Source of the DNA: an uncultured Gammaproteobacteria bacterium
GTDB lineage: Bacteria; Patescibacteriota; Microgenomatia; Levybacterales; GWA1-39-11
Length of the DNA stretch: 64,000 nucleotides
Reading direction: 5' to 3'
Assembly (NCBI GenBank): GCA_964452165.1
Contig: CAYVKP010000001.1
Coordinates: 426,375 to 490,374 of the forward strand
This document shows positions 1-64,000 of this stretch, in pieces. The translations under genes and the position numbers were made by a program. The notes under the pieces are model-generated. The model was not told the origin of the DNA. It saw nothing but the letters and a program-made list of their open reading frames with translations, and made no database searches. How positions within the stretch are numbered: position 1 is the stretch's first letter; each line of letters begins with the position of its first letter.

Positions 1-979
1 CATTGTAAAAAACCCTAAATACCCCGATGAACCATTAAATCCTGCTTACGTTGCAGGCGTCGATCACCCAAATGAAATATACTCTCATCAGGCAAGTAAA
101 GATCAAATGAGGGGATTTAAAAAACTCGCAGATATGGGAAATCTCGTCGGCTCGAGAGGTGGATTTGTTATTCAGGAAGTATATGTAGGTACGGAAGAAA
201 GAGCAATATTGTACAGGCTTTCGGAGTACGGCTTGAGCGTTCCATTTGATTTTGATCTAATTTTAGGTCCGGACTGGAGCGCTTATGGTGTTAGGAAAAT
301 CATTTTTGACTATTACGCTTTATTAAAAAAGGATGATATTGTTCCCTTGCCTTTGGGAAATCACGATCAACCAAGAGTTGCAACCCGCTTGGGAAGTCAA
401 AAAGACGCCAGGCTTGCCGCAATGCTTCAGATGACGCTCGACTGTCTGCCGGTTGTGTTTCAGGGTGAGGAGATAGGTATGGTAGACGTTGAAATTCCTC
501 CGGAAAAACGTCAGGATCCATTCGTCGATAAACTTAGGGATCCTGCACGTACACCAATGCAGTGGGACGATACTGATAATGCAGGTTTTACAAAAAAAGG
601 AATAGAGCCGTGGTTGCCAGTTGACCCCAACTATAAAGAAACAAATGTAAAAAAACAGCTTTTAGATTCCCGGTCAATGCTCTCACTTTACAAACACCTA
701 ATTTCAATAAGAAAAGAGAGGTTGATGCCCGGCCGACCTAAGGAAGTGGTTGTAAATAACGATAATGTCTTAGCATACAAAAGAAACACGGCAGATGGTA
801 AAAAGGCACTCATCCTTTTAAACTTCGCGGAAGAACAGGTTACCATACATATAAAATCATCAGTATCTCAGTCTGGAAGGTTACTTATTAACACGTCCAT
901 AGATAATCAGATGGGAAAGATTTTTAAATTCGACAACTTCACTCTTGAACCAAAAGAAGGGTATATCTTTCTAGCATAG
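1..979 (+). CDS. Glycoside hydrolase family 13 alpha-glucosidase/oligo-1,6-glucosidase-like protein, C-terminal portion; 5' end lies upstream of the window, since the frame is open from nt 2
   Basis: The translation contains 'PLPLGNHDQPRVATRLG', which matches GH13 conserved region IV (FxxNHD). It also has 'RTPMQWDDTDNAGFT' and 'PWLPVDPNY...NV..Q..D..S.L..YK.LI..RK', typical of the GH13 C-terminal region. No in-frame stop occurs between nt 2 and 107. Confidence 0.8.
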   Translation, partial: IVKNPKYPDEPLNPAYVAGVDHPNEIYSHQASKDQMRGFKKLADMGNLVGSRGGFVIQEVYVGTEERAILYRLSEYGLSVPFDFDLILGPDWSAYGVRKIIFDYYALLKKDDIVPLPLGNHDQPRVATRLGSQKDARLAAMLQMTLDCLPVVFQGEEIGMVDVEIPPEKRQDPFVDKLRDPARTPMQWDDTDNAGFTKKGIEPWLPVDPNYKETNVKKQLLDSRSMLSLYKHLISIRKERLMPGRPKEVVVNNDNVLAYKRNTADGKKALILLNFAEEQVTIHIKSSVSQSGRLLINTSIDNQMGKIFKFDNFTLEPKEGYIFLA

Positions 980-1109
980 AGCAGGCCTCCTTAACGGAAC
1001 GGCTTTACAAGCCTCTTACGCGACGTTTATCCACAGAGCATTTGATAGGTGTATACTTAGTTGTTAAGAGAATCATGTTAATTTTATTAAATGGTAGGGA
1101 GGTGAGAAT

Positions 1110-1307
1110 ATGACGGATAAAAACGAAAAATGTTGTGAAAATTGCGGTAACTGCAATAACTGTGGTTGTAACTGCGGCGGACACGGAATGATGATGATGG
1201 ATTGTTGCCAAGAGCACAAGATGTCTAAGGAGCATCTGGAAGCAAAGAAAACAAGACTTGAGGAAAAACTCAAGTGGGTGAATGAAAAACTAGGAGAGTC
1301 AAAATAA
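1110..1307 (+). CDS. Small Cys-rich protein (65 aa): N-terminal CC/CxxC-rich segment (11 Cys in ~30 aa), an MMMM run, and a C-terminal charged helical tail; possible metal-binding protein
   Basis: A strong Shine-Dalgarno sequence (GGGAGGTGA) sits 6–7 nt upstream of the ATG. The sequence is 'CCENCGNCNNCGCNCGGHGMMMMDCC'. I recognise no homolog. Confidence 0.55.
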   Translation: MTDKNEKCCENCGNCNNCGCNCGGHGMMMMDCCQEHKMSKEHLEAKKTRLEEKLKWVNEKLGESK

Positions 1308-1336
1308 TACCGCCTATCGTTTATAATTAATTAGGT

Positions 1337-1660
1337 ATGGTAGATTTAATAACCGGCAAAGGAAATTTAGCTGGGAAAGGCATTTATGCCGGACGGGATT
1401 TCAAGAAAGGTGAGGTTCTTATTAAGTATCGTCTCAAACACCTGACTCCGGAAGAATTTAATAATCTCCCTGAAAGCGAAAGAGAATTTACTCACGTACA
1501 CCACGGAGTAATTGATCTTTACAGTGAACCCGAGCGATACGTTAATCATTCCGATAGTCCTAATACTTATCAGGATTTGGTAAATATGTGTGATGTTGCT
1601 GCCCGAGATATTAAGAAAGGTGAAATGATAACAACCGATGCTACAAAAGATGATATATAA
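1337..1660 (+). CDS. Minimal SET-domain protein (putative protein-lysine methyltransferase)
   Basis: 'GKGIYAGRDFKKGEVL' resembles the GxG/SET-N region. 'ERYVNHSDSPNT' matches the SET NHSCxPN motif. The C-terminal 'GEMITTD' is ELTxDY-like. Length is 107 aa. Confidence 0.7.
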   Translation: MVDLITGKGNLAGKGIYAGRDFKKGEVLIKYRLKHLTPEEFNNLPESEREFTHVHHGVIDLYSEPERYVNHSDSPNTYQDLVNMCDVAARDIKKGEMITTDATKDDI

Positions 1661-1682
1661 AATCCCCCCAATTCAATCTAAT

Positions 1683-1712
1683 TTGAAAATTTAGCTTCGT
1701 GTTTGCTATAAT
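1683..1712 (+). promoter_or_regulatory. Putative sigma70-like promoter (TTGAAA, 18-nt spacer, TATAAT) immediately upstream of the hydrolase gene; would give a near-leaderless transcript
   Basis: Hexamers were read directly from the sequence. The ATG is at 1722. Confidence 0.3.
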
Positions 1713-1721
1713 GCCTCTCCT

Positions 1722-2309
1722 ATGCATGAAAAGGTCATTTTTATCATTCCGGGATTTAGGCAGAGGTCTAAAAGTCGTGCCTATCGGGAAATTACAAAAA
1801 TATTGGCTAACGAAGGGTATTTTCCTATAGTCGTTTCTTTATCGTGGGATAAAACTACAGTGTCCCAGAATACGGAGCATTTTATTGAAGAGTTTGAGAA
1901 GGCCAAAGGGAAAAAAAGATATATTCTGGGATTTTCTTTTGGTGCGATGATTGGTTTAATTGCATCAACTAAAGTAGAAGTTGATGGTTTGGTTCTTTGT
2001 TCGCTCTCTCCTTACTTTTCCGAAGATTTACCTAAGATCGGCTATCACTGGAAACCGTCAACTTTGGCTCGTTATCAAGATTTTGCAGGACTTTCTTACG
2101 CAAAAATTGCCTCACAAACAAAAGCAAAAAAAGTGCTCATGCTTTATGGAGAAAAAGAGGCGAAGTCGCTTGTCAGAAGAGTTGTGGGAGCTTTTGGGAA
2201 AATACCTGCTGCGAGTAAACGCTTAATTCCGATTGAAAAAACCGAACATGAGATAGGCGATAAAAACTATCTTGCCACGATCCACTGGGTAAGCCGCAAT
2301 CTTCTTTAG
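1722..2309 (+). CDS. Alpha/beta-hydrolase fold protein (serine hydrolase, GxSxG)
   Basis: 'ILGFSFGAMIG' is a GxSxG nucleophile elbow. The protein is 195 aa with a secondary-structure pattern typical of small esterases/thioesterases. Confidence 0.55.
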   Translation: MHEKVIFIIPGFRQRSKSRAYREITKILANEGYFPIVVSLSWDKTTVSQNTEHFIEEFEKAKGKKRYILGFSFGAMIGLIASTKVEVDGLVLCSLSPYFSEDLPKIGYHWKPSTLARYQDFAGLSYAKIASQTKAKKVLMLYGEKEAKSLVRRVVGAFGKIPAASKRLIPIEKTEHEIGDKNYLATIHWVSRNLL

Positions 2310-2366
2310 GTTCGTATCTACCAAAAAGGGTTGACATGACGACCAAAACCATCTAATACTTTAATA

Positions 2367-3158
2367 GTGAAAGATTACTCCTCTATAAATCGCAAGTGGT
2401 GGAATGACGTTACGTTAGTTCATTCAAAATCAAAATTATATGACCTCGAGAATTTTAAAAAAGGAAAAACTAGTTTACAAAAGACTGAAATAGACGAGTT
2501 GGGAAGTGTTCGCAATAAAACATTATTGCATCTCCTTTGTCATTTTGGGATGGATACTCTTTCCTGGGCAAGACGCGGAGCAATTGTGACAGGAGTTGAT
2601 CTATCAGATGATTCAATCCGTTTAGCAAAAAAACTGAGCAGGCAGATCGGAGTCCCCGGAAATTTTGTTTGTTCTGACATTTATAGTCTGCCAAAAGTTT
2701 TGGATAAAAAGTTCGACATAGTTTTTGCTTCTTACGGAGTCCTCTTGTGGCTATCAAGTATTAAGAAATTCGCAAAAATCGTTAAGCACTTTTTGGCTCC
2801 CGGGGGAACGTTTTACATAATAGATCTCCATCCTTTTACAGAAATCATAAGCCATGACTTTAAGTTTGCATATAAATATTTTGACCGCGGACCTTATCTT
2901 GATGATTCGTCCGGTACTTATACGGATTGGAGTAGCGATGACGTAAGTGGTATCACTTATGAATGGAGTCATACAGTAAGTGACGTTATTAATTCATTGA
3001 TAGGGCAAGGTTTGAAAATAGAATTCCTTCACGAATTTCCCTATACCATGTATGACCAGTTCCCCGGATTTATGGAAAAGAATAAAAAAGGACAATACGT
3101 TTTGAAAGATAAGAAGATCCAGGTTCCTTTGCTTTTTTCTCTTAAAGCAACCAAGTAA
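2367..3158 (+). CDS. Class I SAM-dependent methyltransferase (GTG start)
   Basis: 'LLHLLCHFGMDTLSWARRGAIVTGVDLSDDSI' is a motif I-like Rossmann segment (the glycine-rich GxGxG is degenerate here). 'FDIVFASYGVLLWL' is motif II. Upstream lie TTGACA (2331–2336) and TAATAC (2355–2360). Confidence 0.75.
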   Translation: MKDYSSINRKWWNDVTLVHSKSKLYDLENFKKGKTSLQKTEIDELGSVRNKTLLHLLCHFGMDTLSWARRGAIVTGVDLSDDSIRLAKKLSRQIGVPGNFVCSDIYSLPKVLDKKFDIVFASYGVLLWLSSIKKFAKIVKHFLAPGGTFYIIDLHPFTEIISHDFKFAYKYFDRGPYLDDSSGTYTDWSSDDVSGITYEWSHTVSDVINSLIGQGLKIEFLHEFPYTMYDQFPGFMEKNKKGQYVLKDKKIQVPLLFSLKATK

Positions 3159-3176
3159 TTTGCTATACTCACCTTA

Positions 3177-3752
3177 ATGAAGGAAATTATTCTCCCCCTG
3201 AGCATCATTATTAACATGGTTTCATACTCCTCTTATATAATTGCGATTTTCAGGGGTAAAGCAAAACCACACAGGACAACGCGGTTCGTTCTGCTTACAC
3301 TCTCGGCCCTAGCTACACTTTCTCTTCTCGCGCAGCATAACTCCGTAGCGGTTTGGTTGGCGGGAGCAAATCTTACATTCTCTTCGGTTTTGTTTTTGTT
3401 AAGTTTCAAATATGGGATGGGAGGGTGGAGCAAAATGGATATTTTGTGTTTGGTTATAGCCGTGGTTGGAATTATTATTTGGCAGGTAACGGGGAGCTCC
3501 ACACTCGCCTTGTACGCTGCGATTTTGGCAGATTTTACAGGAATGGTACCAACAATTATTAAAAGTTATTATCATCCCAAAACTGAAGTTTGGTATTTCT
3601 TCTTTTTGGCTGGAATTGGTGCTGCTCTTAATCTTTTGGCAACTCGAGTTTGGACATTTCAAGAATACGCCTTCCCTCTTTACATAACATTAATCAATAC
3701 CGGGATGGTGACTTTATTCTTCAGGCATAAACTTCTGAAAAATTTAAAATAA
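3177..3752 (+). CDS. Polytopic membrane protein (~6 TM) of unknown function; sits directly upstream of ribE-ribH and could be a riboflavin/precursor transporter (speculative)
   Basis: The protein is hydrophobic throughout and co-oriented with the rib genes, 20 nt from ribE. No family was recognised confidently. Confidence 0.45.
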   Translation: MKEIILPLSIIINMVSYSSYIIAIFRGKAKPHRTTRFVLLTLSALATLSLLAQHNSVAVWLAGANLTFSSVLFLLSFKYGMGGWSKMDILCLVIAVVGIIIWQVTGSSTLALYAAILADFTGMVPTIIKSYYHPKTEVWYFFFLAGIGAALNLLATRVWTFQEYAFPLYITLINTGMVTLFFRHKLLKNLK

Positions 3753-3772
3753 TCGGGTATACTTAGGCAGTC

Positions 3773-4348
3773 ATGTTTACAGGAATAATTACAAATCTTG
3801 GAGCGGTCATACAAAAAAAACAATCAAAGCTTACCATAAAGGCGGACAAAAGTTTGCTTAAAAAAATCGAAAATGGAACAAGCATTTCAGTAGATGGGAT
3901 CTGTTTGACTGCCGTAGAGATTAATGAAGAGTCTTTCGTAATAGACTTTATGCCGGAGACTCATGAACTGACGAATATAAAATATTTGGTTGACGGTGAT
4001 ATTGTTAATTTAGAGCTACCCGCAACTCCTGCCACTTTTTTGTCAGGACATATTCTTCAGGGGCACGTTGACGGGGTAGGAAGACTTGAGGAGTTAACAG
4101 AGGAAGGGAATAGTCGTATTTTAAAGTTTTCAATACCAAAGTCCTTGTCCAAATATATTGTTGAAAAGGGTTCAATCGGAGTGAATGGAATATCGCTGAC
4201 GGTCATTGATGTTGCCAACGAAATTTTTACAGTTGGTATTATCCCGTACACATGGGATAATACCATGTTGTCGGGACTCATCCGGGGTAGCGCAGTAAAT
4301 ATTGAGGTCGACGTTTTGGCAAAATATTTGGAAAAGCTTAACAAATGA
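3773..4348 (+). CDS. ribE: Riboflavin synthase alpha subunit
   Basis: The N-terminus 'MFTGIITNLG' is diagnostic. Two lumazine-binding repeats are present ('GTSISVDGICLTAVEI', 'GSIGVNGISLTVIDV'). Confidence 0.9.
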   Translation: MFTGIITNLGAVIQKKQSKLTIKADKSLLKKIENGTSISVDGICLTAVEINEESFVIDFMPETHELTNIKYLVDGDIVNLELPATPATFLSGHILQGHVDGVGRLEELTEEGNSRILKFSIPKSLSKYIVEKGSIGVNGISLTVIDVANEIFTVGIIPYTWDNTMLSGLIRGSAVNIEVDVLAKYLEKLNK

Positions 4349-4788
4349 AAAAGACGGAGGAAATTAAAATCGCAATAATTGGGAGTAATTTTCAAAGAGA
4401 AATTACTGATGCTCTTGAGGAGCATTGTATCGATACTCTCTTAGGGAAAGGCATCAGGAAAGAGCAGATACTTTCCGTTCGAGTTCCAGGTTCGCTTGAA
4501 ATACCGCTTGCAGCAAAAAAACTTGCCGAGAAAAATAAATTTGATGCTCTTATCGCTATTGGAGCAATTCACAAAGGTGAGACATATCACTTTGAGCAAG
4601 TTGCAGATCAATGTATTCGCGGCTGCATGGATGTTTCATGGCAGTATGGGATACCGGTGATTTATGAAGTTCTGGCAGTTTACAACATTGAAGATGCAAG
4701 AAAACGAGCAACAAGAGAAGAAGGAAATAGGGGACAAGAAGCAGCGCTGGCCGCATTATCAATGATAGATACAATAGCCAAGATTTAG
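4345..4788 (+). CDS. ribH: 6,7-dimethyl-8-ribityllumazine synthase
   Basis: 'IAIIGSNFQREITDAL...VPGSLEIPLAAKKLA...DALIAIGAIHKGETYHFE' is typical of the DMRL synthase family. It overlaps ribE by 4 nt (ATGA). Confidence 0.9.
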   Translation: MKKTEEIKIAIIGSNFQREITDALEEHCIDTLLGKGIRKEQILSVRVPGSLEIPLAAKKLAEKNKFDALIAIGAIHKGETYHFEQVADQCIRGCMDVSWQYGIPVIYEVLAVYNIEDARKRATREEGNRGQEAALAALSMIDTIAKI

Positions 4789-5153
4789 TCTTTAAAAAGA
4801 TCTTTTACTTCTTCTACATCTTTCTCCATTTGTTTAACTAGCTCTTTTTCCGTATCGAATTTTTTATTCCCACGAATTTTTTTGAACAGTTTAACTGTAA
4901 CTCTTTTGTCATAAATATCTTGATCGAAATCAAAAATATAAGTCTCGGACTTGTAGTCTTTCTCATCAAAGGTTTTTGCCGAGCCAATAAACGTAACTGC
5001 GTTGAAAATTGTTTGGTCAATTGTAATTTGTGAAGCGTAAATTCCCTCCGGAATTTTTTTGTGAAGCGGAACATTTGCGGTAGGGAAACCCAATTGTTTG
5101 CCTCGATTCTTTCCAGAAACAATTTTGCCCCGAAATGTTTGTAAAGATTTCAT
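4785..5153 (-). CDS. Monofunctional riboflavin kinase (RibF C-terminal-domain type / flavokinase)
   Basis: 'GKIVSGKNRGKQLGFPTANV' is the flavokinase signature (G-x-G...LGFPTAN). The protein is 122 aa with no FAD-synthetase domain. It is convergent with ribH and overlaps it by 4 nt. Confidence 0.8.
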   Translation of the reverse strand: MKSLQTFRGKIVSGKNRGKQLGFPTANVPLHKKIPEGIYASQITIDQTIFNAVTFIGSAKTFDEKDYKSETYIFDFDQDIYDKRVTVKLFKKIRGNKKFDTEKELVKQMEKDVEEVKDLFKD

Positions 5154-5280
5154 GCTGATCAGTATACCACCTCTTTTGTGAACATGAAATTGGCTGAGGG
5201 TCGATCAGCTTTCTCTTACTCTATTCTTATTGACTAAGCTTCAGATATGAGCTATATTTAACTGTCTTCAAACGCAGGGG

Positions 5281-5310
5281 TTGACAAATTAGCAAATGCA
5301 GTGCTATACT
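5281..5310 (+). promoter_or_regulatory. Putative sigma70-type promoter for lon (TTGACA, 18 nt spacer, TATACT)
   Basis: TTGACA is at 5281–5286 and TATACT at 5305–5310, 15 nt upstream of the lon ATG. Confidence 0.4.
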
Positions 5311-5324
5311 GCTAAGTATTCGCC

Positions 5325-7727
5325 ATGATACACCTATCAGGTAAGAGAAACGAACAACTGATCCCGGTAATTCCAATAAGAGACGGAATTGTTTTCCCCC
5401 ACACAGAGTCAATTCTTACTTTTGGACGACCGAAAAGCCTAGCCGCTCTGGAATCTGCATTTGCAGGAGAAAGGGTTGTATGCTTTGTTCTTCAAAAAAA
5501 TCCCAAGCAGAACGATCCCGAGCCTTCGGATCTATATTCAATGGGTACAGTTTCCCACATTGAAAGAATGATCCGCACAGATGGTGAGGTTAATGCGCTG
5601 GTTCGTGGATTATCACGTGCCAAGATAGTTTCTTACGATGACAAAACCGGATATTTCCTTGCGCGCGTAGAAGAAATAGATGAGGAGAATGTTGATACCG
5701 CTGAAATTAAAGCCCTTTCAAACCACTTGATTGCTGAATTTAAAAAAGCGCTTTCTTTGGGCAAGCAAGCCGATTTTCTAGTCTTCATGAATATAATGTC
5801 TGAAGTTGCTCCTTCAGAGCTTGCTGATCAAATAGCATCAACCCTTGATATTAAGGGTTCTGAGCGCCAAGAGCTTCTTGAGACGATTGATGTAAAGAAA
5901 AGACTTGAGAAAGTTTCGGAGTTTTTGTCACGTGAGGTAAAAGTTTTGGAGCTTGAGAGAAAAATTTCAAGCAAAACTCAAGAGCAATTTGAGAAAAGCG
6001 CCAAGGAAGCAATACTTCGCGAGAGAATCAAGACAATAGAAAAAGAGCTCGGAGATTCTGAGGAGGGCAGTGAAGTAAAAGAGTTGCTCGATAAAATAAA
6101 AGCTGCCGGAATGCCAAAAGAAGTTGAAGAGAAGGCAAGAAAAGAGTTGAAGAAGCTTTCACAAACTACTCCGTATAATCCCGAGGCTGGCTATATCCGT
6201 AACTACCTCGAGACTTTAGTTTCGCTTCCTTGGAGCAAGAAGTCAAAGAGCAACGTAGACCTTCCGGACGCTGAAAAAATTTTAGATGAAGATCACTATG
6301 GTCTTAAAAAAGCAAAAGAGAGAATAGTTGAATACTTGGCAGTTCACAAGCTGGCTGGAAAAATGAGAGGTCCAATTCTATGTTTTGCCGGACCCCCCGG
6401 AGTTGGAAAAACATCAATAGGTAAATCAATAGCGCGAGCACTGGGCAGAAAATTCGTCAAAGTCTCTCTTGGAGGAATTCGCGATGAAGCAGAAATCCGC
6501 GGACACAGAAGAACTTATGTTGGAGCGCTTCCCGGACGAATAATCCAGGGAATCAAAGATGCAGGTACAAAAAATCCGGTATTTATGCTTGATGAAATTG
6601 ATAAAGTTGGCGCAGATTACCGTGGTGATCCATCAGCAGCCCTTCTTGAGGCTTTGGATCCAGAGCAGAATGATCAATTCTCAGATCACTACCTTGATGT
6701 TCCTTTCGATTTGTCGGATGTAATGTTTATAACGACAGCAAATATGCTGGATACAATTCCGCCGGCGCTTCGTGATCGACTCGAAATAATCAACTTCGCC
6801 GGATACACGGAAGAAGAGAAGTTCAATATTGCAAGCCGCTTCTTGATTAAAAAACAAATGGAAGCACATGGTCTAAAAGATAGTAATGTTGAGATTAAAG
6901 ATGACGCTGTCCACTTTATTATTGAGCGATATACAAGAGAAGCAGGAGTGAGATCTCTTGAGCGAGAATTTGCCGGAATTTTCAGAAAGATAGCAAAGTT
7001 GGTTGCAGAGAAAAAATCCGAAAAAACCATAGTTGATAAAAAGATGGTTGAAAAATTCCTGGGTCCAACCAAATTTACCTCATCGCTCGCCGAGAAAAAA
7101 GACGAGGTAGGTATGGCAACAGGACTTGCTTGGACTCCTGTTGGTGGGGAGATTTTGTTTATCGAAGTTGCTCTGATGCCTGGAAAAGGACAACTTATTC
7201 TGACGGGGCAATTGGGTGATGTCATGAAAGAATCGGCCCAAGCTGCCATGTCTTATATTCGTTCAAAAGCATCTCGCCTTGGATTGAGAGAAAATTTCTA
7301 CAGCAAAATTGATGTTCATATTCATGTGCCAGAGGGTGCAACGCCAAAAGACGGACCATCAGCCGGTGGAGCCATGACGACAGCTTTGGTTTCGGCGTTT
7401 ACAAAAATTCCCGTGAGCCACTTAGTTGGAATGACAGGTGAAGTGACGCTTCGCGGACGAATTCTTGAGATAGGTGGTCTTAAAGAGAAATTAATTGCTG
7501 CCCACAGGGCAGGTCTTAAGACAATAATTTTACCAAAAGACAATAGAAAAGATTTGGAAGATGTACCAAAACAGGTTCTTAAAGATTTGAGATTTGTTTT
7601 TGTATCTCATATGGATGAAGTATTGAAGGTTGCATTGACAAAAAGACTTGCAGGACTTGAAGATATCAGAGGAGAGCAGGCGCCATCAACTAATATTACT
7701 TCCCCAACCCCAATCGCCGCCGACTAA
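5325..7727 (+). CDS. lon: ATP-dependent Lon protease (LonA type)
   Basis: It has a LON N-terminal domain, an AAA+ Walker A 'GPPGVGKTS', Walker B 'FMLDEIDK', and a proteolytic domain 'DGPSAGGAMTTALVSAF' with the Ser–Lys dyad context. Confidence 0.95.
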   Translation: MIHLSGKRNEQLIPVIPIRDGIVFPHTESILTFGRPKSLAALESAFAGERVVCFVLQKNPKQNDPEPSDLYSMGTVSHIERMIRTDGEVNALVRGLSRAKIVSYDDKTGYFLARVEEIDEENVDTAEIKALSNHLIAEFKKALSLGKQADFLVFMNIMSEVAPSELADQIASTLDIKGSERQELLETIDVKKRLEKVSEFLSREVKVLELERKISSKTQEQFEKSAKEAILRERIKTIEKELGDSEEGSEVKELLDKIKAAGMPKEVEEKARKELKKLSQTTPYNPEAGYIRNYLETLVSLPWSKKSKSNVDLPDAEKILDEDHYGLKKAKERIVEYLAVHKLAGKMRGPILCFAGPPGVGKTSIGKSIARALGRKFVKVSLGGIRDEAEIRGHRRTYVGALPGRIIQGIKDAGTKNPVFMLDEIDKVGADYRGDPSAALLEALDPEQNDQFSDHYLDVPFDLSDVMFITTANMLDTIPPALRDRLEIINFAGYTEEEKFNIASRFLIKKQMEAHGLKDSNVEIKDDAVHFIIERYTREAGVRSLEREFAGIFRKIAKLVAEKKSEKTIVDKKMVEKFLGPTKFTSSLAEKKDEVGMATGLAWTPVGGEILFIEVALMPGKGQLILTGQLGDVMKESAQAAMSYIRSKASRLGLRENFYSKIDVHIHVPEGATPKDGPSAGGAMTTALVSAFTKIPVSHLVGMTGEVTLRGRILEIGGLKEKLIAAHRAGLKTIILPKDNRKDLEDVPKQVLKDLRFVFVSHMDEVLKVALTKRLAGLEDIRGEQAPSTNITSPTPIAAD

Positions 7728-7770
7728 GAAATTTATCCAGGTCTCAAATGCTTTAGTATCGCGATAACCG

Positions 7771-8256
7771 GTGGTACAATATGTCACTATGAAGACTAAA
7801 ACACAAAAAGCAAAAACAATTGTCTTGCAAAACAGGTATCTTACGATTGCCTCCACGGATAAAAATGGTAAGCCCTGGATTACTCCCGTTTTCTTTGCGT
7901 ATGACGATGATCTTAATCTCTATTGGGTATCAGGTAAAAATGCACGACACTCTGAAAATGTTCGCGCCAATCCCCAAGTTGCCATTGTGATTTTTGATTC
8001 AACGGAAGGTGAAGGAGAGGGAGATGCGATATATATAGAAGCAGAAACTCAAGAGTTAAAATCTAATAAGGAAATAGAAAAGGGAATGAGATACTATGAC
8101 GCTCGTGCATCTAAGGCAAAGTTTAAAGTAAAAAAACCTGAAAATGTAAAAGGAGAATCCGAGTGGAGATTTTATAAAGCAACTCCTATGGTGGCTTACA
8201 AGTCTGGAAAGCCAAAGACTGTTAATGGTCAATATATTGATACCAGGAGAAAATAA
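7771..8256 (+). CDS. Pyridoxamine 5'-phosphate oxidase-like (PNPOx-like) FMN-binding split-barrel protein
   Basis: 'LTIASTDKNGKPWITPVFFAYDDDLNLYWVS...RHSENVRANPQVAIVIFD' is the typical PNPOx-like fold signature. The SD 'GGTGGT' lies 6 nt upstream. Confidence 0.6.
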   Translation: MVQYVTMKTKTQKAKTIVLQNRYLTIASTDKNGKPWITPVFFAYDDDLNLYWVSGKNARHSENVRANPQVAIVIFDSTEGEGEGDAIYIEAETQELKSNKEIEKGMRYYDARASKAKFKVKKPENVKGESEWRFYKATPMVAYKSGKPKTVNGQYIDTRRK

Positions 8257-8323
8257 GTCTTTCCGAGCTCAAAGATTTGTTAGAGTTTATTAAAAAATAA
8301 ATTGTTGATTAAGCAAATAACCA

Positions 8324-10804
8324 TTAGGAATTAGAATCCATTTCAAAATCCTGCTCAAGCTTTTCCTCAAGCGTACGCATTATTTTTTTAAGGTCTATAC
8401 CTCTTTCAAGTGTTGGTTTCCAAAGGTCTCCTACCTTTTCAATTCGGGTCAAAATGTTTTTAATTGTAAAGTCACCAGGTGACAATTTCCTGTTAACCTC
8501 ACTCCATTTGAGTGGTGTGGAAACCGTTGCACCAGGACGTGGCCTGATGGAATATGGAGCGGCGAGAGTTTGCCCTATCCTATTTTGTAAAAAATCTAAA
8601 TAAACCTTGCGTTTTCTTTTGGAGGGACTTCTAGCAACACTTGTAAAATCAGGATTTTTACGATTTACAATATTAACGATAATTTCTACAAATTTCCGGC
8701 CTTGTTCGTGAGTGTATTTACCTCCCGTCGGAATATAAATATGAATACCCGTTGCACCTGAGGTCTTTGGATAGCTTTCTATCTCCAGTTTCTCCAAAAC
8801 ACCACGCACTTGGTTGGCAGCATCGACAACCTTATCAAAACCTATTTCTTCAGGATCTAAATCCACAATTACGTAGTCTGGGTTCTCAAGACTTCCAATT
8901 TTGCTGTTCCAGGGATTTATGTCAATACAGCCTAGATTGACCATATAAAGAAGCGCTTCCAAATTATTGCATACAAGGTAATTTATATCCTTTCCCTCGC
9001 TGTCAGATGGTATTTTTACAGAGTCTACAAAGCTTGGCAATTTAAAATTAATGTCTTTTTGAAAAAAACTTTCACCGTTAATTCCATTCGGATAACGCTT
9101 TAAAGATTCCGGCCTGTTTTTAAGATAGGGTAAAATTAGGCCTGAGATTTTTTGATAATACTGTCTGAGATCTCCTTTCGTGTAGCCTTCACCGGGCCAG
9201 AAGACCTTATCAGGGTTAGAAAATTTTAAAGCCTCGGGTTTTGTCGCAGCTTTTACTTCTTTCGGTTTTTCAATGGTTATTTCTTGTGGACTTTTGTCAG
9301 CCCTCAAACCTTTGAAAATAGGTTGCCTCATGTGTCCTCCTTCAGTCCACTGTGAGAATTCAACCTCACAAATAAGCACTGGCTCTACCCAGGTCGCAGG
9401 CATATTGGTAACGGGCACGCGTTTAAAAGGAGATCTATGGGTAACGATTTTTTGTAGTCGTGAGTCCATGCTTTTAAGACTTACCTCATCAAATCCGCTA
9501 CCCGTATGTCCCACATAAGTCAGTTCCCCATTCTTATAGACACCCAAGATTAATGCACCAAAATATTTTCTTCCCCCACGGGGGCGTGTAAAACCGCAAA
9601 TAATTACCTCTTGTCTTGCATGTGTTTTTATTTTCAACCAATTATTTCCCCGAATACCAGCCTGATAAGTGCTGTTCGATTTCTTCGCGATAATCCCTTC
9701 AAGTCCTTCCTTTGCTGCAGCGGCAAAGAATTTTATTCCGTTGCGCGTTATGTGCGATCCTACCTGAATATTGCTGTTCTCAGGAATAAGATTTGCCAAG
9801 ATTTCCTTTCGTTTTACGAGTGGTACGTCCATGAGGTTTTTGTCGTTCAAAAAGAGAATATCAAATGCATAATAAATTAAACTACCCCTGTTAACTTTTC
9901 TGTAATTTTGCAAATTTTGAAAATTGGGCTTTCCATTATCGTCAACTACAACAATTTCCCCGTCGAGCACAGCATTTAACTTAAGTGCGTTGAGCGATTC
10001 CACGAGAGCTGGGTAGTGTGTATTAAAAAGAGTTTCATTCCGGGAATATAATCTAACTTTTTTTTGGGAGCAATCTGCGATTGCTCGATATCCATCCCAT
10101 TTTATTTCAAATATAAACTCCTCATCGTCAAAAGGTTTATCAATAAGCGTAGCAAGCATTGGCTTTATAAACTCTGGGATTTTATCTTTCGGTAGAGATC
10201 TTAAAAATTCCTCGTCAATGCTTCCCTTGCGGGATCCGCTTCCCACCTCATCTACTTTTACTCCCGATACAACAGATCTATCCTGCAAGGTGACATCCTC
10301 ACTGGTTGCGTATTCGTCCTTTTCTTTTATAAGGAGCCACGAATTTTCTTCATCTGCGTTTTTCAATTTTACGAGCGCCCATAACCCTTTTAGCTTTTCC
10401 CCAAACAATCTAAATTTAATATTTCCGGTATGTAATTCTTTCAAGATTTCTTTTTCGGAATTTTCAGGATTGTTCGCCGATTCATAAGTTCCAGCATCCC
10501 AGATAATTACATTCCCTGCTCCATAATTTCCCTCGGGTATTATTCCTTCAAAATTACGATAATCAAAAGGGTGATCTTCAACCATCATGGCAAGACGCTT
10601 GACCGATGTATCCGGTGAAGGGCCTTTTGGAACCGCCCAGCTCTTTAAAACGCCGTCTGCTTCAAGCCTGAAGTCGTAGTGGAGATGGGAAGCGTGGTGC
10701 TTTTGAATTACAAACCGCAGAGGACCCTGATGGTTTTTTTGCATACCCGCGGGTTCCGGTGTTTTATCAAATTTGCGTTTTTCATTATAAAGTTTTAACG
10801 TCAT
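8324..10804 (-). CDS. ligD: Multidomain NHEJ DNA ligase LigD, ordered phosphoesterase – ATP-dependent ligase – polymerase/primase (Pseudomonas-type)
   Basis: The N-terminus 'KRKFDKTPEP...FVIQKHHASHLHYDFRLE...KSWAVPKGPS' is the LigD 3'-phosphoesterase domain. The central 'EIKWDGYRAI' is ligase motif I (KxDG). The C-terminal 'VFWPGEGYTKGDL..YY..IS..ILPYLKNRP.SL.RYPNG' is the LigD Pol domain. Confidence 0.9.
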   Translation of the reverse strand: MTLKLYNEKRKFDKTPEPAGMQKNHQGPLRFVIQKHHASHLHYDFRLEADGVLKSWAVPKGPSPDTSVKRLAMMVEDHPFDYRNFEGIIPEGNYGAGNVIIWDAGTYESANNPENSEKEILKELHTGNIKFRLFGEKLKGLWALVKLKNADEENSWLLIKEKDEYATSEDVTLQDRSVVSGVKVDEVGSGSRKGSIDEEFLRSLPKDKIPEFIKPMLATLIDKPFDDEEFIFEIKWDGYRAIADCSQKKVRLYSRNETLFNTHYPALVESLNALKLNAVLDGEIVVVDDNGKPNFQNLQNYRKVNRGSLIYYAFDILFLNDKNLMDVPLVKRKEILANLIPENSNIQVGSHITRNGIKFFAAAAKEGLEGIIAKKSNSTYQAGIRGNNWLKIKTHARQEVIICGFTRPRGGRKYFGALILGVYKNGELTYVGHTGSGFDEVSLKSMDSRLQKIVTHRSPFKRVPVTNMPATWVEPVLICEVEFSQWTEGGHMRQPIFKGLRADKSPQEITIEKPKEVKAATKPEALKFSNPDKVFWPGEGYTKGDLRQYYQKISGLILPYLKNRPESLKRYPNGINGESFFQKDINFKLPSFVDSVKIPSDSEGKDINYLVCNNLEALLYMVNLGCIDINPWNSKIGSLENPDYVIVDLDPEEIGFDKVVDAANQVRGVLEKLEIESYPKTSGATGIHIYIPTGGKYTHEQGRKFVEIIVNIVNRKNPDFTSVARSPSKRKRKVYLDFLQNRIGQTLAAPYSIRPRPGATVSTPLKWSEVNRKLSPGDFTIKNILTRIEKVGDLWKPTLERGIDLKKIMRTLEEKLEQDFEMDSNS

Positions 10805-11574
10805 TATGCATTTTCTTCGGCAAGACTTTGTTTTAAAAGTGACATTAGATCACGAACATGAGTAGGGGGTTTCGTAGTCTTTGGAGTTGGAAGTTTTTCA
10901 CCCTTTGCTTTTTTTGCGATCATCTTCTCAAGCTTCTCACGATAAGTGTCTTCATAGTCCTCGGGGTTAAAGGGTTTTGTTAACTTATCAATCAATGAAG
11001 TTGCCATATCTATTTCGGTTTTTGATACACGTTCATCTTTTGGAACGGAAAGATCTTTGTGACTTCTTATTTCCTCTCGGAATCTAATTTTATTAAGAAT
11101 TATGATGTTGGAGTGAGGTTTTAAAACTGCTAAAGACTCCCTAGTTCTTAAGATAAAGCTTGCAACCCCAACCGTCTTTGATTCTTTCAGAGCTTCATAC
11201 AAAAGATAATATGCTTTTTGAGCGTTTTTGGCAGGTTCCACATAATAAGGCGTATCAAAATATTCCGTATCAATCTCGTCAGCTTTTGCAAAACTCAGGA
11301 TTTGTATAGAGTCGTGTTTCTCGGGACTTGCGTGTTTTAAATCATCATCTGTTATGACAACATAATCTCCATCCCTAAATTCGAAACCTCTAACCAAGTC
11401 TTTATATTCAATTTCCTTTTCTTCCTTCTCACAGATTTTGGCATATCGGACTCGCGATAAATCTGTTTTATGTAGATAATCAAAATCCAGATTTTTATCT
11501 TCCGTACCCGGGTACAATCTGATGGGAATATTTACTAAACCAAAGTTGATAGAACCTGACCATATCGCTCTCAT
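10804..11574 (-). CDS. ku: Ku DNA end-binding protein (NHEJ). Start placed at the internal 'MRAIWSG'; the ORF track's 11622 start adds 16 hydrophobic residues and is less likely
   Basis: 'MRAIWSGSINFGLVNIPIRLY' is the canonical bacterial Ku N-terminus. Its stop codon overlaps the ligD start (TAATG), indicating translational coupling. Confidence 0.88.
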   Translation of the reverse strand: MRAIWSGSINFGLVNIPIRLYPGTEDKNLDFDYLHKTDLSRVRYAKICEKEEKEIEYKDLVRGFEFRDGDYVVITDDDLKHASPEKHDSIQILSFAKADEIDTEYFDTPYYVEPAKNAQKAYYLLYEALKESKTVGVASFILRTRESLAVLKPHSNIIILNKIRFREEIRSHKDLSVPKDERVSKTEIDMATSLIDKLTKPFNPEDYEDTYREKLEKMIAKKAKGEKLPTPKTTKPPTHVRDLMSLLKQSLAEENA

Positions 11575-11677
11575 AATAAGCAAAGTATAGGTCAAAAAAA
11601 TGGCCAATACAACAATTTTCACGCAACTATTACGAATTGTTTACGCGTTTATTATTCTCTAAAACTAAGGTTAATAT

Positions 11678-11893
11678 GTGGTAAAAACTAAGGTTACGGA
11701 TAATACGCAAAAGGACCCAAAAGATTGGAAAACGGGTGAGGAACGCGCTACGGGAGCCCAGATTTCTTATTTGACCACCATGGCTCAAGAAGCGGGCGTT
11801 AAGATTGATACGAAGGGTTTAACAAAAGCTGCAGCCGCAGAAAAAATAGAAGAACTTCAGAAGGTTACAGGCCGCGGACAATCAGCTAATTGA
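11678..11893 (+). CDS. DUF3072-family small protein (non-ATG start; exact start uncertain)
   Basis: 'DPKDWKTGEERATGAQISYLTTMAQEAG...TKAAAAEKIEELQ' matches the DUF3072 consensus (DP.DW.TGDEPMTGAQ.SYL.TL..EAGE). It is divergent from ku. Confidence 0.5.
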   Translation: MVKTKVTDNTQKDPKDWKTGEERATGAQISYLTTMAQEAGVKIDTKGLTKAAAAEKIEELQKVTGRGQSAN

Positions 11894-12615
11894 TGAAAAT
11901 CCGAATTGGAACCTCGGGCTTCAATTATAAGGAGTGGAAGGGAAGCTTTTATCCTGATAATTTACCGCAAAAAAAGTGGTTGGAGTTTTATGCGTCCAAA
12001 TTTGATTCTGTTGAAATAAATAATAGTTTTTACATTACAGTGAAACCTGCAACTTATGAAAACTGGTATAAGATAACGCCAGCCCATTTTATCTTTGTAA
12101 TAAAAGGACATAGATTTATAACCCAACTGAAAAAACTTGCAGGCGTTGAGGATTCGGTGCGATTGTTTTTTGAAAACGCTAAGCCTTTAGGTGAAAAATT
12201 GAAAGTGGTTCTCTGGCAATTTCCAAGGAATTTTTCGTTCAATGAAAAAAGCTTTGAGCGATTGAAAACTTTTCTGGATTTAGTCCCGCAGAATATTAAA
12301 CACGCTTTTGAATTTAGAGAAAAAGGTTGGTTTAGAGATGAAGTTTGCCAACTTTTAGAAGCCAATAATTCAACGCTTGTAATTGCTCAGTCTTCAAAAT
12401 TTCCGGAGATAGAAATGCCGGGAGGCAAACTTGTATATATAAGGCTTCATGGGCCGAAGGGATTGTATTCGTCGGGATACACAGACAATCAGCTTGAAAA
12501 CTGGGCAAAAAAAATTCGGCTGTATTCAAAAAAAGAAGAAGTTTATGCCTTTTTTAATAATGATAATGGCGGCTACGCAACAGAGAATGCGATGAGATTA
12601 AAATCTCTTATGTGA
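11893..12615 (+). CDS. DUF72 (YecE-like) family protein
   Basis: 'IRIGTSGFNYKEWKGSFYP...LEFYASKFDSVEINNSFY' is the hallmark DUF72 N-terminus. ATG is at 11893; TTG at 11890 is possible. Confidence 0.8.
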   Translation: MKIRIGTSGFNYKEWKGSFYPDNLPQKKWLEFYASKFDSVEINNSFYITVKPATYENWYKITPAHFIFVIKGHRFITQLKKLAGVEDSVRLFFENAKPLGEKLKVVLWQFPRNFSFNEKSFERLKTFLDLVPQNIKHAFEFREKGWFRDEVCQLLEANNSTLVIAQSSKFPEIEMPGGKLVYIRLHGPKGLYSSGYTDNQLENWAKKIRLYSKKEEVYAFFNNDNGGYATENAMRLKSLM

Positions 12616-12628
12616 CCCAAATGTTTTT

Positions 12629-12946
12629 CTACTTCATAAGTTCAAATGCCTCTTTAAGCCATTTGAGTAGATCACTGTCTATGTCCTCTGGTTTTTCGAT
12701 TTTTAATTCATTATGAAATCTGCTCTTTGAGACTTGTTCTTGTTTTGCTATTCTCAAGCTATTAATGGGAGATGCCGAGACGATGTTGAGAATAAAATAT
12801 TCTTTTCTTGGATGTACTCCCGCAAATGCAGCTCTATTTTTGAAATGTATTGAAGTTTTCTTTTCTTCCACAGTGATCTCTCCAAATTTCTTAAGTTCGG
12901 TCAGCAGTTGTTGATAGAGGCTCTTTACATAAGGAGTTAATTCCAT
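12629..12946 (-). CDS. Hypothetical protein (105 aa), DUF5655-like (low certainty)
   Basis: This is an ORF with plausible codon usage, convergent with the DUF72 gene. The family assignment is from memory only. Confidence 0.4.
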   Translation of the reverse strand: MELTPYVKSLYQQLLTELKKFGEITVEEKKTSIHFKNRAAFAGVHPRKEYFILNIVSASPINSLRIAKQEQVSKSRFHNELKIEKPEDIDSDLLKWLKEAFELMK

Positions 12947-13027
12947 GCTGTAATTTTAACAAATTATCGTTCTTTGTGTGACTTACCGGCTACCATCAGG
13001 AATTAGGTCGCTGTTATAATAGTTATC

Positions 13028-13678
13028 ATGTATAAAGATAAAATATCCATCATTACATTAATTCTTGTTAATCTTATTCCGCTTTACGGAGTTTTATTTG
13101 ATAATTGGCAGATATTTACAGTTGTATTTTCGTACTGGTTACAGAGCCTTGTCGTCGGAATGTACACAATATTAAAAATGATGAAAGACCAAGGAATTTC
13201 AGAAAGCCAGAAAGTTACTAAAGATGATAACCAGCTCCTAATGAAGCAATACAGTAGGCTCTCAAATATTATTCTTATTCCATTTTTTTGTTTACATTAC
13301 GGAGGTTTTTTACTTGGTCATCTAGTTTTCATTATCGGTCTTTTTCCGGTAAAAAATTTTCATATTACCCAAATGATTATTCCTTCTATTGCTTTAGTAA
13401 TTAATCACGGCGTTTCATACTGGAAAAATTTCATAGGTCAAAAAGAATATCTTTACATTGCTCCACTAGAGCAAATGGGTACTCCCTACATAAGGGTTTT
13501 TGTTATGCATTTAACTGTTCTTGGTGGGGCATTTATGATTGTGTTGTTGCATTTGCCCATTTTTGCTCTGGTTCTGCTGGTCCTGCTGAAGACATACGGA
13601 GATTATTGGTCGCATATCGTAGAACATAAATTGATTGAACAGAAACGACTACCTACTTACCAAAAACAATCTTTGTGA
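13028..13678 (+). CDS. Hypothetical polytopic membrane protein (216 aa)
   Basis: It has 5–6 predicted hydrophobic helices. No recognisable motif was found. Confidence 0.45.
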   Translation: MYKDKISIITLILVNLIPLYGVLFDNWQIFTVVFSYWLQSLVVGMYTILKMMKDQGISESQKVTKDDNQLLMKQYSRLSNIILIPFFCLHYGGFLLGHLVFIIGLFPVKNFHITQMIIPSIALVINHGVSYWKNFIGQKEYLYIAPLEQMGTPYIRVFVMHLTVLGGAFMIVLLHLPIFALVLLVLLKTYGDYWSHIVEHKLIEQKRLPTYQKQSL

Positions 13679-13814
13679 CCCAGATATTTCTCCTTGTTTA
13701 ACCACCATCAGGAGTTGGCCAGTTTAAATGAATTTTCACATCAGCATCTCCATTAAGAGGTGTGGCCTGAGATGTTCAGGCTCTTTAGATTTGGAGCTTT
13801 CAGTATTCGTATTT

Positions 13815-14285
13815 TCAGTTGATGAAAGGAACTTTTTGGCAAACGGAGTTAATACATTTTGCATTATATCTTTTGCCATTATTGTTGGAACAGATACATG
13901 AAGTTAGCACACTGTTGTGTCGTGGTGGGTTACAACTTTGACTTGCAGATTTGATCCAATCTGTATTAACTGCTTTTGATTCCTCTGAAGAAGATTCACA
14001 ACAGCCTTCGCAAACACTGTATGGATAAGCCAATTCGCAATCTTTATCCATGGAGCACTTATTAAAAAAGGAAGGTTTCTCGCTATGTATGTTGCTTACA
14101 GCAAGATAGCTAATAAAACGGAAAGATAATGGGCCAACGACAAGAATAGTTATAGCCATCAATACAAGAATAATAGACAATGGGATACCTCTAATTTTTC
14201 TACCCGAAAGTTTGTGAACAAGGTTTTCAAATATTTCTTGGTCAGGCTGAGGCAGGTTGGGATGATTTTGATTGTTTTCTTCCAC
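13815..14285 (-). CDS. Hypothetical single-pass membrane protein with a Cys-rich (12 Cys) extracytoplasmic C-terminal domain; GTG start
   Basis: One TM segment ('IPLSIILVLMAITILVVGPL') is followed by 'CELAYPYSVCEGCC...CICSNNNGKRYNAKCINSVC'. No family was recognised. Confidence 0.35.
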   Translation of the reverse strand: MEENNQNHPNLPQPDQEIFENLVHKLSGRKIRGIPLSIILVLMAITILVVGPLSFRFISYLAVSNIHSEKPSFFNKCSMDKDCELAYPYSVCEGCCESSSEESKAVNTDWIKSASQSCNPPRHNSVLTSCICSNNNGKRYNAKCINSVCQKVPFIN

Positions 14286-14431
14286 CTCTCGAGTATTTCA
14301 CGAAGCAAGCTATGTGTCAAATTGCTGTGGCCCAAATGTTTTTGCATTGGAACCAAATATGTAGTTCTTTGGAGCAGTGGAGAAACATACTGCAATCGTT
14401 GTATACTCTTAATGTGAACGAAAATGGTGAG

Positions 14432-15088
14432 ATGCCAGTTAAAGAAGCTGGACAACAAAGTTTTAAAGACGAGCTTGTTGAAAAAATCGGATTTGTTCCC
14501 ACAACAACCCCAGAAGATATAAGACTTGTAAGAGGTACAAATAATGATGAGTCTGAAGACGTGGTACAACATGGTTGGGGAGTAAGTCGTGGAACTGTTT
14601 TCCAAGGAAACGCAGAATACCTTTCAACAGACGCAGATGAGGCAGCTGAAAAAATTGCAAGTTTACATAGAGGGGCAAGAACAGGACTAATCTTTGCGAT
14701 ACCGAATATTTACGCTGAATGGGGAGCCTTAAAAAATGCCAGAAAGATTGATGCTGAGATAAGACCTGAGCTTCCATTTGCTGAACCTGATCCTACCGGT
14801 TCTCGCGTAAGGATAGGAGAAGCAACTGCTGATTATGTTGTTCCACCTGAATATGTCGAGGGATATTATGATAAAGATGAGAAGGCATGGCATCCAAATC
14901 CTTTATTTTGGACCAACGTGGTAAAGAAAAAAGCTATAGATGAAGGGTGGACAGAGGAGCAATTGCAAGCAAAAGTTAGTGAGATGCGAGGGGAAAGAAA
15001 ACAAAAAGGACTCGCGAGATTACGTGAGGAGAATAATAAAACAAATGACCTTAACCGCGAGGCACTGAAGAGTCTTCCTAAGACTTAG
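14432..15088 (+). CDS. Hypothetical soluble protein (219 aa). Start placed at 'MPVKEAG', which has a GGTGAG Shine-Dalgarno; the ORF-track start at 14312 was rejected
   Basis: This is a long ORF ending 17 nt from the 3' end of the convergently oriented tRNA-Glu. No family was recognised. Confidence 0.45.
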   Translation: MPVKEAGQQSFKDELVEKIGFVPTTTPEDIRLVRGTNNDESEDVVQHGWGVSRGTVFQGNAEYLSTDADEAAEKIASLHRGARTGLIFAIPNIYAEWGALKNARKIDAEIRPELPFAEPDPTGSRVRIGEATADYVVPPEYVEGYYDKDEKAWHPNPLFWTNVVKKKAIDEGWTEEQLQAKVSEMRGERKQKGLARLREENNKTNDLNREALKSLPKT

Positions 15089-15105
15089 AAATTTAGCTCC
15101 GTGTG

Positions 15106-15178
15106 TGACCCCAGGCGAAGTCGAATCGCCGTTACCAGGATGAGAACCTGGTGTCCTAGGCCACTAGACGATGGGGCC
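15106..15178 (-). tRNA. tRNA-Glu (anticodon CUC), 73 nt, CCA not encoded
   Basis: The reverse complement folds as a cloverleaf: acceptor GGCCCCA/TGGGGTC, D-arm GTC-TAGTGGCCTAG-GAC, anticodon stem CCAGG/CCTGG with loop TTCTCAT, T-arm GGCGA-TTCGACT-TCGCC. It closely resembles canonical bacterial tRNA-Glu. Confidence 0.8.
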
Positions 15179-15248
15179 AAGTGGTAAAGTATTTTACCTT
15201 AAATTGAGCCTTGAACTCAAGCTCGGCTTGATTTGTTATAATGTTTTT

Positions 15249-16004
15249 ATGAAACCGTTTTTCTTGTCCGTGGTGATTCCCTCCTACAACGAGATGGGAA
15301 ATCTTCGCAAAGGAATACTTGACCACATAGAGCATTACCTTGAGAGACAGAAGTATAAATACGAAGTGATAATAGTTGATGATGGATCAACTGACGGAAG
15401 CCGGGAGTTTGTAAAGGAGTTTGCAAAAGAAAACCATAAGTTTCGTTTAATGGAAAACTCGCATATGGGCAAAGCCGGGGCAGTAACCGCGGGTGTTTTA
15501 ACAGCCGTGGGCGATTATATTCTTTTCACCGATATGGATCAAGCAACCCCCATTGAGGAGCTTGAAAAACTTTTGCCTTTGGCAGAGAAGGGTGGAGATA
15601 TTATCATTGGATCCCGCAATGCAAGGCGTGGTGCACCTTTTTCCCGCCGAGTTATGTCAAAAAGCGCAGCGCTTCTGAGGATTTTGTTCGTAGGTATGCC
15701 GAAGCTCAAGGATACCCAGTGTGGTTTCAAGCTTTTTACAAAAAAAGCCGCTCGCGATATCTTCACCAAGATACACAAGATTCATAATGGATTTAAGACT
15801 ATCAGAGGGTCCTCGGTTACTGCCGGTTTTGATGTAGAGTTGTTGTACCTTGGTAAAAAAATGGGTTATTTTATTGTGGAGGTTCCGGTTGATTGGCTTT
15901 ATGTTGAAACCCGCCGCGTCTCTCCAATAAAAGACTCCATAGGAGGGGTTATTGATCTTATAAAAATTAAAAAGAATATTATAAAAGGGGTCTACAACAA
16001 CTAA
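15249..16004 (+). CDS. GT2 polyprenol-phosphate glycosyltransferase (DPM1/CsbB/GtrB-like). Start at 'MKPFF'; the ORF-track start at 15171 overlaps the tRNA
   Basis: 'LSVVIPSYNEMGNL...YEVIIVDDGSTDGS...GKAGAVTAGV...FTDMDQATP' are the DxD/GT-A motifs of dolichyl-phosphate mannose synthase-like enzymes. Confidence 0.85.
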   Translation: MKPFFLSVVIPSYNEMGNLRKGILDHIEHYLERQKYKYEVIIVDDGSTDGSREFVKEFAKENHKFRLMENSHMGKAGAVTAGVLTAVGDYILFTDMDQATPIEELEKLLPLAEKGGDIIIGSRNARRGAPFSRRVMSKSAALLRILFVGMPKLKDTQCGFKLFTKKAARDIFTKIHKIHNGFKTIRGSSVTAGFDVELLYLGKKMGYFIVEVPVDWLYVETRRVSPIKDSIGGVIDLIKIKKNIIKGVYNN

Positions 16005-16008
16005 TTTT

Positions 16009-17163
16009 ATGAAGAAACTTATCCTGCCTTTGTGGATAGCCACATCAGTTGCTCTTCTTCTTTATTCTTTTACTCAAGTTGATCTTTCTCTCACGCTTTC
16101 AAGAGCTTCAATCTACCAAGCAGTAGAGAAATCATTTCAGTACGTAGGATACTTTAATAGGCCGCTTTCAACATATATTTATATCGGAATTGTAGCTGTT
16201 TTGTTCGTTTTATATCTAATAACACTTAACCTTGTTCGCAAAAAACTAATTGATAGGAGAATGGTATTTGCCATAGTAATTTTTGCAGCGCTAATCCTTT
16301 TTCTCTCCTACAATGCCTTCTCATATGACTTCTTCAACTACATTTTTGACGCAAAGATTCTAACGCATTATCATGCAAACCCTTATTTGCATAAGGCATT
16401 GGATTATCCGGGTGACCCCATGCTTTCATTTATGCATTGGACGCACAGGACCTATCCATATGGGCCAATGTGGCTTGTGGTCACCGTGCCTTTATCTTTT
16501 ATAGGATTCGGATACTTTTTGTTAACGTTCTATTTATTTAAACTACTTATGGCGGCAAGCTTTATTGGATCAGCTTTTTTAATAGAGAAAATAGCAAAAC
16601 GAACAGGGGTTGATACATTACTTGCTGTGGTTGCCTTTGCTCTTAATCCGTTGGTTTTAATTGAATGTTTGGTTTCAGCCCATAACGATATAGTCATGAT
16701 TTTTATTGGTCTTTTTGCACTTCTTGCTTTCCTTGAAGGTAAATATGTTAAGTCTTTGTTCGCTTTAATAATTTCGGTTGCAATAAAGTACGCGACAGCA
16801 CTTATGATACCTGCAATAATCGCCAAGGGTATTTTTAAAGTCGAAAAGGAGAAGTTTTTCTACGTTTTGATTATATCAATGCTTCTTCCTATCGGATTCG
16901 CATCATATAGGACTCAGTTTCAGCCATGGTACCTTCTCTACGCGCTTCCCTTTGCGGCTTTTGTGCAAAAGAAATATTTTGTTATGATTCCCGTCGTCAT
17001 AGTCTCACTTTTTGCTCTACTTAATTACGTTCCGTTTTTATACAATGGTAATTGGGATCCGCCAACACCCACAATTCTTGCCTACATGCTTTACGGTTCA
17101 ATCGCGGCCTCGGTAGTATTGGTTGTGATAAAACCCTTCTTTTTTCCCAACAAGGTTGAGTAG
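16009..17163 (+). CDS. DUF2029/GT87-like GT-C polytopic membrane glycosyltransferase
   Basis: The first-loop motif 'YDFFNYIFDAKILTHYHANPY' follows the DUF2029 pattern (D...Y..aa..ll.g.dPY). It has about 10 TM segments and 'SAHNDIVMIF'. A paralog sits at 53722. Confidence 0.6.
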   Translation: MKKLILPLWIATSVALLLYSFTQVDLSLTLSRASIYQAVEKSFQYVGYFNRPLSTYIYIGIVAVLFVLYLITLNLVRKKLIDRRMVFAIVIFAALILFLSYNAFSYDFFNYIFDAKILTHYHANPYLHKALDYPGDPMLSFMHWTHRTYPYGPMWLVVTVPLSFIGFGYFLLTFYLFKLLMAASFIGSAFLIEKIAKRTGVDTLLAVVAFALNPLVLIECLVSAHNDIVMIFIGLFALLAFLEGKYVKSLFALIISVAIKYATALMIPAIIAKGIFKVEKEKFFYVLIISMLLPIGFASYRTQFQPWYLLYALPFAAFVQKKYFVMIPVVIVSLFALLNYVPFLYNGNWDPPTPTILAYMLYGSIAASVVLVVIKPFFFPNKVE

Positions 17164-17164
17164 C

Positions 17165-17194
17165 TTGCTGCAGATAAGGATTTTCGAGTATAAT
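17165..17194 (+). promoter_or_regulatory. Putative promoter (TTGCTG, 18 nt spacer, TATAAT) upstream of the first GT39-like gene
   Basis: Hexamers were read from the sequence. The ATG is at 17209. Confidence 0.3.
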
Positions 17195-17208
17195 CAATTT
17201 AAAGCAAT

Positions 17209-18765
17209 ATGCTTAAAAATAGATACTTCTCCTTGCTTCTGGGGGCACTTGGAATAGTTGCATTATATTTCTTCTTAAGAATTTTTCACATTCTCAGCTT
17301 GCCTCTTTTTACTGATGAAGCAATTTATATAAGATGGGCACAAATAGCCAAACAAGACGCAGCCTGGCGATTTATTTCGCTGACAGACGGGAAACAGCCC
17401 ATGTTCGTATGGATTGCGATGGTAGCTTTAAAATTTGTCAAAGAGCCTATTTTGGCAGGGCGCTTGGTCTCGGTTTTTGCCGGATTTGCTACAACGATCG
17501 GATTATTTTTCTTGGGGAATGAAGTATTCAAGGAAAAAGATAAGAAGGGAGAATTTAAAATATTTTCGTTCACGAAAGCAACTGTTGCGATAGGACTTCT
17601 CTCAGGTTTTATTTACACAATTTATCCATTCGGCCTAGTTTATGACCGTATGGCTCTCTACGATAGTCTTGCTGCGACTTTTGCGGTTTGGATTTTGTAT
17701 CTTCTTCTTGTGACTGTGCGGACTTTAAGGCTTGACGTCGCTCTCATTACCGGAATCGTTGCCGGTGGAGGGGGTCTGACTAAGTCAAATGATTTCCTGT
17801 CAGTTTATTCCATTCCGTTTTTATTGCTGATTTTTGATTGGAAGAAAAAAGTTGTATCTTCGCGTCTTGCCAGATTTGCTGGGTTGTCTCTGCTCATAGT
17901 AATTTTTACCTACTCAATATATTCAATTCTCAGGCTTTCTCCGTTCTTCCACATAATAGGTGACAAGAACGCTCTTTTTGTCTATCCGGTTCGTGAGTGG
18001 ATAGAACATCCTACCCAATATTTATCAAGTAATCTCTCGGCGCTGGTAAATTGGTTAATAATATACTTTAGTATTCCGGGAATAGTCCTGGTTCTTGCCT
18101 CTTTTTTTGTTAACAAAAAGAACTTTCTTGAAAAATCTGTCCTTGTTTTGTGGTTCTTATTTCCATTTGCAGTGCTTGCGTTTTTTGGCAAATTAATTTA
18201 TCCACGATTTATACTCTTGATGACCCTTCCTTTAATTCCTCTAGTTTCATACAGTATTTATAATTTGCTCGATAATTATAAGAATTTTATTTTTAGAGTA
18301 GCCGTTATAATATTTGCTTTTGCATTTTATGTCTATGCCGACTTTTTCATTATTACCAATTTCTCCGCGGCTCCCATTCCAAGAGCCGATACCGGTCAGT
18401 TCATAAACAACTGGTCTGCGGGAAATGGTGTTAATCAATCCGTTTCGTTTTTCAAAAAACAGGCGGTTAGTCAAAAAATATATATAGCGACAGAAGGAAC
18501 GTTTGGGCTTATGCCATTTGGTCTTGAAATGTATCTTGTTGATAATCCTAATGTTAAAATCCAGGCTTTCTGGCCGATTCAAAATACTCCTCCAGAAGAA
18601 GTGGTAAGTAGCGCAAAAATTATGCCGACGTATGCCATTTTTTATCAGCCTTGTCCTTCGTGTCTTGGTACACAAATTCCAAACGGCTGGAAGGCTCGGG
18701 AAATAGCAAGTTACAAACAAGGGACAAGCGATTATTACTACAGAATTTATCAAATTCTTCCATGA
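17209..18765 (+). CDS. ArnT/PMT-like (GT39/GT83) GT-C membrane glycosyltransferase
   Basis: The N-terminal first-loop 'LPLFTDEAIYIRWAQ' (DE motif), multi-TM topology and C-terminal soluble domain are typical of 4-amino-arabinose/mannosyl transferases. Confidence 0.7.
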   Translation: MLKNRYFSLLLGALGIVALYFFLRIFHILSLPLFTDEAIYIRWAQIAKQDAAWRFISLTDGKQPMFVWIAMVALKFVKEPILAGRLVSVFAGFATTIGLFFLGNEVFKEKDKKGEFKIFSFTKATVAIGLLSGFIYTIYPFGLVYDRMALYDSLAATFAVWILYLLLVTVRTLRLDVALITGIVAGGGGLTKSNDFLSVYSIPFLLLIFDWKKKVVSSRLARFAGLSLLIVIFTYSIYSILRLSPFFHIIGDKNALFVYPVREWIEHPTQYLSSNLSALVNWLIIYFSIPGIVLVLASFFVNKKNFLEKSVLVLWFLFPFAVLAFFGKLIYPRFILLMTLPLIPLVSYSIYNLLDNYKNFIFRVAVIIFAFAFYVYADFFIITNFSAAPIPRADTGQFINNWSAGNGVNQSVSFFKKQAVSQKIYIATEGTFGLMPFGLEMYLVDNPNVKIQAFWPIQNTPPEEVVSSAKIMPTYAIFYQPCPSCLGTQIPNGWKAREIASYKQGTSDYYYRIYQILP

Positions 18766-21161
18766 GAATTCCTCTATTTCCTCTAATCGTTTCGGTTTTA
18801 ATATCTGCTTTCTTTTTCTTTCAGATCTTTTCGGGAAAAATCCCCTTCCCCGGAGATCTACTGGTAGGAAATTACGAGCCCTATAAGTCTTTGTCTTACG
18901 GAGGGTTTGCCCCGGGCGCTGTCCCTAATAAAGCTCAGGGACCTGATGTAATCAAAGAGCTATTGCCGTGGAAAAAATTTACAATCGATAGCTTCAAAAA
19001 AATGGAGCTACCCCTTTGGGATCCTTACAATTTTTCCGGCAATCCAATGATGGCAAATTTTCAAAGTGGAGTTTTCTATCCAGGTAACCTGGTATTCTTT
19101 CTTCTCAGCTTTGAGAACGCATGGACGTTATATATTTTTCTTGCGCCCGTTTTATCCATTCTATTCACTTACCTATTTTTAAGAAGACTAAAGTTGGCCT
19201 TCTGGCCTTCAATTTTTGGTGGAGTCTCTTTTGCGTTCTGCCTTTATATGACGGTTTGGATAGAGTATGGGAATATTGGTCATACTTTTGTTTTTCTCCC
19301 GCTGATCCTTTATTTTGCCGACAAACTAATCGAGAAGACAGATAAAATAAGTTTTCTTGGAATTGTTGTTGCTGGATTTTGCGCGGCTCTCGCAGGCTAC
19401 ATACAGGGTCTTTTTTATATTTACGCAATTGTTTTTGTTTACTTTTTGATAAAAAGCAATTCTCTCAAAAAATTGAATTTCAGAAAAACATTTGTATTTA
19501 TCTCCACCTTAATATTTCCCATAATTCTGTCGGCTTTCCAGATCCTGCCAACACTTGAATTATTTGGTAATTCTACGAGGGGTAATTATACGTTCTCCCA
19601 AATCGAGAAGATGCTTAATCCAATTTATTATTTGATAACAGTTGTGGCTCCTGATTTTTTTGGAAACCCAGCCGCCCGAAATTATTGGTTTAACGGTACA
19701 TATATAGAACGGGCATCGTATTTCGGCTTGATTCCGTTGATTTTTGCAATTCTTGCAATAGTTTCAATCAAAAAAGTAGAAGTGAAAATATTCACGATTC
19801 TTTTTCTTTTTTCTCTTCTAATCTCGACAGACCTTTTTGTTACTAGATTTTTCTATCTGATCCCAATCCCCGTTCTGTCGACTACGGTTGCCACTAGAAT
19901 TCTAAGTATCTTATCTTTTTCCGGGGCAATTCTTGCGGCTTTTGGATTTGATTACGTGTTGGAAAATAAGAACAAGAAAAAGATTTTTATGATTAGTCTT
20001 TCACTGCTTGCAATACTGGGAGGAGCATTTTTGCTTTCGATAATTTATCCTAAGACCACCACCAATATTAGTCTTATTGCGGAGGCGAACATTGCTAAAA
20101 GAAATCTGATCGTTCCGCTTACGACCCTGATTGTATTCATTGGCTCAACTATGATTTTTGTTTCTAGGTTTGAGATATTCAAGAGACATCATAAAAACTT
20201 TTACATTTTCGCTGTTCTTGCCATTACAATTCTTGAGTTGTTTTATTATTTCCAAAAGATTACGCCTTTTGCTCCCAAAAGCTATTTATATCCGCAAGCA
20301 CCCGTCGTTGATTTTATAAAGAATAATGCCGGGATTAATCGTTATTGGGGATACGGTTTTGCATATATCGAAAGTAATTTCCAAACTTTTGACCAAACGT
20401 TTTCAACTGAAGGAAATGATCCTCTCCACATCAAGAACTACACCGAGATTTTGGCCGCTAGTAAAACCGGTAGGCTCCCCGAAATTCTTCCCCGGCCCGA
20501 TGCTAATATTGCTGGGGGGTTTGGTAGTGAGGATCTTTCCGAAAATATTTATCGGCGGAAAATCCTAAATATCACCGGCGTAAAATACGTTTTAAATAAA
20601 GACGAAGGGATAAAGGAAGAAGCAAATCCTGACAATGTTACTTTCCCTCCGGATCGTTATAAATTGGCATGGCAAAATGGTTTCTGGCAAGCATATGAAA
20701 ATTTGGATATGACACCCCGTTTCTTTTTAACAAACGAATATGTTGTTGTCCCGAATAAGAGTAGGGCGCTAGAGACTATTTTTGCTTCGGACTTTGACGA
20801 AAAGAAAAAGCTCATTTTGTATGAAGATCCCAAGGTTTCGGGGGGACAACTTTTGCAAAGCACAAACCTCATTTCCTATTCACAAAATAGAGTAGAGATC
20901 CATTCTAGTTCTTCGGGACCGGCCCTTCTTTACCTTTCAGATAATTACTATCCTGGTTGGCAGGCGAGCATCGATGGAAAAAATAGTAAGATTTATCTTG
21001 CGGATTACAGTTTTAGAGCAGTTGCGGTTCCGGCAGGACCGCATAAAATAGTTTTTTCTTTCCATCCTAAAAAATTTTATTACGGACTTTATATATCAGC
21101 AGTAGCCCTTTTAGGACTTTTGGTCTATTTGTTTAAATTCAATTTCAAAAATGAAAAATAA
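18762..21161 (+). CDS. YfhO-family GT-C membrane protein (800 aa). Start at 'MRIPLFPL', overlapping the upstream stop as ATGA
   Basis: 'LPLWDPYNFSGNPMMANFQSGVFYPGN' and the C-terminal 'YYPGWQASIDGKNSKIYLADYSFRAVAVPAGPHKIVFSFHP' match the YfhO N- and C-terminal signatures. Confidence 0.8.
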   Translation: MRIPLFPLIVSVLISAFFFFQIFSGKIPFPGDLLVGNYEPYKSLSYGGFAPGAVPNKAQGPDVIKELLPWKKFTIDSFKKMELPLWDPYNFSGNPMMANFQSGVFYPGNLVFFLLSFENAWTLYIFLAPVLSILFTYLFLRRLKLAFWPSIFGGVSFAFCLYMTVWIEYGNIGHTFVFLPLILYFADKLIEKTDKISFLGIVVAGFCAALAGYIQGLFYIYAIVFVYFLIKSNSLKKLNFRKTFVFISTLIFPIILSAFQILPTLELFGNSTRGNYTFSQIEKMLNPIYYLITVVAPDFFGNPAARNYWFNGTYIERASYFGLIPLIFAILAIVSIKKVEVKIFTILFLFSLLISTDLFVTRFFYLIPIPVLSTTVATRILSILSFSGAILAAFGFDYVLENKNKKKIFMISLSLLAILGGAFLLSIIYPKTTTNISLIAEANIAKRNLIVPLTTLIVFIGSTMIFVSRFEIFKRHHKNFYIFAVLAITILELFYYFQKITPFAPKSYLYPQAPVVDFIKNNAGINRYWGYGFAYIESNFQTFDQTFSTEGNDPLHIKNYTEILAASKTGRLPEILPRPDANIAGGFGSEDLSENIYRRKILNITGVKYVLNKDEGIKEEANPDNVTFPPDRYKLAWQNGFWQAYENLDMTPRFFLTNEYVVVPNKSRALETIFASDFDEKKKLILYEDPKVSGGQLLQSTNLISYSQNRVEIHSSSSGPALLYLSDNYYPGWQASIDGKNSKIYLADYSFRAVAVPAGPHKIVFSFHPKKFYYGLYISAVALLGLLVYLFKFNFKNEK

Positions 21162-22704
21162 ATACATTTATATTGTCCTCTTAATTTTATTTGTAATTCC
21201 GTCTTTCTGGTTCCTTGCAAAACCGGGTTTTATTACAACGGATGATGGTAATTGGATGATAATCCGCTTCTCAGCTTTTTATCAAGCTTTGCGAGACGGT
21301 CAATTTCCTGTTCGATTTCTAACCAGACTTAATTTTGGATATGGTTATCCGGTTGCAAACTTTTTATATCCCGCATTTATGTATCTTGCCGTTCCTTTTA
21401 AGATTGCCGGTTTGAGTTTTATCAACTGCATAAAAATAATAATAGGACTTAGTATCGTGTCCTCGGGACTATTTATGTTTTTATGGTTGAAACGCTTTTT
21501 TGATGAAGTGAGTTGTTTTTTCGCAAGTCTTTTTTATGTTTACGCCCCGTATCATCTCTACGACCTGTCAAAAAGAGGTTCTGTTGGTGAATTGCTCTCT
21601 CTCGCGGTTTTCCCGTTTGTCTTGTGGCAAGTAGAAAGAGAAGATTTAGTATTATCATCCTTGGGATTGGCACTGCTTATCGTATCTCATAACACCCTGG
21701 CCATTCTGTTCGTTTTAGCAATTATCCTCTATATGATTGGGTCTTTATATTCTCAAAAGAATAAGAAAAAGCTTTTAGACTTTTACAAGAAAACCTTACT
21801 TTTCGGCTTTGGAATTTCTGCTTTTTTCTCCCTGCCCGCGATACTTGAACTGGGCAATACGGTTTTCTCAAAAACTCACATATCCGACTTCAACACGTAT
21901 TTTGCAGACTACAATTTAATAGGAATAACAACGTTTATTATTATTCTTGTTGCGGCGGGGCTTTTAGTAAAAAACAATTTACTTAGAAAACACAAAATGA
22001 CAGTCGTTTTTATAATTGTTGCATTATTTTGTATTTTCCTCGCGTCTTCATTTAGTGCGCCTTTTTGGGAATTTCTTCCCGTGTCGTTTATACAATTTCC
22101 ATTCCGTCTTTTATCACTCGCGCTTATTTGTGTTGCTTTTCTTCTGGCTTTTTCTCTTTCTCAAATCCCAATTAAGTTTAGAATTGGTGCAGGAGTTCTT
22201 CTTGTCATCGCTACAATGTATTTTTCAAAAGATTATTTATTGCCCAAAAATTTTAATCTTCAAGACGATAGTTTTTATTCCACAAACGAAGCAACAACTA
22301 CAGTAATGGACGAATATATGCCAAGGTGGGTTGCAAAAAAACCAAGTAGCCATTTCGAAAATAAGGTTGATGTGGTAAAAGGCGAAGGACAAGTACAAAA
22401 TATCACCTACAATGCTGATAAAATATCATTTGATTATGTATCATCATCTCCCGCGCAAGTCAGAATAAACACAATTTATTATCCCGGGTGGCAAGCATAT
22501 TCCGATAATCAACCCAAAGCCATTTTCTATGATAATGACCAAGGAACCATGGACTTAAAACTGGGGGGCAAAGACCAAAAGATTACTCTTGTTTTTGGTG
22601 AAACTCAAGAAAGATTGCTAGCGGACGCAATTTCAATCATGTCTCTACTCGCATTGTCTACATTGGTATACAAGAATAAAATACTCAATTTGTTTAAGAA
22701 ATGA
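21151..22704 (+). CDS. Short YfhO-related polytopic membrane protein, 'family A' paralog 1 (517 aa)
   Basis: It shares motifs with four paralogs: first-loop 'TDDGNW...FPVRF...NFGYGYPVANFLYP', 'YAPYHLYDLSKRGSVGE', 'FQFPFR', and a C-terminal 'YYPGWQAY.D'. Confidence 0.7.
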   Translation: MKNKYIYIVLLILFVIPSFWFLAKPGFITTDDGNWMIIRFSAFYQALRDGQFPVRFLTRLNFGYGYPVANFLYPAFMYLAVPFKIAGLSFINCIKIIIGLSIVSSGLFMFLWLKRFFDEVSCFFASLFYVYAPYHLYDLSKRGSVGELLSLAVFPFVLWQVEREDLVLSSLGLALLIVSHNTLAILFVLAIILYMIGSLYSQKNKKKLLDFYKKTLLFGFGISAFFSLPAILELGNTVFSKTHISDFNTYFADYNLIGITTFIIILVAAGLLVKNNLLRKHKMTVVFIIVALFCIFLASSFSAPFWEFLPVSFIQFPFRLLSLALICVAFLLAFSLSQIPIKFRIGAGVLLVIATMYFSKDYLLPKNFNLQDDSFYSTNEATTTVMDEYMPRWVAKKPSSHFENKVDVVKGEGQVQNITYNADKISFDYVSSSPAQVRINTIYYPGWQAYSDNQPKAIFYDNDQGTMDLKLGGKDQKITLVFGETQERLLADAISIMSLLALSTLVYKNKILNLFKK

Positions 22705-24233
22705 AAATAAAACAATTCCTAGTAGATAATTGGACATTAATTGTTTATCTTGTCATCTCAATTATTGCAGTCTTGCCGTTCCTGGGAAGCGGTTTTTTCC
22801 AAATTCATGACGATGTCCAAGTGGCACGAGTTTTTGAGATGGCCAAAAGTTTGTCGGCTGGTATGTTTCCTGCCCGGTGGGTTCCCGATCTTGGATACGG
22901 GGCAGGCTATCCCATCTTCAACTTCTATTCTGTCCTACCTTATTATATAGGCGGTTTTTTGACCACCTTAGGTTTGAATGCACTGTTTTCAACGAAAGTG
23001 GTATTTGTTGCAGGGATCATCGGGTCCGGTGTATCCATGTATTTTTTGACAAAATCCTTCTTTGGAAGAGTTCCTGCTCTTGTTTCGGCGATCATTTACT
23101 TATACTTTCCCTACCACGCCGTTAACATCTACGTCAGAGGAGATCTGGCAGAGCTTTTTGCCTATCTCTTCCTTCCATTAGTATTTTTATCTTTCTATAA
23201 AATTCACGAGATTGGAAGGTATACGAAATTCTATATTGCTTTGGGATCGACGTCTATTGCAGCAGTAATCATCTCCCACAATTTATCCTTCCTAATGCTT
23301 TTGCCTTTCATGGTAATTTTTATTTTAGTATCGGTTATTACCGGGAAAGAAAGAAAACAACTATTCGTTTCTTACGCTGCCGTTATTTTTTTGGCGTTTT
23401 TGATTTCCGCATTTTATGCTATCCCCGCTGCCCTTGAAGCCAGATTTACCAACGTAACCTCAGTTTTGGGGGGTGGCTCAGATCCTCGTGATCACTTCAT
23501 TTGTATTTCTCAATTGTGGGATAGTCCATGGGGATTTGGTGGTTCTGCTCCGGGATGCGCTGATGGAATAAGTTTTAAGCTGGGGAAGTCTAATGTGATA
23601 TTTGCATTGCTTGGAATAATCCTCGCTTTGATTAGCACTAAAAGATTGAAAGAAAAAAAGTTCGTGGTCCTATCATCCATAGGATTTCTGGTCTTCTCAA
23701 TTTTTATGCTCCTCCCACTCTCATTACCAATTTGGATTCTGCCCCTTATGGCGTTTCTTCAGTTTCCGTGGAGATTCCTTAATTTTGTGGGGCTTTTCAC
23801 AAGTATTCTAATAGGCTTTGCGGTTTGGGAGATCAGAAGTTTGAGAAATAGAAAATTTCTCATTGTGATATCGGTTTTGATTATCGGGGCAACACTTCTT
23901 CTTAATGCCAAGCTCTTTGCTCCGCAGAGAGTCTTTAGCAGAGCATCTTCCTACTATACAAATACAAATTATCTTAATTGGTCTGCATCAAAAATTTCAG
24001 ATGAGTATATGCCTAAAGGCTTTAAAAGTCCTTCATCTCCGGGTGCGGTTAAGACATCGCTTTCAGGTATACGTCAGGACAGCTTTTATAAAAAAGATTC
24101 TGTTAGTGGCTCATTTAAATTCGAGTCTGGAGAAACCTTACTGGAGAAGGCTTCGAATTTGGTGAGTTTGGTTGGAGTTGTAGCTTTAGTAATTGTTATA
24201 ATAAGTAAACCATATGGCAAAAATACTTCCTGA
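22701..24233 (+). CDS. Short YfhO-related polytopic membrane protein, family A paralog 2 (510 aa)
   Basis: 'HDDVQVARVFEMAKSL..GMFPARWVPDLGYGAGYPIFNFY', 'YFPYHAVNIYVRGDLAE' and 'FLQFPWRF'. It overlaps the upstream gene as ATGA. Confidence 0.7.
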   Translation: MKIKQFLVDNWTLIVYLVISIIAVLPFLGSGFFQIHDDVQVARVFEMAKSLSAGMFPARWVPDLGYGAGYPIFNFYSVLPYYIGGFLTTLGLNALFSTKVVFVAGIIGSGVSMYFLTKSFFGRVPALVSAIIYLYFPYHAVNIYVRGDLAELFAYLFLPLVFLSFYKIHEIGRYTKFYIALGSTSIAAVIISHNLSFLMLLPFMVIFILVSVITGKERKQLFVSYAAVIFLAFLISAFYAIPAALEARFTNVTSVLGGGSDPRDHFICISQLWDSPWGFGGSAPGCADGISFKLGKSNVIFALLGIILALISTKRLKEKKFVVLSSIGFLVFSIFMLLPLSLPIWILPLMAFLQFPWRFLNFVGLFTSILIGFAVWEIRSLRNRKFLIVISVLIIGATLLLNAKLFAPQRVFSRASSYYTNTNYLNWSASKISDEYMPKGFKSPSSPGAVKTSLSGIRQDSFYKKDSVSGSFKFESGETLLEKASNLVSLVGVVALVIVIISKPYGKNTS

Positions 24234-24933
24234 ATTATCCATATTTTTTCCTTTTTGGAACGAGGAAAAAAACATACGAGAAGTAGTTTTAAAAGCTTCT
24301 CAAGTCGCGCACGAAGTAGCTGAGAAATGGGAAATAATAATAGTTAATGATGGCTCTTCTGACAACACGCTTGGCGAGGCAGAAGCTCTTGTTAAATCGG
24401 AAAAAAACATTCGAATTATTTCTCACACGCCTAACAGGGGATACGGAGCTGCAATTAAGGAAGGTCTTGAGAAGTCAAAATACAACTACGTGGTATTTAC
24501 CGATGGGGACGGGCAATTTGATTTTTCCGAGGTGGATAAGTTTGTAGAAAATATTGAAGATGTAGATATGGTCATTGGTTACAGGAAAAAAAGGAGAGAC
24601 CACAATCTAGCAAAAAGACTTATGCTTATGAACTTACTTAAAGCTTGGGATTTTGTCCTCTTTGGGTTTTTGTTTCGCGATATAGACTGCGGTTTTAAAA
24701 TGTTCACACGAAGAGCAATTGATGAAATATCTCCATTACGAAGTGAGGGCGCAATGATAACAACCGAAATTCTTGCAAAGGCTGTAAGGAAGAAACTAAA
24801 AATTAAGCAGGTAGAAGTAAGTCACTACCAAAGAAAATTCGGAAAGCAAACCGGCGCAAATCTCCCCGTTATCGTGCGAGCTATACTCGAGAGTTTGATT
24901 CTTTGGTCCGATATACACAACAAGAGAATATAA
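24214..24933 (+). CDS. GT2 family glycosyltransferase (DPM1-like)
   Basis: 'LSIFFPFWNEEKNI...EIIIVNDGSSDNT...VVFTDGDGQFD' are GT-A DxD motifs. Confidence 0.8.
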   Translation: MAKILPELSIFFPFWNEEKNIREVVLKASQVAHEVAEKWEIIIVNDGSSDNTLGEAEALVKSEKNIRIISHTPNRGYGAAIKEGLEKSKYNYVVFTDGDGQFDFSEVDKFVENIEDVDMVIGYRKKRRDHNLAKRLMLMNLLKAWDFVLFGFLFRDIDCGFKMFTRRAIDEISPLRSEGAMITTEILAKAVRKKLKIKQVEVSHYQRKFGKQTGANLPVIVRAILESLILWSDIHNKRI

Positions 24934-24936
24934 CGA

Positions 24937-26379
24937 ATGGAAAAGTCGAGTTCTTCAATAGTAGAGCAGACGGTTAAAGGGATTATTGCGTTTATCTCTC
25001 GTACGGTCATACTCGATATTCTAACCGTTGGCACATCGATAGTAATATTTAGCATTTTTTCTGCGGCTCAAGTAGGAATATATACTGTTGTAATCGCAAT
25101 TCAAAGAGTAATAAGTTTTTTTACAGACTTTGGTTTTGGTGCAGCACTCGTTCAGAAAAAAGATGATTTAACCCGTGAAGATTTAAGGACGAGCTTTACT
25201 CTCCAGTCTTCTGTAACGGGTGCAATATTTTTGGCTATACTTTTATTGAAATCTCCGATCTCCTCATTGCTCAGATTGAACGGTGACGCATACGGCCTTC
25301 TGCTCGCCTTGGTATTTACGATTTTTCTTTCATCTTTCAAAGTTATTCCGTCAATTCTACTTGAGCGAAAAATCCATTTTCATAAATTAGTTATACCGCA
25401 ACTCGTCGAATCAGTCGTTTTTAATGTCATACTTCTAATTCTTGCCCTAAGACACTTCGGGATTGCAGCCTACACTTGGGCGTTTCTGATATCAAGCATT
25501 GCAAGCGTCCCATTCTATTATATTGTTTCTCCGTGGGAAATTGGTCTCGGCGTACATAAGGCAGCTTTAGTCCATTTAAAGTTCGGCCTTCAATTTCAGG
25601 CAAAAAATGTTTTAGCAACCATCAAGGACGATTTCATGACTGTTGTTTTGAGGTGGTTTTTAAGTTTTTCCCAGATCGGATTTATAGGCTTTGCTCAGAG
25701 CCTCGCCTTTTACCCTTATCGTTATTTTGTTGACAGTGTGACTCGTGTAACATTCTCAACATATGCTCGTTTTCAAAATGATAAAAAAATGCTCACGGCA
25801 TCAGTGGAAAAATCGCTCTTCTTTGTTTCTCTAGTAATGTTTCCGCTATTGACAGGTCTTATAATTGTCGGGCCTTATCTGATCAGATATTTTCCTCATT
25901 GGAATGGTAAATGGGATGCTGCCTATATGTCTCTGGTGTTTTTTTCGCTTAACGCCATGGTGTCCTCGCTTTCGGGGATACTCATCAATGTTTTGGACTC
26001 CAACGGCAAAGTTAAGTGGACCTTACAGCTTATGGTTATTTGGACGATCATGATCTGGGTTGTTACTCCTATTATGATATTGCTCTTCAGTTTCAATGGT
26101 GTTGCTATTGCTTCCTTCCTGGTTACTCTTACGATCCTATACACGGTCAGTCTCGTCCATAAAATTATCGACTTCAAGTTTTGGACGAGTATTTATCAAC
26201 CTATCGTGGCTGCTGTTATAATGGGAATAATTACTTATGTCCTGTGTGTAGTATTGGTCAAGACTTTTGTGGCACTTATTATTGTGAGTCTTGTTTGTGG
26301 AGGAATATATTTTGGGATAATGTACGTATTCAAGGGTAAAGAGGTCATAAGCGATGTAAGAAAGTTAATCAAAAAATGA
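24937..26379 (+). CDS. wzx: Wzx/RfbX-type oligosaccharide flippase (MOP superfamily)
   Basis: It has 12–14 TM segments and an N-terminus 'SRTVILDILTVGTSIVIFSIFSAAQVGIYTVVIAIQ' typical of polysaccharide biosynthesis proteins. Confidence 0.7.
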   Translation: MEKSSSSIVEQTVKGIIAFISRTVILDILTVGTSIVIFSIFSAAQVGIYTVVIAIQRVISFFTDFGFGAALVQKKDDLTREDLRTSFTLQSSVTGAIFLAILLLKSPISSLLRLNGDAYGLLLALVFTIFLSSFKVIPSILLERKIHFHKLVIPQLVESVVFNVILLILALRHFGIAAYTWAFLISSIASVPFYYIVSPWEIGLGVHKAALVHLKFGLQFQAKNVLATIKDDFMTVVLRWFLSFSQIGFIGFAQSLAFYPYRYFVDSVTRVTFSTYARFQNDKKMLTASVEKSLFFVSLVMFPLLTGLIIVGPYLIRYFPHWNGKWDAAYMSLVFFSLNAMVSSLSGILINVLDSNGKVKWTLQLMVIWTIMIWVVTPIMILLFSFNGVAIASFLVTLTILYTVSLVHKIIDFKFWTSIYQPIVAAVIMGIITYVLCVVLVKTFVALIIVSLVCGGIYFGIMYVFKGKEVISDVRKLIKK

Positions 26380-27311
26380 ACAAGATCAGGCTATCAGTCG
26401 TAATATCCGCTTATAATGAAGAGAAGAATCTTGAAGGTTGCTTAAGGTCGGTAGAAAAGTTGGCAGACGAAATAATAGTAGTCGATAACTCTTCCCTCGA
26501 TGATACGGCCAAGATTGCTAAAAAATATACAGATAAGGTCTATCAACAAAAAAACGATCCACGTAAAATTGATGAACAAAAAAATTTTGGATTCTCAAAA
26601 GCTACTGGAGACTGGATTTTCTCTATTGATGCGGATGAGAAAGTTACCTTAGAGCTTGGCTCAGAAATTAAAAAATCACTGGACAAAGACAAGAACGCCG
26701 ATGGATATTGGATCCCCAGAAAAAACATAATATTCGGAAAATGGATTAAGAGTGATATGTGGTGGCCCGACTACCAGCTCAAGCTTTTTAGAAAAGGTGC
26801 TGGAAGTTTTAGAAAGAACGATGTTCATAAGGCCCTTGAGGTTATTGGCGCTACGCAAAAATTGGAGAATCCTCTTCTCCATAATAACTATTCAACAATC
26901 TCTCAATATCTCGTTAAGCTCAATAATTATACGGATATTGAAGCTGAGAATATAACTTCCGGCAACTATACCTTTTCATGGCTAGATGCTGTAAGATTTC
27001 CGGTTGATGACTTTGTAAAGACGTTCTTTTTACAAAAGGGGTATGGGGACGGTTTGCACGGTTTGGTTTTAAGCATGCTGCAAGCATTTTACATGGAAGT
27101 GGTATTTGCAAAAATTTGGGAAAAACATAAGTTTGTAGAAATAGAAAATCAAAACTTTCTCCAGGAAGTTAATAAGGAACTTAAAAAATCTAAAGATAAA
27201 GTAAAGTATTGGTTTACAACTGCTTTGATCCGGAATTCAAACAATCCCATTAAGAAAATTGCACTTCGAGCTATCCGAAAAATAACCACCTCAGACCTTA
27301 AGAAATCGTAA
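26376..27311 (+). CDS. GT2 family glycosyltransferase (WaaE/KdtX-like 'ADEIIVVD' subfamily)
   Basis: 'LSVVISAYNEEKNLEGCLRSVEKLADEIIVVDNSSLDDT...FSIDADE'. Paralogs lie at 35030 and 51454. Confidence 0.8.
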   Translation: MNKIRLSVVISAYNEEKNLEGCLRSVEKLADEIIVVDNSSLDDTAKIAKKYTDKVYQQKNDPRKIDEQKNFGFSKATGDWIFSIDADEKVTLELGSEIKKSLDKDKNADGYWIPRKNIIFGKWIKSDMWWPDYQLKLFRKGAGSFRKNDVHKALEVIGATQKLENPLLHNNYSTISQYLVKLNNYTDIEAENITSGNYTFSWLDAVRFPVDDFVKTFFLQKGYGDGLHGLVLSMLQAFYMEVVFAKIWEKHKFVEIENQNFLQEVNKELKKSKDKVKYWFTTALIRNSNNPIKKIALRAIRKITTSDLKKS

Positions 27312-27313
27312 TA

Positions 27314-28225
27314 ATGAAAAAGGTTTTTGTAGTCATCTTAAATTTCAATGGCTTTGAGGATACCATTGCATGCGTAAAGTCTCTTCAGAAGATGGAAAAA
27401 AACGAGACACTGGAGATAGTGGTTATTGATAACGCCTCAAACAACGAATCCGTTGAGGAGATTAATAAAGCTCTGAGCGGCATAGTTTTTCTCAGGAATA
27501 AAGAAAATCTAGGGTTTTCCGGAGGTTGTAACGTGGGAATGCGTTATGCTATGGATAATGGAGCCGATTTCATAATGCTTCTCAATAACGATACTTTGGT
27601 AGATAAGAATTTACTAGACAATCTATTGAACACGTTTGGCCAAAGCGAAAATATTGGTGGAGTAGTCCCCAAAATATATTTTGCAAAAGGTCACGAATTT
27701 CACAAAGACAAATATAAAAAAAACGAACTCGGAAAAGTCATTTGGTATGCCGGAGGAAAAATGGACTGGAAAAACCTGATAGGAGAAAATATTGGAGTTG
27801 ATCAAGTGGATCATGGACAGTTTGATGTAGAGGCTGAAACTGAACTTGCAACAGGGTGTTGCTTTCTCATTAAAACGGAAGCTCTAAAAAAGGTGGGGGT
27901 TTTTGATGAAAGATATTATCTCTATTACGAAGATGCAGACCTCACGCAAAGGATGAAGAAGGCGGGTATGCGTGTCGTTTACAATCCCAAGGGTATAGTT
28001 TGGCATCTTAATGCAGGATCCGGTGGCGGTTCGGGATCAACTCTTCAGGACTATTACATAACACGCAACAGGCTTTTATTTGGATCCGCATATGCTTCGA
28101 TAAGAACTAAAATTGCTCTTCTTCGTGAGAGTCTCAAAATTTTCAAAGAGGGAAGGCAGTGGCAAAAAAAGGGAGTGGTGGATTTCTATCTTGGACGCTT
28201 TGGAAAAGGAAGCTTTCCAATTTAA
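27314..28225 (+). CDS. GT2 family glycosyltransferase (rhamnosyl/WbbL-like)
   Basis: 'VFVVILNFNGFEDTIACVKSL...VVIDNASNNES...LLNNDT'. Its C-terminal end is duplicated at 31007–31102. Confidence 0.8.
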   Translation: MKKVFVVILNFNGFEDTIACVKSLQKMEKNETLEIVVIDNASNNESVEEINKALSGIVFLRNKENLGFSGGCNVGMRYAMDNGADFIMLLNNDTLVDKNLLDNLLNTFGQSENIGGVVPKIYFAKGHEFHKDKYKKNELGKVIWYAGGKMDWKNLIGENIGVDQVDHGQFDVEAETELATGCCFLIKTEALKKVGVFDERYYLYYEDADLTQRMKKAGMRVVYNPKGIVWHLNAGSGGGSGSTLQDYYITRNRLLFGSAYASIRTKIALLRESLKIFKEGRQWQKKGVVDFYLGRFGKGSFPI

Positions 28226-28265
28226 AGTTAAGTGGTAAAATGCAGATATTATAAAGGTAACTAGT

Positions 28266-28838
28266 ATGAAGAATAATCTAAAAGACTTTCATCATTATAA
28301 AGGCGATGATCTCTCTCCTGCAGAGAAAATTGAAAGAAGAATTTTAGAGTTAATTATAGCTTCGAAAAATCCGGACGAAGAGAGGGAAGACTCTAAGATA
28401 TTTGAGCTGATGCATGCTTCGGGTTGTATGCAGATTGCTAGAATTTTAGCTCAGAAGAGAAATTTGGATGTAGAAATGTGTGAAATTGCGGCAATGCTAC
28501 ATGACATTTATGTAATTATTAACGGAACATATAAAAATCACGGTAAAGAAGGTTCTCCAATTGCTAGGCAAGTATTGGAAGAAGTTGGTGGTTTTAGCGA
28601 AGATCAAATCATTACAATTACTCAAGCAGTAGCCCACCACAGTGAGAAAGAAGTTTATTCAGATAATCCATACATGGAATTAGTAAAAGACGTTGACGTC
28701 TTCGATTGCTCTTTATATAAAAACGCTGAGGGATTTTATAGAATTCATAAGCCAGAACCAATTTTTAATGAATACGTTAAAAGAATTAAAAAAGTCAGAG
28801 AAGAACTTGGTTTGCTTCCGGGGGAGATATTTAGATAA
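28266..28838 (+). CDS. HD-domain metal-dependent phosphohydrolase
   Basis: 'HASGCMQIARILA...AAMLHDI...AHHSEKE' gives the H...HD...H...D spacing typical of HD domains. Confidence 0.65.
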   Translation: MKNNLKDFHHYKGDDLSPAEKIERRILELIIASKNPDEEREDSKIFELMHASGCMQIARILAQKRNLDVEMCEIAAMLHDIYVIINGTYKNHGKEGSPIARQVLEEVGGFSEDQIITITQAVAHHSEKEVYSDNPYMELVKDVDVFDCSLYKNAEGFYRIHKPEPIFNEYVKRIKKVREELGLLPGEIFR

Positions 28839-30161
28839 ATGCAAGATAAATGGTTTAGGTGGGAAAGAGAGGCGGCAATCCATCTTTTATTTCCGACTCT
28901 TGAAGGTTCGATGAAGCCCCTCGAGAAATTTACGGGTTTTGGATTTCCTACCACGATTTTAATCTTTAAAAATGGATTAGTTACTTGGTGTATGAAGGAT
29001 GCTGAGTTCTATGGATTGGGCTCTAAGCTTCTTGAGATTTACAAAGATCAAGAGAAAGAACGGGAGATGATAGAAGAGATGACTAGAAGATTAAAGGTCT
29101 TGGGGAGAATCGAGAAGGAAATAGATAAAATAGCTCTTTCGGGATTAAAAAATGGACAGCTAGCTGAGTTACATTCCAGGCTTCACGATGCTTTCGTAAA
29201 TTATTACGGAATAGGAGCAATACAAGAACCGCTTGCTATGCAAGCAGAAATAGAATTAAAAGAGGTTTCTGAATTAAATAGTGATGAGATAGCCCATCTT
29301 GTTGTTCCAGATAAACTTTCCTATATTCAGGAAGCTGACACTTATCTTTTAGATACAAAAGACATCGATGGTTTTATAAATAAGTATTTTTGGATAGATA
29401 ATAACTATTCCCAAACTAAAGTATTGTCCCAAGAGGAAGTTCAGAAAAGACTTTCCAGTATTAAGCCGGTTAAGTCCTCAGATAACAGTTCCCAAATTGC
29501 AGATTTAAATCCGGAATCAAAGAGGTTAGTAGAGTTATTAAAAAACTTTGCTAATTATCAGGATGATAGAAAAGCAAACATCTTAGTGTATTTGCATTAT
29601 CTAGAAGTTTTATTGAGAGAAATTGGAAGAAGAGCAAGCATTTCCATAAATGTAATGAGAGATACCTTTCCCCACGAAATAAAAGATATATTGGATAGAA
29701 ATGTTACTGAAGAGTTCATAAGTAAAAGAAGAGAGAAGTGTTTTGTGGTTTGGGAAGAAAATGCGGAAAAACCTTCAATTTTGGTTGGCGAAGAAACAAA
29801 AGAATGGGAGAAGATGTTAAGTTTACAAACAAAAGGTCCCCGTGTTGTTAAGGGTAACTGTGCCTCTAAAGGAATAATAACGGGTAAAGTTAGGGTGCTA
29901 TTAAATGCTAGCGAAAATGATAAATTAGAAGATGGAGAAGTTTTAGTCACATTTATGACCTCACCTGATTTCATGAGTGCGGTTAGAAAGTGTTCCGCAA
30001 TTGTCACTAACTATGGGGGTATTACATCTCACGCGGCAATTATCTCAAGGGAGTTAAGAATACCTTGCGTAGTCGGGACTAAAAATGCAACTGAAGTTTT
30101 AAAGACGGGTGACGTGGTGGAAGTAAATGCTGACAAGGGAGAGATAAGAATTCTATCATAA
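28839..30161 (+). CDS. PEP-utilising-enzyme mobile (phospho-histidine swivel) domain protein with a ~330-aa N-terminal domain of unknown, putatively substrate-binding function
   Basis: The C-terminal 'VTNYGGITSHAAIISRELRIPCVVGT' is the canonical GGxTSHAAI swivel-domain motif with the phospho-acceptor His. Its start codon abuts the HD gene stop. Confidence 0.8.
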   Translation: MQDKWFRWEREAAIHLLFPTLEGSMKPLEKFTGFGFPTTILIFKNGLVTWCMKDAEFYGLGSKLLEIYKDQEKEREMIEEMTRRLKVLGRIEKEIDKIALSGLKNGQLAELHSRLHDAFVNYYGIGAIQEPLAMQAEIELKEVSELNSDEIAHLVVPDKLSYIQEADTYLLDTKDIDGFINKYFWIDNNYSQTKVLSQEEVQKRLSSIKPVKSSDNSSQIADLNPESKRLVELLKNFANYQDDRKANILVYLHYLEVLLREIGRRASISINVMRDTFPHEIKDILDRNVTEEFISKRREKCFVVWEENAEKPSILVGEETKEWEKMLSLQTKGPRVVKGNCASKGIITGKVRVLLNASENDKLEDGEVLVTFMTSPDFMSAVRKCSAIVTNYGGITSHAAIISRELRIPCVVGTKNATEVLKTGDVVEVNADKGEIRILS

Positions 30162-30162
30162 A

Positions 30163-30996
30163 ATGGGATTTATCAAAAAATTTGGCGAAATATCCAAGGG
30201 AGACACAAAACAGGTAGGTGGTAAAGGCGCCTCTTTGGGAGAAATGGTAAAAGCGGGTATTCAAGTTCCCTCCGGTTTTGTTATAACTGCTCAAGCTCAC
30301 CAAAAATTTGTCAACGACTCTCTACCGGTTAATGTGAGAAAAGGAATTTTAAAAGCCTTTGATGAACTTGATGCCCAACAAGTTGCGGTTAGATCGTCAG
30401 CCATTGCAGAGGATTCATCTCAGGCTTCGTGGGCCGGACAATTAGAAACCTATCTTAATGTTTCAAGAGATGATTTAATAAATAAAGTTAGGGATTGTTG
30501 GAGTTCTGTTAAATCAGAAAGAGCTTTATCTTATGCGGGTGGACAGGACTTGGCAGAAGATGATTTATTCGTAGCTGTTGTCGTACAAAAAATGATTGAT
30601 AGTAAAACTTCGGGAGTAATGTTTACTGTCAATCCGATTACAAAAGACACAAATGAAGTTATGATCGAAGCAGGCTTTGGGTTGGGTGAGCTATTAGTTC
30701 AAGGATTAATTACGCCTGATAACTTTATCATTAATAAGAATACTTTCGAAATCAAAAGTAAAGATGTTCAAGCTCAAGATACTATGTTGGTATTTCAAGA
30801 GGGAGAAAATAAAGAAATCCCCGTCCCATCCGATAAGAGAAATGAACAAAAAGTTTCAGATGAAAACATCAGGGAATTAGTTAATATGGCTATAAAAATA
30901 GAAACACATTATGGAAAACCTCAGGACATAGAGTGGGCAATTGACGATCAAAATCGAATCTGGATTTTACAGTCAAGACCAATAACGACACTTTGA
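30163..30996 (+). CDS. Pyruvate phosphate dikinase / PEP synthase N-terminal ATP-grasp (PPDK_N) domain protein, stand-alone
   Basis: 'VGGKGASLGEMVKAGIQVPSGFVITAQA' and the C-terminal 'QDIEWAIDDQNRIWILQSRPIT' are PPDK_N signatures. It begins 1 nt after the upstream stop. Confidence 0.8.
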   Translation: MGFIKKFGEISKGDTKQVGGKGASLGEMVKAGIQVPSGFVITAQAHQKFVNDSLPVNVRKGILKAFDELDAQQVAVRSSAIAEDSSQASWAGQLETYLNVSRDDLINKVRDCWSSVKSERALSYAGGQDLAEDDLFVAVVVQKMIDSKTSGVMFTVNPITKDTNEVMIEAGFGLGELLVQGLITPDNFIINKNTFEIKSKDVQAQDTMLVFQEGENKEIPVPSDKRNEQKVSDENIRELVNMAIKIETHYGKPQDIEWAIDDQNRIWILQSRPITTL

Positions 30997-31006
30997 AGCT
31001 AAATTT

Positions 31007-31102
31007 ATGCAATTATTAAGTAAGTTAAAGATATTTGAGAACCAGGCGGGGGTTCTGGATTTTTACTTGGGTAGATTTGGAAGAGGAAGCTTTCCAATTT
31101 AA
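31007..31102 (+). pseudogene. 31-codon remnant homologous to the 3' end of the GT2 gene 27314–28225 (MQLLSKLKIFENQAGVLDFYLGRFGRGSFPI*)
   Basis: It aligns with '...LKIFKEGRQWQKKGVVDFYLGRFGKGSFPI*' at 28130–28225. The last 24 nt, including the stop, are identical. The next gene's ATG follows directly. Confidence 0.6.
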
Positions 31103-32749
31103 ATGGTAAGGAAATATTTAGGTTTTATACTTATTGTAGTCTTAGGCTTTGTGCCTTTAATTCCTTTGTTGCACGCAGGTTTGCCGATTACTCACGATGG
31201 GCAAGACCACGTAGCAAGAATTGCCAATTTCTATACTTCACTCTCCGAAGGAATTGTTATTCCGCGTTGGGCAGGTAATCTCAACTGGGGATACGGTCAC
31301 CCAATCTTAATGTTTTTATACCCCCTCTCATCTTACAGCGCTTCCCTGTTTCATTTTTTGGGCTTTTCATTCGTTGACAGTTTAAAGATAGTCTTCGGGT
31401 TAACTTTCATACTTAGTGGAATTTTTATGTACATGTGGGTCAGAGAGTTTTTGGGGGAAGAAGCAGGAGTTGTCAGCGGATTCTTATATATGTTTGCCCC
31501 CTACAGATTTGTAGATCTCTATGTTAGAGGAGCGATCGGCGAACACGTTGCGTTTATCTTTCCGCCTTTAATAGCTTATTTTCTTTTGAAAATCTCAACT
31601 TCCAAAAAACCTAATGGAGTTTATTTTGCAGGAGCGTCGATGTCGCTGGCCGGATTAATTCTTGCACACAATGCTATAAGCTTAATGTTTCTTCCTTTTA
31701 TAATTTTCTACGGAGTATATCTTCTCTTTCTATCGAAGAGAAGATCAGTCATTTTAGAATACGCTGCTGTTCTCTTTTTGGGATTTGCTCTATCCGCTTT
31801 TTTCTGGGTGCCGGCCTTCATGGAGGGAAAGTATACTTTGCGGGATATCGTAACTGAAGGAATCACTCTTTCTAGATTTGTGAACCTTAATAGTCTATTG
31901 TACGGCCCGTGGAATTATGGACAGACCGGCCAGTTTAGCTTACAGGTGGGAATCCTGTCTTGGTTGGCAGTCATTGTCTCGCCAGTTCTGCTCGTCAGAA
32001 AATTAAAAGCGGAAAAGAAGACTCGAGCTCTTTACCTCCTTGCGTTGATTTACTTCGCTGGCAGTCTTTTCATAATGCTTCCTATCTCGGCTCCGCTTTG
32101 GAAAGCAATAGGTACTCTTCAGAAATTTCAATTTCCGTGGAGATTTCTTTCAGTTTCTGTTTTTGCTGCAGCACTTATTGGTGCCATTGTGGCATCGGTT
32201 TTTAAGAAGTCAGCCAGATTATTAATGTTTGGAACAATAGTTCTATCATTAGTTTTAACTCATACTTACTGGATACCTAAAGGATACTTAGTTCGCCCCG
32301 AGTCTTTCTACAGCGGAATTTATAATGGCACAACAGATACCGGTGAAAGCGCGCCTATCTGGTCAGTCCGATTTATGGAGAGAAGACCAAAGGCCCGGGC
32401 TGAGATAATAGACGGCACCGCGCAAATAAAATACATACTGCGGAATTCAATTCATCACGCATACGAAGTTGACGCTAAAGACAGAATTAGAGTCAAAGAG
32501 AATACATTGTATTTTCCCGGTTGGAAAGTATACGTCGATGGAAAGGAATATCAAGACATCCAATTTCAAGATCCGGTAAATCGCGGGCTAATGACTTTTT
32601 TTGTATCCCCGGGGAATCATAGGATCGATGTCGTTTTTACCGATACCAAAATAAGAAAAATTTCAAACTACATTTCGTTAATCAGTTTATTTGTGATGTT
32701 GGCTTTCTCTGGAGTTTTTATCAGAAAATATGCAAAAGATACTAAATAA
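31103..32749 (+). CDS. Short YfhO-related polytopic membrane protein, family A paralog 3 (548 aa)
   Basis: 'THDGQDHVARIANFY...PRWAGNLNWGYGHPILMFLYP', 'FAPYRFVDLYVRGAIGE', 'FQFPWRF' and a C-terminal 'LYFPGWKVYVDGKEY'. Confidence 0.7.
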   Translation: MVRKYLGFILIVVLGFVPLIPLLHAGLPITHDGQDHVARIANFYTSLSEGIVIPRWAGNLNWGYGHPILMFLYPLSSYSASLFHFLGFSFVDSLKIVFGLTFILSGIFMYMWVREFLGEEAGVVSGFLYMFAPYRFVDLYVRGAIGEHVAFIFPPLIAYFLLKISTSKKPNGVYFAGASMSLAGLILAHNAISLMFLPFIIFYGVYLLFLSKRRSVILEYAAVLFLGFALSAFFWVPAFMEGKYTLRDIVTEGITLSRFVNLNSLLYGPWNYGQTGQFSLQVGILSWLAVIVSPVLLVRKLKAEKKTRALYLLALIYFAGSLFIMLPISAPLWKAIGTLQKFQFPWRFLSVSVFAAALIGAIVASVFKKSARLLMFGTIVLSLVLTHTYWIPKGYLVRPESFYSGIYNGTTDTGESAPIWSVRFMERRPKARAEIIDGTAQIKYILRNSIHHAYEVDAKDRIRVKENTLYFPGWKVYVDGKEYQDIQFQDPVNRGLMTFFVSPGNHRIDVVFTDTKIRKISNYISLISLFVMLAFSGVFIRKYAKDTK

Positions 32750-35054
32750 ATTTTGGCCAATATTGTTTATTATTACGCTTTGGTTCGTTTTTTCGAGCCC
32801 GTATTTAATCCGCCACAAAATACCTTTTCCTTCAACATATCTTGCTTCCAATTTTGCCCCGTGGAATTCTTACGGATTATATATGGGTCCTGTAAAAAAC
32901 GGGGCTGCACCGGATGTAATTGATCAAATATATCCTTGGAAAAAATTAGTTATAGATTCTTACAAAAGAGGAGTTTTTCCGTTATGGAATTCCTACGCTT
33001 TCTCCGGCACCCCGCTTCTTGCTAACTATCAGTCGGCCGCCCTTACTCCGGTTAACCTCCTTTATTTCGTACTACCGTTTATTGATGCTTGGAGTCTTCA
33101 GGTTCTTGCTCAGCCATTATTGGCCGCCCTGTTCATGTATTTTTTCGCTCGCGCCTTAAAAAGAAGCCAAGCAGCAGCACTTATCTCATCAGTTGCCTTC
33201 ATGTTCTGTGGATTTATAACAACCTGGGGACTATATGGAACGTTAGGCTACGCAATACTATTTCTTCCTTTGGCACTTTTTTCAATCGAAAAAATTTATG
33301 AAACGAAAAAATGGCACTACAAACTGCTTCTGGCACTGTCGGTTCCACTGTCTTTTTTCAGCGGACATTTCCAAACCAGTCTTTATTTTCTAGCTCTAGT
33401 ATTTGCCTATGGCATATTCAAATACATTGAAAAAAAAGACTTGAGACTTTTTATTGAAAATATTTTATTTGTTGTTTTTGGTATCTTACTTTGTTCTCCT
33501 CAGCTTTTACCGTCAATAGAGCTGTATTTCGCATCTGTCAGAAGTGGAATATTTATGAAAACCGAAGTTATTCCATGGGCATATTTGCCAACTTTCTTAT
33601 CACCTGATTTTTTTGGAAATCCTGTCACCCGCAACGATTGGTTTGGACACTACGCCGAGTGGAATGGGTATCTTGGTTTGGTTCCTTTAATTTTGTCATT
33701 TTATAGCTTGAAGAAGAGGAGTGCTCATATAATTTTCTTCTTATGTTCGACGATTATAGTTTTTCTTCTCGCATTTCAAACGCCCATTCTGGATTTACTC
33801 ATTGCTCTAAAAATTCCCGTTATTTCAACGAGCGCTGCGAGTAGAATAATAGTTTTGGCGAGTTTTTCAATCGCTGTTCTCGCGGGATTCGGACTGGACT
33901 ATATCCTTGCCGACATAAAAGATAAGAAGACGAAACACATCTTTGTGTTGGTTGGTATTTTCGCGACGACATTTACAATTCTTTGGGCCATGGTCCTAGG
34001 CAAGCTTCTAATTCCCACAGATAAAGTCTCAATAGCTTTTTCAAATCTCAAACTACCATCGATTTCTTTTGCAATATTTGCGATCTTACTATTAATAGCT
34101 GCTGTGATTAAAAACAAGAAATTCGTCTTTGTCGTTTGTGCGGTTTTAATTATGTTAACGGGCTTTGACTTAACAAGATTTGCAACAAAATGGCAACCCT
34201 TTGATCCGAAGAACCTGCTTTATCCTGAGGTTCCCGTTTCAAAATTTCTTTCTAGAGTAGATTCCAAAGACCGTGTCTTCGGCAATTTTGGACAAGAGTT
34301 GCCTCTAATGTTCGGGGTTTCAGGTACCGAAGGTTACGACCCTCTTTACATAGGCCGTTATGGTGAATTTTCGAATGCGGCACAGGACGGTAATTTTCAT
34401 AGAGCCGCGAGATCTGTTGCGATGGTATCCAAAAACGGCATGTTCACAGAAAAAATCATTGATTTTCTTGGGGTCAAATATATAATCCACAAAGTTTCGG
34501 ATGGACACGCGGTTTGGGCGTTTCCCATATGGGATTATCCTGCCGATCAGTTCAAGGTAGCTTATGAAGATAACAATATTAATGTGTTTGAAAATAGGAA
34601 TGCTTTTCCGAAAGCTTTTTTGGTGGGAAGATATAAGGTAGTTGCGGATAATCACATGATTCTTCGAACTATTTTCAAAAAGGATACTAATCTTCGAGAT
34701 GTTGCAATTCTCGAGAGTAATCCAGGCCTTGATCTTTCGGGTGGCACAACAGGAAGCGTAAATATTACGAAATACGAGCCTAATAAGATAGAAATAAAAG
34801 CCAGCGTTAAGGATTCGTCTCTGTTGGTGCTGTCGGATCCATTTTATCCGGGCTGGAAAGCAGACGTTGATGGAAAACCAGCCTCAATATACAGAGCAGA
34901 CTATGCGTTTCGCGCTGTCTATCTGCCAAAAGGCACACACGAGGTAACGTTTACTTATGATCCGGATAGTTTTAAAATTGGTTTAGCTCTCGCACTTCTT
35001 GGCGTTTTAGGGGTTGGGGGGACGGCTTTATGGAAACAAAAATATCAGTCTTAA
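32730..35054 (+). CDS. YfhO-family GT-C membrane protein (774 aa)
   Basis: 'FPLWNSYAFSGTPLLANYQSAALTPVN' and the C-terminal 'FYPGWKADVDGKPASIYRADYAFRAVYLPKGTHEVTFTYDP'. Confidence 0.8.
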   Translation: MQKILNKFWPILFIITLWFVFSSPYLIRHKIPFPSTYLASNFAPWNSYGLYMGPVKNGAAPDVIDQIYPWKKLVIDSYKRGVFPLWNSYAFSGTPLLANYQSAALTPVNLLYFVLPFIDAWSLQVLAQPLLAALFMYFFARALKRSQAAALISSVAFMFCGFITTWGLYGTLGYAILFLPLALFSIEKIYETKKWHYKLLLALSVPLSFFSGHFQTSLYFLALVFAYGIFKYIEKKDLRLFIENILFVVFGILLCSPQLLPSIELYFASVRSGIFMKTEVIPWAYLPTFLSPDFFGNPVTRNDWFGHYAEWNGYLGLVPLILSFYSLKKRSAHIIFFLCSTIIVFLLAFQTPILDLLIALKIPVISTSAASRIIVLASFSIAVLAGFGLDYILADIKDKKTKHIFVLVGIFATTFTILWAMVLGKLLIPTDKVSIAFSNLKLPSISFAIFAILLLIAAVIKNKKFVFVVCAVLIMLTGFDLTRFATKWQPFDPKNLLYPEVPVSKFLSRVDSKDRVFGNFGQELPLMFGVSGTEGYDPLYIGRYGEFSNAAQDGNFHRAARSVAMVSKNGMFTEKIIDFLGVKYIIHKVSDGHAVWAFPIWDYPADQFKVAYEDNNINVFENRNAFPKAFLVGRYKVVADNHMILRTIFKKDTNLRDVAILESNPGLDLSGGTTGSVNITKYEPNKIEIKASVKDSSLLVLSDPFYPGWKADVDGKPASIYRADYAFRAVYLPKGTHEVTFTYDPDSFKIGLALALLGVLGVGGTALWKQKYQS

Positions 35055-35779
35055 TTATTTCTAAAAACGAAGCGGATGTAATTGGAGATGCAATAAAATC
35101 AGTTAAAGACTTTGCCGATGAAGTTATTGTGGTTGATGATTCAACCGATGAGACTCCCAAAATCGCCAAAAAGCTGGGTGCAAAGGTTACCCACAATACT
35201 TTCAACAATTTTGCAGATCAAAGAAACCTGGCAGCAACATTAGCCGCGAATGAGTGGATATTTTATCTCGATTCCGACGAGCGTGTCACTCAGGATTTTA
35301 TAAAAGAGCTAGAGAGAAATATTTTAGCTTTCAATAGCTCTCAGGATATTGCCGGTTTTTATATAAGGAGAAAAACTTTTTTTTACGGTCGGGATTGGGG
35401 ATTTGTAGACCGCGTTCAAAGAGTATTTAAAAAAGGAAAATTAAAAAGTTGGCGGGGAGTTGTACATGAGACACCCGAGGTTGAGGGAAGACTCGAGACA
35501 ATTCAATCTCCAATAGAGCATTTTACACATCGCAATTTTGAACAAATGATATCAAAGACTAACGAATGGTCTGAGTTTGAGGCGGAGCTGAGGCGCAAAA
35601 CAAATCATCCAAAGATGAATTTTTTTCGCTTTGTTCGCGTAATGGCGACAGGATTTACCTCTTCTTATTTTAAAGAGGGAGGATGGAAGAACGGGACGGC
35701 AGGTGTTATAGAAGGTATCTACCAGGCTTTTTCAATGTTTATAACCTACGCAAAACTTTGGGAGAAACAAGATAAATAA
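35030..35779 (+). CDS. GT2 family glycosyltransferase (WaaE/KdtX-like 'ADEVIVVD' subfamily)
   Basis: 'ISVLIISKNEADVIGDAIKSVKDFADEVIVVDDSTDETPKIAKKLGAKV...YLDSDE'. Confidence 0.8.
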   Translation: METKISVLIISKNEADVIGDAIKSVKDFADEVIVVDDSTDETPKIAKKLGAKVTHNTFNNFADQRNLAATLAANEWIFYLDSDERVTQDFIKELERNILAFNSSQDIAGFYIRRKTFFYGRDWGFVDRVQRVFKKGKLKSWRGVVHETPEVEGRLETIQSPIEHFTHRNFEQMISKTNEWSEFEAELRRKTNHPKMNFFRFVRVMATGFTSSYFKEGGWKNGTAGVIEGIYQAFSMFITYAKLWEKQDK

Positions 35780-35780
35780 A

Positions 35781-36017
35781 CTATTTATTTTTTGAGGGAA
35801 TCCAGGAGCGGACTTCTTTTATGGTCAATCGCTTAGTTGCAAATTTAAACAAATAAACTAGCTCAACAATTCCTATCGTATTTAATACTAATATTGCGAC
35901 AAACCAATTTCTTTGTTTGAGATGTGCTGCTCGCCATAAGGCGATACCCTTAATGATCAGAGACCAAATGTATAAAACTAGGAGCAAATAGGGTGAGCCA
36001 GCAAACTGTGGATTCAT
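35781..36017 (-). CDS. Small 2-TM membrane protein (78 aa), possibly PLDc_N/DUF-type; the only minus-strand gene inside the glycosylation cluster
   Basis: 'LLLVLYIWSLIIKGIALWRAA...NWFVAILVLNTIGIVELVYLF' forms two hydrophobic helices with W/R/N between them. Confidence 0.4.
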   Translation of the reverse strand: MNPQFAGSPYLLLVLYIWSLIIKGIALWRAAHLKQRNWFVAILVLNTIGIVELVYLFKFATKRLTIKEVRSWIPSKNK

Positions 36018-36073
36018 AAGTCTAATTTAGCATAGCTTTTAAACATTATCAATAGCTGATAAAATAGGACAAT

Positions 36074-37144
36074 ATGAGAATTGGGATATACGACCCTTAT
36101 CTTGACGATATGGGAGGAGGGGAAAAATATATGCTGACCATTGCACAGTGTCTGTCCCAAGACCATTCTGTAACCCTTTTTTGGAATGATAAAGAGGACC
36201 TTACGGCTGCAGCCAAACGTTTCTCAATTGATACATCAAAGATTGGATTCTCAGCGAACATTTTCAGCTCTAATGTAGGTTTTTTGAAACGGGTTTTGGA
36301 GACAATAAAATATGACGCGATGGTCATTCTAAGCGACGGAAGTATTCCATTTGTTTTATCAAAAAAAATCTTTATCCATATTCAACAACCAATTCCCGGA
36401 GCAAAATCGAGCCTAAAGACCAAGATCAAACTTTCAAGAATATCAAAGGTTTTTTGTAATTCATATTTTTCAAAGAGCTTTGTTGACAAGCAGTTAGGGG
36501 TAGATAGTGTTGTGGTTTATCCGCCGGTTAAATTATTCCCTAAGAAATTAAAAAAAGAAAATATCATTTTGCATGTTGGCAGATTCAGAGCAAGAAACAT
36601 AGGTGTGTCAGACTATAAAAAACAAGATGTCATGGTTGATGCATTTAAAAAAATGGTAAAAAAGGGATTTAAGGGTTGGAGATTCATACTGGCTGTAAGT
36701 GTAAACGCCGAAGAAGAGAGCGCTTTTGAGGAATTTAAGAAAAAAACTAAAAACATGCCGATCGAATTTTATATTAATAAATCAAATGAGGATCTTTGGG
36801 ACCTATATTCTAAAGCCAAGATTTATTGGCACGCCTCAGGTTTTGGAGAAAATCTTGAAGAGCACCCCGAGTACGCAGAGCATTTTGGGATTTCAACGGT
36901 TGAGGCCATGGGTGCGGGAGCTGTTCCCGTAGTGTTCAATGCGGGTGGACAGAAGGAGATTGTTGAGAACGGAGTCAGTGGATTGGTATGGGACAGTGTA
37001 GGAGAACTTGAAGAAAAAACGCAAATGCTCTCAAAGGAAAAATTAATTCTTGAAAAAATGGCGATTGAGGCAAAGAAAAGAGCCAAAGATTTTGAAGGAA
37101 ACAGATTTTGTGATGAGATAAAACGACTTATTGAAAATGGTTGA
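36074..37144 (+). CDS. GT4 family (GT-B fold) glycosyltransferase
   Basis: 'EHFGISTVEAMGAGAVPVVFNAGGQKEIV' is the E-x7-E motif of retaining GT4 enzymes. Confidence 0.8.
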   Translation: MRIGIYDPYLDDMGGGEKYMLTIAQCLSQDHSVTLFWNDKEDLTAAAKRFSIDTSKIGFSANIFSSNVGFLKRVLETIKYDAMVILSDGSIPFVLSKKIFIHIQQPIPGAKSSLKTKIKLSRISKVFCNSYFSKSFVDKQLGVDSVVVYPPVKLFPKKLKKENIILHVGRFRARNIGVSDYKKQDVMVDAFKKMVKKGFKGWRFILAVSVNAEEESAFEEFKKKTKNMPIEFYINKSNEDLWDLYSKAKIYWHASGFGENLEEHPEYAEHFGISTVEAMGAGAVPVVFNAGGQKEIVENGVSGLVWDSVGELEEKTQMLSKEKLILEKMAIEAKKRAKDFEGNRFCDEIKRLIENG

Positions 37145-39422
37145 CTTACTGCGAAAGAATTTATATCTGTTTCTTCTCATTTTTTCAATTCTTTTCTTCT
37201 TTCAAAAGATTTTTATATCAGGATTGCTTCCGGTTCCCACAGATACAATAGTAGGTCTTTACTATCCCTTCAGAGACATATATGCCAAGGATTATCCTAG
37301 AGGGATTCCGTATAAAAACTTTTTGATTACGGACCCCGTCAGACAAACTTATCCCTGGAGAACTCTAGTAACTGAAATGGAAAGAAAATTTACCTTGCCC
37401 TTATGGAACCCATATAATTTCGCCGGAACTCCCCTGCTTGCTAATTTTCAATCTGCTTCTTTTTATCCTTTGAATATTTTATTTTTTCTATTACCTACCT
37501 CAGCCTCCTGGACAATTTTGATTCTCAGTCAGCCGCTTCTTGCTGGGATATTTATGTTCTTGTTTCTCAATAATCTTAAGCTTAGAAAAGAGGCAAGTTT
37601 TTTGGGCGCAGTATCTTTTTCTTTTTGTGGATTTTTTATTGCGTGGCTTGAATGGGGAAACGTTGTAAGTACAAGTCTGTGGTTACCTCTAGTCTTATTC
37701 TCAATCGACAAGATTATTGAGAAAAACAAAGAGAGAAAAACAACATTGAATTTGAAAAGCATTGGTTGGCCTGCGGTTTTATTATTTTCATTGTTAAGCT
37801 CGTTTTTCGCCGGTCACTTGCAAATCTTTTTCTATATTTTAATTTTGGCTTCTTTCTACCTAGGCTTCCGTTCATTTAATAATAAGATTAACCTTATGGC
37901 CGTCATCCGCTTCTTCGCCGTTTTTATTGTTTTTGTTCTCGTAACATCAATTCAATGGATTCCTACTTTGCAACTCATATCTCTTTCCGCAAGAAACGCA
38001 GACCTTATAAGCTATAACTCTCCAGGGTGGTTCGTGCCCTGGCAACACCTGATTCAGTTTATAATACCTGATTTTTTCGGCAATCCGGCGACCCTCAACT
38101 ATTGGGGAGTTTGGAATTATGGAGAATTGATTGGATATGTGGGAATGTTCCCTCTTCTCCTTGCAGTATTGGCGATTATCTTTAGGAAGGATAAGAATGT
38201 TTTTTTCTTCGCAGGAGCTTTAATCCTCTCACTTATCCTTGCGCTGCCTACTCCCCTTGCAAAATTACCTTTTTTCTTTCATATACCGCTACTTGAAACA
38301 TCGCAGCCTACAAGGCTGATCTTTCTAGCGGATTTTTCGCTCGCAAGTCTATCTGCATTAGGTCTAGATTACTATTTAAAGAAAGGTAGGGGAGTAAATT
38401 ACATTTTAGGTATTTTTGCAGTTTTGTTCATAGGACTATGGGTGTTTGTGTTTGGCCACGGATTTAATCTAACAACCATCACAAATGTTTCTGTCACAAA
38501 ACAAAATCTTATACTACCTACGCTAATTTTCTTAAGTTTATTTGCAATTCTAATTTTAAGATCGGCAACAAGCAAATTAAAAACCCCGGCGTCTCAGGTT
38601 TTATTAGTCTTTTTGATTGGCATTTCTATATTTGATCTATTTAGGTTTGGCTGGAAATTTGAGACGTTCGCCAAGAAAGATTACCTCTTTCCCGGTTCTT
38701 CCGTTCTCACTTACTTACAAAATCAAAGAGAACCGTATCGAGTGATGGCGACGGATTCTCAAATCTTACCGCCTAATTTTTCGGCAGTGTATCATATACA
38801 AACAGCGGACGGTTATGATCCGCTTTATCTCAGGCGTTTCGGAGAACTTATGGCAGCCTACTCACGGTCAAGACCAGATATATCTGCGCCATTTGGGTTC
38901 AATAGAATCATTACGCCTCAAAGTGTCAATTCTGACATTATTAACTTGCTAGGTATTAAATATGTTCTTTCATTTACAGATCTGGATGCTGGTAAATTCA
39001 AGCAAGTATTTACGGACGGAACAGTAAAAGTCTTTGAAAACCGTAATGTCTTACCTCGGGCTTTCTTTGTTTTTTATGCACAAGTTGCTAGTAATAAACA
39101 GGACGCTATTAACGCATTGTTTGACAGTAAATACCCATTAACAGATAGAGCGATAGTGGAAGATCCAGGTGATAAAAATATTTTGTCAGGGCACTGGAGT
39201 AAAGGTACTGCGACATTCAATACCTATTCAGAGAATAAAGTAGTTGTTGATACCAAAAGTCCAGGAAAAAGCTTTCTTGTTTTGACTGATGCTTACTATC
39301 CAACTTGGCGTGCTAGAATTGACGGAAAAGATTCCAAAATTTACCTTGCGGACTATGCTTTTCGAGGAGTTATAATTCCAGCCGGAAACCATAGAATAGA
39401 ATTTTATAATACACTTTTTTAA
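37131..39422 (+). CDS. YfhO-family GT-C membrane protein (763 aa)
   Basis: 'LPLWNPYNFAGTPLLANFQSASFYPLN' and the C-terminal 'YYPTWRARIDGKDSKIYLADYAFRGVIIPAGNHRIEFY'. Confidence 0.8.
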   Translation: MKMVDLLRKNLYLFLLIFSILFFFQKIFISGLLPVPTDTIVGLYYPFRDIYAKDYPRGIPYKNFLITDPVRQTYPWRTLVTEMERKFTLPLWNPYNFAGTPLLANFQSASFYPLNILFFLLPTSASWTILILSQPLLAGIFMFLFLNNLKLRKEASFLGAVSFSFCGFFIAWLEWGNVVSTSLWLPLVLFSIDKIIEKNKERKTTLNLKSIGWPAVLLFSLLSSFFAGHLQIFFYILILASFYLGFRSFNNKINLMAVIRFFAVFIVFVLVTSIQWIPTLQLISLSARNADLISYNSPGWFVPWQHLIQFIIPDFFGNPATLNYWGVWNYGELIGYVGMFPLLLAVLAIIFRKDKNVFFFAGALILSLILALPTPLAKLPFFFHIPLLETSQPTRLIFLADFSLASLSALGLDYYLKKGRGVNYILGIFAVLFIGLWVFVFGHGFNLTTITNVSVTKQNLILPTLIFLSLFAILILRSATSKLKTPASQVLLVFLIGISIFDLFRFGWKFETFAKKDYLFPGSSVLTYLQNQREPYRVMATDSQILPPNFSAVYHIQTADGYDPLYLRRFGELMAAYSRSRPDISAPFGFNRIITPQSVNSDIINLLGIKYVLSFTDLDAGKFKQVFTDGTVKVFENRNVLPRAFFVFYAQVASNKQDAINALFDSKYPLTDRAIVEDPGDKNILSGHWSKGTATFNTYSENKVVVDTKSPGKSFLVLTDAYYPTWRARIDGKDSKIYLADYAFRGVIIPAGNHRIEFYNTLF

Positions 39423-39424
39423 TA

Positions 39425-40360
39425 ATGAAAATAGATGTTGTGATTCCAAATTATAATGGTTTCAATTTGATTGAAAAAAATTTGCCCATTTTGATCAAGT
39501 GCATTAAGAAATATGATGTTGGGAAAATAATAATAGTCGACGATTTCTCTGAGAGTGAGGATTACGATAAACTTGAGGAGCAAGTTACCGGCTTAAAAAA
39601 AGCTTCTTCCATTGATTTAGTACTTCTCAGGAATGATAAAAATATGGGTTTCTCATCAACGGTTGATAGAGGAGTTGAAGAGGCAAAAAGCGAGTTGGTT
39701 TTGTTGCTTAACTCAGACGTTTTGGTCCAAGAAAAATTCCTAGATGCGGTTTTTGAAGATTTCAAGAAAGATAAGAATCTTTTTGGTGTCGGAATGATGG
39801 ACAAGAGCATAGAGGAGGGGCGTGTAGTTTTGAGAGGTAGAGGGAAAGCTTCCTGGCAACGTGGTTTTTTAATTCACAGTCGAGCAGAAGTTAATGAAGA
39901 GAGTACGTTTTGGGTTTCGGGAGGAAGTAGTATTGTTAGGCGAGACTTATTTAATAAGCTTTCAGGCTTTGATAGCCTTTATAATCCCTTCTATTGGGAA
40001 GATATAGACTTATCCTACAGAGCGCAAAAGGCAGGTTATTCTGTAAAATTTCAACCAAAAAGTATAGTCGAGCACTATCATTTGCAAGGTGCAATTAAAA
40101 AAACATACAGTCCGCAGCAAGTTAAAAAAATTGCCTATCGTAATCAGTTTATTTTTGTTTGGAAAAATATTACGGATAACTCCCTAGTCTTCTCTCATAT
40201 TCTTTGGCTTCCTTATCATATATTCAGCGCCGTAATCCGATCAGATACCGCCCTTTTGTGGGGTTTCATTCTTGCATTTCTACGAATAGGAGCGATAATT
40301 AATAAAAGAAATTTGCAAAAAGCAATTTTCAAAAAAAAGGACACGGAGTTGCTTAAATGA
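39425..40360 (+). CDS. GT2 family glycosyltransferase (rhamnosyl/WbbL-like)
   Basis: 'IDVVIPNYNGFNLIEKNLPIL...IIIVDDFSES...LLNSDV', with a C-terminal membrane-associated tail. Confidence 0.75.
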   Translation: MKIDVVIPNYNGFNLIEKNLPILIKCIKKYDVGKIIIVDDFSESEDYDKLEEQVTGLKKASSIDLVLLRNDKNMGFSSTVDRGVEEAKSELVLLLNSDVLVQEKFLDAVFEDFKKDKNLFGVGMMDKSIEEGRVVLRGRGKASWQRGFLIHSRAEVNEESTFWVSGGSSIVRRDLFNKLSGFDSLYNPFYWEDIDLSYRAQKAGYSVKFQPKSIVEHYHLQGAIKKTYSPQQVKKIAYRNQFIFVWKNITDNSLVFSHILWLPYHIFSAVIRSDTALLWGFILAFLRIGAIINKRNLQKAIFKKKDTELLK

Positions 40361-41076
40361 AGTTATCCATAATCATTCCCGTATTTAATGAGGAAAAAAC
40401 AATCTCCAAGGTTTTAGACAGGGTGTCAGAAGTTAGAATAAAAGGTACGGAAAAAGAAATAATTGTAGTAGATGACGGGTCAAGTGATAAAACAGCTTCA
40501 AAAATTAAAACCTATTTATCAAACAAAAACAAAAAAACGTTTAAATTCATTCAACACGAAAAGAACAAAGGTAAAGGGTCGGCTGTTCGAACGGGAATTG
40601 ATGCAGCAAGCGGAGACTATCTAATAATCCAAGATGCAGATCTAGAGTATGACGTAGATGATATTCCTAGACTTTTCTCAAATATTCAAGGAAAACTTGA
40701 TGTGGTTTACGGGACTCGGCTAAATCGCCTTCCGAGGCTTGGCGATGAAGAGAGACGTTTCCAATTCTTGGCTCATTATTTTGGAAACCGATTTTTGAGT
40801 CTTGTCACTAGTGTCCTTTACGGACAATGGATAACCGATATGGAGACATGTTATAAAATTTTTCCTAGGGCATCAGTTAAAAATATGAACTTAGTTTCAC
40901 GCCGATTCGATTTTGAGCCTGAAATCACGGCAAAACTTTTAAAAAGACGGTTGAAAATTAAAGAAATACCTATCAAGACAAACCCTCGCGGTTACGAAGA
41001 AGGTAAAAAATTGAATACTGTTCGCGACGGAGTGGTTGCTTTATGGACTTTAATAAAATTCAGATTAACAAACTGA
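40357..41076 (+). CDS. GT2 polyprenol-phosphate glycosyltransferase (DPM1/CsbB-like)
   Basis: 'LSIIIPVFNEEKTISKVL...EIIVVDDGSSDKT...LIIQDADLEYD'. It overlaps the upstream gene as ATGA. Confidence 0.8.
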   Translation: MKLSIIIPVFNEEKTISKVLDRVSEVRIKGTEKEIIVVDDGSSDKTASKIKTYLSNKNKKTFKFIQHEKNKGKGSAVRTGIDAASGDYLIIQDADLEYDVDDIPRLFSNIQGKLDVVYGTRLNRLPRLGDEERRFQFLAHYFGNRFLSLVTSVLYGQWITDMETCYKIFPRASVKNMNLVSRRFDFEPEITAKLLKRRLKIKEIPIKTNPRGYEEGKKLNTVRDGVVALWTLIKFRLTN

Positions 41077-43451
41077 TCGGAAAAAAGGCGAGTCTACTTT
41101 TGCTTTTGATCTTTTCCCTTTGTATTGTTTTTATCTTCAGGAATTATTTTTTCCGTAATCAGGTTCCGTTTCCTGCAAATTTATTAATGGCTTATTATCA
41201 GCCATGGAAAACCTATGGAGTTCCCGGTTATCCATCGGGACCACCAAACAAGCCAATAGGCTTTGATAATCTACGAATTTTCTACCCTCTTAGAAGAATA
41301 TCTATGGATGAGATAAAATCCTTGACTGTCCCTCTATGGAATCCGTATGTTTTCTCAGGCAACACCCTGCTTGGGACTTATCAATCTGCGATTTTTCATC
41401 CGTTAGGTTTTTTATTTTTGATTTTGCCCCAGATAGATGCATGGTCACTAATCATAATTGTATCGCCCATATTTTGTTATTTTTTCACCTACTTATATTT
41501 GCAGGAGTTAGGTTTATCAAAGACAGCCAGCTTCTTTGGTTCTGTGGTTTTTTCTCTGTCTCTTTTTTCTATAGTTTGGTGGGAAGAATCGTTTATGTCA
41601 TATTATTCATGCCTTTTTTTGCCTCTCGCTTTGTATTCCGTGGAGAAAATATTTAAGAAAATAGAGTGGTGGAATTTCTTGTTGCTTGTTGCTGCTCTGG
41701 CTTTTTCAATACTTTCCGGTTGGTTTCAAATGAGCATGTATCTATATCTCTTTGTGTTTTTATATTCCGGTTTACAACTTTTCAAAACCAAAAAAATTGG
41801 ACCATTGGTACTTATTGCAGCCGCATTTATTTTATCAGCTCTCATTTCCTTCATTCATCTTCTTCCGTCATTTGAGGCACTAAAGTATTCCCCACGTGAT
41901 ACAACTGATGTTCGGTACCTATTTAATGAATACCTCTTAAGACTTCCGGATATTGCAAGATTTTTAGTTCCGGATCTGCATGGAAGTCCTGCCACTTATA
42001 ACTACTTTGGTAGGGGGTTCTACTATGAGAGGGTAATGTACGTTGGAATACCGGCACTGTTTTTTATTCTATACGAAATGCTTACTGTTAAAGTTTCAGC
42101 AAAAGAATGGTTTTATAAAGCTGTTTCAGTTGTTTCTCTTTCTTTAGCACTATATATTCCAACATCGTGGTTTATTCTTTATAGCTTGGGTTTGCCTCTG
42201 GTTACAAAAGTTATACCCTCAAGAATTTTGTATCTTTCAATGTTTTCTTTCGCGGTCCTAGCGGCTTATGGTTTTGAAAAATATCTATCCAAAGTCGACA
42301 TGAAAAAAACCCTTTTCTCGCTTCTATTTATTGCTCTTGCCCTCTTAAAAATTCATATGCTTGCAAAAAACTCCGGCCCGCTACTTGAGATTCCACCTCA
42401 GGATCTTTCCATCTCTTTGAGAAATATTTATCTTCAGTTTGCATTTTTAGTTGCAACAAGCGTTTTTATATTGTTGGGGAGTTTTAAAAAAATTAAAACA
42501 ATCGCCGTGGTGTGCATAATCGCCGTTGCAATTGCCGGATCCTTTTATTTTGCAAATAAGTATCTGTATTTTTCCCAAAGACAATTCGTTTTTCCCCAAA
42601 ACCAAGTTTTCTCTCAACTTAAAAATGCAGGTATAGGCATAGACAGAGTAGTAAGCGCGGGCGATGCGTATGTGGAGAGAAACATGTTTGCATATTATGG
42701 TCTACAGTCACCCGAAGGATACGACTCCATTTATATATCCCGATATGGAGAGCTAATTAACTCTATGACTAAAAATGGTAAGTACTTCTCGAGTATCCCA
42801 AGAGCCGATGCCAAAATTTTTGTAGATAATAAGAACAGGTTCAACGCTAGCATTTACTACTCGCGTATCGCTCAGATACTGGGAATAAAATATGTAGTGG
42901 AGCCAGCCAAAGACGGACTTGCCCCAACTCCAAACTTCAAAAAAGTTTGGTCTGACGATAAATTTAACATTTCTTCTTATGACAGCGCTCTTCCGAGGTA
43001 CTTTCTTGCAGGCGATTATGTAGTCGAGAAAAATCCTCAGGCGATCCTAAATAGGCTTTACGATTCTAATTTTGATATTTCTAAAAAACTAGTGCTTGAG
43101 GAAAGTCTAGGAAAGCACTTGGATAGTTTGCCTCAGGGAAAAGTTACCCTAGACAGCTATAAGCCAAACAGGGTTCTGTTTGACGTCGATACGGAGGGTA
43201 ATAAACTTTTATTCTTGTCGGATAATTATTTTGCGGGTTGGAAGGTTTATGTTGATGGAGCCGAGAATAAAATCTACAGAGCTGATTATTCCTTCAGGGC
43301 AGTATTCGTTCCGAAGGGACAACATAAGGTGTCATTTATTTATGATCCAACAAGCTTTAGGGTTGGCCTTTGGGTAACTATAGCTTCAATTGGGGCAACG
43401 ATTGCTGTGGCAATTTTGATTAAAAAAAAGAGATATGGAATTTTTGAATAA
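41043..43451 (+). CDS. YfhO-family GT-C membrane protein (802 aa)
   Basis: 'VPLWNPYVFSGNTLLGTYQSAIFHPLG' and the C-terminal 'NYFAGWKVYVDGAENKIYRADYSFRAVFVPKGQHKVSFIYDP'. Confidence 0.8.
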   Translation: MDFNKIQINKLIGKKASLLLLLIFSLCIVFIFRNYFFRNQVPFPANLLMAYYQPWKTYGVPGYPSGPPNKPIGFDNLRIFYPLRRISMDEIKSLTVPLWNPYVFSGNTLLGTYQSAIFHPLGFLFLILPQIDAWSLIIIVSPIFCYFFTYLYLQELGLSKTASFFGSVVFSLSLFSIVWWEESFMSYYSCLFLPLALYSVEKIFKKIEWWNFLLLVAALAFSILSGWFQMSMYLYLFVFLYSGLQLFKTKKIGPLVLIAAAFILSALISFIHLLPSFEALKYSPRDTTDVRYLFNEYLLRLPDIARFLVPDLHGSPATYNYFGRGFYYERVMYVGIPALFFILYEMLTVKVSAKEWFYKAVSVVSLSLALYIPTSWFILYSLGLPLVTKVIPSRILYLSMFSFAVLAAYGFEKYLSKVDMKKTLFSLLFIALALLKIHMLAKNSGPLLEIPPQDLSISLRNIYLQFAFLVATSVFILLGSFKKIKTIAVVCIIAVAIAGSFYFANKYLYFSQRQFVFPQNQVFSQLKNAGIGIDRVVSAGDAYVERNMFAYYGLQSPEGYDSIYISRYGELINSMTKNGKYFSSIPRADAKIFVDNKNRFNASIYYSRIAQILGIKYVVEPAKDGLAPTPNFKKVWSDDKFNISSYDSALPRYFLAGDYVVEKNPQAILNRLYDSNFDISKKLVLEESLGKHLDSLPQGKVTLDSYKPNRVLFDVDTEGNKLLFLSDNYFAGWKVYVDGAENKIYRADYSFRAVFVPKGQHKVSFIYDPTSFRVGLWVTIASIGATIAVAILIKKKRYGIFE

Positions 43452-45090
43452 GATTCTTAAAATCATTGAAAAGAAAACTTACCTGCAAATATGCTTCTTG
43501 CTACTCATCGGATTAGTATTTTTAGTTCCTCTTTTTAAGAACAATTTTTATTTATCTCATGATGGAGAGGCGCAGGTTGCAAGATTTGGAGCTTACGTTA
43601 AGGCATTTGAAGACAAACAGTTTCCACCAAGGTGGGCAGGTGATCTAAATTATCGTTTCGGTTCTCCGGTATTAATTTTCTATTATCCTTTGCCGGGATT
43701 TATATCAGTTCCACTGAGTCTGTCGGGCATAGATCTTGAAACTACATTCAAAATTATAATCGGTTTTTCATTCGTCTTCTCCTTCACCTCATTTTTTCTT
43801 TGGATAAAGCAATTAACCCGCGATGTTATAACGGGCATATTTGGTGCGGCTTTGTACGGACTTGCACCATACCACTTCCTAAATTTATATGTTAGAGGAG
43901 ATATTGCTGAGCTTTTAGCTTTATCTATCGCTCCTCTAGTATTTTACTTTCTGGAAAAAGTCTTCACGACTCAAAAGATTAAGTTTGTGGCATTAACGGC
44001 ATTTTTTTATTCTTTGCTAATTCTATCGCATAATTCGGTCAGTCTTGTATTTTCAATAATTTTAGCTCTATACGTATTATTCCGTTCAAAATCCAAAAAA
44101 AATCTATTTTTGAGTTTTCTTTCTTTGGGGATTGGTCTTGTGGCTTCTTCATTTTTTTGGCTACCCGCAATAGTGGAAGCAAAATATACGAACTCAGACT
44201 TATTTATAGGACAAATGTTTAAAGATAACTTTCCATCCTTGCTGTCCTTGGTTTACTCCAGGTGGGGCTTTGGTCCTGAAGTTAATAGGGTGGGCGGTCT
44301 TTCTCCCCAGATAGGAACAATACACTGGTTACTAGTTTTATGCTCAGTGCCATATCTATTTAAAAAGACCAAGAGTGCTCTTAGCCTAAAATTCTGGATC
44401 ATAACATTTGTTCTACTCGTTTTTATGACTATCTCGTTATCGTCCCCGGTTTGGAAAGTAATTCCTCTTTTGCCTAAGTTTCAATTTCCATGGAGATTTA
44501 TAGGAGTTGCGGGTTTCTGCGCCTCTGTCATCGGAGCATTGTTCTCTCAAATGCTTACTAAGCAAGTTAAGGTTATTCTCTTAATTTTGATAGTAATATA
44601 CTCATTTGGTTTTTTGGTTCTAAAGCAAATTCCTAAAAAATCCGACTTTTTTTATTTTTCATACCCTGGAACTACTTATTATCATGGTCAAGCGAGCTCC
44701 ATATGGACCGCTGGAGACTTTTACTCCTTCCCAAAAAATAAGTTAGAAATAATAGGTGGAAAAGGTAAATTTACAAACCAAAATATAAAGTCCAACAAAC
44801 ATGATATATCTCTATCGGCAAAAACGGAGTTAACAATTCTTGATAATACTGTATATTTTCCAGGTTGGAGAGCAATGGTTGATGGCGTTAGGGTCCCAGT
44901 CGAATTTCAAGATATGAATCATAGGGGTCTCATAACATTTAAAGTCCCCAAGGGAATTCATAAGGTTAATGTCATATTTGGAGAATCGGCCATAAGATTA
45001 ATGTCGGATTGCCTTAGTCTCGTAGGATTTTTTCTGATAATATTGTTACTGTCTTTTGCTAGTAAGATCGATAAAATTTTTAAAAAGTGA
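43435..45090 (+). CDS. Short YfhO-related polytopic membrane protein, family A paralog 4 (551 aa)
   Basis: 'SHDGEAQVARFGAYVKAF..KQFPPRWAGDLNYRFGSPVLIFYYP', 'LAPYHFLNLYVRGDIAE', 'FQFPWRF' and 'VYFPGWRAMVDGVRV'. Confidence 0.7.
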   Translation: MEFLNKILKIIEKKTYLQICFLLLIGLVFLVPLFKNNFYLSHDGEAQVARFGAYVKAFEDKQFPPRWAGDLNYRFGSPVLIFYYPLPGFISVPLSLSGIDLETTFKIIIGFSFVFSFTSFFLWIKQLTRDVITGIFGAALYGLAPYHFLNLYVRGDIAELLALSIAPLVFYFLEKVFTTQKIKFVALTAFFYSLLILSHNSVSLVFSIILALYVLFRSKSKKNLFLSFLSLGIGLVASSFFWLPAIVEAKYTNSDLFIGQMFKDNFPSLLSLVYSRWGFGPEVNRVGGLSPQIGTIHWLLVLCSVPYLFKKTKSALSLKFWIITFVLLVFMTISLSSPVWKVIPLLPKFQFPWRFIGVAGFCASVIGALFSQMLTKQVKVILLILIVIYSFGFLVLKQIPKKSDFFYFSYPGTTYYHGQASSIWTAGDFYSFPKNKLEIIGGKGKFTNQNIKSNKHDISLSAKTELTILDNTVYFPGWRAMVDGVRVPVEFQDMNHRGLITFKVPKGIHKVNVIFGESAIRLMSDCLSLVGFFLIILLLSFASKIDKIFKK

Positions 45091-46778
45091 AAAAAATAAA
45101 TTTCTTTTTGGTCGCTATTTTTATTTTAGGATTATTGCTTCGCTTCTACAGCTTGGGAATTGTTCCGGCAGGTTTTCATACAGATGAGGCCTACTTTGGG
45201 TTGAACGCCTTTTCAATTCTTAAGACAGGAAGAGAAATAACGGGAGACTTTCTCCCTGTTCATTTAAGGTCATTCTTGTTTAGTCCCGCAGCATACTCTT
45301 ATTTCTCAGTCCCTCCAATCCTATTTTTTGGTCTAAACGAATTTTCAACTCGGTTTGCCTCTGCTTTATTTGGCTCGTTGACCATAATAACTACATACTT
45401 ACTTGTAAAAAAGCTTTTCAAAAAAAACGAAGGATCGGAAATTGTTGCCCTTGTGAGTGCATTGTTTTTGGCTGTATCTGCTTGGCATATAAATTTGTCA
45501 CGCGTCGCTACTGAAAACGTTATAGTAGTTTTTCTAATAAGTCTTGGAGTATATTTGTATCTTCTTTGGCAGGAGAAGAATAGACCCTCACTGTTCGTTC
45601 TAAGTTTTTTGTCCTTTTTCGTCGCGCTCTTTACTTATCAAGCACCAAGAAGTTTTCTACCACTGTTTCTTCCTCTACTATTTATATTTACTTACAAACC
45701 AAATAAAGGCAAAACCATAATGCAGTCGTCTATCTACGTTTTGTTAATAATCCTTCCTCTTATCTACATTCTGCTTTCTCCCAGTCTTTCATTTAGAATA
45801 AGGACCTTATCAATCCTGCAAAATCCCGGCACACAGCTTGTTCTTGAGGAGCAATTACGTGAGGATGGGGTCATGAGAGTCCCATCGGTTGTTGCCAGAC
45901 TATTCCACAACAAAGCCATAGATTACTCAACCACATTTCTACACAATTACTTCCAGCATTTCTCCTACGATTTTCTCTTTACGGATTCTGGTCTTCCGGA
46001 AAGATATAGGGTGCCTAATATGGGGCTTCTGTATCTTCTTGATTTACCATTCATCATATCCGGCCTTTGGAGTCTATTCACAAAAAACAAAAAAATGGCT
46101 TGGTTTTTTACAGGGTGGATTCTTCTTGCGCCTGTAGGAAGCGCGATGACATTTGACGATGTCCCAAATCTTCAAAGAACATTATTGGTTTTTCCTGCGC
46201 TGTCGATAATTGCTGCTAACGGATTTCTGTTTATAACCGAACAGATAAAGAAGCATAAGGTTAAGTACGTGAGGCTAGCGTATCCCTTGATACTTATTTT
46301 TATGGTCTATAATTTTGCATTTTACTTGCATTCGTATTTTGTACATCAAGTTGTGCATAGGCCTTGGCATAGGGAAGAAGGGTATAAGGACCTAATTGGT
46401 GTTTTGAATCAACACGAAAAGTCCTACAATAGAATAGTATTTACTGATGCCACGGGTAGTCCCTCAATCTTTATCTTCTTCTATAACAAATATAATCCTT
46501 CCCTAATTCAAAAAATCATCAAAAATAATACAAAGGGAGAAAATTACGGAAGTGTTTCCTTTGGTAAATATGATATAAGTCATGACGCGTGTCCCCTGAG
46601 GCAGTCAGTAGACGTTGACCCAAATACGGGCCTGACCACAACGAAAATAATAGGACAAAAAGGGGTTCTTTATGTTGACGAAGGGGAATGTAAACTTTCC
46701 GAGGAAGGGATAAAAAATATCTCTGTAATAAATAAGGGAGATGGAACAGCCGCCTTTAGAGTACTGGCTGTCGAATAG
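45087..46778 (+). CDS. ArnT/PMT-like (GT39/GT83) GT-C membrane glycosyltransferase, tandem paralog 1
   Basis: 'GFHTDEAYFGLNAFSI' is the DE motif in loop 1. It has about 11 TM segments plus a C-terminal periplasmic domain. Confidence 0.75.
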   Translation: MKKINFFLVAIFILGLLLRFYSLGIVPAGFHTDEAYFGLNAFSILKTGREITGDFLPVHLRSFLFSPAAYSYFSVPPILFFGLNEFSTRFASALFGSLTIITTYLLVKKLFKKNEGSEIVALVSALFLAVSAWHINLSRVATENVIVVFLISLGVYLYLLWQEKNRPSLFVLSFLSFFVALFTYQAPRSFLPLFLPLLFIFTYKPNKGKTIMQSSIYVLLIILPLIYILLSPSLSFRIRTLSILQNPGTQLVLEEQLREDGVMRVPSVVARLFHNKAIDYSTTFLHNYFQHFSYDFLFTDSGLPERYRVPNMGLLYLLDLPFIISGLWSLFTKNKKMAWFFTGWILLAPVGSAMTFDDVPNLQRTLLVFPALSIIAANGFLFITEQIKKHKVKYVRLAYPLILIFMVYNFAFYLHSYFVHQVVHRPWHREEGYKDLIGVLNQHEKSYNRIVFTDATGSPSIFIFFYNKYNPSLIQKIIKNNTKGENYGSVSFGKYDISHDACPLRQSVDVDPNTGLTTTKIIGQKGVLYVDEGECKLSEEGIKNISVINKGDGTAAFRVLAVE

Positions 46779-46815
46779 ATATCTTTTTGTGATTGTGGTA
46801 ACTTAAATAAGCACA

Positions 46816-48477
46816 GTGGAAAAAATATTCAAGCAAAAATCGATTTTATTTCTTGCACTAATAATAATTATTGCAGCTTTTCTAAGATTTTATCATCTAG
46901 CCAGTAATCCTCCAAGTCTGACGTGGGACGAAGCCGCTTGGGGTTACAATGCCTATTCGATAGGAATTGATGGAAAAGATGAGTTTGGGAGATTTCTTCC
47001 AATAACATATCTGGAGTCTTTTGGAGACTTTAAGCCTCCAATGTACGCATATCTTGATGTGCTACCTGTAAAAATTCTAGGCTTAAACGAGTTTGCTACG
47101 CGTTTTCCCTCTGCTTTTTTTGGAGTCCTTACTATTCTAGTATGTTATTTCTTGACCAAGAGAATATTTAAGGGATCTAAAAATGTTGAACTTTATGCAG
47201 GTCTGTCATCTCTGCTTCTCGCTATTTCTCCATGGCATATTCTCCTCTCACGCGCGGCATTTGAAGCAAACGTTGCATCATTTTTTATAGCCCTTGGAAT
47301 ATTATGCTTTCTTGAGGCAGTCCAGAGGAAAAAATGGTTTATCGTGGGTTCTGCGATTTCATTCGTCTTATCTATGTATACGTTTAATACCGCCAGGGTT
47401 TTTACTCCCATCATTGTCTTGGTGCTGGTTTTTGCTTTCAGAAAAAAACTTTTTCAAATTAAGAAAGAGATTATAATTGCCGCGGTAGTTGGCGGATTAA
47501 TGTTTATCCCGCTTTTCTTCTTTCTGTTGACTCCTCAAGCCAAGCTGAGATTTCAAGAGGTTAATATTTTTAGTGATCCCGGTATTGTCAAAACTTCAAA
47601 TCAAAAAATAGCAAACGATGACGGCGCCATTTGGTCAAAAGTCATCAATAATAGAAGGGTTTATTATGGTTTAAGTTTTATGAATCACTATTTTGACAAT
47701 CTCGGTCCTCTGTTCTTATTCATAAGAGGAGATGGGAATCCCAAGTTTTCAATCCAAACAGTCGGCCAAATGTATATTTGGGAAATCATAACTTTGGCGG
47801 CCGGAGTTATTTTGCTCTTCAGAAAAAGAGAGGGAGAGTGGTGGTTAATTCCTGTCTGGCTCCTGCTGGGAATTATTCCTGCGGCAACTGCTAGGGAAAC
47901 TCCACATGCTTTAAGAATTGAAACAACACTACCAACATTCCAAATTCTTTCAGCCTACGGACTTGTAGGTTTGTATCAGATTATTGCCGAAACAAAACGA
48001 AGGATTTTTAAAATACATTTGTCCACAATCGTTTTGTATTATTTTCTAATCTTTGCCATATTCAACTTCTTATATTTTTACCATGACTATTTTGCAAACT
48101 ACCCAAAGGTTTATTCTCGGGAGTGGCAGTATGGCTATAAAGATTCAATAGATTACGTCAGTCAGGTTGCGAATAGGTACGACAGGGTATACACCACAAC
48201 TTCTTTGGGAAGACCATATATTTACTACCTATACTATATGAAGATTTCACCCGATGAATTCAGAAAAAATTCTACTGTCAGTCGCGACCCCTTTGGATTT
48301 GTAACAGTAAAAAGAGTTGGAAAATTTTATTTCGGTAGCAACGATTCTCGAGATCGCGCAAAACAGCACAGCGTTCTTTACATAATGGGTAATCCTGACA
48401 TTCCGGGTAATGCTCAAATTCTTAAAAAGTTTAATTCACTTGACGGTAGCTTTGTTCTTGCAGCTTACACTTTATAA
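46816..48477 (+). CDS. ArnT/PMT-like (GT39/GT83) GT-C membrane glycosyltransferase, tandem paralog 2
   Basis: 'PSLTWDEAAWGYNAYSI'. The architecture matches 45087 and 48480. Confidence 0.75.
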   Translation: MEKIFKQKSILFLALIIIIAAFLRFYHLASNPPSLTWDEAAWGYNAYSIGIDGKDEFGRFLPITYLESFGDFKPPMYAYLDVLPVKILGLNEFATRFPSAFFGVLTILVCYFLTKRIFKGSKNVELYAGLSSLLLAISPWHILLSRAAFEANVASFFIALGILCFLEAVQRKKWFIVGSAISFVLSMYTFNTARVFTPIIVLVLVFAFRKKLFQIKKEIIIAAVVGGLMFIPLFFFLLTPQAKLRFQEVNIFSDPGIVKTSNQKIANDDGAIWSKVINNRRVYYGLSFMNHYFDNLGPLFLFIRGDGNPKFSIQTVGQMYIWEIITLAAGVILLFRKREGEWWLIPVWLLLGIIPAATARETPHALRIETTLPTFQILSAYGLVGLYQIIAETKRRIFKIHLSTIVLYYFLIFAIFNFLYFYHDYFANYPKVYSREWQYGYKDSIDYVSQVANRYDRVYTTTSLGRPYIYYLYYMKISPDEFRKNSTVSRDPFGFVTVKRVGKFYFGSNDSRDRAKQHSVLYIMGNPDIPGNAQILKKFNSLDGSFVLAAYTL

Positions 48478-48479
48478 AT

Positions 48480-50132
48480 ATGTCTAAAAAAACAGTTATA
48501 TTAATGCTTGTTGGGATTGTTTTTGTAGCGTCCATTTTGCGCTTGTGGCAGCTCGGGAGTATTCCGCCCTCACCGGACTGGGACGAGGCAGCCCTTGGTT
48601 ATAATGCCTACTCAATTTTGCTGACAGGCAAAGATGAGTACGGGAAAGTGCTGCCGGTAGTATTGCGATCGTTCGACGATTACAAGCCGGCATTCTACGT
48701 CTATCTGATAGTTCCGTTAATTAAGCTTTTTGACCTTAGTACTTTCACGGTTAGATTACCATCTGCAATATTCGGTGTTATCGCAGTTGTTGCAACTTTC
48801 TTTCTTGTCCAGACGATTTTTGACAAACACAAATACAGGGATTCACTTTCACTTCTCGCGGCGTTTATCCTAGCAATTTCACCAATTGCGCTTCAAGTCT
48901 CCCGTATCGCATTTGAATCAAACGTTGGAATGGCATTAAATCTTCTAGCCGCCCTATTTTTTATCAGAGGTCTTAAGAACCATAAACTAATTTTCTTATC
49001 GGTGGCGTGTGCTGTACTTTCAATATATACATACCAAAGCGAAAAAGTTTTTACCCCGCTTTTTATGTTTGTGCTCGTAGTTATCTACTGGAAGAATTTT
49101 TTTGCTTTACCCAAGAGATACATAGTTGGCAGCATAGTTTTTGGAATAATTATTATTTCCCCCATGCTTATTTTCCTGACCACAAATAAAGCCGCGCTCT
49201 TGCGCGCTCAGGCAACTAGCATTCTTGCTGACAAGACTGGTCTTTTGAAGCAAAATGTTACCAGGCAAACTTATGACAGGCAAAGTGGTGATAAGCTGGG
49301 ACAGGTTCTTGATAATAGGAGGTTTGAATACGCAAAAGATTTTGTAGCAGGTTACATTTCACATTTTGATTTTAATTGGGCGTTTATAAATGGTGATCTA
49401 AAACGTCACCATGCACCCAATACTGCGCTTTTGTACCTTTGGGAAATCCCCTTCTTGCTACTTGGGATATATTATTTGATTTTTGGTGAGATTGAAACTA
49501 AAACTAAATTGTTAGTTTTCTCGTGGTTTCTCATAGCCCCAGTACCCGCAGCGTTTACAACCGGTGTTCCTCACGCGCTTAGAACTCTAAATTTCCTACC
49601 AACTTTTCAAATATTCACCGCAGTGGGTTTACTCGGTGCAATTCATGTTGGCTTAAAGAACAAAAATAAGCTTAGATATCTTCCCATTCTTGGAGCAGCA
49701 ATCTTCATAGTCTTTAATTTCATTTTCTTTTTGGATCAATACTATAACCAGCAAAACTATTTTTATGCTGCCGAGTGGCAGTATGGTTGGCAACAAGCGG
49801 TAGATTTTGTAAAGCCTGTCGAAGGAAAATACGACAAAATAATAGTTTCGACTAAAGAACCCCTCGACGAGGCGCATATGTTTTTTGCCTTTTACTTAAA
49901 GTATCCCCCATTGGATTATCAAAAGACTGCCGGACAAAAGTCTGGTGGATTTGGAGTAGAAAGACATTACGGAAAATATGAATTTAGACCTGTTGACTGG
50001 GATAAAGACTCTAAATTACCAAATACTTTGATAGTCGCAACCCCACACGAGATTCCCGATACGACGGCAACAGTTGAAACGATTAACGATCTAAATGGTT
50101 CCACAGTAATGAGAATTGCCAGCACTAAATGA
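48480..50132 (+). CDS. ArnT/PMT-like (GT39/GT83) GT-C membrane glycosyltransferase, tandem paralog 3
   Basis: 'PSPDWDEAALGYNAYSI', with 'AEWQYGWQQAVDFV' in the C-terminal domain, shared with paralog 2 ('REWQYGYKDSIDYV'). Confidence 0.75.
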   Translation: MSKKTVILMLVGIVFVASILRLWQLGSIPPSPDWDEAALGYNAYSILLTGKDEYGKVLPVVLRSFDDYKPAFYVYLIVPLIKLFDLSTFTVRLPSAIFGVIAVVATFFLVQTIFDKHKYRDSLSLLAAFILAISPIALQVSRIAFESNVGMALNLLAALFFIRGLKNHKLIFLSVACAVLSIYTYQSEKVFTPLFMFVLVVIYWKNFFALPKRYIVGSIVFGIIIISPMLIFLTTNKAALLRAQATSILADKTGLLKQNVTRQTYDRQSGDKLGQVLDNRRFEYAKDFVAGYISHFDFNWAFINGDLKRHHAPNTALLYLWEIPFLLLGIYYLIFGEIETKTKLLVFSWFLIAPVPAAFTTGVPHALRTLNFLPTFQIFTAVGLLGAIHVGLKNKNKLRYLPILGAAIFIVFNFIFFLDQYYNQQNYFYAAEWQYGWQQAVDFVKPVEGKYDKIIVSTKEPLDEAHMFFAFYLKYPPLDYQKTAGQKSGGFGVERHYGKYEFRPVDWDKDSKLPNTLIVATPHEIPDTTATVETINDLNGSTVMRIASTK

Positions 50133-51409
50133 AAAAATCAATTTCGAAATTTTGGAATACAGAAATTTTTGGAGTCGGCCTTCCTGTAATTATCGTTTTT
50201 GCTATAGAGATAGTCTTAAGATCTTATCAAATTGATATCAAAAACCCGTTTGGATATGATCAAGTTGATAATGCATGGGCCGCCAAAAACATAATAGTTA
50301 ACCACTGGTATCCTCTCGTTGGAATGGTGGCAAAAGCCAATTCGGGAATTTATATAGGACCGGCATATTATTATTTGATATCTGTCTTCTATTGGTTTTC
50401 AAACCTTAATCCGGTTGCGTCAAGTCTATTTGCTATTTTCACAAGCGCCGTCTCTTTTTGGATTTTATATTACGCGACTTCTCGTTTATTTTCAAAAGAA
50501 GTGGCATTTATTGCAGTTTTCATAAATACGTTTAACTTCATAACAATGTTATTTGACAAAATCCAATGGCCCGTAGGGTTTTTGCCTGCGATATCACTTT
50601 TGATTTTCTACCTTTTATATAAATCAATAACAGGGGATATCAAGAAATTAATCCCATTAGGTATCGCAATAGGAATTGCTTTTAATCTACATTTCACAGC
50701 AATATTTTTTCCAATTATCGCACTTCTATGCTTTCCTTTTTTGCCCAGAACCCGACAAACTCTTAAGTATTTATTTTTGTCGCTTCTATCGTTTATTCCA
50801 TGGCTCATCCCGAGCGGCATTTACATGTGGGTAAACAAAACGTCAGGTTCCAACGTTTCATATATCAATAACTATTATCACGGATTTCATCTTCGAAGAT
50901 TCCTGCAGATAATAGGTGATGCATTTTTGCATTTTGATACTTATCTTCCTGATAATATCAAAAAGATAAAGTTAGCATTGCCCATAATTTTTGCGATAGT
51001 ATATCTTAAGGATAAAATCAAAAATGAAAATAAAATTAAATTTCTTTACATTGCCGGTCTATTCTTCTTAGTGCCATGGATAGTTTTTTCTACCTATAAA
51101 GGTGAGATGACTGATTATTATTACTCCATACATCGTTTTTTGGCCTTAGTAATTATCTCCTACCTAATTTATAAAATTTGGTTGGTAAAAAATATTGTCG
51201 CAAAAGCATTCGTCTTGGTGATGCTTAGTATTTACGCGTACTACAACCTGGCTATGTATTTGCCCTATAAAGATGTAGGTCTTGCAAAGCGAACCGAAAG
51301 AGCGGTGGATGCAGTTAACGGGGGAAGCAGGATAGAATTTCAGGTTGGGGTTCCTGAGTCATATATATATTACTACTTGATGAGACAAAGGGGAAAAGAC
51401 GTTTACTAA
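50129..51409 (+). CDS. Polytopic membrane protein, GT-C-like (426 aa), family uncertain
   Basis: It has an early-loop acidic motif 'YDQVDNAWAAKNI' and about 11 TM segments. It overlaps the upstream gene as ATGA. Confidence 0.5.
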   Translation: MKKSISKFWNTEIFGVGLPVIIVFAIEIVLRSYQIDIKNPFGYDQVDNAWAAKNIIVNHWYPLVGMVAKANSGIYIGPAYYYLISVFYWFSNLNPVASSLFAIFTSAVSFWILYYATSRLFSKEVAFIAVFINTFNFITMLFDKIQWPVGFLPAISLLIFYLLYKSITGDIKKLIPLGIAIGIAFNLHFTAIFFPIIALLCFPFLPRTRQTLKYLFLSLLSFIPWLIPSGIYMWVNKTSGSNVSYINNYYHGFHLRRFLQIIGDAFLHFDTYLPDNIKKIKLALPIIFAIVYLKDKIKNENKIKFLYIAGLFFLVPWIVFSTYKGEMTDYYYSIHRFLALVIISYLIYKIWLVKNIVAKAFVLVMLSIYAYYNLAMYLPYKDVGLAKRTERAVDAVNGGSRIEFQVGVPESYIYYYLMRQRGKDVY

Positions 51410-51453
51410 TACTGCCTCAAGCTCAGCCAATTGTGATATCATAATATTTATCA

Positions 51454-52227
51454 ATGCAGACCCTATCTGTAGTACTTGCGACATATAACGAAGAAAAAAA
51501 TCTAAAAGCTTGTCTTGAGAGTTTTGCCGACTTTGCAGATGAGATCGTAATCGTTGACGGTTCATCTACCGACAAAACTGCTGAGATTGCTCGTGAATTC
51601 GGGGCAAAAGTTAAAGAGACCACAAACAAGCCGAATTTTCATATTAATAAGCAGATGGCAATTGATGCCGCAAAATGTGACTGGATACTTCAAATGGACG
51701 CCGATGAGCATGTCTCAAAAGAATTGAAGGAAGAAATTGCGGAAATACTAAAGGAGAATCCCAAGGAATACAATGGATATTGGATTTCGAGAAAAAACTT
51801 TTTCTTAGGCAGATTTCTTAAAAAGGGCGGGCAATTTCCGGATTACACACTGAGGCTTTATCGGAAAGGAAAAGGAAGGCTTCCACAAAAAGACGTGCAT
51901 GAACAGGCGGAAGTTGAGGGGAAAGTGGGACATCTTAAACACTCCTTATTACACTATCCTTATTCGAGCTTCGGTTTTTATTTGAAAAAGTGGAATAGGT
52001 ATAACGACTTCTCAGCAGCTCAGATCAAGGAAGAAGAAGAGAGTAAAAATATAATCCTGAAAATTTATGACGCATGTTTATATCTATTTGTGAAACCCAT
52101 TGTGTGGTTTCTTACAACCTACATTAGACATAAGGGATTTGTTGATTCTTGGCAGGGATTCGTTTTCTCGTTTTTCTCAGCTGCTAGATTTCCTGTATCT
52201 TATGTAATATATTTAACCAGATCATGA
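51454..52227 (+). CDS. GT2 family glycosyltransferase (WaaE/KdtX-like 'ADEIVIVD' subfamily)
   Basis: 'LSVVLATYNEEKNLKACLESFADFADEIVIVDGSSTDKTAEIAREFGAKV...LQMDADE'. Confidence 0.8.
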   Translation: MQTLSVVLATYNEEKNLKACLESFADFADEIVIVDGSSTDKTAEIAREFGAKVKETTNKPNFHINKQMAIDAAKCDWILQMDADEHVSKELKEEIAEILKENPKEYNGYWISRKNFFLGRFLKKGGQFPDYTLRLYRKGKGRLPQKDVHEQAEVEGKVGHLKHSLLHYPYSSFGFYLKKWNRYNDFSAAQIKEEEESKNIILKIYDACLYLFVKPIVWFLTTYIRHKGFVDSWQGFVFSFFSAARFPVSYVIYLTRS

Positions 52228-53210
52228 AAATTTTAGTAACCGGAGGAGCAGGATATATTGGAAGTTTTATGGCACGCGCCTTACTAGATAGGGGAGATCA
52301 GGTTGTGGTCTTCGATAGTCTTGAGAGAGGTCACGCTGAAGTCATTGACTCCAGATCGGAGTTTATTAAAGGCGATCTTAAGAACAAAACAGATGTTGAG
52401 GCAGTTTTTCAAAATAGAGGAATAGAAGCTGTTATGCATTTCGGTGCTTATGCGCTTGTAGAGGAGTCAACTCGGGAGCCAGATTTGTATTATCAAAACA
52501 ACGTAGTAGGTTCAGATAATCTATTTAGAGCGGCCGTAAAAAATGGTATCCATAGTTTAATATTCTCCTCAACTGCCGCGGTTTACGGCATTCCATCTCA
52601 AGTTCCAATTCCGGAAGATCACCCTAAGAATCCTACTAATCCTTATGGACAGACTAAACTAAAGGTGGAAGAGAATTTAGAGCAATTGAGAACAGAAAAT
52701 CCGGATACAAATTTTGCAGTACTACGCTACTTTAATGCAGCAGGCGCTGCTCCGACTGGACGATTCGGGGAGAACCACAAGCCGGAGACTCATATAATTC
52801 CACTTGCGATAAGAGCGGCTCTTTCGGGTTCTGAATTTAGTCTTTTCGGAACCGACTATGATACCCCAGATGGGACATGTATACGAGATTACATACACGT
52901 TCTCGATTTAGTTGATGCTCACATTCTGGCACTTCAAAAACTAAACCAAACTCTGGGTGGATTTTATTACAATGTTGGTACAGGCAAGGGGTATTCGAAT
53001 AGAGAAGTGGTTAGTGCAATTGAGAAAGTGAGCGGCAAAAAAATTGATGTAATTGAGAAGGGTAGAAGAGCCGGAGACCCCGATAGGTTGGTGGCAGATC
53101 CTTCCAGAATAAACCGAGAACTTTCTTTTAATCCTCATAATTCTGACCTTGAGACAATAGTCAAGAATGCTTGGGTTTGGCACAAAAACCAGTTTGATCA
53201 AATACAATGA
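52224..53210 (+). CDS. galE: UDP-glucose 4-epimerase
   Basis: 'MKILVTGGAGYIGS' is the NAD-binding GxxGxxG. 'SSTAAVYG' and 'PYGQTKL' give the catalytic YxxxK. 'LRYFNAAGA' is also present. Confidence 0.9.
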   Translation: MKILVTGGAGYIGSFMARALLDRGDQVVVFDSLERGHAEVIDSRSEFIKGDLKNKTDVEAVFQNRGIEAVMHFGAYALVEESTREPDLYYQNNVVGSDNLFRAAVKNGIHSLIFSSTAAVYGIPSQVPIPEDHPKNPTNPYGQTKLKVEENLEQLRTENPDTNFAVLRYFNAAGAAPTGRFGENHKPETHIIPLAIRAALSGSEFSLFGTDYDTPDGTCIRDYIHVLDLVDAHILALQKLNQTLGGFYYNVGTGKGYSNREVVSAIEKVSGKKIDVIEKGRRAGDPDRLVADPSRINRELSFNPHNSDLETIVKNAWVWHKNQFDQIQ

Positions 53211-53725
53211 GACGGTTACTCTCGTCGGTTATTCTTCTGTTTTTCCTATCTTCCCATGTAGTCTACGCCAGCTCTTCATACGTTTTGCCTTATCCATCAG
53301 CCATGCCAGGGAGCATATTCTACAAAATAGATCAGGTCAAAGAGCGACTCATGGGCCTATGGACTTTTGGTGATTTTGGGCAGTTCACATACAACCTGAA
53401 AGAATCGGATAAATATTTAGTAGAAGCAAAAACTTTATTTGATTACAACCAATACTTACTAGGTTATCAAGCCCTAATTAAATCGGACAATTATTTTAGG
53501 AAAATCGAACCTCATATTATTGCAGCAAAGAAACACGGCAAGAATATACAGGCGGAGGCCGCGACCCTGAAAGAAGCAGAGGAAAAACATATTGGAGAGC
53601 TCACAAAAATGAAAATGAATGTTCCGCAGATCTTCAATTGGCAACCGGAGAAGTCAAAATCTACAAATCTTGAACTTTGGTCTGCTATTGATAATTCTAT
53701 TAAACAAAGAGAAGGGGCTTTATGA
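53207..53725 (+). CDS. Hypothetical secreted protein (signal peptide, 172 aa)
   Basis: The N-terminus 'MRRLLSSVILLFFLSSHVVYASS' looks like a signal peptide. No family was recognised. Confidence 0.45.
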   Translation: MRRLLSSVILLFFLSSHVVYASSSYVLPYPSAMPGSIFYKIDQVKERLMGLWTFGDFGQFTYNLKESDKYLVEAKTLFDYNQYLLGYQALIKSDNYFRKIEPHIIAAKKHGKNIQAEAATLKEAEEKHIGELTKMKMNVPQIFNWQPEKSKSTNLELWSAIDNSIKQREGAL

Positions 53726-54840
53726 TTCGCTCGGTTTTAATTTATATCGTACTATTTTTCTTGTTCTCACTATTTACTTATCTTTTCATAGATCCTAATT
53801 TTTTATATCTTAAGTTTTTGTATTCGGGATTTTTCAGTGCTAATAGGTTAGTTACCACAACACTATACGTTTTCTTTATCTCAACGCTATTCTATCTGTA
53901 TGTGATTATTTTAAAAAAATCTAAAGATAGAGGGGTCGGTAAAATGAAAAAGCTAATAATAATACCACTTGCCGGTTTATTATCCTATCCGGCAGCACTT
54001 TCATTCGACCTATTCAACTATATAGCAACCGCAAAAGTTACTTTTCACTATTTTGAAAATCCGTACGTAATTATGCCGATTCAATTTTTTGGTGATCCAG
54101 TATTACTTTTTACTCACGCAGCTAATAAAACAGCGCTCTACGGGCCATTATGGATTCTATTGACATCTGTACCTTTTTATTCATCCTTTAATAATTACCT
54201 AATTTCCATAGCCCTTTTTAAATTACTGATAGCCGGGTTTTTCTTCGGAATAGTTTGGCTAATTTGGAAGATGACCAAAAGCTCCATGTCCGTATTATAT
54301 TTTGCCGCAAGTCCTTTGGTTTTGATCGAAACATTTGTGAGCGGACACAACGATGTGGTTATGATGTTTTTCGCTCTTGCTTCATTATATTTTCTTAAAG
54401 AAAAAAAAATCTACTATTCGATTATTCTACTTATATGCTCAATCCTCATAAAGTTTGCAACTCTGTTTCTCCTTCCCGTGTTCATTTACTATCTTTACCT
54501 CAAAATTAATAAGAAAGAAGTAGACTGGAATAGAATGTTTTTCATTTCCTTCTTTTTAATGTCGGTAGTATTTTTTCTCGCTCCAATTCGAGAGGAAATT
54601 TATCCATGGTATGCAATATGGCCCATGACATTCCTGTCACTATTTGTGACAGCAAAAAAGACAATTGCAGGAATTTTTACCGTTTTTTCTCTCGGCCTTA
54701 TGCTGCGGTATATTCCATTCATGTTGCTAGGCACGTATTTTGGTCCCACTCCTTTGATTAAAATACTTTTAACTTTTCTACCACCGACGTTATATTTTGC
54801 ATCGACCATTTTAATGAAGAAGAATAAGACTATCCAATAA
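53722..54840 (+). CDS. DUF2029/GT87-like GT-C polytopic membrane glycosyltransferase (paralog of 16009)
   Basis: 'FDLFNYIATAKVTFHYFENPY', 'SGHNDVVMMFFALASLYFLKEKK' and 'EEIYPWYAIWP' are collinear with the 16009 protein. Confidence 0.6.
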   Translation: MIRSVLIYIVLFFLFSLFTYLFIDPNFLYLKFLYSGFFSANRLVTTTLYVFFISTLFYLYVIILKKSKDRGVGKMKKLIIIPLAGLLSYPAALSFDLFNYIATAKVTFHYFENPYVIMPIQFFGDPVLLFTHAANKTALYGPLWILLTSVPFYSSFNNYLISIALFKLLIAGFFFGIVWLIWKMTKSSMSVLYFAASPLVLIETFVSGHNDVVMMFFALASLYFLKEKKIYYSIILLICSILIKFATLFLLPVFIYYLYLKINKKEVDWNRMFFISFFLMSVVFFLAPIREEIYPWYAIWPMTFLSLFVTAKKTIAGIFTVFSLGLMLRYIPFMLLGTYFGPTPLIKILLTFLPPTLYFASTILMKKNKTIQ

Positions 54841-54841
54841 G

Positions 54842-56665
54842 ATGTTGGCTTTATTTTTTCTACTGACAGTAATAAGTAATGGTTGGCTTTTGTCGAAGAA
54901 CTTCCTCTCAGATTACAAAAAAAACCTTCTTGCAAATTCTTTTATCCTTGGATCAATAACTTCTGTTTCGTTAATTACAGTTTTATTATTTGTAACTCAT
55001 GAGATTTCTCATGCGTTGTGGATATACGCTGGGATATCGGTATTTTTTTTCTTAATAAATCACAAAAGTGTTGGGGATATAAGGGAAACCCTCGATAGGA
55101 AAAACCTCATACATTTGGCAGTTTTTTTGTTAACGTTTCTAGTCTTTGAAAAATCTTTTTCTTACGACCCGCATAACAAACAATTTTTGATAGCATCGAA
55201 TCTATATCAAGATTTTGGTGCCCATATACCCTTTATGCGTTATCTGACTTTCGGAAAGAACTATATCCCAGAAATACCCTTTTTTGGTGGATCAGGCCTT
55301 ACATATCACTTTATGTTCGATTTTTACGCTGGAATACTTGAGTACTTAGGCTTGAGATTAGACTATGCCATCAATTTAATATCCACTCTTTCTTTTGTGT
55401 CGTTTGCCAGTGTAATGGTTACATTTGGCTACCGCTTTTTTAAAAGTAGAGCGGTGGGAGTTGTTGCGATTATTTTCATGATTCTAAATAGCGACTTATC
55501 AATCATGAATCTTATTGGTAAATACGGCTTATCTTTTGCTTCTATTTACCACAATAATACTTATCCTGTGGGAAATATATTGGGGTTGGTTATTAATGAG
55601 AACTTTCTTAATATAAATGTACTTCTTAATCAACGCCATTTAATTTTCGCGCTAGCAAGTTTGATTTTGATTTGCTCCAGCTTATTTGCTTCAAAAGGAA
55701 AACTAAACGGTATCCAAACGATTTTCTTAGGTACCATTATCGGACTTATGGTTTTCTGGCATGTATCCGTTTCGATTTGCATTTTCATTTTACTTTTTTC
55801 TTTCGGCTTATTTTTTAAAGACCTGAGAGGAGTTATCGTTAGGGTGTTGTTGGTCGCCTTGGTAGTAAGCGCCCCGCAATTTTACTATATCAAACTGCAT
55901 TCAGACAATAACATTGTATTTATGCCGGGATTCATGATAGCAAAATCTTTATCGGCTAAGAATTTTATTCTATTCTGGATATGGAATTTAGGGTTTTCAA
56001 TTCCAGTGGTAATATTCGGGTTTCTGGCTGGTAACAATCACCAGAGGAAGTTTTTCCTGTGTTTCTTACCCATTTTTATAGTTGCGAATTTGTTTCAATT
56101 CTCAAAAGACATGTTTGATAACCATAAGTTCTTCAATGTTTGGATAGTCTCACTGAACATGCTTGCAGCATATGGCGTTTGGAGCATTTTTAATAGGCAA
56201 AATTATAGATTTGTAGTAATACCCTTAGTTCTCCTTTTGACGGTTTCCGGGTTTCTTCATTTGGTGGTCGTAAAAAATGATGTGTATGCTCGGATAACAG
56301 ATTACAAGTTCAGTAGTACGTTCTCGTGGATAAATAAGAATACAAAATCGGAGGAGATATTGCTTACAAATGGGGAAATCTACGATCCTCTATCTATCGC
56401 AGGCGCCAAAATATTCCTAGGAAGACCCCGATATATTTATCTTTACGGAGGAGACCCGGGCGTTAGAATGTTTGATGAGTCATTAGTTTTTTCTGGCACA
56501 AATAAAAAAGCAATATTTAGCGTTCTAAAATCAAGTAAAATCAGATATATCGTAATTTATAAGACGGGATTTGCAACAAACGCCCAAAAAGTTAATACAG
56601 CCTTTATGAATGATAACTTTTTAAAAATTTATGAGAACAGCGAAAGCACTGTATACAAAATATAA
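54842..56665 (+). CDS. Large polytopic membrane protein (607 aa) of unknown family, possibly GT-C or polymerase-like
   Basis: It has about 12+ TM segments and a C-terminal soluble region. No motif was confidently assigned. Confidence 0.45.
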   Translation: MLALFFLLTVISNGWLLSKNFLSDYKKNLLANSFILGSITSVSLITVLLFVTHEISHALWIYAGISVFFFLINHKSVGDIRETLDRKNLIHLAVFLLTFLVFEKSFSYDPHNKQFLIASNLYQDFGAHIPFMRYLTFGKNYIPEIPFFGGSGLTYHFMFDFYAGILEYLGLRLDYAINLISTLSFVSFASVMVTFGYRFFKSRAVGVVAIIFMILNSDLSIMNLIGKYGLSFASIYHNNTYPVGNILGLVINENFLNINVLLNQRHLIFALASLILICSSLFASKGKLNGIQTIFLGTIIGLMVFWHVSVSICIFILLFSFGLFFKDLRGVIVRVLLVALVVSAPQFYYIKLHSDNNIVFMPGFMIAKSLSAKNFILFWIWNLGFSIPVVIFGFLAGNNHQRKFFLCFLPIFIVANLFQFSKDMFDNHKFFNVWIVSLNMLAAYGVWSIFNRQNYRFVVIPLVLLLTVSGFLHLVVVKNDVYARITDYKFSSTFSWINKNTKSEEILLTNGEIYDPLSIAGAKIFLGRPRYIYLYGGDPGVRMFDESLVFSGTNKKAIFSVLKSSKIRYIVIYKTGFATNAQKVNTAFMNDNFLKIYENSESTVYKI

Positions 56666-58271
56666 ATTCTTGCTTTTAAGCATAATTGTCTCCATCTTTG
56701 CCATTTTGGATTTATTCAATTATGGAATTCCTCCAACTCACGACGGAGAGTATCACGTTTTAAGATTCTGGCAATTTTATAAAGTTCTTGCATCTGGATT
56801 TTTGTATCCAAGATGGGCGCCCGATTTTAATAATGGTTTTGGGGTCCCTCTTTTTAATTATGTATATCCTCTTCCCAACTACATTGCCTCACTTTTTCAT
56901 TTTCTAGGATTTGGTTTTATCGATTCGCTCAAATTGAATATGGTGTCGGCAACCATTATAGGTGGGATATTTTTTTATCTCTGGACAAAAAAATATTGGG
57001 GGGAATTGGGAGGAGCGTTATCTTCAGTTTTTTATACTTTTTCTCCTTACCATTTCGTTGATATATATGTAAGAGGATCTGTTGGAGAGGTATGGGCCCT
57101 TGCTATCTTCCCGATACTTTTGTGGTCTTACGACGGTTTTATTGCAACTAAAAAAAGAACTTATCTTGCATTTTCTTGCGTAAGTCTGGGGCTTTTAATA
57201 CTTGCACATAACATATTAGCGTTAATGTTCTTCTGTTTTTTTATTTTATATTCTGCAATAGGATTTAAAAATAAAAGTGATTTATTGGCGTTTGCAATAA
57301 TAGTTTTGGTTGGGTTGGGTCTTGCCTCTCCTTTCTGGCTTCCCGCTCTTCTTGAGACCAAGTATGTTCAGGGACTTGCGATATTTGATATCAGTGCAGG
57401 TTTTACTGCCGTACATAAGTTTTTCGTCCCCACCTGGGGTTTCGGTATTTCTCCAAATGACCCATTAAATCCGATGTCGGTACAGATAGGCTATGCAAAT
57501 CTGTTTGCAATTTTTGTAAGTGCCATTTCCCTTATTTTTAAGAAACTAGGTAAGCTATCCATATTCTTTCTATTGTCATTTTTTGCAGTATTTTTCTTAA
57601 TGACTCCTTACTCAATTTTCCTTTGGAAACATATTCCTCTTTTTTCATATTTTCAATTTCCCTGGCGGCTTTTAAGTCTTGAGATTTTGATTTGCTCATA
57701 TCTTGCGGGGGGTGTAGTTTCAAATATAAAGGTGGAAAACAAAAAAATGAAATTCGTATTAATTATTGGCCTTTTTAGTTTGCCTTTATTGTTAGGTATT
57801 AGATATAGAAAGGCTTTCGTTTACTATCCAAGAAATGATAGTCATTATCTATCAAGATCTAACTTTACAGATGGGACTAATAGTCCGGGAAATGCATTTA
57901 ATACAAAGTGGTTGGACAAAGTTCCTCCTAAAGCCAAGAGCAGGATTAGTATTACAGGTGGTTCGGTTACATTAAAAAACTTGAAGATAACTCCCTTGTC
58001 TTATAATTTAGAAACAAGCTCCAGCCTAAGCTCTACCCTGCGAATTAATGCTGCCTATTTCCCGGGTTGGGAGGGGTCGCTCGACGGGCATAAGGTTTCC
58101 CTAGTTAACAAAAAAGGTTTAATATCGCTTGATATTCCAGAAGGCAACCATAAAGTACGGGTTTTTCTTGGAAGCACCAATATTCAAAAAATTTCCTATG
58201 TTTATTTTCTCCTTTCCCTCTTGTTTTTGGCTTTAATAACCAGAAGAACTATTGGTATAATTAAAAAATGA
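56631..58271 (+). CDS. Short YfhO-related polytopic membrane protein, family A paralog 5 (546 aa)
   Basis: 'THDGEYHVLRFWQFYKVL..GFLYPRWAPDFNNGFGVPLFNYVYP', 'FSPYHFVDIYVRGSVGE', 'FQFPWRL' and 'AYFPGWEGSLDGHKV'. Confidence 0.7.
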   Translation: MRTAKALYTKYKFLLLSIIVSIFAILDLFNYGIPPTHDGEYHVLRFWQFYKVLASGFLYPRWAPDFNNGFGVPLFNYVYPLPNYIASLFHFLGFGFIDSLKLNMVSATIIGGIFFYLWTKKYWGELGGALSSVFYTFSPYHFVDIYVRGSVGEVWALAIFPILLWSYDGFIATKKRTYLAFSCVSLGLLILAHNILALMFFCFFILYSAIGFKNKSDLLAFAIIVLVGLGLASPFWLPALLETKYVQGLAIFDISAGFTAVHKFFVPTWGFGISPNDPLNPMSVQIGYANLFAIFVSAISLIFKKLGKLSIFFLLSFFAVFFLMTPYSIFLWKHIPLFSYFQFPWRLLSLEILICSYLAGGVVSNIKVENKKMKFVLIIGLFSLPLLLGIRYRKAFVYYPRNDSHYLSRSNFTDGTNSPGNAFNTKWLDKVPPKAKSRISITGGSVTLKNLKITPLSYNLETSSSLSSTLRINAAYFPGWEGSLDGHKVSLVNKKGLISLDIPEGNHKVRVFLGSTNIQKISYVYFLLSLLFLALITRRTIGIIKK

Positions 58272-59323
58272 GAATAGCAGTTGATACGTCTCCTATAGGA
58301 AAAAAATCGGACTCGGCGCATAAGGTTCGTGGTGTAGGCATGTACATAAATATGTTGGTAGATAACCTTCCAAAATTTGATAAAAAGAATGAATATATTT
58401 TTTTTGAGGGGAATAAGTATCCTGAAAATGTGGATTTAGTTCATTATCCCTATTTCGATCCCTTTTTTTTGACTTTACCCTCCAGCATTAAAAAAAAGTT
58501 TGCAGTTACTGTTCACGATTTAACTCCACTTGTGTTCAAAAAAAATTTCCCTGCTGGATTAAAGGGTAACATCAGATGGCTACTTCAGAAGAAGAGATTA
58601 CAAGGGGCAGGAGTTGTAATTGCCGATTCCCAAGTTTCCAAGAGTGACATAGCAAAGATTGCCAGCATAGATCAGAATAAAATTAAAGTAGTATATCTTG
58701 CGGCAGACGCAAAGCTTAAAAAAATTACAGGTTCTTCCTGGAAAATTTCGATCAGGAAAAAATATTCACTGCCCGACAATTTCTTACTTTACGTAGGTGA
58801 TGCCACGTGGAATAAAAATTTACCAAATCTCATTGAGGCAATTCAAAAAACTGATAGCAAACTGGTTATGGTTGGCAAAGTATGGGAAAATTCCTCAACA
58901 GAAATTCTGAATCACCCCTGGAATAATGATCTGAAAAAAACTCTATCGCAAGTTCAAAAAGACGATAGATTTATTCGTTTGGGTTTTGTCCCAACTGAAG
59001 ATCTTGCCGCGATATATAATTTGTCGACAGCGCTTTTAATGCCTTCAATATACGAGGGTTTTGGCCTACCGGTACTTGAGGCAATGTCTTGCGGGTGTCC
59101 AGTTATCTGTTCTCGAGGAGGAAGTCTGCCGGAAGTCGGAGCAGAAGCCGCATATTATATGGACGGATTTGATAGTAGCAGCATAGCCGAGGCAATAGAA
59201 AAAGTTGTCGGAGGTATTGACTTACAAAAGAAGTTATCAGAAAGAGGGTTGGTCCAAGCAAAGAAGTTTTCAATTGAAAAATCAATTAGATCCCTCGTGG
59301 AAACATATGAAGGCATTTATTAA
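58268..59323 (+). CDS. GT4 family (GT-B) glycosyltransferase
   Basis: 'EGFGLPVLEAMSCGCPVICSRGGSLPEV' is the E-x7-E motif. Confidence 0.8.
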   Translation: MRIAVDTSPIGKKSDSAHKVRGVGMYINMLVDNLPKFDKKNEYIFFEGNKYPENVDLVHYPYFDPFFLTLPSSIKKKFAVTVHDLTPLVFKKNFPAGLKGNIRWLLQKKRLQGAGVVIADSQVSKSDIAKIASIDQNKIKVVYLAADAKLKKITGSSWKISIRKKYSLPDNFLLYVGDATWNKNLPNLIEAIQKTDSKLVMVGKVWENSSTEILNHPWNNDLKKTLSQVQKDDRFIRLGFVPTEDLAAIYNLSTALLMPSIYEGFGLPVLEAMSCGCPVICSRGGSLPEVGAEAAYYMDGFDSSSIAEAIEKVVGGIDLQKKLSERGLVQAKKFSIEKSIRSLVETYEGIY

Positions 59324-60566
59324 AAAAACTTTTGCTAACAAATTTTTGTCGGCCACCCTTTGGGTATTCCTTGGAACCGGTTTCATGAATTTCGGGAGTT
59401 ACGTCTACCACCTGTTGATGGGTAGAATGCTGGGTGTTTCTCTATATGGAGCACTTGAGAGCGTTATCTCGCTTCTTTATATATTGTTTGTGCCAACTCT
59501 TGCTCTAAGTTTGGTAGTCGTCAAGTTCGTCTCAGAGTATAAAGGCAAGGGAGAGAAAACCTTAATGAGCGATCTGTATAACTACGCCTTCAGTAAGTTG
59601 GTTTTGCTTGGGGTTGCAACTTCGGTCTTGGTTATTCTTTTGACTCCTATTCTAAAATCATTCTTGCATCTTTCATCAAACTTTTTAATTCCAATTCTTG
59701 CGTTGACCTTTTTGCTAAATCTTGTTTACACCCTTAATAAGAGTGTAGTCCAGGGTACATCATCATTTTTTAAATTCGGAATTCTAAACTTTCTTGAAAC
59801 AGCCGGAAAGCTTGTTTTTGCTGTTGTATTGGTTTGGTTGGGTTTTAAAGTGGAGGGCGCATTCGCCGCTACCGGAATAGGACTTTTGTTAGGATTTGTC
59901 CTATCGATAAGTTTTATACGTGGCATTATTAAAACTAAATTTGATATTAGTGCTAAATTCTCAAAGCAAAAAAACCTACTTAAATTTGCAATCCCCACAT
60001 TTATAACAACGCTTGCTCTCATGTCATTGTTCACAACTGACATCGTTTTGGTCAGACATTTTTTCAGCGGAACAGAATCGGGGTATTACTCAGCGTTGTC
60101 GGTTTTGGGAAAGATAGTTTACTACGGAGCATCGCCGATTGTTTTTGTAGTCTTTCCCATGGTGTCAGAATCTCACGCAAGAGGAGATAGATATCAAAAG
60201 TTTTTGATAGGCGGTTTTGCTATTACTCTTGCAATATGTTCTGCGATAACTATTATTTACTTTACTGCCTCAAATCTAATGGTTAATCTACTGTTCGGAC
60301 CTAAATTTTCACCAATTGCTCCCCTCCTTGGTTTGTTCGCAGTATTCATTTCCATATATGCTTTGGGATCATTGCTCGCAAACTTTTATCTTTCTATTCA
60401 TAAAACAACATCTTCTATAATCGTTGCTGTTGCCGCTATCGCGCAGATAATTTTGATAAATTTTTTCCACGCAAATCTCTCTCAGGTAATATGGGTTTCT
60501 ATAATAGTTACATTTTTACTTCTAATATCCCTTTTGCTATACTATCCGCATGCAAAAAGTGGATAA
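59307..60566 (+). CDS. Wzx/MOP-superfamily polysaccharide flippase (second copy). Start at 'MKAFIKK'; the ORF-track start at 59205 lies inside the GT4 gene
   Basis: It has about 12–14 TM segments, and 'polysaccharide biosynthesis protein'-like N-terminal helices ('LWVFLGTGFMNFGSYVYHLLMGRMLG'). Confidence 0.65.
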   Translation: MKAFIKKTFANKFLSATLWVFLGTGFMNFGSYVYHLLMGRMLGVSLYGALESVISLLYILFVPTLALSLVVVKFVSEYKGKGEKTLMSDLYNYAFSKLVLLGVATSVLVILLTPILKSFLHLSSNFLIPILALTFLLNLVYTLNKSVVQGTSSFFKFGILNFLETAGKLVFAVVLVWLGFKVEGAFAATGIGLLLGFVLSISFIRGIIKTKFDISAKFSKQKNLLKFAIPTFITTLALMSLFTTDIVLVRHFFSGTESGYYSALSVLGKIVYYGASPIVFVVFPMVSESHARGDRYQKFLIGGFAITLAICSAITIIYFTASNLMVNLLFGPKFSPIAPLLGLFAVFISIYALGSLLANFYLSIHKTTSSIIVAVAAIAQIILINFFHANLSQVIWVSIIVTFLLLISLLLYYPHAKSG

Positions 60567-61323
60567 AATCAATCTCATTTCGTTTGTTGTCCCAGCTTAC
60601 AAACAACAAAAAACAATAGTAAAAGACATAAGTAATCTTAAGAAAGTTCTGTCAGCCCTTCCTTACAAATATGAAATAATTGTTGTGGTTGATGGAAGAC
60701 TTGATAACACCGCCGACAGATTAAATCGGTACAGGAAAGATGATACCGTCGTCTTAGAATATGAAAAAAATCAAGGCAAGGGTTTTGCTGTTAAACACGG
60801 CGTATTAACAGCAAAGGGAGACCTTATAGGTTTTATTGATGCGGGAATGGATCTTGATCCGTCTGTAATTTCGATAATGATAGATTTGATGGAATGGAAC
60901 AACGCCGACATTGTGATTGGCAGTAAGCTTCATCCTGATTCTAAAGTTAAATATCCGCTCATAAGAAAAATCTTATCCTGGGGGTGGAGGAGCTTGACAC
61001 ATATAATATTCGGATTTTCAATCAAAGATACTCAGGTGGGTCTTAAATTATTTAAAAGAAGGGTAGCAAGAGATGTATTTCCGAGGCTTCTCGTAAAGAG
61101 ATTTGCTTTTGATGTTGAGATGCTATCTTTGGCGTATGCTTTGGGTTATAGGAAGATAATCGAGGCACCCGTTAGGCTTAATTTTAGGAATACTAGCTCC
61201 ATCACGTCCTCTAATTTCTGGAAAGAGATATTTCAAATGCTTTGGGACAGCGCTGCTGTTTTTTATAGAGTTAAGTTAATTAAATACTACAGAAAAAGTA
61301 ATAAAAAAAACTGGTTAAATTAG
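60550..61323 (+). CDS. GT2 polyprenol-phosphate glycosyltransferase-like (DPM1/CsbB-like)
   Basis: 'ISFVVPAYKQQKTI...YEIIVVVDGRLDNT...GFIDAGMDLD' and a C-terminal amphipathic region. Confidence 0.7.
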   Translation: MQKVDKINLISFVVPAYKQQKTIVKDISNLKKVLSALPYKYEIIVVVDGRLDNTADRLNRYRKDDTVVLEYEKNQGKGFAVKHGVLTAKGDLIGFIDAGMDLDPSVISIMIDLMEWNNADIVIGSKLHPDSKVKYPLIRKILSWGWRSLTHIIFGFSIKDTQVGLKLFKRRVARDVFPRLLVKRFAFDVEMLSLAYALGYRKIIEAPVRLNFRNTSSITSSNFWKEIFQMLWDSAAVFYRVKLIKYYRKSNKKNWLN

Positions 61324-61324
61324 A

Positions 61325-62437
61325 GTGAATATATTAATTCTTAATTGGAGAGATATTAAAAATCCGCAATCTGGTGGAGCTGAGATTTTGACACACGAAT
61401 TGGCAAAGAGAATGGTTGGGGACGGTCAGAACGTCATCCAATTTTCCTCAAGATACAAAAACTCAAAGGCGAGTGAGATGGTGGATGGGGTAAAAATAAT
61501 AAGAAGGGGTAATCCTGATGCTAGGACGCTCTTTTCCTCCGTTCATTATGAAGCTTACAAATATTATAAAAAAAATTTAAAAGGGAAAGTCGATTTGGTT
61601 ATTGATGAAGTTCATGGTATTCCTTTCTTTACCCCCTTGTATGTTAAAGAAAAAAAAGTAGTTTTAATATGCGAGGTCGCAGGAAAGTTGTGGGACGTTG
61701 CCGTAAAGTTCCCTTTTAATTTTTTTGGGAAAAGCGTTGAAAAAATTTATCCTTTTCTTTATAAAAACTTACCCGTGATAACAATATCCAATTCTTCAAA
61801 GAATGAACTTGTAGACTTGGGATTTTCAAAAAAAAGTACAAGCGTAATTAAGCTCGGCTGTGATACTCCAATCATCTCAAATCCAAAAAAAAATAAATTT
61901 CCAACTCTCATATTCGTAGGAAGACTGACTCGTCAGAAGGGAATAGAAGACGCAATTCTGGTAACGTCTATCTTAAAAAAAAGTTTTCCCAGGATTTGCC
62001 TATGGGTTATAGGTAGGGGACAGGATAGATATGTGAGATACTTGAATGAGCTTATTAAAAAAAGTTCTCTTGAACAGAATGTGAAGCTTTGGGGTTTTGT
62101 AGAAGACGATGAAAAAAATAAATTACTCGAGAAGTCTCATGTATTGATTTCTCCCTCAGCCAAGGAGGGCTGGGGATTAACAGTGCATGAAGCGGGCGCA
62201 AGGGGTACTCCGTCTGTGACCTATAACGTTGAAGGTTTGAGGGAAGTGGTTATTCCCGGTAAGAATGGATTACTATCAAAAACCAATACACCGGGGGACA
62301 TGGCAAAATCAGTAGAGCTCTTACTAAGTGACAAAAAAAAGTATGAGCAAATGCAGCAAGGAGCGATAGAGGAGAGGAAAAAGTTTACCTGGCAGGCAAC
62401 TTATAACAACTTCAAATCTATAATTGACAATGATTAA
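61325..62437 (+). CDS. GT4 family (GT-B) glycosyltransferase
   Basis: 'EGWGLTVHEAGARGTPSVTYNVEGLREVV' is the E-x7-E motif. The N-terminus is 'ILILNWRDIKNPQSGGAE'. Confidence 0.8.
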   Translation: MNILILNWRDIKNPQSGGAEILTHELAKRMVGDGQNVIQFSSRYKNSKASEMVDGVKIIRRGNPDARTLFSSVHYEAYKYYKKNLKGKVDLVIDEVHGIPFFTPLYVKEKKVVLICEVAGKLWDVAVKFPFNFFGKSVEKIYPFLYKNLPVITISNSSKNELVDLGFSKKSTSVIKLGCDTPIISNPKKNKFPTLIFVGRLTRQKGIEDAILVTSILKKSFPRICLWVIGRGQDRYVRYLNELIKKSSLEQNVKLWGFVEDDEKNKLLEKSHVLISPSAKEGWGLTVHEAGARGTPSVTYNVEGLREVVIPGKNGLLSKTNTPGDMAKSVELLLSDKKKYEQMQQGAIEERKKFTWQATYNNFKSIIDND

Positions 62438-63758
62438 GGTTATCAAAAAGAAATATATTTACATCATCCTTCTGGTAATTATAGTTCTCGGCTTTTTTCT
62501 GAGAAAGCACGACTTAAATACATGGCCAAGACTTGGGGCAACCTTTGATGAATATGCATGGACCTGGCAGGGAATGAATCTTATAGAGAAGGGGGTACCG
62601 ATTTCTTGGTCTCCTCATCCTCAGTATAAAAATGCAAAAGAAATCATTTACCAAAAAACACATTTTAGACTCGTAACTCCATACCTTGAGCACCCGCCAC
62701 TATTTGGTCTGGTTGCGGGAGGGTTTGCTATATTAAGAGGTGCACAAGACATGTATCATCTTGAGCTTAGATATATTCGTCCTCTGGCATTGTTACTTGG
62801 AACAATTAGTATATTTTTGGTTTATTTACTCGCAAGCGAAATATACGACAAAAGAGTAGGCATTCTTTCCTCAGTACTTTATGCTGTTGTTCCTACTGTC
62901 GCGGTTGGATCAAGAATAGTCCAGAATGAAAACTTTTTCATACCTCTTTGGTTGTGTAGTCTATTTTTAATAACGAAATTTATCAAAACGAAAAATCCCA
63001 CATATAGAAATATTGCTGCCGTTATTTGTGGACTTTTGATTTTAGCCAAAATTCCTTGGATCGCAGCCGCTGGATCAATAATTCTCATCTTGATGTATTT
63101 GAAGAAATATAAAGACGCTGGAATGTTTGCCGCCATTGTAATTCCGATCGCACTTATTTATCTTGTTTATGGAATTTATTTTGATTCCAAACTTTTCTTC
63201 AGTCTTTGGGGACTCCAGCTTAACCGATACGACATAAGTTTTACAAGTATATTTGCCTTATTCCAAAAGCCATATCTCGTTGACCGTTTTTTAACTGATG
63301 GGTGGATTTATTTTGGTTGGTTTGCCTACGTCTTATTGTTGGCCAAAGATTTTAAGAAAAATTTTATTATAATCCTGGCCTTATTATCTTATTTTGTAAT
63401 TTTTCTGGCTGGAATTCCGGATGAACCGGGACACGGCTGGTATAGATATCCATTCTATCCCTTCCTGATTATTTCTATTGCTCTTTTCATTAAGGAATAT
63501 TTCAATAAAAATTATCTCCTAACGTTTTTCTTCCTGGTTTTGGTAGGTGCTCCCCTGTTACAGTTGACATGGGTTCCAGTATTCGGATTTTCATATTTCA
63601 TATTTAGGTTGGCGATAATAGGCTGGAGTACATCTTTATTACCCGTTTTTATTCCAAATAAGAGCTTAGCTAGGTTTTCGCATGTAGCGAGCTACATCTG
63701 GTTTGGATTGTTTATCATCCTTAGTATTTTTGCCACGCTACAGTATAATGAACAATAG
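62424..63758 (+). CDS. PMT_2/GT39-like GT-C polytopic membrane glycosyltransferase (444 aa)
   Basis: 'GATFDEYAWTWQGMNLIEKG' is a DE-type first-loop motif. It has about 11 TM segments. Confidence 0.6.
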   Translation: MTMIKVIKKKYIYIILLVIIVLGFFLRKHDLNTWPRLGATFDEYAWTWQGMNLIEKGVPISWSPHPQYKNAKEIIYQKTHFRLVTPYLEHPPLFGLVAGGFAILRGAQDMYHLELRYIRPLALLLGTISIFLVYLLASEIYDKRVGILSSVLYAVVPTVAVGSRIVQNENFFIPLWLCSLFLITKFIKTKNPTYRNIAAVICGLLILAKIPWIAAAGSIILILMYLKKYKDAGMFAAIVIPIALIYLVYGIYFDSKLFFSLWGLQLNRYDISFTSIFALFQKPYLVDRFLTDGWIYFGWFAYVLLLAKDFKKNFIIILALLSYFVIFLAGIPDEPGHGWYRYPFYPFLIISIALFIKEYFNKNYLLTFFFLVLVGAPLLQLTWVPVFGFSYFIFRLAIIGWSTSLLPVFIPNKSLARFSHVASYIWFGLFIILSIFATLQYNEQ

Positions 63759-63779
63759 TAAAAAAAATCCACAGAAAGT

Positions 63780-64000
63780 ATGAAAGTTTTTATTACAGGT
63801 GCCGGAGGGCAGCTAGCCAGATCATTTTCAGAGATTAATTCTAAAAACGAGTTGCACCTCGTGGGTAAAGAAGACCTAGACGTTACAAATTTGAATCAAG
63901 TCCTTCAACAAGTAGCTGCATTTAAGCCCGATATAATTTTCCATTTTGCCTCTATGACACGCGGAGATGAATGTACAAAAAATCCAGACCGAGCGTATGA
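63780..64000 (+). CDS. rfbD: dTDP-4-dehydrorhamnose reductase, N-terminal fragment (continues past the window end)
   Basis: 'MKVFITGAGGQLARSF...DLDVTN...KPDIIFHFAS' is the RmlD NAD(P)-binding N-terminus. Confidence 0.7.
   Translation, partial: MKVFITGAGGQLARSFSEINSKNELHLVGKEDLDVTNLNQVLQQVAAFKPDIIFHFASMTRGDECTKNPDRAY

Follow-up and report, generated by a model that had tools for sequence, protein, structure and literature searches.

Enzymes of the YfhO family use Und-P-sugars to glycosylate teichoic acids or surface proteins rich in Ser/Thr (PMC5836110, PMC8035078, PMC12041528). Examples have been described in B. subtilis and S. aureus (LTA GlcNAc transferase), in Listeria (WTA) and in streptococci, where PgtC2, PgfM1 and PgfM2 act in protein O-glycosylation. 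The family PF10131 (PTPS_related) is placed by Pfam in the GT-C clan CL0111 with the description 'function unknown' (PMC7801869). Our literature and PDB searches retrieved no experimentally studied PF10131 member and no solved structure, and AglS, the archaeal Dol-P-Man transferase, was considered as a characterised member but found no support from domain data in the literature search. No paper connecting Patescibacteria or CPR bacteria to YfhO or GT-C enzymes was retrieved by the literature search. Most Patescibacteria are uncultured; they are host-dependent bacteria of ultra-small size, and to our knowledge hardly anything has been learned about their surface chemistry.

The window (the whole stretch of 64,000 nucleotides analysed) contains a long run of co-directional glycosylation genes in which 21 of 36 junctions overlap and the widest intergenic gap is 294 nt. 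This operon of ~48 kb corresponds to about 7% of the ~0.65-0.76 Mb genome. The features of interest are:

15171..63758, + strand, co-directional glycosylation supercluster of 37 genes, reaching the window end
18651..21161, + strand, YfhO-family GT-C (836 aa; PF09586 91.3 bits), overlapping the start of copy 1
21151..22704, + strand, copy 1, ORF (517 aa, the most divergent; family HMM E 4.9e-154)
22701..24233, + strand, copy 2, ORF (510 aa; PF10131 52.9 bits)
24214..24933, + strand, GT2 (239 aa; PF00535), candidate polyprenyl-phosphate sugar synthase directly downstream of copy 2
24937..26379, + strand, Wzx-like MOP flippase (480 aa; PF13440, PF01943)
31103..32749, + strand, copy 3, ORF (548 aa; PF10131 33.8 bits)
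32730..35054, + strand, YfhO-family GT-C (774 aa; PF09586 91.9 bits), overlapping the end of copy 3
37131..39422, + strand, YfhO-family GT-C (763 aa; PF09586 77.9 bits)
40357..41076, + strand, GT2 (239 aa; PF00535), candidate polyprenyl-phosphate sugar synthase two genes upstream of copy 4
41043..43451, + strand, YfhO-family GT-C (802 aa; PF09586 103 bits), overlapping the start of copy 4
43435..45090, + strand, copy 4, ORF (551 aa, the modelled reference; PF10131 66.6 bits)
54842..56665, + strand, GT-C-fold protein (607 aa) without a Pfam or NCBIfam model, upstream neighbour of copy 5
56631..58271, + strand, copy 5, ORF (546 aa; PF10131 49.0 bits)

The original prediction had named five paralogous ORFs starting at 21151, 22701, 31103, 43435 and 56631, and all were found at these coordinates on the + strand. 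Paralogy was confirmed by BLASTP, where all 10 copy-versus-copy pairs were significant (E 3e-35 to 1e-94; pairwise identity 24-34%, and 27-34% in the BLASTP alignments); copy 1 matched the other four copies with E 3e-35 to 5e-65. When the six-frame ORFs of the whole window were searched, the family HMM recovered precisely these five copies and no additional fragments. Judged by these alignments the five copies are true paralogs that diverged anciently.

All five copies matched PF10131 in a Pfam scan. Four of them scored at or above the curated gathering cut-off of 26.4 bits while copy 1 was marginally under it (25.6 bits, E 5.5e-6); copy 1 and its ortholog in L004 score below PF10131 detection. 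In every copy only positions ~1-317 of the 621 model positions were aligned, equivalent to the TM2-TM10 core, and with the C-terminal half of the model unmatched none of the copies gave a full-length match. By these profile matches the five copies are divergent or partial members of PF10131. No NCBIfam family was matched by the five copies, and PDB sequence searches with 5- and 136-sequence profiles gave only chance matches to casein kinase (E~1.7). At E<=1e-3 the family amounts to 21,725 cluster representatives. A precomputed PF10131 match and a name derived from it are attached to thousands of relatives in Patescibacteria, and relatives in public databases go by the names '6-pyruvoyl-tetrahydropterin synthase-related' or 'YfhO family' protein. 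The copies were originally proposed to form an uncharacterised new GT-C subfamily. This part has to be given up, since the family is already in Pfam as PF10131 of the GT-C clan. The profile search did, however, lead to a family without a characterised member, and the conserved acidic loop was present. The classification is thus already known.

GT-C enzymes carry a catalytic acid in the loop after TM1. At the start of its first outer loop the short family follows the pattern H-D-(G)-(E/D)-x-(Q/H)-(V/I)-x-R, of which the Asp is invariant and located as follows:

21244-21246, + strand, copy 1, loop TDDG, invariant Asp D32 (codon check)
22809-22811, + strand, copy 2, loop HDD, invariant Asp D37 (codon check)
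31196-31198, + strand, copy 3, loop HDGQ, invariant Asp D32 (alignment)
43537-43734, + strand, copy 4, first outer loop, residues 35-100
43561-43563, + strand, copy 4, invariant Asp D43
56742-56744, + strand, copy 5, loop HDGE, invariant Asp D38 (alignment)

Within the HDG motif proposed for this loop, alignment and codon check found the Asp alone to be invariant across the five copies; HDG itself varies in copies 1 and 2, and the remainder of the copy 1 loop is also off-motif (IIR instead of VAR, VRF instead of PRW). Conservation was assessed in 136 diverse relatives that are 24-42% identical to copy 4. The sole invariant column was D43 (136 of 136), i.e. a conserved acidic motif in the first extracytoplasmic loop as in GT-C enzymes. 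The second position after the Asp was mostly E, D or N, resulting in a modified DxE/DxD motif, and H42, R50, R66, R154, E159, H199, E248 and R354 (copy 4) were kept in at least 90% of the relatives. As the PF10131 model begins ~30-40 residues downstream of the invariant Asp, the likely catalytic motif falls outside the Pfam domain boundary. The predicted FxPYxFVDLYVRG and FQFPWRF motifs were recovered in all five copies in a form that tolerates variants, namely (A/F/S)PY..(V/L)(D/N).Y(V)RG...(G/A)E and QFP(W/F)R(F/L), with Y129, P133, Y134, R142, G143, E147, Q315, F316, P317 and R319 (copy 1 numbering) invariant in the five. The original description of the motifs was overstated for copies 1 and 2.

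The model and alignments gave 12 TM helices per protein with cytoplasmic N- and C-termini. The short paralogs are polytopic proteins with a GT-C fold, within the range of 8-13 TM helices of such glycosyltransferases. Topology was assigned by model-guided loop statistics, which superseded a crude hydropathy scan that was too noisy. The combined share of Lys and Arg was 34% in the seven segments proposed to be cytoplasmic and 9% on the outer side, and all conserved charged residues mapped to the outer side. The loop after TM1 had been predicted to face outward; this is in agreement with the positive-inside rule, which puts the Asp outside the cell.

An outer beta-sandwich held by the terminal TM helix was found in four of the five copies. 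In copy 4 these elements are:

44743-44979, + strand, beta-sandwich, residues 437-515
residues 519-540, last TM helix

TM11 and TM12 are separated by an outer region of ~120 aa, which measures ~65 aa in copy 2. The original prediction had placed a (Y/F)FPGWxAxVDG motif at the C-terminus. A motif of the form (Y/F)(F/Y)PGW..(V/I)DG is indeed common to the short family and the four ~800-aa YfhO proteins, but not to every copy. Copy 3 has a complete C-terminal domain (YFPGWKVYVDG) and copy 5 reads YFPGWEGSLDG, while copy 1 reads YYPGW..SDN without the DG. Copy 2 lacks YFPGW..DG, and its beta-sandwich is mostly gone through an internal deletion of ~55 aa. In the alignment this deletion was common to copy 2 and its nearest orthologs, and more distant orthologs retained the beta-sandwich. 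Because copy 2 is conserved without it, the beta-sandwich, which is the putative acceptor-binding domain, is not essential to all members; this counts against the mechanism proposed below.

The relation to YfhO was analyzed by hhalign. Both the TM core (probability 98.3%, E 1.3e-14) and the C-terminal beta-sandwich with terminal TM helix (probability 98%, E 2.6e-13) of the four neighbouring YfhO proteins were found homologous to those of the short family, and the short-family HMM matched three YfhO paralogs with E 1e-14 to 6e-21. A far weaker relation was seen with the PMT_2 GT-Cs that this cluster also encodes (E 1.4e-5 over 86 columns). The claim that the short and full-length proteins form one superfamily is therefore well founded, and at the level of sequence PF10131 is a sister family of YfhO.

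Besides the short paralogs the cluster contains four YfhO, six PMT_2 and up to three more GT-Cs, and a short-family gene frequently shows translational coupling with a gene for YfhO or PMT_2. The best NCBIfam similarities of the GT2 at 24214 were to AglJ, PgfS, ArnC and PpgS, all far under the equivalog cut-offs. The GT2 at 40357 resembled AglJ, ArnC, PgfS and PpgS in NCBIfam, and DPMS (5mlz), ArnC and GtrB (5ekp) in a PDB sequence search. Each copy was originally said to sit beside a YfhO and/or a GT2, which fails for copy 5, flanked by the Pfam-less GT-C and a GT4. No GtrA-type small flippase was evident in the window, which counts against the mechanism proposed below. Syntenic orthologs occur in other Patescibacteria contigs, and for the three copies examined (1, 2 and 4) orthologs were found at the same syntenic position in other Levybacteria. 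Synteny and family size support that the genes are functional. Long fusion relatives exist (PF10131+PMT_2 and PF10131x2) but were given less weight as Rosetta-stone evidence, since neighboring genes overlap by 4 nt and one assembly error could fuse them.

As a whole, these observations are best explained by the five copies being PF10131/GT-C members which transfer single sugars from polyprenyl phosphate, with inversion, outside the cell, and we consider this probable. Starting from family, fold, topology, conservation and synteny, we infer donor type, roles of the catalytic residues and acceptor as follows. The cytoplasmic GT2s at 24214 and 40357 would load single sugars onto polyprenyl phosphate, the lipid-linked sugar would then be flipped across the membrane, and each paralog would act as an inverting transferase that attaches it to a hydroxyl group on an acceptor outside the cytoplasm. 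In this scheme the loop Asp would be the catalytic base, the outer-face residues R50, R66, R154, E159, H199, E248 and R354 would hold the donor phosphate, possibly with a metal, and the beta-sandwich would hold the glycan acceptor. Together with YfhO, PMT_2 and other GT-Cs, the five paralogs would serve in building or decorating a glycopolymer or glycoprotein of the cell surface, on the outer side of the membrane. The putative polyprenyl-phosphate sugar donor is proposed from the context of the adjacent GT2s, which resemble AglJ, ArnC, DPMS, GtrB and PgfS. Because the copies diverged anciently and the orthologs of copies 1, 2 and 4 are syntenic, the presence of five copies suggests that each differs from the others in its specificity for donor, acceptor or linkage.

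A wider reading is tentative. The 16-18 GT-Cs of the operon (five paralogs, four YfhO, six PMT_2, the Pfam-less GT-C at 54842 and two MptA/B-like proteins) might form an extracytoplasmic glycan assembly line that makes a Microgenomates-specific surface polymer stepwise from polyprenyl-P-monosaccharides, with the PF10131/HD-loop clade as a distinct, unclassified glycosyltransferase family whose catalytic signature lies outside the Pfam model. Mycobacteria assemble arabinogalactan and LAM from polyprenyl-P-monosaccharides in a comparable stepwise manner.

Alternatively, the copies could be oligosaccharyltransferase- or ligase-like and take an oligosaccharide that was assembled beforehand from undecaprenyl-diphosphate, as one block, onto a protein or polymer, with cytoplasmic GT2/GT4 building the oligosaccharide and Wzx-like flippases exporting it. 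Two Wzx-like MOP flippases (24937 and 59205) and several soluble GT2/GT4 are typical of Und-PP-oligosaccharide assembly, no Wzy or WaaL was recognised within the window, and en-bloc transfer is compatible with the fold because oligosaccharyltransferases are among the best structural matches of the model. Still, we find this unlikely. By sequence the closest relatives are the YfhO enzymes, whose donors are Und-P-monosaccharides (PMC8035078). The WWD.G motif of oligosaccharyltransferases was found in none of the five copies and none of the 136 relatives, the outer domain is a beta-sandwich of ~80 residues unlike the OST-type C-terminal domain, and an initiating phosphoglycosyltransferase was not found in the window.

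The copies could also be inactive as transferases in spite of their GT-C fold, and serve as scaffold, acceptor-presenting partner or lipid-carrier handler for the adjacent YfhO/PMT_2. PIG-U, a GT-C-fold subunit of the GPI transamidase, would be the analogy. The frequent translational coupling and the PMT_2 fusions fit this proposal, and a review speculates on a possible dependence of small GT-Cs on partners (PMC8035078). However, the Asp is strictly invariant and lies where the catalytic residue is canonically found, and together with the outer ring of conserved Arg, His and Glu this is the pattern of an active site, which makes the proposal improbable. A 6-pyruvoyl-tetrahydropterin synthase-related enzyme of pterin metabolism, to which only the inherited PF10131 and NCBI record names point, can be dismissed as a historical misnomer refuted by fold and context, since the copies span the membrane with 12 TM helices in a GT-C fold, the PTPS domain was unmatched in every Pfam scan and the gene context is wholly glycosylation.

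The analysis replaces a misleading pterin synthase-related name with a well-supported GT-C assignment. For PF10131, which spans over 20,000 sequence clusters and lacks a characterised member, it proposes a single catalytic residue and a topology. It also shows that the Pfam model boundary leaves out the likely active-site loop. Current understanding is not overturned. Since ~48 kb of a ~0.7-Mb chromosome is given to one operon in which outward-acting, lipid-donor glycosyltransferases predominate, surface glycans are likely central to the biology of the organism.

Compared to the structurally characterised class A GT-C enzymes (AglB/PglB/STT3, AftD, AftA, Pmt1/2/4, ArnT), the short family had no detectable sequence similarity to any PDB chain, and it carries neither the OST WWDYG motif nor MIR or other known accessory domains. 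Its outer domain also differs from class A, being a small beta-sandwich at the C-terminus that the final TM helix ties back to the membrane. Component 27 (representative A0A7X7MB17; Durairaj et al., 2023, Nature 622:646, PMC10584680) is also a large bacterial GT-C family auto-annotated as YfhO. It forms a cluster separate from true YfhO, with links towards STT3/PglB. Compared by description only, the fit is poor, since component 27 is 'dark' (almost no Pfam) with a median of 665 aa, whereas the proteins analyzed here are 510-551 aa and carry PF10131; the Pfam-less ORF at 54842 (607 aa) is no less plausible as a relative of component 27.

The short paralogs are ~250 aa shorter than YfhO, and none of the five matched PF09586 at E<=0.01 (gathering cut-off 28.5 bits), so they do not belong to the YfhO family itself. 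[quoted passage not shown] The YfhO N-terminus carries its own conserved PD..(Y)PW motif, with which the HD loop of the short family does not align (hhalign probability 14%). An equivalence of HDG with 'PD..YPW' was therefore dropped, and the short family has, as predicted, a first-loop Asp motif of its own. The gene context is shared, as the short paralogs are linked to candidate GT2 polyprenyl-P sugar synthases in the manner of csbB-yfhO. By analogy, the short paralogs presumably share the three-component mechanism of YfhO systems (PMC5836110, PMC8035078, PMC12041528).

The original prediction of five short paralogs was confirmed with the following coordinates, all on the + strand:

21151-22704 (+), copy 1, 517 aa
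22701-24233 (+), copy 2, 510 aa
31103-32749 (+), copy 3, 548 aa
43435-45090 (+), copy 4, 551 aa
56631-58271 (+), copy 5, 546 aa

End-to-end alignment gave identities of 24-34%, and BLASTP was significant for all 10 copy pairs (E 3e-35 to 1e-94). A family HMM run against the six-frame ORFs of the window recovered the same five and no extra copy or fragment. The five copies are true paralogs, related at a level that chance cannot explain. The motifs first listed for the family were broadly right, but were overstated for copies 1 and 2. The Asp was the sole residue of the 'HDG' motif found to be invariant across the five copies, with copy 1 reading TDDG and copy 2 HDD. The C-terminal motif of copy 1 was YYPGW..SDN, from which the DG is absent, and copy 2 was without any C-terminal YFPGW..DG motif. 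Alignment of copy 2 with its orthologs revealed an internal deletion of ~55 aa in the C-terminal domain. The deletion was common to its nearest orthologs of ~510 aa, while distant orthologs (555-575 aa) retained (F/Y)FPAW..(V/I)(D/N)G.

All five copies are already covered by Pfam PF10131 ('PTPS_related'), which copies 1-5 matched with 25.6, 52.9, 33.8, 66.6, and 49.0 bits, respectively, relative to a cut-off of 26.4 bits. Pfam places PF10131, a family of unknown function, in its GT-C clan CL0111 (PMC7801869); a literature search on PF10131 found no other paper treating the family. No NCBIfam model matched the five copies, and no PDB chain was detectably similar to them in sequence. The same Pfam match is precomputed for thousands of relatives, and those with a name were called 'hypothetical protein', 'uncharacterized membrane protein', '6-pyruvoyl-tetrahydropterin synthase-related protein' and, once, 'YfhO family protein'. 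The proposed candidate uncharacterised subfamily is thus on record in Pfam, under a misnomer, although it is experimentally uncharacterised. The matched part of the PF10131 model was limited to positions 1-317 of 621. The alignment begins at about residue 73-89 of the copies, 30-40 residues past the invariant Asp motif of the first outer loop (the HD loop), so that the likely catalytic motif lies outside the Pfam domain.

When 1.84 billion cluster representatives were searched exhaustively with the HMM, 21,725 matched the family at E<=1e-3, of which 7,652 reached E<=1e-30. The five copies were aligned with 131 of the best representatives, which had 24-42% identity to copy 4. In this 136-sequence alignment D43 (copy 4 numbering) was the only strictly invariant column. 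Conservation of at least 90% was found for H42, R50, R66, Y141, P145, Y146, R154, E159, H199, P244, E248, W353, R354, and the C-terminal motif pair P476/W478. The pattern at the invariant Asp, H-D-(G or gap)-(E/D/N)-x-(Q/H)-(V/I)-x-R, reads as a modified form of the DxE/DxD/DD motifs used to define GT-C enzymes (PMC5836110, PMC8035078).

Some family representatives were very long (P0248, 3329 aa; P0249, 1670 aa; P0364, 1337 aa; P0246, 1116 aa; P0247, 1093 aa; P0351, 944 aa). They hold 2-6 matched modules, or PF10131 fused to a PMT_2 module or a YfhO C-terminus, and could be true multi-GT-C fusions or merged gene calls of neighbours overlapping by 4 nt.

The AlphaFold2 model of copy 4, built from 58 sequences, had a mean pLDDT of 94.4 and a pTM of 0.94. 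An N-terminal amphipathic helix is followed by TM1 and a first outer loop of 65 residues with two juxtamembrane helices, the first of which is capped by H42-D43-G44. Then come ten more TM helices, a beta-sandwich of eight strands (residues 437-515) and a last TM helix (residues 519-540). The model helices were mapped onto the alignment and charges were counted per segment. Lys and Arg made up 24-40% of the seven proposed cytoplasmic segments (34% overall) and 9% of the outer segments. All conserved charged residues (D43, R50, R66, R154, E159, H199, E248, and R354) were located on the outer side. This placement and the charge bias indicate that the HD loop faces outward, as had been proposed.

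The copies lie in a run of 37 co-directional genes (15171-63758, + strand, 48.6 kb) that is truncated by the window end, with 21 of 36 junctions overlapping and a biggest gap of 294 nt. Almost all of these genes concern glycosylation, including 16-18 GT-C enzymes. The cluster holds five PF10131 proteins, four YfhO proteins, six PMT_2 GT-Cs, eight GT2, three GT4, two Wzx-like flippases and one epimerase/dehydratase. The YfhO and PMT_2 genes start at:

18651, 32730, 37131, 41043 (+), YfhO proteins of ~800 aa, bona fide members of PF09586
17209, 45087, 46816, 48480, 50129, 62424 (+), PMT_2 GT-Cs

A YfhO and/or GT2 gene was expected beside each copy, and this was found for copies 1-4. Copy 1 lies directly after a YfhO gene, copy 2 directly before a GT2, copy 3 directly before a YfhO gene, and copy 4 has YfhO upstream and PMT_2 downstream. 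Copy 5 is instead flanked by ORF 54842, a 607-aa protein with a GT-C fold, and a GT4 (58268). The 239-aa GT2s at 24214 and 40357 were closest to polyprenyl-phosphate sugar synthases; they resembled AglJ, ArnC, PgfS, and PpgS of NCBIfam, all well under the equivalog cut-offs, and matched DPMS (5mlz), ArnC, and GtrB (5ekp) in PDB sequences.

Two polytopic membrane proteins, 16009-17163 (+, 384 aa) and 53722-54840 (+, 372 aa), form a paralogous pair (35.6% identity, E 5e-46) and had no Pfam match at E<=1e-3. The ortholog of the former at locus L004, on another contig, has a precomputed match to PF26314 (MptA_B_family), which takes its name from MptA and the GT-C mannosyltransferase MptB (PMC5836110). 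Should both be confirmed as MptA/B-like, the count of GT-C-type proteins in the window would rise to 18. Between the epimerase and the second of these MptA/B-like genes, the cluster also encodes a small DUF5667 protein (53207-53725, +, 172 aa), secreted or membrane-anchored, which has a signal or TM segment at its N-terminus. Mid-operon (28266-30996, +) are an HD-domain protein at 28266 and a split PEP-utilising enzyme. The mobile PEP-utilizers domain is at the end of one gene (28839-30161) and the PPDK_N ATP-binding domain is encoded by another (30163-30996), so that the pair is split and swapped in domain order compared to canonical PPDK/PEP synthase. Phospho-sugar or phosphoryl modification is a possibility for these genes.

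Both cluster halves recur gene for gene on other Patescibacteria contigs, from Levybacteria. Block 36074-51409 is matched by two loci (L001 and L002) and block 15171-28225 by L004, where copies 1 and 2 have tandem orthologs. Close relatives were confined to Microgenomates-group lineages (Levybacteria, Gottesmanbacteria, Woesebacteria, and Collierbacteria). Compared to the 650,109-bp NCBI contig bearing the window proteins and a complete Levyibacteriota chromosome of 762,565 bp, the cluster takes up roughly 6-7% of such a Patescibacteria genome (~0.65-0.76 Mb). Many GTDB representative MAGs among loci L007-L083 are titled 'uncultured Gammaproteobacteria bacterium' (TPA 'binchicken' and 'SRP..._co' assemblies); given that they carry this Microgenomates-type gene, the titles seem to be placeholders or taxonomic errors. 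Outside the cluster, a three-domain LigD (phosphoesterase, ligase, primase-polymerase; 826 aa) adjoins Ku (272 aa) at 8324-11622 (- strand), which gives this very small genome a full NHEJ pair, and a Lon protease is encoded at 5325-7727.

The best-supported reading is that the five copies probably act in a three-component scheme, as genetics has established for CsbB/GtcA/YfhO, GtrB/PgtC2, and PgfS/PgfM1 (PMC5836110, PMC8035078, PMC12041528). A cytoplasmic GT2 would make the polyprenyl-phosphate sugar, the sugar-lipid would be flipped across the membrane, and the GT-C would attach the sugar to an extracellular acceptor. D43 would be the catalytic base, outer-face Arg, His, and Glu, perhaps together with a metal, would bind the donor phosphate, and the beta-sandwich, present in four of five copies, would engage the acceptor glycan. 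A WWDYG-type OST motif was found in none of the 136 sequences, and en-bloc transfer of the OST or ligase type is considered improbable. A non-catalytic GT-C scaffold, set beside the invariant Asp, appears less probable still, and a literal pterin-synthase function, as the database name has it for a family of the GT-C clan, can be dismissed as next to impossible. For sugar transfer by the three-component scheme, the five ancient paralogs imply different specificities; syntenic positions were kept in other genomes for copies 1, 2, and 4, the three examined. The acceptor may be a polymer of the cell wall or surface proteins rich in Ser/Thr; an S-layer protein, a pilin or a polymer resembling teichoic acid are among the candidates.

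Profile-profile comparison of the short family (58-sequence alignment) with the four YfhO paralogs aligned the membrane core over 263 columns (probability 98.3%, E 1.3e-14) and the C-terminal domain with the terminal TM helix (probability 98%, E 2.6e-13), whereas the PMT_2 GT-Cs of the cluster gave only E 1.4e-5 over 86 columns. The label 'YfhO-related' is thus correct and specific. The first-loop region did not align to the YfhO N-terminus (probability 14%), so the HD motif belongs to the short family itself, in line with the original prediction. None of the five copies matched PF09586 at E<=0.01, and the outer region of ~390 aa in B. subtilis YfhO (PMC5836110) is absent from all of them. On these profiles, we regard the copies as a sister family of YfhO and not as members. 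New are the invariant Asp, which faces outward and is not covered by the Pfam model, the C-terminal domain of YfhO type in the short family, and the extreme GT-C density of the operon; a YfhO-like GT-C family apart from YfhO has a precedent in component 27 of Durairaj et al. 2023 (PMC10584680).

Follow-up and report, generated by a model that had tools for sequence, protein, structure and literature searches.

HpeHI, CreHI and phenylphosphate synthase (PpsAB) are characterized two-component dikinases for which a mechanism has been described (PMC12167813; PMC9618137). In each, a helical domain resembling the rifampin-binding domain is combined with a histidine swivel domain, the ATP-grasp component is separate, a catalytic T/SxxGGxxxH motif is present, and there is no TIM-barrel domain for PEP or pyruvate. 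The HpeHI pathway also has a dedicated phosphatase, HpeD. Rifampin phosphotransferase (RPH; 5HV1, 5FBS/T/U) carries its ATP-grasp, RIF-binding and swivel modules, in that order, on a single chain of ~865 aa. Orphan 3′ ends of genes are known from Rhs, CDI and T6SS effector loci, where they are left by C-terminal displacement, also termed homology-facilitated illegitimate recombination (PMC5361080 and references therein).

The split and gene order of the HpeHI, CreHI and PpsAB systems are shared by a three-gene cassette located in a cluster of surface-sugar glycosylation genes of an uncultured Candidatus Levybacteria bacterium (CPR). The window analyzed is a stretch of DNA of 64,000 nt. An earlier note had reported the GT2, HD, SWIV, PPDK_N and stub reading frames, and all lie where it had placed them; the stop codon of the stub does directly abut the ATG of the next gene, which the note called family A. 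The features are as follows:

27314–28225, + strand: GT2 glycosyltransferase GT2c303, 303 aa, PF00535 and PF13641; its 3′ end is duplicated
28171–28226, + strand: repeat copy A, 56 nt, family D1 of the repeat search, 80% identical to copy B
28207–28226 and 31084–31103, + strand: identical 20-nt tip AGGAAGCTTTCCAATTTAAA, a possible site of crossover or gene conversion
28226–28265, + strand: spacer from GT2 stop to HD start, 40 nt, the probable left edge of the inserted block
28266–28838, + strand: HD-domain metal-dependent hydrolase, 190 aa, PF01966 (E 7.8e-10), first gene of the cassette
28839–30161, + strand: SWIV, 440 aa, PF00391 (PEP-utilizers mobile domain) at residues 364–434
30163–30996, + strand: PPDK_N ATP-grasp nucleotide-binding protein, 277 aa, PF01326 (E 5.5e-87)
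30997–31006, + strand: right junction sequence, 10 nt, PPDK_N stop to stub ATG
31007–31102, + strand: orphan GT2 3′ end (the stub), a 31-codon ORF, MQLLSKLKIFENQAGVLDFYLGRFGRGSFPI and stop
31048–31103, + strand: repeat copy B, 56 nt, a direct repeat of copy A carrying the 20-nt tip
31103–32749, + strand: PTPS_related membrane protein (family A), 548 aa, PF10131

The label “kinase/phosphatase cassette” used in the earlier note is a fair one at the domain level, as the genes appear to encode a split dikinase pair and an HD protein. SWIV (model pLDDT 88.9) is predicted to consist of a helical substrate-binding domain and a C-terminal phosphohistidine swivel, and would play the part of the H component in a two-component dikinase. 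Its top six Foldseek matches are RPH structures (E 4e-13, TMq about 0.5, identity 15–18%), RPH being the best fold match over both domains, and positions 223–439 of the SWIV family profile align to residues 648–866 of the Listeria RPH. The catalytic motif TNYGGITSH398 is invariant in 38 homologs. The PPDK_N protein, the putative I component, matches PEP synthase (8A8E, 8e-67), HpeI (9GOJ, 1.5e-51; PMC12167813) and the RPH ATP-grasp structures 5HV6 and 5FBS (about 1e-47) among PDB sequences. The HD protein belongs to a compact family with 417 matches, of which the best 120 listed show 65–82% identity; H50, H79-D80, H125 and D142/D144 are invariant. Its AlphaFold model (pLDDT 90.9) is structurally closest to generic HD hydrolases (2PQ7, YpgQ; TM about 0.5).

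By architecture, SWIV and PPDK_N together therefore look like a split RPH homolog of the HpeHI/CreHI/PpsAB type, although the resemblance to each known system has limits. Compared with HpeH (71 kDa), the 440-aa SWIV has a much smaller substrate domain; the ATP-grasp protein is 277 aa where HpeI is 40.6 kDa; and an HD protein takes the place of the HAD/NagD-type phosphatase as partner hydrolase. Unlike HpeHI, CreHI and PpsAB, the cassette has no nearby carboxylase or aromatic-catabolism genes, and its hosts are CPR bacteria of minimal metabolism. RPH shares the three functional modules, the strong PPDK_N match and presumably the same swivelling-histidine dikinase mechanism, whereas the cassette is split and encodes its ATP-grasp last. 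With the NCBIfam RPH models, whose cut-offs are 999, the scores reach 83 and 230 bits. Rifamycin is unsupported as a substrate. PEP synthase/PPDK gives the best sequence scores for both the ATP-grasp (8A8E, 229 bits) and the swivel (131 bits), but the cassette lacks the TIM-barrel that binds PEP or pyruvate and scores below the NCBIfam equivalog cut-offs (598–740 bits). In the proposed reaction the ATP-grasp subunit would pyrophosphorylate His398 of the SWIV swivel domain, which would then transfer phosphate to a small-molecule substrate in the helical domain, and the HD protein would act as a metal-dependent hydrolase in the same pathway. We consider a small molecule (xenobiotic, antibiotic or metabolite) a more likely class of substrate than an intermediate of glycan assembly.

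The cassette is a lineage-specific insertion at the junction between GT2c303 and PTPS_related. The earlier note had proposed a search of related genomes for the junction without the cassette, and this junction is found in four close relatives (GT2 63–67% identical at the amino acid level), where GT2c303 is followed directly by PTPS_related with gaps of 18 nt (L003), 45 nt (L124), -4 nt (L126) and -4 nt (L128). Across the eight cluster genes compared, the window and L128 are collinear except for the cassette and the stub. No HD, swivel or PPDK_N gene lies 3′ of GT2c303 in 80 further species-representative Microgenomates loci, of which ~60 extend far enough past the GT2; these ~60 keep the core order GT2b311, GT2c303, GT2d249, GT1, and about half of them have YfhO between GT2d249 and GT1. 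Judged from the four close relatives, PTPS_related is the ancestral downstream neighbor of GT2c303. The window flippase is 81% identical to that of L003 and only 39% to that of L128, which argues that the locus is recombinogenic.

Elsewhere, the order HD, SWIV, PPDK_N recurs at more than 20 other loci with unrelated flanks, as a further search proposed in the note had envisaged. The cassette follows MetK in L006, L094 and L095, directly follows tRNA-Val(CAC) in L007, L104/L123 and L106, and sits beside copper-resistance and TspO genes in L122 and beside UvrD and FemAB in L008. One Levybacteria genome holds the cassette (L008) and the glycosylation cluster (L010) ~290 kb apart on the same contig (JACOXT010000003.1). 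In some relatives (L008, L130) several SWIV paralogs accompany a single ATP-grasp, and the closest homologs of the window cassette are those of L121 and L130. The spacer before the HD gene includes a promoter-like site (TTTCCA, 16 nt, TG-TAAAAT) at 28214–28241, a match to consensus only in the promoter scan, and -10-like boxes lie just 5′ of HD at further cassette loci, irrespective of which gene precedes it (e.g., GTGGTATAAT in L006). On this comparative evidence the cassette is a portable, autonomous operon, and the suggestion in the note of a discrete acquired module is borne out by the empty sites in relatives and by its presence elsewhere. Composition, which the note had put forward as a check, gives no sign of a foreign origin: the GC of the cassette is within the range of the flanks, GC3 is mildly low (0.28–0.32; window mean 0.35, sd 0.03), and codon usage is, if anything, closer than average to that of the window as a whole. 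The block contains no integrase or transposase ORF, the repeat search found no inverted or terminal repeats at its boundaries, and the cassette gave no match in viral contigs or with PADLOC.

GT2c303 itself is intact, keeping 63 of 63 invariant columns in an alignment of 37 orthologs, including G280, R281, W283 and Q284. Its best database identity is 68%, the window lineage having no close relative. The C-terminal motif GRxWQKKGVxDFYLxRFGxGSFPI is common to the whole GT2c303 family. The stub, which the public annotation of this contig does not list as a gene, is 59% identical to the GT2c303 C-terminus over 34 aa (blastp); a deletion of 5 codons has removed the invariant G-R-x-W-Q segment from it. 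When searched against the six frames of the window (tblastn), it matches the GT2 C-terminus with an E value of 7e-9, the runner-up being at 0.36. Protein homology begins at ~28121 in the GT2 and at ~31001 on the stub side (blastp/tblastn). The PPDK_N protein ends in QSRPITTL, and the homologous gene of L130 shares the last six residues. The earlier note was right that GT2 and stub share a 3′ repeat, but the 24 identical nucleotides it gave reduce to 20, as one A/G mismatch falls within the last 24. This 20-nt tip, 19 nt ending with the stop plus one further base, occurs exactly twice in the window and in none of 100 shuffles.

Comparison with orthologs shows the repeat to be a mosaic, combining ortholog-level divergence with the identical 20-nt tip, and not a recent duplication. 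Over the middle 36 nt, copy A and the stub are identical at 25 of 36 positions, against 24–29 of 36 between orthologs of different species, and nine of the 11 differences are synonymous. Codon by codon, copies A and B show seven synonymous differences, two conservative replacements and eight identical sense codons. The middle zone of the stub matches orthologs of other genomes at up to 27 of 36 positions, so copy A is no closer. The last 19 nt are identical between the copies (19/19), whereas orthologs share 11–16 of 19 (P about 0.003). A diverged middle zone beside an identical tip argues for recombination with a diverged allele over a fresh duplication. Both copies have a rare LKIF motif (2 of 120 family members), and copy A ranks second of 120 by protein similarity to the stub; the source allele may thus be fairly closely related, or paralogous.

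The best explanation, to which we give a probability of roughly 70%, is that a ~2.77-kb block (~28226 to ~31000) was inserted, most likely by recombination with diverged Microgenomates DNA. In the donor, a GT2c303 3′ end would have adjoined the cassette; after the exchange, one GT2 3′ end would stay on the intact gene and the other would become the 96-nt orphan before PTPS_related. Against this reading, the donor arrangement, GT2c303 followed immediately by HD, is absent from the ~130 loci examined, including the contigs of L121 and L130. We infer both the route of recombination and which copy is foreign. A circular intermediate could have entered by a single crossover inside the identical 20-nt tip, which predicts the very pattern seen here, with copies diverged on the left side of the tip, identical within it and followed by unrelated sequence to the right. 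Alternatively, by homology-facilitated illegitimate recombination (C-terminal displacement), an incoming GT2 plus cassette could have replaced most of the resident GT2, whose 3′ end would be the stub. Copy A is slightly more divergent from the clade orthologs than the stub is, a weak signal that favors displacement, while the identical tip favors the circular intermediate.

The earlier note had offered two origins, and an inserted segment bringing a replacement 3′ end fits better than its alternative, a paralog deleted down to a stub, which we consider unlikely. Under the latter, two tandem GT2c303 paralogs diverged under selection and the downstream one was cut to its last 31 codons, the cassette having landed between them or the same event having deleted the DNA. 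The predominance of synonymous divergence shows both copies to have long been functional genes, the stub shares an LGRFG variant as well as LKIF with copy A, the cluster is rich in paralog arrays, and on such a long branch (GT2 at most 68% identical to anything known) a private duplication could go unseen. Yet a second GT2c303-type copy beside the first is seen in none of the relatives, 4 close and 80 distant, and this reading leaves unexplained why identity jumps abruptly from 69 to 100% at the tip. It also takes more steps: the gene must be duplicated, the two copies must persist side by side for long, the cassette must insert precisely between them, and a deletion must end 10 nt after PPDK_N. 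It is highly unlikely that the insertion itself copied about 60–100 nt of its target, through a long target-site duplication or template switch, followed by drift. Direct repeats do bracket the insert exactly, and the identical tip and shared LKIF would then be residues of common origin. However, were all 11 differences random mutations, two or fewer amino-acid changes would have P = 7.5e-5, and allowing only 5–6 neutral changes in the stub still gives P 0.05–0.14. A middle zone diverged by 31% beside 20 unchanged nucleotides is unlikely under uniform decay, and that zone of the stub is as near to foreign orthologs as to copy A.

It is also quite unlikely that the cassette works in glycosylation under selection, for instance as a kinase for a sugar, a glycan or a lipid-linked intermediate, and that its position is adaptive. 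Dikinases of the PPDK_N/swivel type can act on glycans, as plant glucan-water dikinase does on starch. Moreover, the cassette lies on the same strand as the cluster and is tightly packed within it, and in L007 and L123 another polysaccharide cluster (flippase, methyltransferase, GT, Wzy) lies a few kb downstream of it. Against this, the orthologous cluster lacks it in 84 relatives, and its other surroundings (MetK/ribosomal genes, copper resistance, UvrD) have for the most part nothing to do with glycans. The closest structural relative takes a small-molecule antibiotic as its ligand, and phenolics are the substrates of the characterized two-component homologs. As the sequence comes from a metagenome-assembled genome and the insert is flanked by a short repeat, a chimera mis-joined at that repeat might be suspected, but the chance of such an artifact is negligible: the exact repeat is only 20 nt, and window positions 24097–36225 and 26058–29607 recur with zero mismatches in two independent assemblies built from different sequencing runs, both junctions being present in L001 and the left junction in L002.

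The locus has the layout of the Rhs, CDI and T6SS displacements: a complete 3′ end, a new module lacking in relatives and an orphan 3′ fragment, with no recombinase. Unlike those loci, the displaced gene is a conserved glycosyltransferase, both 3′ ends encode the same C-terminus rather than alternative toxins, there is a single orphan instead of an array, and the identical 20-nt tip falls outside that model. For this lineage of Levybacteria, the locus is a clean but fairly ordinary case of gene gain by recombination.

A three-gene cassette encoding an HD protein, a swivel-His protein (SWIV) and an ATP-grasp protein (PPDK_N) is a lineage-specific insertion at the junction between a glycosyltransferase gene, GT2c303, and a PTPS_related gene. 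The window belongs to a Candidatus Levybacteria (CPR/Microgenomates) genome and is low in GC (~38%); the homologs of GT2c303 carry the source labels Levybacteria or Patescibacteria. A glycosylation cluster takes up most of the + strand between ~15 kb and 64 kb, combining GT2, GT1 and flippase genes with numerous paralogs of PTPS_related and YfhO. Membrane-protein paralogs are hugely expanded on this one strand (17209-24233, 31103-35054, 37131-50132 and 56631-58271); the large ones, five of PTPS_related type, four of YfhO type and a tandem trio of 550-563 aa at 45087-50132, are presumed to be GT-C-like. All ORFs of the earlier note were recovered at their coordinates, including a 31-codon stub immediately upstream of the PTPS_related gene.

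27314-28225, + strand: GT2 gene (GT2c303); ORF and Pfam
28266-28838, + strand: HD gene; ORF and Pfam
28839-30161, + strand: SWIV gene, 440 aa, with a C-terminal PEP-utilizers swivel domain; ORF and Pfam
30163-30996, + strand: PPDK_N ATP-grasp gene, 277 aa; stand-alone ORF, PF01326
31007-31102, + strand: stub, 31-codon ORF whose TAA abuts the ATG of PTPS_related; ORF
31103-32749, + strand: PTPS_related gene; ORF and Pfam

The stub had been described as a duplicated GT2 3' end, and it does match the GT2c303 C-terminus with 59% identity over 34 residues. In a tblastn search of the window in all six frames with the stub as query, this match reached E 7e-9 and the second best only E 0.36. The underlying direct repeat spans 56 nt at 80% identity (28171-28226 and 31048-31103). 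An identity of 24 nt had been claimed for its end; the identical run does include the stop codon but is shorter, the exact run being 20 nt, AGGAAGCTTTCCAATTTAAA (28207-28226 and 31084-31103, hereafter the tip), because the copies differ (A/G) five bases further 5'. This 20-mer has two copies in the window and occurred in none of 100 shuffles. The motif GRxWQKKGVxDFYLxRFGxGSFPI forms the C-terminal end of essentially all 120 orthologs listed and was found in none of the other GT2s of the window, and as judged from these alignments the stub is a remnant of the GT2c303 family, not of another GT2. It still contains GVLDFYLGRFGRGSFPI, but a 5-codon deletion has removed the invariant G-R-x-W-Q segment, so it cannot be a functional glycosyltransferase piece. 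The degraded part of the stub (31038-31066) can fold into a GC-rich hairpin of 6 bp with a GGATTTTTAC tail behind it, terminator-like by consensus scan and with an energy at the shuffled level. A terminator or structured RNA was considered for the consensus-scan hairpin at 31038-31056 and rejected, as folding of 30990-31110 gave z = -0.75. An assembly chimera or artefact is likewise ruled out, since assemblies made independently from two sequencing runs match the region without a single mismatch.

The two copies of the repeat form a mosaic. Between copy A (the repeated 3' end of GT2c303) and the stub, 17 sense codons can be aligned, with 8 identical, 7 differing synonymously and 2 by conservative replacement (V/L, K/R), and all of the differences fall within the first 12 codons. 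Over the 36 nt preceding the tip (the middle zone) the copies agree at 25/36 positions, compared to 24-29/36 among the orthologs of four relatives (L003, L124, L126 and L128); over the last 19 nt they agree at 19/19, compared to 11-16/19 among the same orthologs. Taking the orthologs' average identity per site, full identity over these 19 nt would have P ~0.003. The middle zone of the stub is equally close to orthologs from other genomes (up to 27/36) and to copy A. Of the 11 middle-zone differences between the copies, 9 are synonymous; two or fewer amino-acid changes would arise with P = 7.5e-5 if all 11 were random, and with P = 0.05-0.14 if only 5-6 were neutral changes in the stub. Since the middle zone is dominated by synonymous change and has diverged to the level of orthologs, the two ends appear to have diverged as functional genes. 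They would derive from different alleles or lineages, or from old paralogs, and only the tip of the repeat would have a recent common origin. The stub protein is a near-consensus C-terminus, with copy A second in similarity among 120 family members, and the LKIF motif, rare in the family (2/120 members), is common to both.

The junction free of the cassette, sought in related genomes, was found in L003, L124, L126 and L128, where GT2c303 is followed directly by PTPS_related. These loci hold the closest relatives of GT2c303 (63-67% identity) in collinear clusters, and the gap between the two genes is 18 nt in L003 (GCA_964651815.1), 45 nt in L124 and -4 nt in both L126 and L128. After PTPS_related come YfhO and GT2d249 in L003, L126 and L128, and GT1 in L003 and L128; the L124 contig stops inside a 679-aa ORF after PTPS_related. 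L128 retains the window order across the eight cluster genes compared, cassette and stub excepted. Across a further 80 species-representative genomes, no homologs of HD, swivel or PPDK_N were found at the GT2c303 position. About 60 of these 80 loci reach far enough past the GT2, and they present a core order of GT2b311, GT2c303, GT2d249 and GT1 with Flip480 upstream of GT2b311; YfhO lies between GT2d249 and GT1 in about half of them. An extra 389-aa ORF with no Pfam match lies between PTPS_related and YfhO in L003 (10597-11766), the nearest relative by synteny, and is absent from the window and L128. A cassette-free relative with a collinear cluster and 65% GT2 identity (L003-L005) comes from the same samples as the window contigs (SRR9179560 and SRR9179562). 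As the same two runs yielded both genomes, potential partners for recombination occur together in these samples.

Identities elsewhere in the cluster indicate that alleles have been replaced within it. The flippase (Polysacc_synt; 24937-26379) is 81% identical to that of L003 (5630-7072) and 39% identical to that of L128 (5613-7070), while the genes neighboring it are roughly equidistant to L003 and L128 (54-75%). GT2b311 displays a smaller effect in the same direction (66% vs 50%). The disparity of the flippase identities marks the locus as clearly recombinogenic.

How then did the cassette arrive? An intact gene, a module and an orphan 3' fragment, taken with the empty sites, support and sharpen the recombinational insertion put forward in the earlier note. 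We infer that the cassette came by recombination with DNA in which the 3' end of GT2c303 adjoined it, and two routes may be envisaged. The first is a single crossover of the Campbell type inside the 20-nt tip, with an intermediate circle that would have carried a 96-nt GT2 3' fragment, a spacer and the cassette. Such an event would predict exactly what is seen: resident and donor differ to the left of the tip, the tip is identical, and to its right lie the donor spacer and the resident PTPS_related, which are unrelated. By homology-facilitated illegitimate recombination or C-terminal displacement, an incoming GT2 plus cassette would instead have replaced most of the resident GT2; this kind of mechanism has been proposed to explain the orphaned 3' gene ends of Rhs and T6SS loci (PMC5361080). 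This second route would fit weak hints that the outlier or foreign copy could be copy A and not the stub. The identity ratio of GT2c is 0.94, compared to 1.01-1.10 for most other genes compared, and the middle zone matches clade orthologs at 17-21/36 positions for copy A and 19-26/36 for the stub, both differences being within noise. The identical tip is unaccounted for by displacement.

The main gap in the recombination account is the missing donor arrangement. In capped searches of public collections, none of the ~130 loci examined had GT2c303 followed directly by the cassette or HD; on the contigs of L121 and L130, which bear the closest homologs of SWIV and HD, respectively, a different sequence lies 5' of HD. 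With no close relative of the lineage sequenced, deletion of a paralog in place of recombinational insertion is a possible alternative, one that we consider unlikely. A self-mobile element (IS or transposon, integron cassette, genomic island or prophage) is argued against by its absent signatures. The inserted block consists of the three cassette ORFs only and contains no recombinase, no terminal or boundary inverted repeats surround it, no relatives of the cassette were found on viral contigs and no defence-system model (PADLOC) matched it; PHROGs matched only a generic kinase and one functionally uncharacterised family. The adjacency of a tRNA-Val gene in three other loci is suggestive only as a sign of a mobile element. 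Composition, which the earlier note had proposed as a marker of acquisition, fails as one, with GC equal to the flanks and synonymous codon usage more typical of the window, not less. The cassette genes have GC3 values of 0.277 and 0.281 (the two lowest of the 48 ORFs analysed) and 0.317, ~1-2 sd below the window mean of 0.351 (sd 0.032). With flank-like GC, mildly low GC3 and well-fitting codons, foreign origin by composition was rejected as uninformative.

What does the cassette encode? PPDK_N is a separate 277-aa ATP-grasp ORF (PF01326, E 5.5e-87) that matches the HpeI structure 9GOJ with E 1.5e-51 in a PDB sequence search, and is most like PEP synthase, rifampin phosphotransferase (RPH) and HpeI. 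The AF2 model of SWIV (pLDDT 88.9) has Listeria RPH as all of its top six Foldseek PDB matches; these span the helical substrate domain and the swivel domain, and positions 223-439 of the SWIV family profile align to RPH residues 648-866. SWIV carries the motif TNYGGITSH398, in which T390, G393, G394 and H398 are invariant in 38/38 homologs; the catalytic His motif T/SxxGGxxxH has been defined previously (PMC12167813). Pfam detected only PF00391 and PF01326 in the putative dikinase pair, with no PEP-utilizers_C and no PEP/pyruvate TIM barrel in the cassette proteins. The cassette shares its split architecture and gene order with the recently defined two-component small-molecule dikinases HpeHI, CreHI and PpsAB, in which ATP binds to the I component, the small molecule to H, and a swivel His transfers phosphate from the one to the other (PMC12167813). 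HpeH is a 71.2 kDa protein from a pathway that includes a dedicated HAD-type phosphatase, HpeD (PMC9618137), whereas SWIV has only 440 aa, SWIV and PPDK_N are much shorter than HpeH and HpeI, and the hydrolase partner is an HD protein. The HpeH/CreH/PpsA clade has ~45% mutual identity. Unlike RPH, a single three-domain polypeptide, the cassette enzyme is made up of two ORFs, and unlike PEP synthase and PPDK it is without the C-terminal PEP/pyruvate-binding TIM barrel. Scores were 82.9 and 230 bits for the NCBIfam RPH model NF041857 (cut-off 999) and 126 and 280 bits for the PEP synthase model TIGR01418 (cut-off 740). As both cut-offs failed and the lengths are far below those of HpeH and HpeI, the pair is assigned to no named enzyme; it is probably a new short subfamily of two-component dikinases, set apart from HpeH/CreH/PpsA by reported size. 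The HD protein has a generic HD fold with its H, HD, H and D residues intact, and searches for a more specific function gave a best E of 0.06 (PDB sequences) and only generic HD-superfamily matches (folds).

The cassette is also present elsewhere, in tight HD, SWIV, PPDK_N order at more than 20 loci of Daviesbacteria, Levybacteria and other Patescibacteria, with differing flanks. It follows MetK in L006, L094 and L095, and its HD gene begins no more than ~10 nt 3' of tRNA-Val(CAC) in L007 (6346-6418), L104 (L104/L123; 7349-7425) and L106 (6137-6211). Copper-resistance and TspO genes flank it in L122, and UvrD and FemAB in L008. A tRNA-Pro(GGG) gene occurs shortly downstream in L006 and L094. 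The tRNA adjacency of the cassette may represent island-like integration or plain conserved synteny. On JACOXT010000003.1, a Levybacteria contig, the cassette is far from the glycosylation cluster, the former at ~34-50 kb and the latter at ~325-346 kb. A -10-like box occurs just 5' of HD regardless of the upstream gene (GTGGTATAAT in L006; GTGGTAAAAT at 28231-28240 in the window), which suggests that the cassette may carry its own promoter, the boxes being consensus matches only.

Variation among the triads is considerable. In the Daviesbacteria locus L006 a DUF7718 protein (154 aa) and an 85-aa ORF separate SWIV from PPDK_N (8345-9102), and PPDK_N there has only 245 aa and has diverged further (56% identity). 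Two to three tandem SWIV paralogs accompany one PPDK_N across several relatives, as in L008 (7001-11626; 439, 465 and 355 aa) and L130 (737-3938; 440 and 350 aa), with L112, L114 and L115 also listed. The pairing of several SWIVs with a single PPDK_N suggests that one ATP-grasp subunit serves several substrate-specific swivel subunits. Five tandem SWIV-like genes occur in L111 (2620-10123), with no ATP-grasp gene within the stretch analysed. Distant triads (L108, 701-3727; L110, 4601-7627) have a SWIV of 485 aa that is ~35% identical, and Pfam revealed no diagnostic domain-of-life marker among their neighboring genes. Some full-length SWIV homologs (matches P0208, P0231, P0236 and P0237) are source-labelled as DPANN archaea (Diapherotrites, Nanoarchaeota).

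Directly 3' of the L007 cassette (9157-10066) are an ANT-type nucleotidyltransferase (PF04439/PF01909, aminoglycoside type) and a GNAT acetyltransferase, which together look like a small islet of drug-modifying enzymes. This context and the copper-resistance genes of L122 hint at an accessory or resistance role. A glycan-directed role would fit the L007 and L123 cassettes, which also lie beside a different polysaccharide cluster, but the lack of the cassette in 84 orthologous clusters speaks against such a role being a core one. More speculatively, and with low probability, the triad could be an undescribed modular phosphorylation system of ultra-small bacteria. One PPDK_N would charge interchangeable, substrate-specific SWIVs, with the HD protein acting on the product to reset or process it. 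Short-patch homologous recombination would spread the system between genomes as a cassette with its own promoter; captured here by a surface-glycan locus, it could add phosphate to a glycan or a lipid-linked intermediate, or else shield the cell from a host-derived antibiotic.

The gain of an operon by recombination is neat and unsurprising, the enzyme class is already known, and current understanding is not overturned. The locus is an unusually clean natural record of an episymbiotic, genome-reduced CPR bacterium gaining an operon without mobile-element machinery. The record comprises co-occurring relatives in which the site is empty, the orphaned end of a gene and 20 identical nt that perhaps mark the crossover, and it could be used as a worked example of how Patescibacteria gain genes by recombination. 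The locus also points to a compact triad conserved across Microgenomates, a short putative two-component RPH-like dikinase with an HD hydrolase. Microgenomates are reported to have the most rph-like genes among CPR genomes, and the triad may account for some of these "rph-like" resistance calls (PMC8651080).

Follow-up and report, generated by a model that had tools for sequence, protein, structure and literature searches.

A probable two-component, RPH-type dikinase module with a linked HD phosphohydrolase in a candidate phyla radiation bacterium

What kind of enzyme is encoded when the parts of a PEP synthase-like protein are found on two adjacent genes, with the ATP-grasp domain last, directly behind a gene for a hydrolase? 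This question is raised by a 64,000-nucleotide stretch of DNA (the window, to which all positions refer) from a tiny "candidate phyla radiation" (CPR) bacterium. Three genes lie on its forward strand within ~2.7 kb: one for an HD-domain phosphohydrolase (28266-28838, 190 aa; Pfam HD, E 7.8e-10), one for a 440-aa protein that joins a putative substrate-binding domain to a phospho-histidine swivel (28839-30161; PF00391 at residues 364-434), and one for a 277-aa ATP-grasp (PPDK_N) protein (30163-30996; PF01326, E 5.5e-87). The stop codon of the HD gene (TAA, 28836-28838) abuts the ATG at 28839, and the TAA of the 440-aa gene (30159-30161) is separated by a single base from the ATG at 30163. A first-pass annotation of this DNA had proposed exactly this order, with a GGITSHAAI swivel in the first dikinase gene and the HD gene abutting it upstream in the same operon, and these claims hold. 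All three open reading frames are intact, and many other genomes likewise carry them as separate genes; the layout is therefore due neither to chance nor to an assembly or frameshift artefact, and the three genes are confirmed as a real feature.

Is this simply a PEP synthase (pyruvate, water dikinase) in two pieces, or one gene interrupted by a frameshift? Genuine PEP synthases are indeed the best-scoring matches of the ATP-grasp and swivel domains (228 and 99 bits, respectively, with PDB entry 8a8e; PRK06464 among the NCBIfam models). However, the scores of the window proteins against the NCBIfam PEP_synth models, 126-293 bits, are far below the cut-offs of 598-740. PEP synthase and PPDK have ATP-grasp and swivel domains homologous to those of the window, but they also carry a PEP/pyruvate-binding TIM barrel and place the swivel in mid-chain; the window proteins have another domain order, an extra domain of RPH fold, and no barrel. 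A Pfam scan for PEP-utilizers_C, the TIM barrel, gave no hit in the three proteins or in 20 neighbouring ORFs, in agreement with the first-pass annotation. That annotation had named two findings that would make this an ordinary enzyme: a normal TIM barrel in residues 1-330 of the 440-aa protein, and a frameshift within one canonical gene. Neither is the case, since the domain in question shows the fold of RPH, frameshift repair cannot turn the gene order canonical, and the split is kept in independent genomes with clean stop/start junctions. The reading of a split or broken PEP synthase is thus refuted, and we assign it next to no probability.

The swivel itself is well preserved. It spans residues ~335-440 (29841-30161 on the forward strand, including the stop codon), matches PF00391, the PEP-utilizers mobile domain, with an E value of 3.6e-25, and is 50-60% identical to the swivel domains of PEP synthases (8a8e, E 4e-27). 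The putative catalytic residue, His398 (codon 30030-30032), lies inside GGITSHAAI, a motif of the PEP synthase type, and this histidine of the GGxxxH loop (here GGITSH) is invariant among 57 homologs. The threonine of the GGxTSH motif is a regulatory phosphorylation site in PEP synthase and PPDK (PMC12167813), and it is retained in the 440-aa protein as Thr396.

The part of the protein in front of the swivel is less easily recognised. Residues 1-330 (28839-29828, forward strand) have no Pfam match, and the first ~225 residues show no sequence-level match to any characterised enzyme. The closest solved structure to this domain is that of the antibiotic resistance kinase RPH, whose rifampin-binding domain (RIF-BD) it matches as a compact homolog. 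A helical, RIF-BD-like domain placed directly N-terminal to the swivel, with no TIM barrel, is the arrangement of the RPH-type superfamily; the RPH-like character suggested by the first-pass annotation holds. In RPH, Arg666, Glu667 and Lys670 are critical for the second phosphotransfer (PMC4844700). A putative phosphotransfer motif in the 440-aa protein, Y240-Q241-D242-D243-R244-K245 (29556-29573, forward strand), aligns to Y665-R666-E667-Y668-P669-K670 of RPH-Lm, so that D242 corresponds to E667 and K245 to K670. Asp242, Arg244 and Lys245 are invariant in 57 family members. Arg666 of RPH-Lm aligns to Gln241, with the invariant Arg244 three residues further on, and the role of Arg244 as a stand-in for Arg666 is only plausible. 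RPH-Lm is also a single chain of 867 aa, with the ATP-grasp domain followed by the substrate domain and the swivel (PDB 5FBS/5FBT/5HV1; PMC4844700), whereas the window has two genes with the ATP-grasp domain second. The RPH-Lm substrate domain is ~100 residues longer than that of the window, and identity is only 17-19%.

Judged from its sequence, the 277-aa protein is a stand-alone, minimal ATP-grasp protein and the predicted ATP-binding component. Its best PDB matches are, after PEP synthase (8a8e), HpeI (9goj, 178 bits) and RPH (163-165 bits). Lys22, Arg117 and Thr136 of RPH are ligands of the ATP phosphates, and a role is likewise described for Glu297 (PMC4844700); the corresponding residues are K21, R77, T96 and the glutamate of a QDIEW motif. 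PF01326 together with the aligned ligands K21, R77 and T96 is what is expected of the ATP-grasp domain of the RPH-type superfamily.

How might such a pair work? What is seen here is which domains are present, that their catalytic residues are intact, that the folds are homologous and that the genes stay linked; from homology to RPH, HpeHI and PpsAB we infer the dikinase chemistry. The ATP-grasp subunit would bind ATP, and His398 of the swivel would attack the beta-phosphate to give pyrophospho-His and AMP, after which the gamma-phosphate would leave as Pi. The swivel would then swing back onto the N-terminal, RPH-like substrate-binding domain of the same chain, where the D242/R244/K245 motif may aid phosphate transfer to the hydroxyl of a small molecule.

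The split arrangement is not new. The first-pass annotation had set the split, permuted layout against the one-chain PEP synthase, PPDK and RPH; the presence of two genes stands, while the layout is not unprecedented, because HpeHI, CreHI and phenylphosphate synthase PpsAB have already been described as two-component RPH-like dikinases with the substrate-binding domain and swivel on one chain and the ATP-grasp domain on the other (PMC12167813). In these systems both components are required for ATP-dependent phosphorylation, which proceeds via pyrophospho-His and phospho-His (PMC12167813). The window shares their division of labour, encoded side by side, and differs from them in several respects. 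HpeH and HpeI are of 71 and 41 kDa, compared with ~50 and 31 kDa in the window. The aromatic systems are found in aromatic-catabolism clusters, act on phenol substrates and have no HD partner, in contrast to the window module, whose neighbours encode glycosyltransferases and membrane proteins. The window ATP-grasp protein is also nearer to an archaeal PEP synthase, 8a8e, than to HpeI. For the larger subunit, the PRK08296-type NCBIfam models, 'hypothetical proteins' of similar length with a C-terminal swivel, were used as stand-ins for HpeH and the PpsA of phenylphosphate synthase, to which we assume them to be related. These models align only to residues 230-439 or 318-439 of the 440-aa protein, with 85-102 bits against cut-offs of 578-693. 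HpeH, CreH and PpsA are ~45% identical to each other, with components of ~70 and 40 kDa, and the window pair, as judged through the stand-in models, does not belong to that close group. By sequence, the 440-aa protein is placed in a distant, smaller branch of the split RPH-type dikinases.

What does the HD protein add? It has the H…HD…D metal-binding signature on an all-helical HD fold, with putative metal ligands at H50, H79-D80, H125 and D142; H92 is likewise invariant. The fold and the H…HD…H…D ligands are those of small stand-alone HD phosphohydrolases (2pq7, Bacillus subtilis YpgQ, YqeK/BH1327 and Escherichia coli YedJ). Sequence comparison with the PDB gives marginal matches only (YedJ, E 0.0014; 2pq7, E 0.049), and the closest structures are small nucleotide (pyro)phosphohydrolases, namely YpgQ, YqeK/BH1327 and the small alarmone hydrolases.

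The linkage of this protein to a dikinase was followed in loci that, save for one duplicate of the window locus, were picked by HD similarity alone. In 61 of the 71 loci with enough downstream sequence, a dikinase part starts no more than 150 nt downstream of the HD stop codon, often with an ATGA overlap at the junction; seven further loci bring those with an adjoining dikinase part in some orientation to 68 of 71. The linkage spans CPR bacteria, and the same HD-swivel pair is carried by two DPANN archaeal loci that were retrieved via the swivel protein. A search of the literature on HD-dikinase pairs, or on swivel arrays of CPR and DPANN organisms, returned nothing relevant. The HD partnership is the new element of this system, and its linkage to the dikinase is strongly conserved. 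The three genes probably form one self-contained module, in which a two-component, RPH-type, ATP-dependent dikinase cooperates with the HD phosphohydrolase.

On which molecule would the HD protein act? Our best guess, offered tentatively and as somewhat short of probable, gives it the same molecule as the dikinase, either product or precursor, on which it would hydrolyse a phosphoester or pyrophosphate; the two would then form a kinase/phosphohydrolase couple. A kinase with an opposing phosphatase, as suggested by the first-pass annotation, is possible. As a counterpoint, a kinase and a phosphatase that are co-expressed and act on one substrate make a futile cycle.

A different target is suggested by the uneven conservation of the module. 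The HD proteins are 47-82% identical among relatives, far above the 25-73% of the substrate-binding domain, which falls to ~25% in 'type B' loci. Identities of ~70% for HD and ~53% for ATP-grasp hold even at loci in which a substrate-binding domain can hardly be made out (E 1e-5) or a fused protein of RPH order has taken its place. These values are consistent with an HD protein whose target is the invariable part of the machinery: it might strip phosphate or pyrophosphate off the histidine of the swivel, or off Thr396 beside it, and so reset or regulate the dikinase, or it might process the nucleotide side (ATP, AMP or PPi-type compounds). The nucleotide hydrolases among its nearest structures and the regulatory-type threonine kept in the swivel motif (PMC12167813) point the same way. 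We regard this alternative as unlikely. The higher conservation of HD fits a constant target, nucleotide or phospho-His swivel, at least as well. A further idea, in which a conserved tyrosine in the N-terminal tail of the HD protein served as the protein substrate of the dikinase, was dropped because the tyrosine does not keep its position in the orthologs from archaea.

Do the surroundings of the module in the window reveal its substrate? The cassette lies within a ~50-kb run of GT2, GT1, flippase, YfhO and PTPS_related membrane genes, and envelope genes adjoin other loci as well: LytR and FemAB (L001), VanW (L088-L090), and Wzy_C and a PIG-V-like gene (L110). In plant GWD1, a glucan water dikinase, a substrate-binding region is followed by the His domain and a C-terminal ATP-binding domain, which is the gene order of the window, although GWD1 is one chain of 1,400 aa with CBM45 modules and a polymer substrate (PMC13553574). 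By analogy with the action of that enzyme on starch, the dikinase might phosphorylate a cell-envelope glycan or lipid-linked intermediate made by the surrounding glycosyltransferase cluster. However, the genes that flank the module in the window are beside it in no other locus, and even the most recurrent flanking family is present in five of 72 loci at most. Nor is any other neighbour, including a catabolic partner gene, conserved across them. Elsewhere the module adjoins genes for purine synthesis, RNase J, ClpP, Nramp or nucleases, and it has no carbohydrate-binding module.

The flanks of the cassette also argue against an origin within the cluster. A 56-nt direct repeat has its upstream copy at 28171-28226 (forward strand), at the true 3' end of the GT2 gene 27314-28225. 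The downstream copy, just past the cassette at 30998-31103 (forward strand), is a degenerate remnant of a GT2 C-terminus whose translation ends in LKIFENQAGVLDFYLGRFGRGSFPI and a stop. The copies are 80% identical and 2877 nt apart. In tblastn, the remnant has 55% amino-acid identity to the C-terminus of the GT2 protein 27314-28225 and no match to any other paralog in the window. The repeat and the remnant suggest a secondary arrival of the cassette in the glycosyltransferase cluster. Membership of an envelope-glycan pathway was rejected on the absence of recurrent flanking genes, and a glycan or lipid-linked substrate is, in our estimate, highly improbable. Of the possible expression signals, a promoter-like site upstream of the HD gene (28214-28241, forward strand; 9/12 consensus matches and a TG extension) is weak evidence, because such sites are fewer in the region than in shuffled sequence; a terminator-like hairpin with a T-run 3' of the ATP-grasp gene (31038-31056, forward strand) is a weak consensus match.

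How does the dikinase vary among its relatives? At the HD-linked loci some dikinases are split and others are fused in the single-chain order of RPH (L088, L119 and L139 are examples). All ten HD-linked fusions with examined domain coordinates have the RPH order, and none has that of the window (N-domain, swivel, ATP-grasp). Split and fused forms are interchangeable, since the same slot in orthologous HD-linked loci is sometimes filled by a single-chain, RPH-order protein. Where a split locus has an ATP-grasp gene, it is directly adjacent (9/9). In 23 of 32 split HD loci an ATP-grasp gene is absent within ~4.5 kb, and the HD-swivel pair in those loci may therefore use a distant ATP-grasp protein or another phosphoryl donor. 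In related CPR and DPANN loci, as many as 10 divergent substrate-binding/swivel paralogs stand in an array that has no more than one ATP-grasp gene, and giant fusions or polyproteins of up to 3,761 aa join one ATP-grasp domain to as many as eight intact swivels. Homologs of HD number more than 400, and the N-domain falls into ~400 clusters at 50% identity.

This diversity might be read as that of a xenobiotic- or antibiotic-modifying system, in which the dikinase, like RPH, inactivates a toxic small molecule from hosts or competitors. RPH, the closest solved structure, is a resistance kinase, and the enzymes related to it make up a broad small-molecule dikinase family (PMC4844700); a fast-evolving substrate-binding domain and arrays of paralogs are as expected for diverse chemicals, and the genomic context differs in almost every lineage, with a direct repeat bracketing the module in the window. 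Yet just one ortholog of the 'type A' 440-aa protein is retained all the way from Microgenomates to DPANN archaea, which is more like housekeeping, and an HD hydrolase is of no obvious use to a resistance kinase. PADLOC gave no match for any of the three proteins, so that an anti-phage defence system was rejected; drug resistance lies outside the scope of these profiles, which are for phage defence. We consider a resistance function distinctly unlikely.

The arrays and the eight-swivel polyproteins have led us to a broader and more speculative proposal, which we regard as possible but doubtful. Modular dikinases might have undergone a large, undescribed radiation that is specific to CPR and DPANN, with one ATP-grasp protein charging many substrate-binding/swivel modules; the HD-dikinase module would be its conserved, usually single-copy member. 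Such a shared-engine kinase battery would let ultra-small symbionts phosphorylate, and so trap, activate or neutralise, diverse host-derived small molecules, and the HD-linked member would be devoted to phosphorylating and dephosphorylating a single universal metabolite.

Recognition of two-component RPH-like dikinases is recent and has been confined to aromatic catabolism. The locus described here represents a minimal and distantly related form, found widely among CPR bacteria and DPANN archaea, whose very small genomes have few genes to spare, and it is tied to an HD phosphohydrolase that is absent from the characterised dikinases. With only three genes in ~2.7 kb, the module is small and suited to direct biochemistry. 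The identity of the substrate would give a function to a conserved gene pair, and could expose a metabolite-salvage, regulatory or detoxification step that is specific to episymbionts.

The three genes are all intact ORFs on the + strand: an HD-domain protein (28266-28838, 190 aa, Pfam HD), a substrate-domain/swivel protein (28839-30161, 440 aa, of which residues 364-434 form the PF00391 swivel) and an ATP-grasp subunit (30163-30996, 277 aa, PF01326 PPDK_N). The ATG of the second gene directly follows the HD stop codon, one spacer base separates the second gene from the third, and no PEP-utilizers_C TIM barrel is present in the three proteins or in 20 neighbouring ORFs. The first-pass annotation had described a swivel gene followed by an ATP-grasp gene, a missing TIM barrel and an HD gene abutting upstream; all of this is borne out, and the three-gene feature is real. 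The closest homologs are found in Daviesbacteria and Levybacteria (66-76% identity), and the window therefore belongs to a CPR (Microgenomates-type) genome.

What is the N-terminal domain of the 440-aa protein? Residues 1-330 carry no annotated Pfam domain. An AlphaFold2 model with 57 homologs as input is confident (pLDDT 91.2, pTM 0.89), and its best six Foldseek matches are all entries of RPH-Lm, a rifampin phosphotransferase (RPH) with a solved structure (E 7e-13 to 6e-10). In sequence alignment, residues 225-439 pair with RPH 650-866. Together, the model and the alignment identify it as a shortened RPH-type substrate-binding domain. The earlier description of a ~330-aa unknown domain followed by the GGITSHAAI swivel thus holds for the order and for the likeness to RPH, while the word 'unknown' does not stand; an unknown fold and a PEP-utilisers TIM barrel, the latter raised as a possibility at the time, are both rejected on these RPH-Lm matches. 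The alignment places Y240-Q241-D242-D243-R244-K245 opposite RPH Y665-R666-E667-Y668-P669-K670; every family member keeps D242, R244 and K245. The second phosphotransfer of RPH requires R666, E667 and K670 (PMC4844700).

The catalytic positions of the swivel and the ATP-grasp are retained. His398, within GGITSHAAI, is invariant in the family; K21, R77 and T96 of the ATP-grasp subunit correspond to RPH Lys22, Arg117 and Thr136, and the glutamate of QDIEW is kept. The subunit is unusually small, a minimal version without the helical insert that PEP synthase and RPH have. In the alignment the missing insert shows as a gap from query residue about 53 to 68-74; it would lie after the GGKG loop and before the VRSSA motif, where PEP synthase 8a8e has residues about 55-146. 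Every NCBIfam score lies far under its family cut-off. RPH, HpeHI and PpsAB allow the general mechanism to be inferred with good confidence.

The split, order-permuted dikinase had been presented as a departure from known enzymes. However, it is of a known kind: in the two-component RPH-like dikinases HpeHI, CreHI and phenylphosphate synthase PpsAB, substrate-binding and swivel domains share one polypeptide, a second polypeptide supplies the ATP-grasp, both components are needed, and the route passes through pyrophospho-His and phospho-His (PMC12167813). The window's pair shares this architecture yet belongs to a distant branch. Its two proteins are smaller (about 50 + 31 kDa, against 71 + 41 kDa), the pair lies outside any aromatic-catabolism context, and PRK08296-type NCBIfam models, which we take as likely PpsA-like stand-ins, match the 440-aa protein only over its C-terminal 120-210 residues. 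Genuine PEP synthases outscore HpeI and RPH against its ATP-grasp and swivel. A frameshift in a single canonical gene, also considered in the first-pass annotation, is rejected: clean junctions recur in independent genomes, and joining the two genes gives no canonical gene. What is new here is the minimal size, the occurrence across CPR and DPANN, and a conserved, previously undescribed HD partner.

When the swivel protein is the starting point, an HD gene directly upstream is seen in Levybacteria, in Daviesbacteria and at two loci of DPANN archaea; the archaeal HDs share 47-48% identity with that of the window. In the reverse test, with loci picked by HD similarity alone, a dikinase adjoins HD in all three homologs on long contigs. 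A metagenome scan with the HD alignment gave 80 further loci; among the 71 with at least 400 nt downstream, a dikinase part starts no more than 150 nt past the HD stop in 61, frequently through an ATGA overlap, and is adjacent otherwise (convergent, upstream or in fragmented ORFs) in 7 of the remaining 10, counts slightly inflated by near-duplicates. Rare arrangements include a fused dikinase convergent to HD (L156, L157, L161) and a swivel gene upstream of it (L163, L122). No other gene family flanks the module at more than 5 of 72 loci, and the window's own neighbours were not found beside the module elsewhere; thus, the module is self-contained.

The dikinase beside HD varies in form. The N-domain/swivel gene comes first in 44 split loci, and ATP-grasp comes first in 17, where a single polypeptide of 643-759 aa is ordered like RPH (ATP-grasp, substrate domain, swivel). 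Three CPR loci (L088, L089, L090) share the syntenic set SBP, VanW, HD, dikinase, CTP_transf_like, DUF192 and TsaD. After the orthologous HD, L088 encodes one fused protein of 759 aa with the RPH order ATP-grasp/N-domain/swivel, whereas L089 and L090 have two separate genes (479 aa + 275 aa); the fused and split N-domains share no BLAST-level similarity. Where enough sequence is available, only 9 of 32 split loci contain the ATP-grasp gene, always directly adjacent, while in the other 23 unrelated genes come next. HD and the N-domain/swivel protein therefore form the most tightly linked unit; the complete three-gene form is the one present in the window.

Of the three parts, the substrate-binding domain is by far the fastest to evolve: against HD-linked loci with a far diverged N-domain ('type B'), the window's HD is about 68% identical, its ATP-grasp about 52% and its N-domain about 25% (E 1e-5). 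HD identity drops in step with N-domain type, a pattern that fits co-divergence and could also have arisen by module swapping. The analysis supports HD as a metal-dependent phospho(di)esterase or pyrophosphatase. The favoured reading is that HD and the dikinase would act on one and the same small molecule; a serious rival is that HD would act on components that stay constant, namely the phospho-His swivel or nucleotides. The HD family also has a near-invariant N-terminal motif, L-K-D-F-H-H-Y-K-G (28266-28316, HD residues 1-17), located in a low-confidence predicted tail outside the HD fold; H9 is invariant, archaea included.

How did the cassette reach its present position? It is bracketed by a 56-nt direct repeat (28171-28226 and 31048-31103, 80% identity). 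Translated, the downstream copy corresponds to the final ~31 codons at a GT2 C-terminus, within a degenerate remnant (30998-31103, ending in LKIFENQAGVLDFYLGRFGRGSFPI and a stop) that matches only the GT2 gene at 27314-28225. This suggests that the cassette was inserted into a GT2 paralog of the glycan cluster, or replaced most of it. The apparent insertion and the lack of conserved context argue against a role tied to that cluster. From about 14300 to 64000, the + strand is an almost unbroken 50-kb co-directional run with repeated sets of GT2, GT1, flippase (Polysacc_synt_3), YfhO and PTPS_related (GT-C-like) membrane proteins, a pattern resembling widespread segmental duplication among genes for envelope glycans.

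The wider family is large. A search with the N-domain alone gave 411 representative clusters at E<=1e-3, of which 102 reach E<=1e-10, mostly of 440-520 aa with some longer ATP-grasp fusions. Within a biased sample of 83 loci found via the swivel motif, tandem substrate-binding/swivel paralogs number at least three in 26 loci and at least five in 12, with a maximum of 10. These paralogs are divergent (L011, L012, L016, L018, L019, L020, L030, L058 and others, from CPR and DPANN MAGs), and no locus retrieved through the motif has more than one stand-alone ATP-grasp gene. In a Levybacteria locus (L001:7396-12626), one HD gene precedes three paralogs with swivel domains, of 439, 465 and 355 aa, and after these comes one ATP-grasp of 277 aa; the N-domains of paralogs 2 and 3 have no BLAST-level relation to that of paralog 1. 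Seven loci (L037, L071, L068, L079, L069, L026, L053) encode giant single-ORF fusions, in which one N-terminal ATP-grasp is followed by 2-8 substrate-domain/swivel modules and the GGxx[STC]H catalytic-His motif is intact in every swivel. The largest, in a Woesearchaeota MAG (L037:1317-12602), is a 3,761-aa ORF with 8 swivels. No paper describing such arrays or fusions was found in the literature, and these arrays and polyproteins are a more surprising lead than the HD-dikinase module itself.
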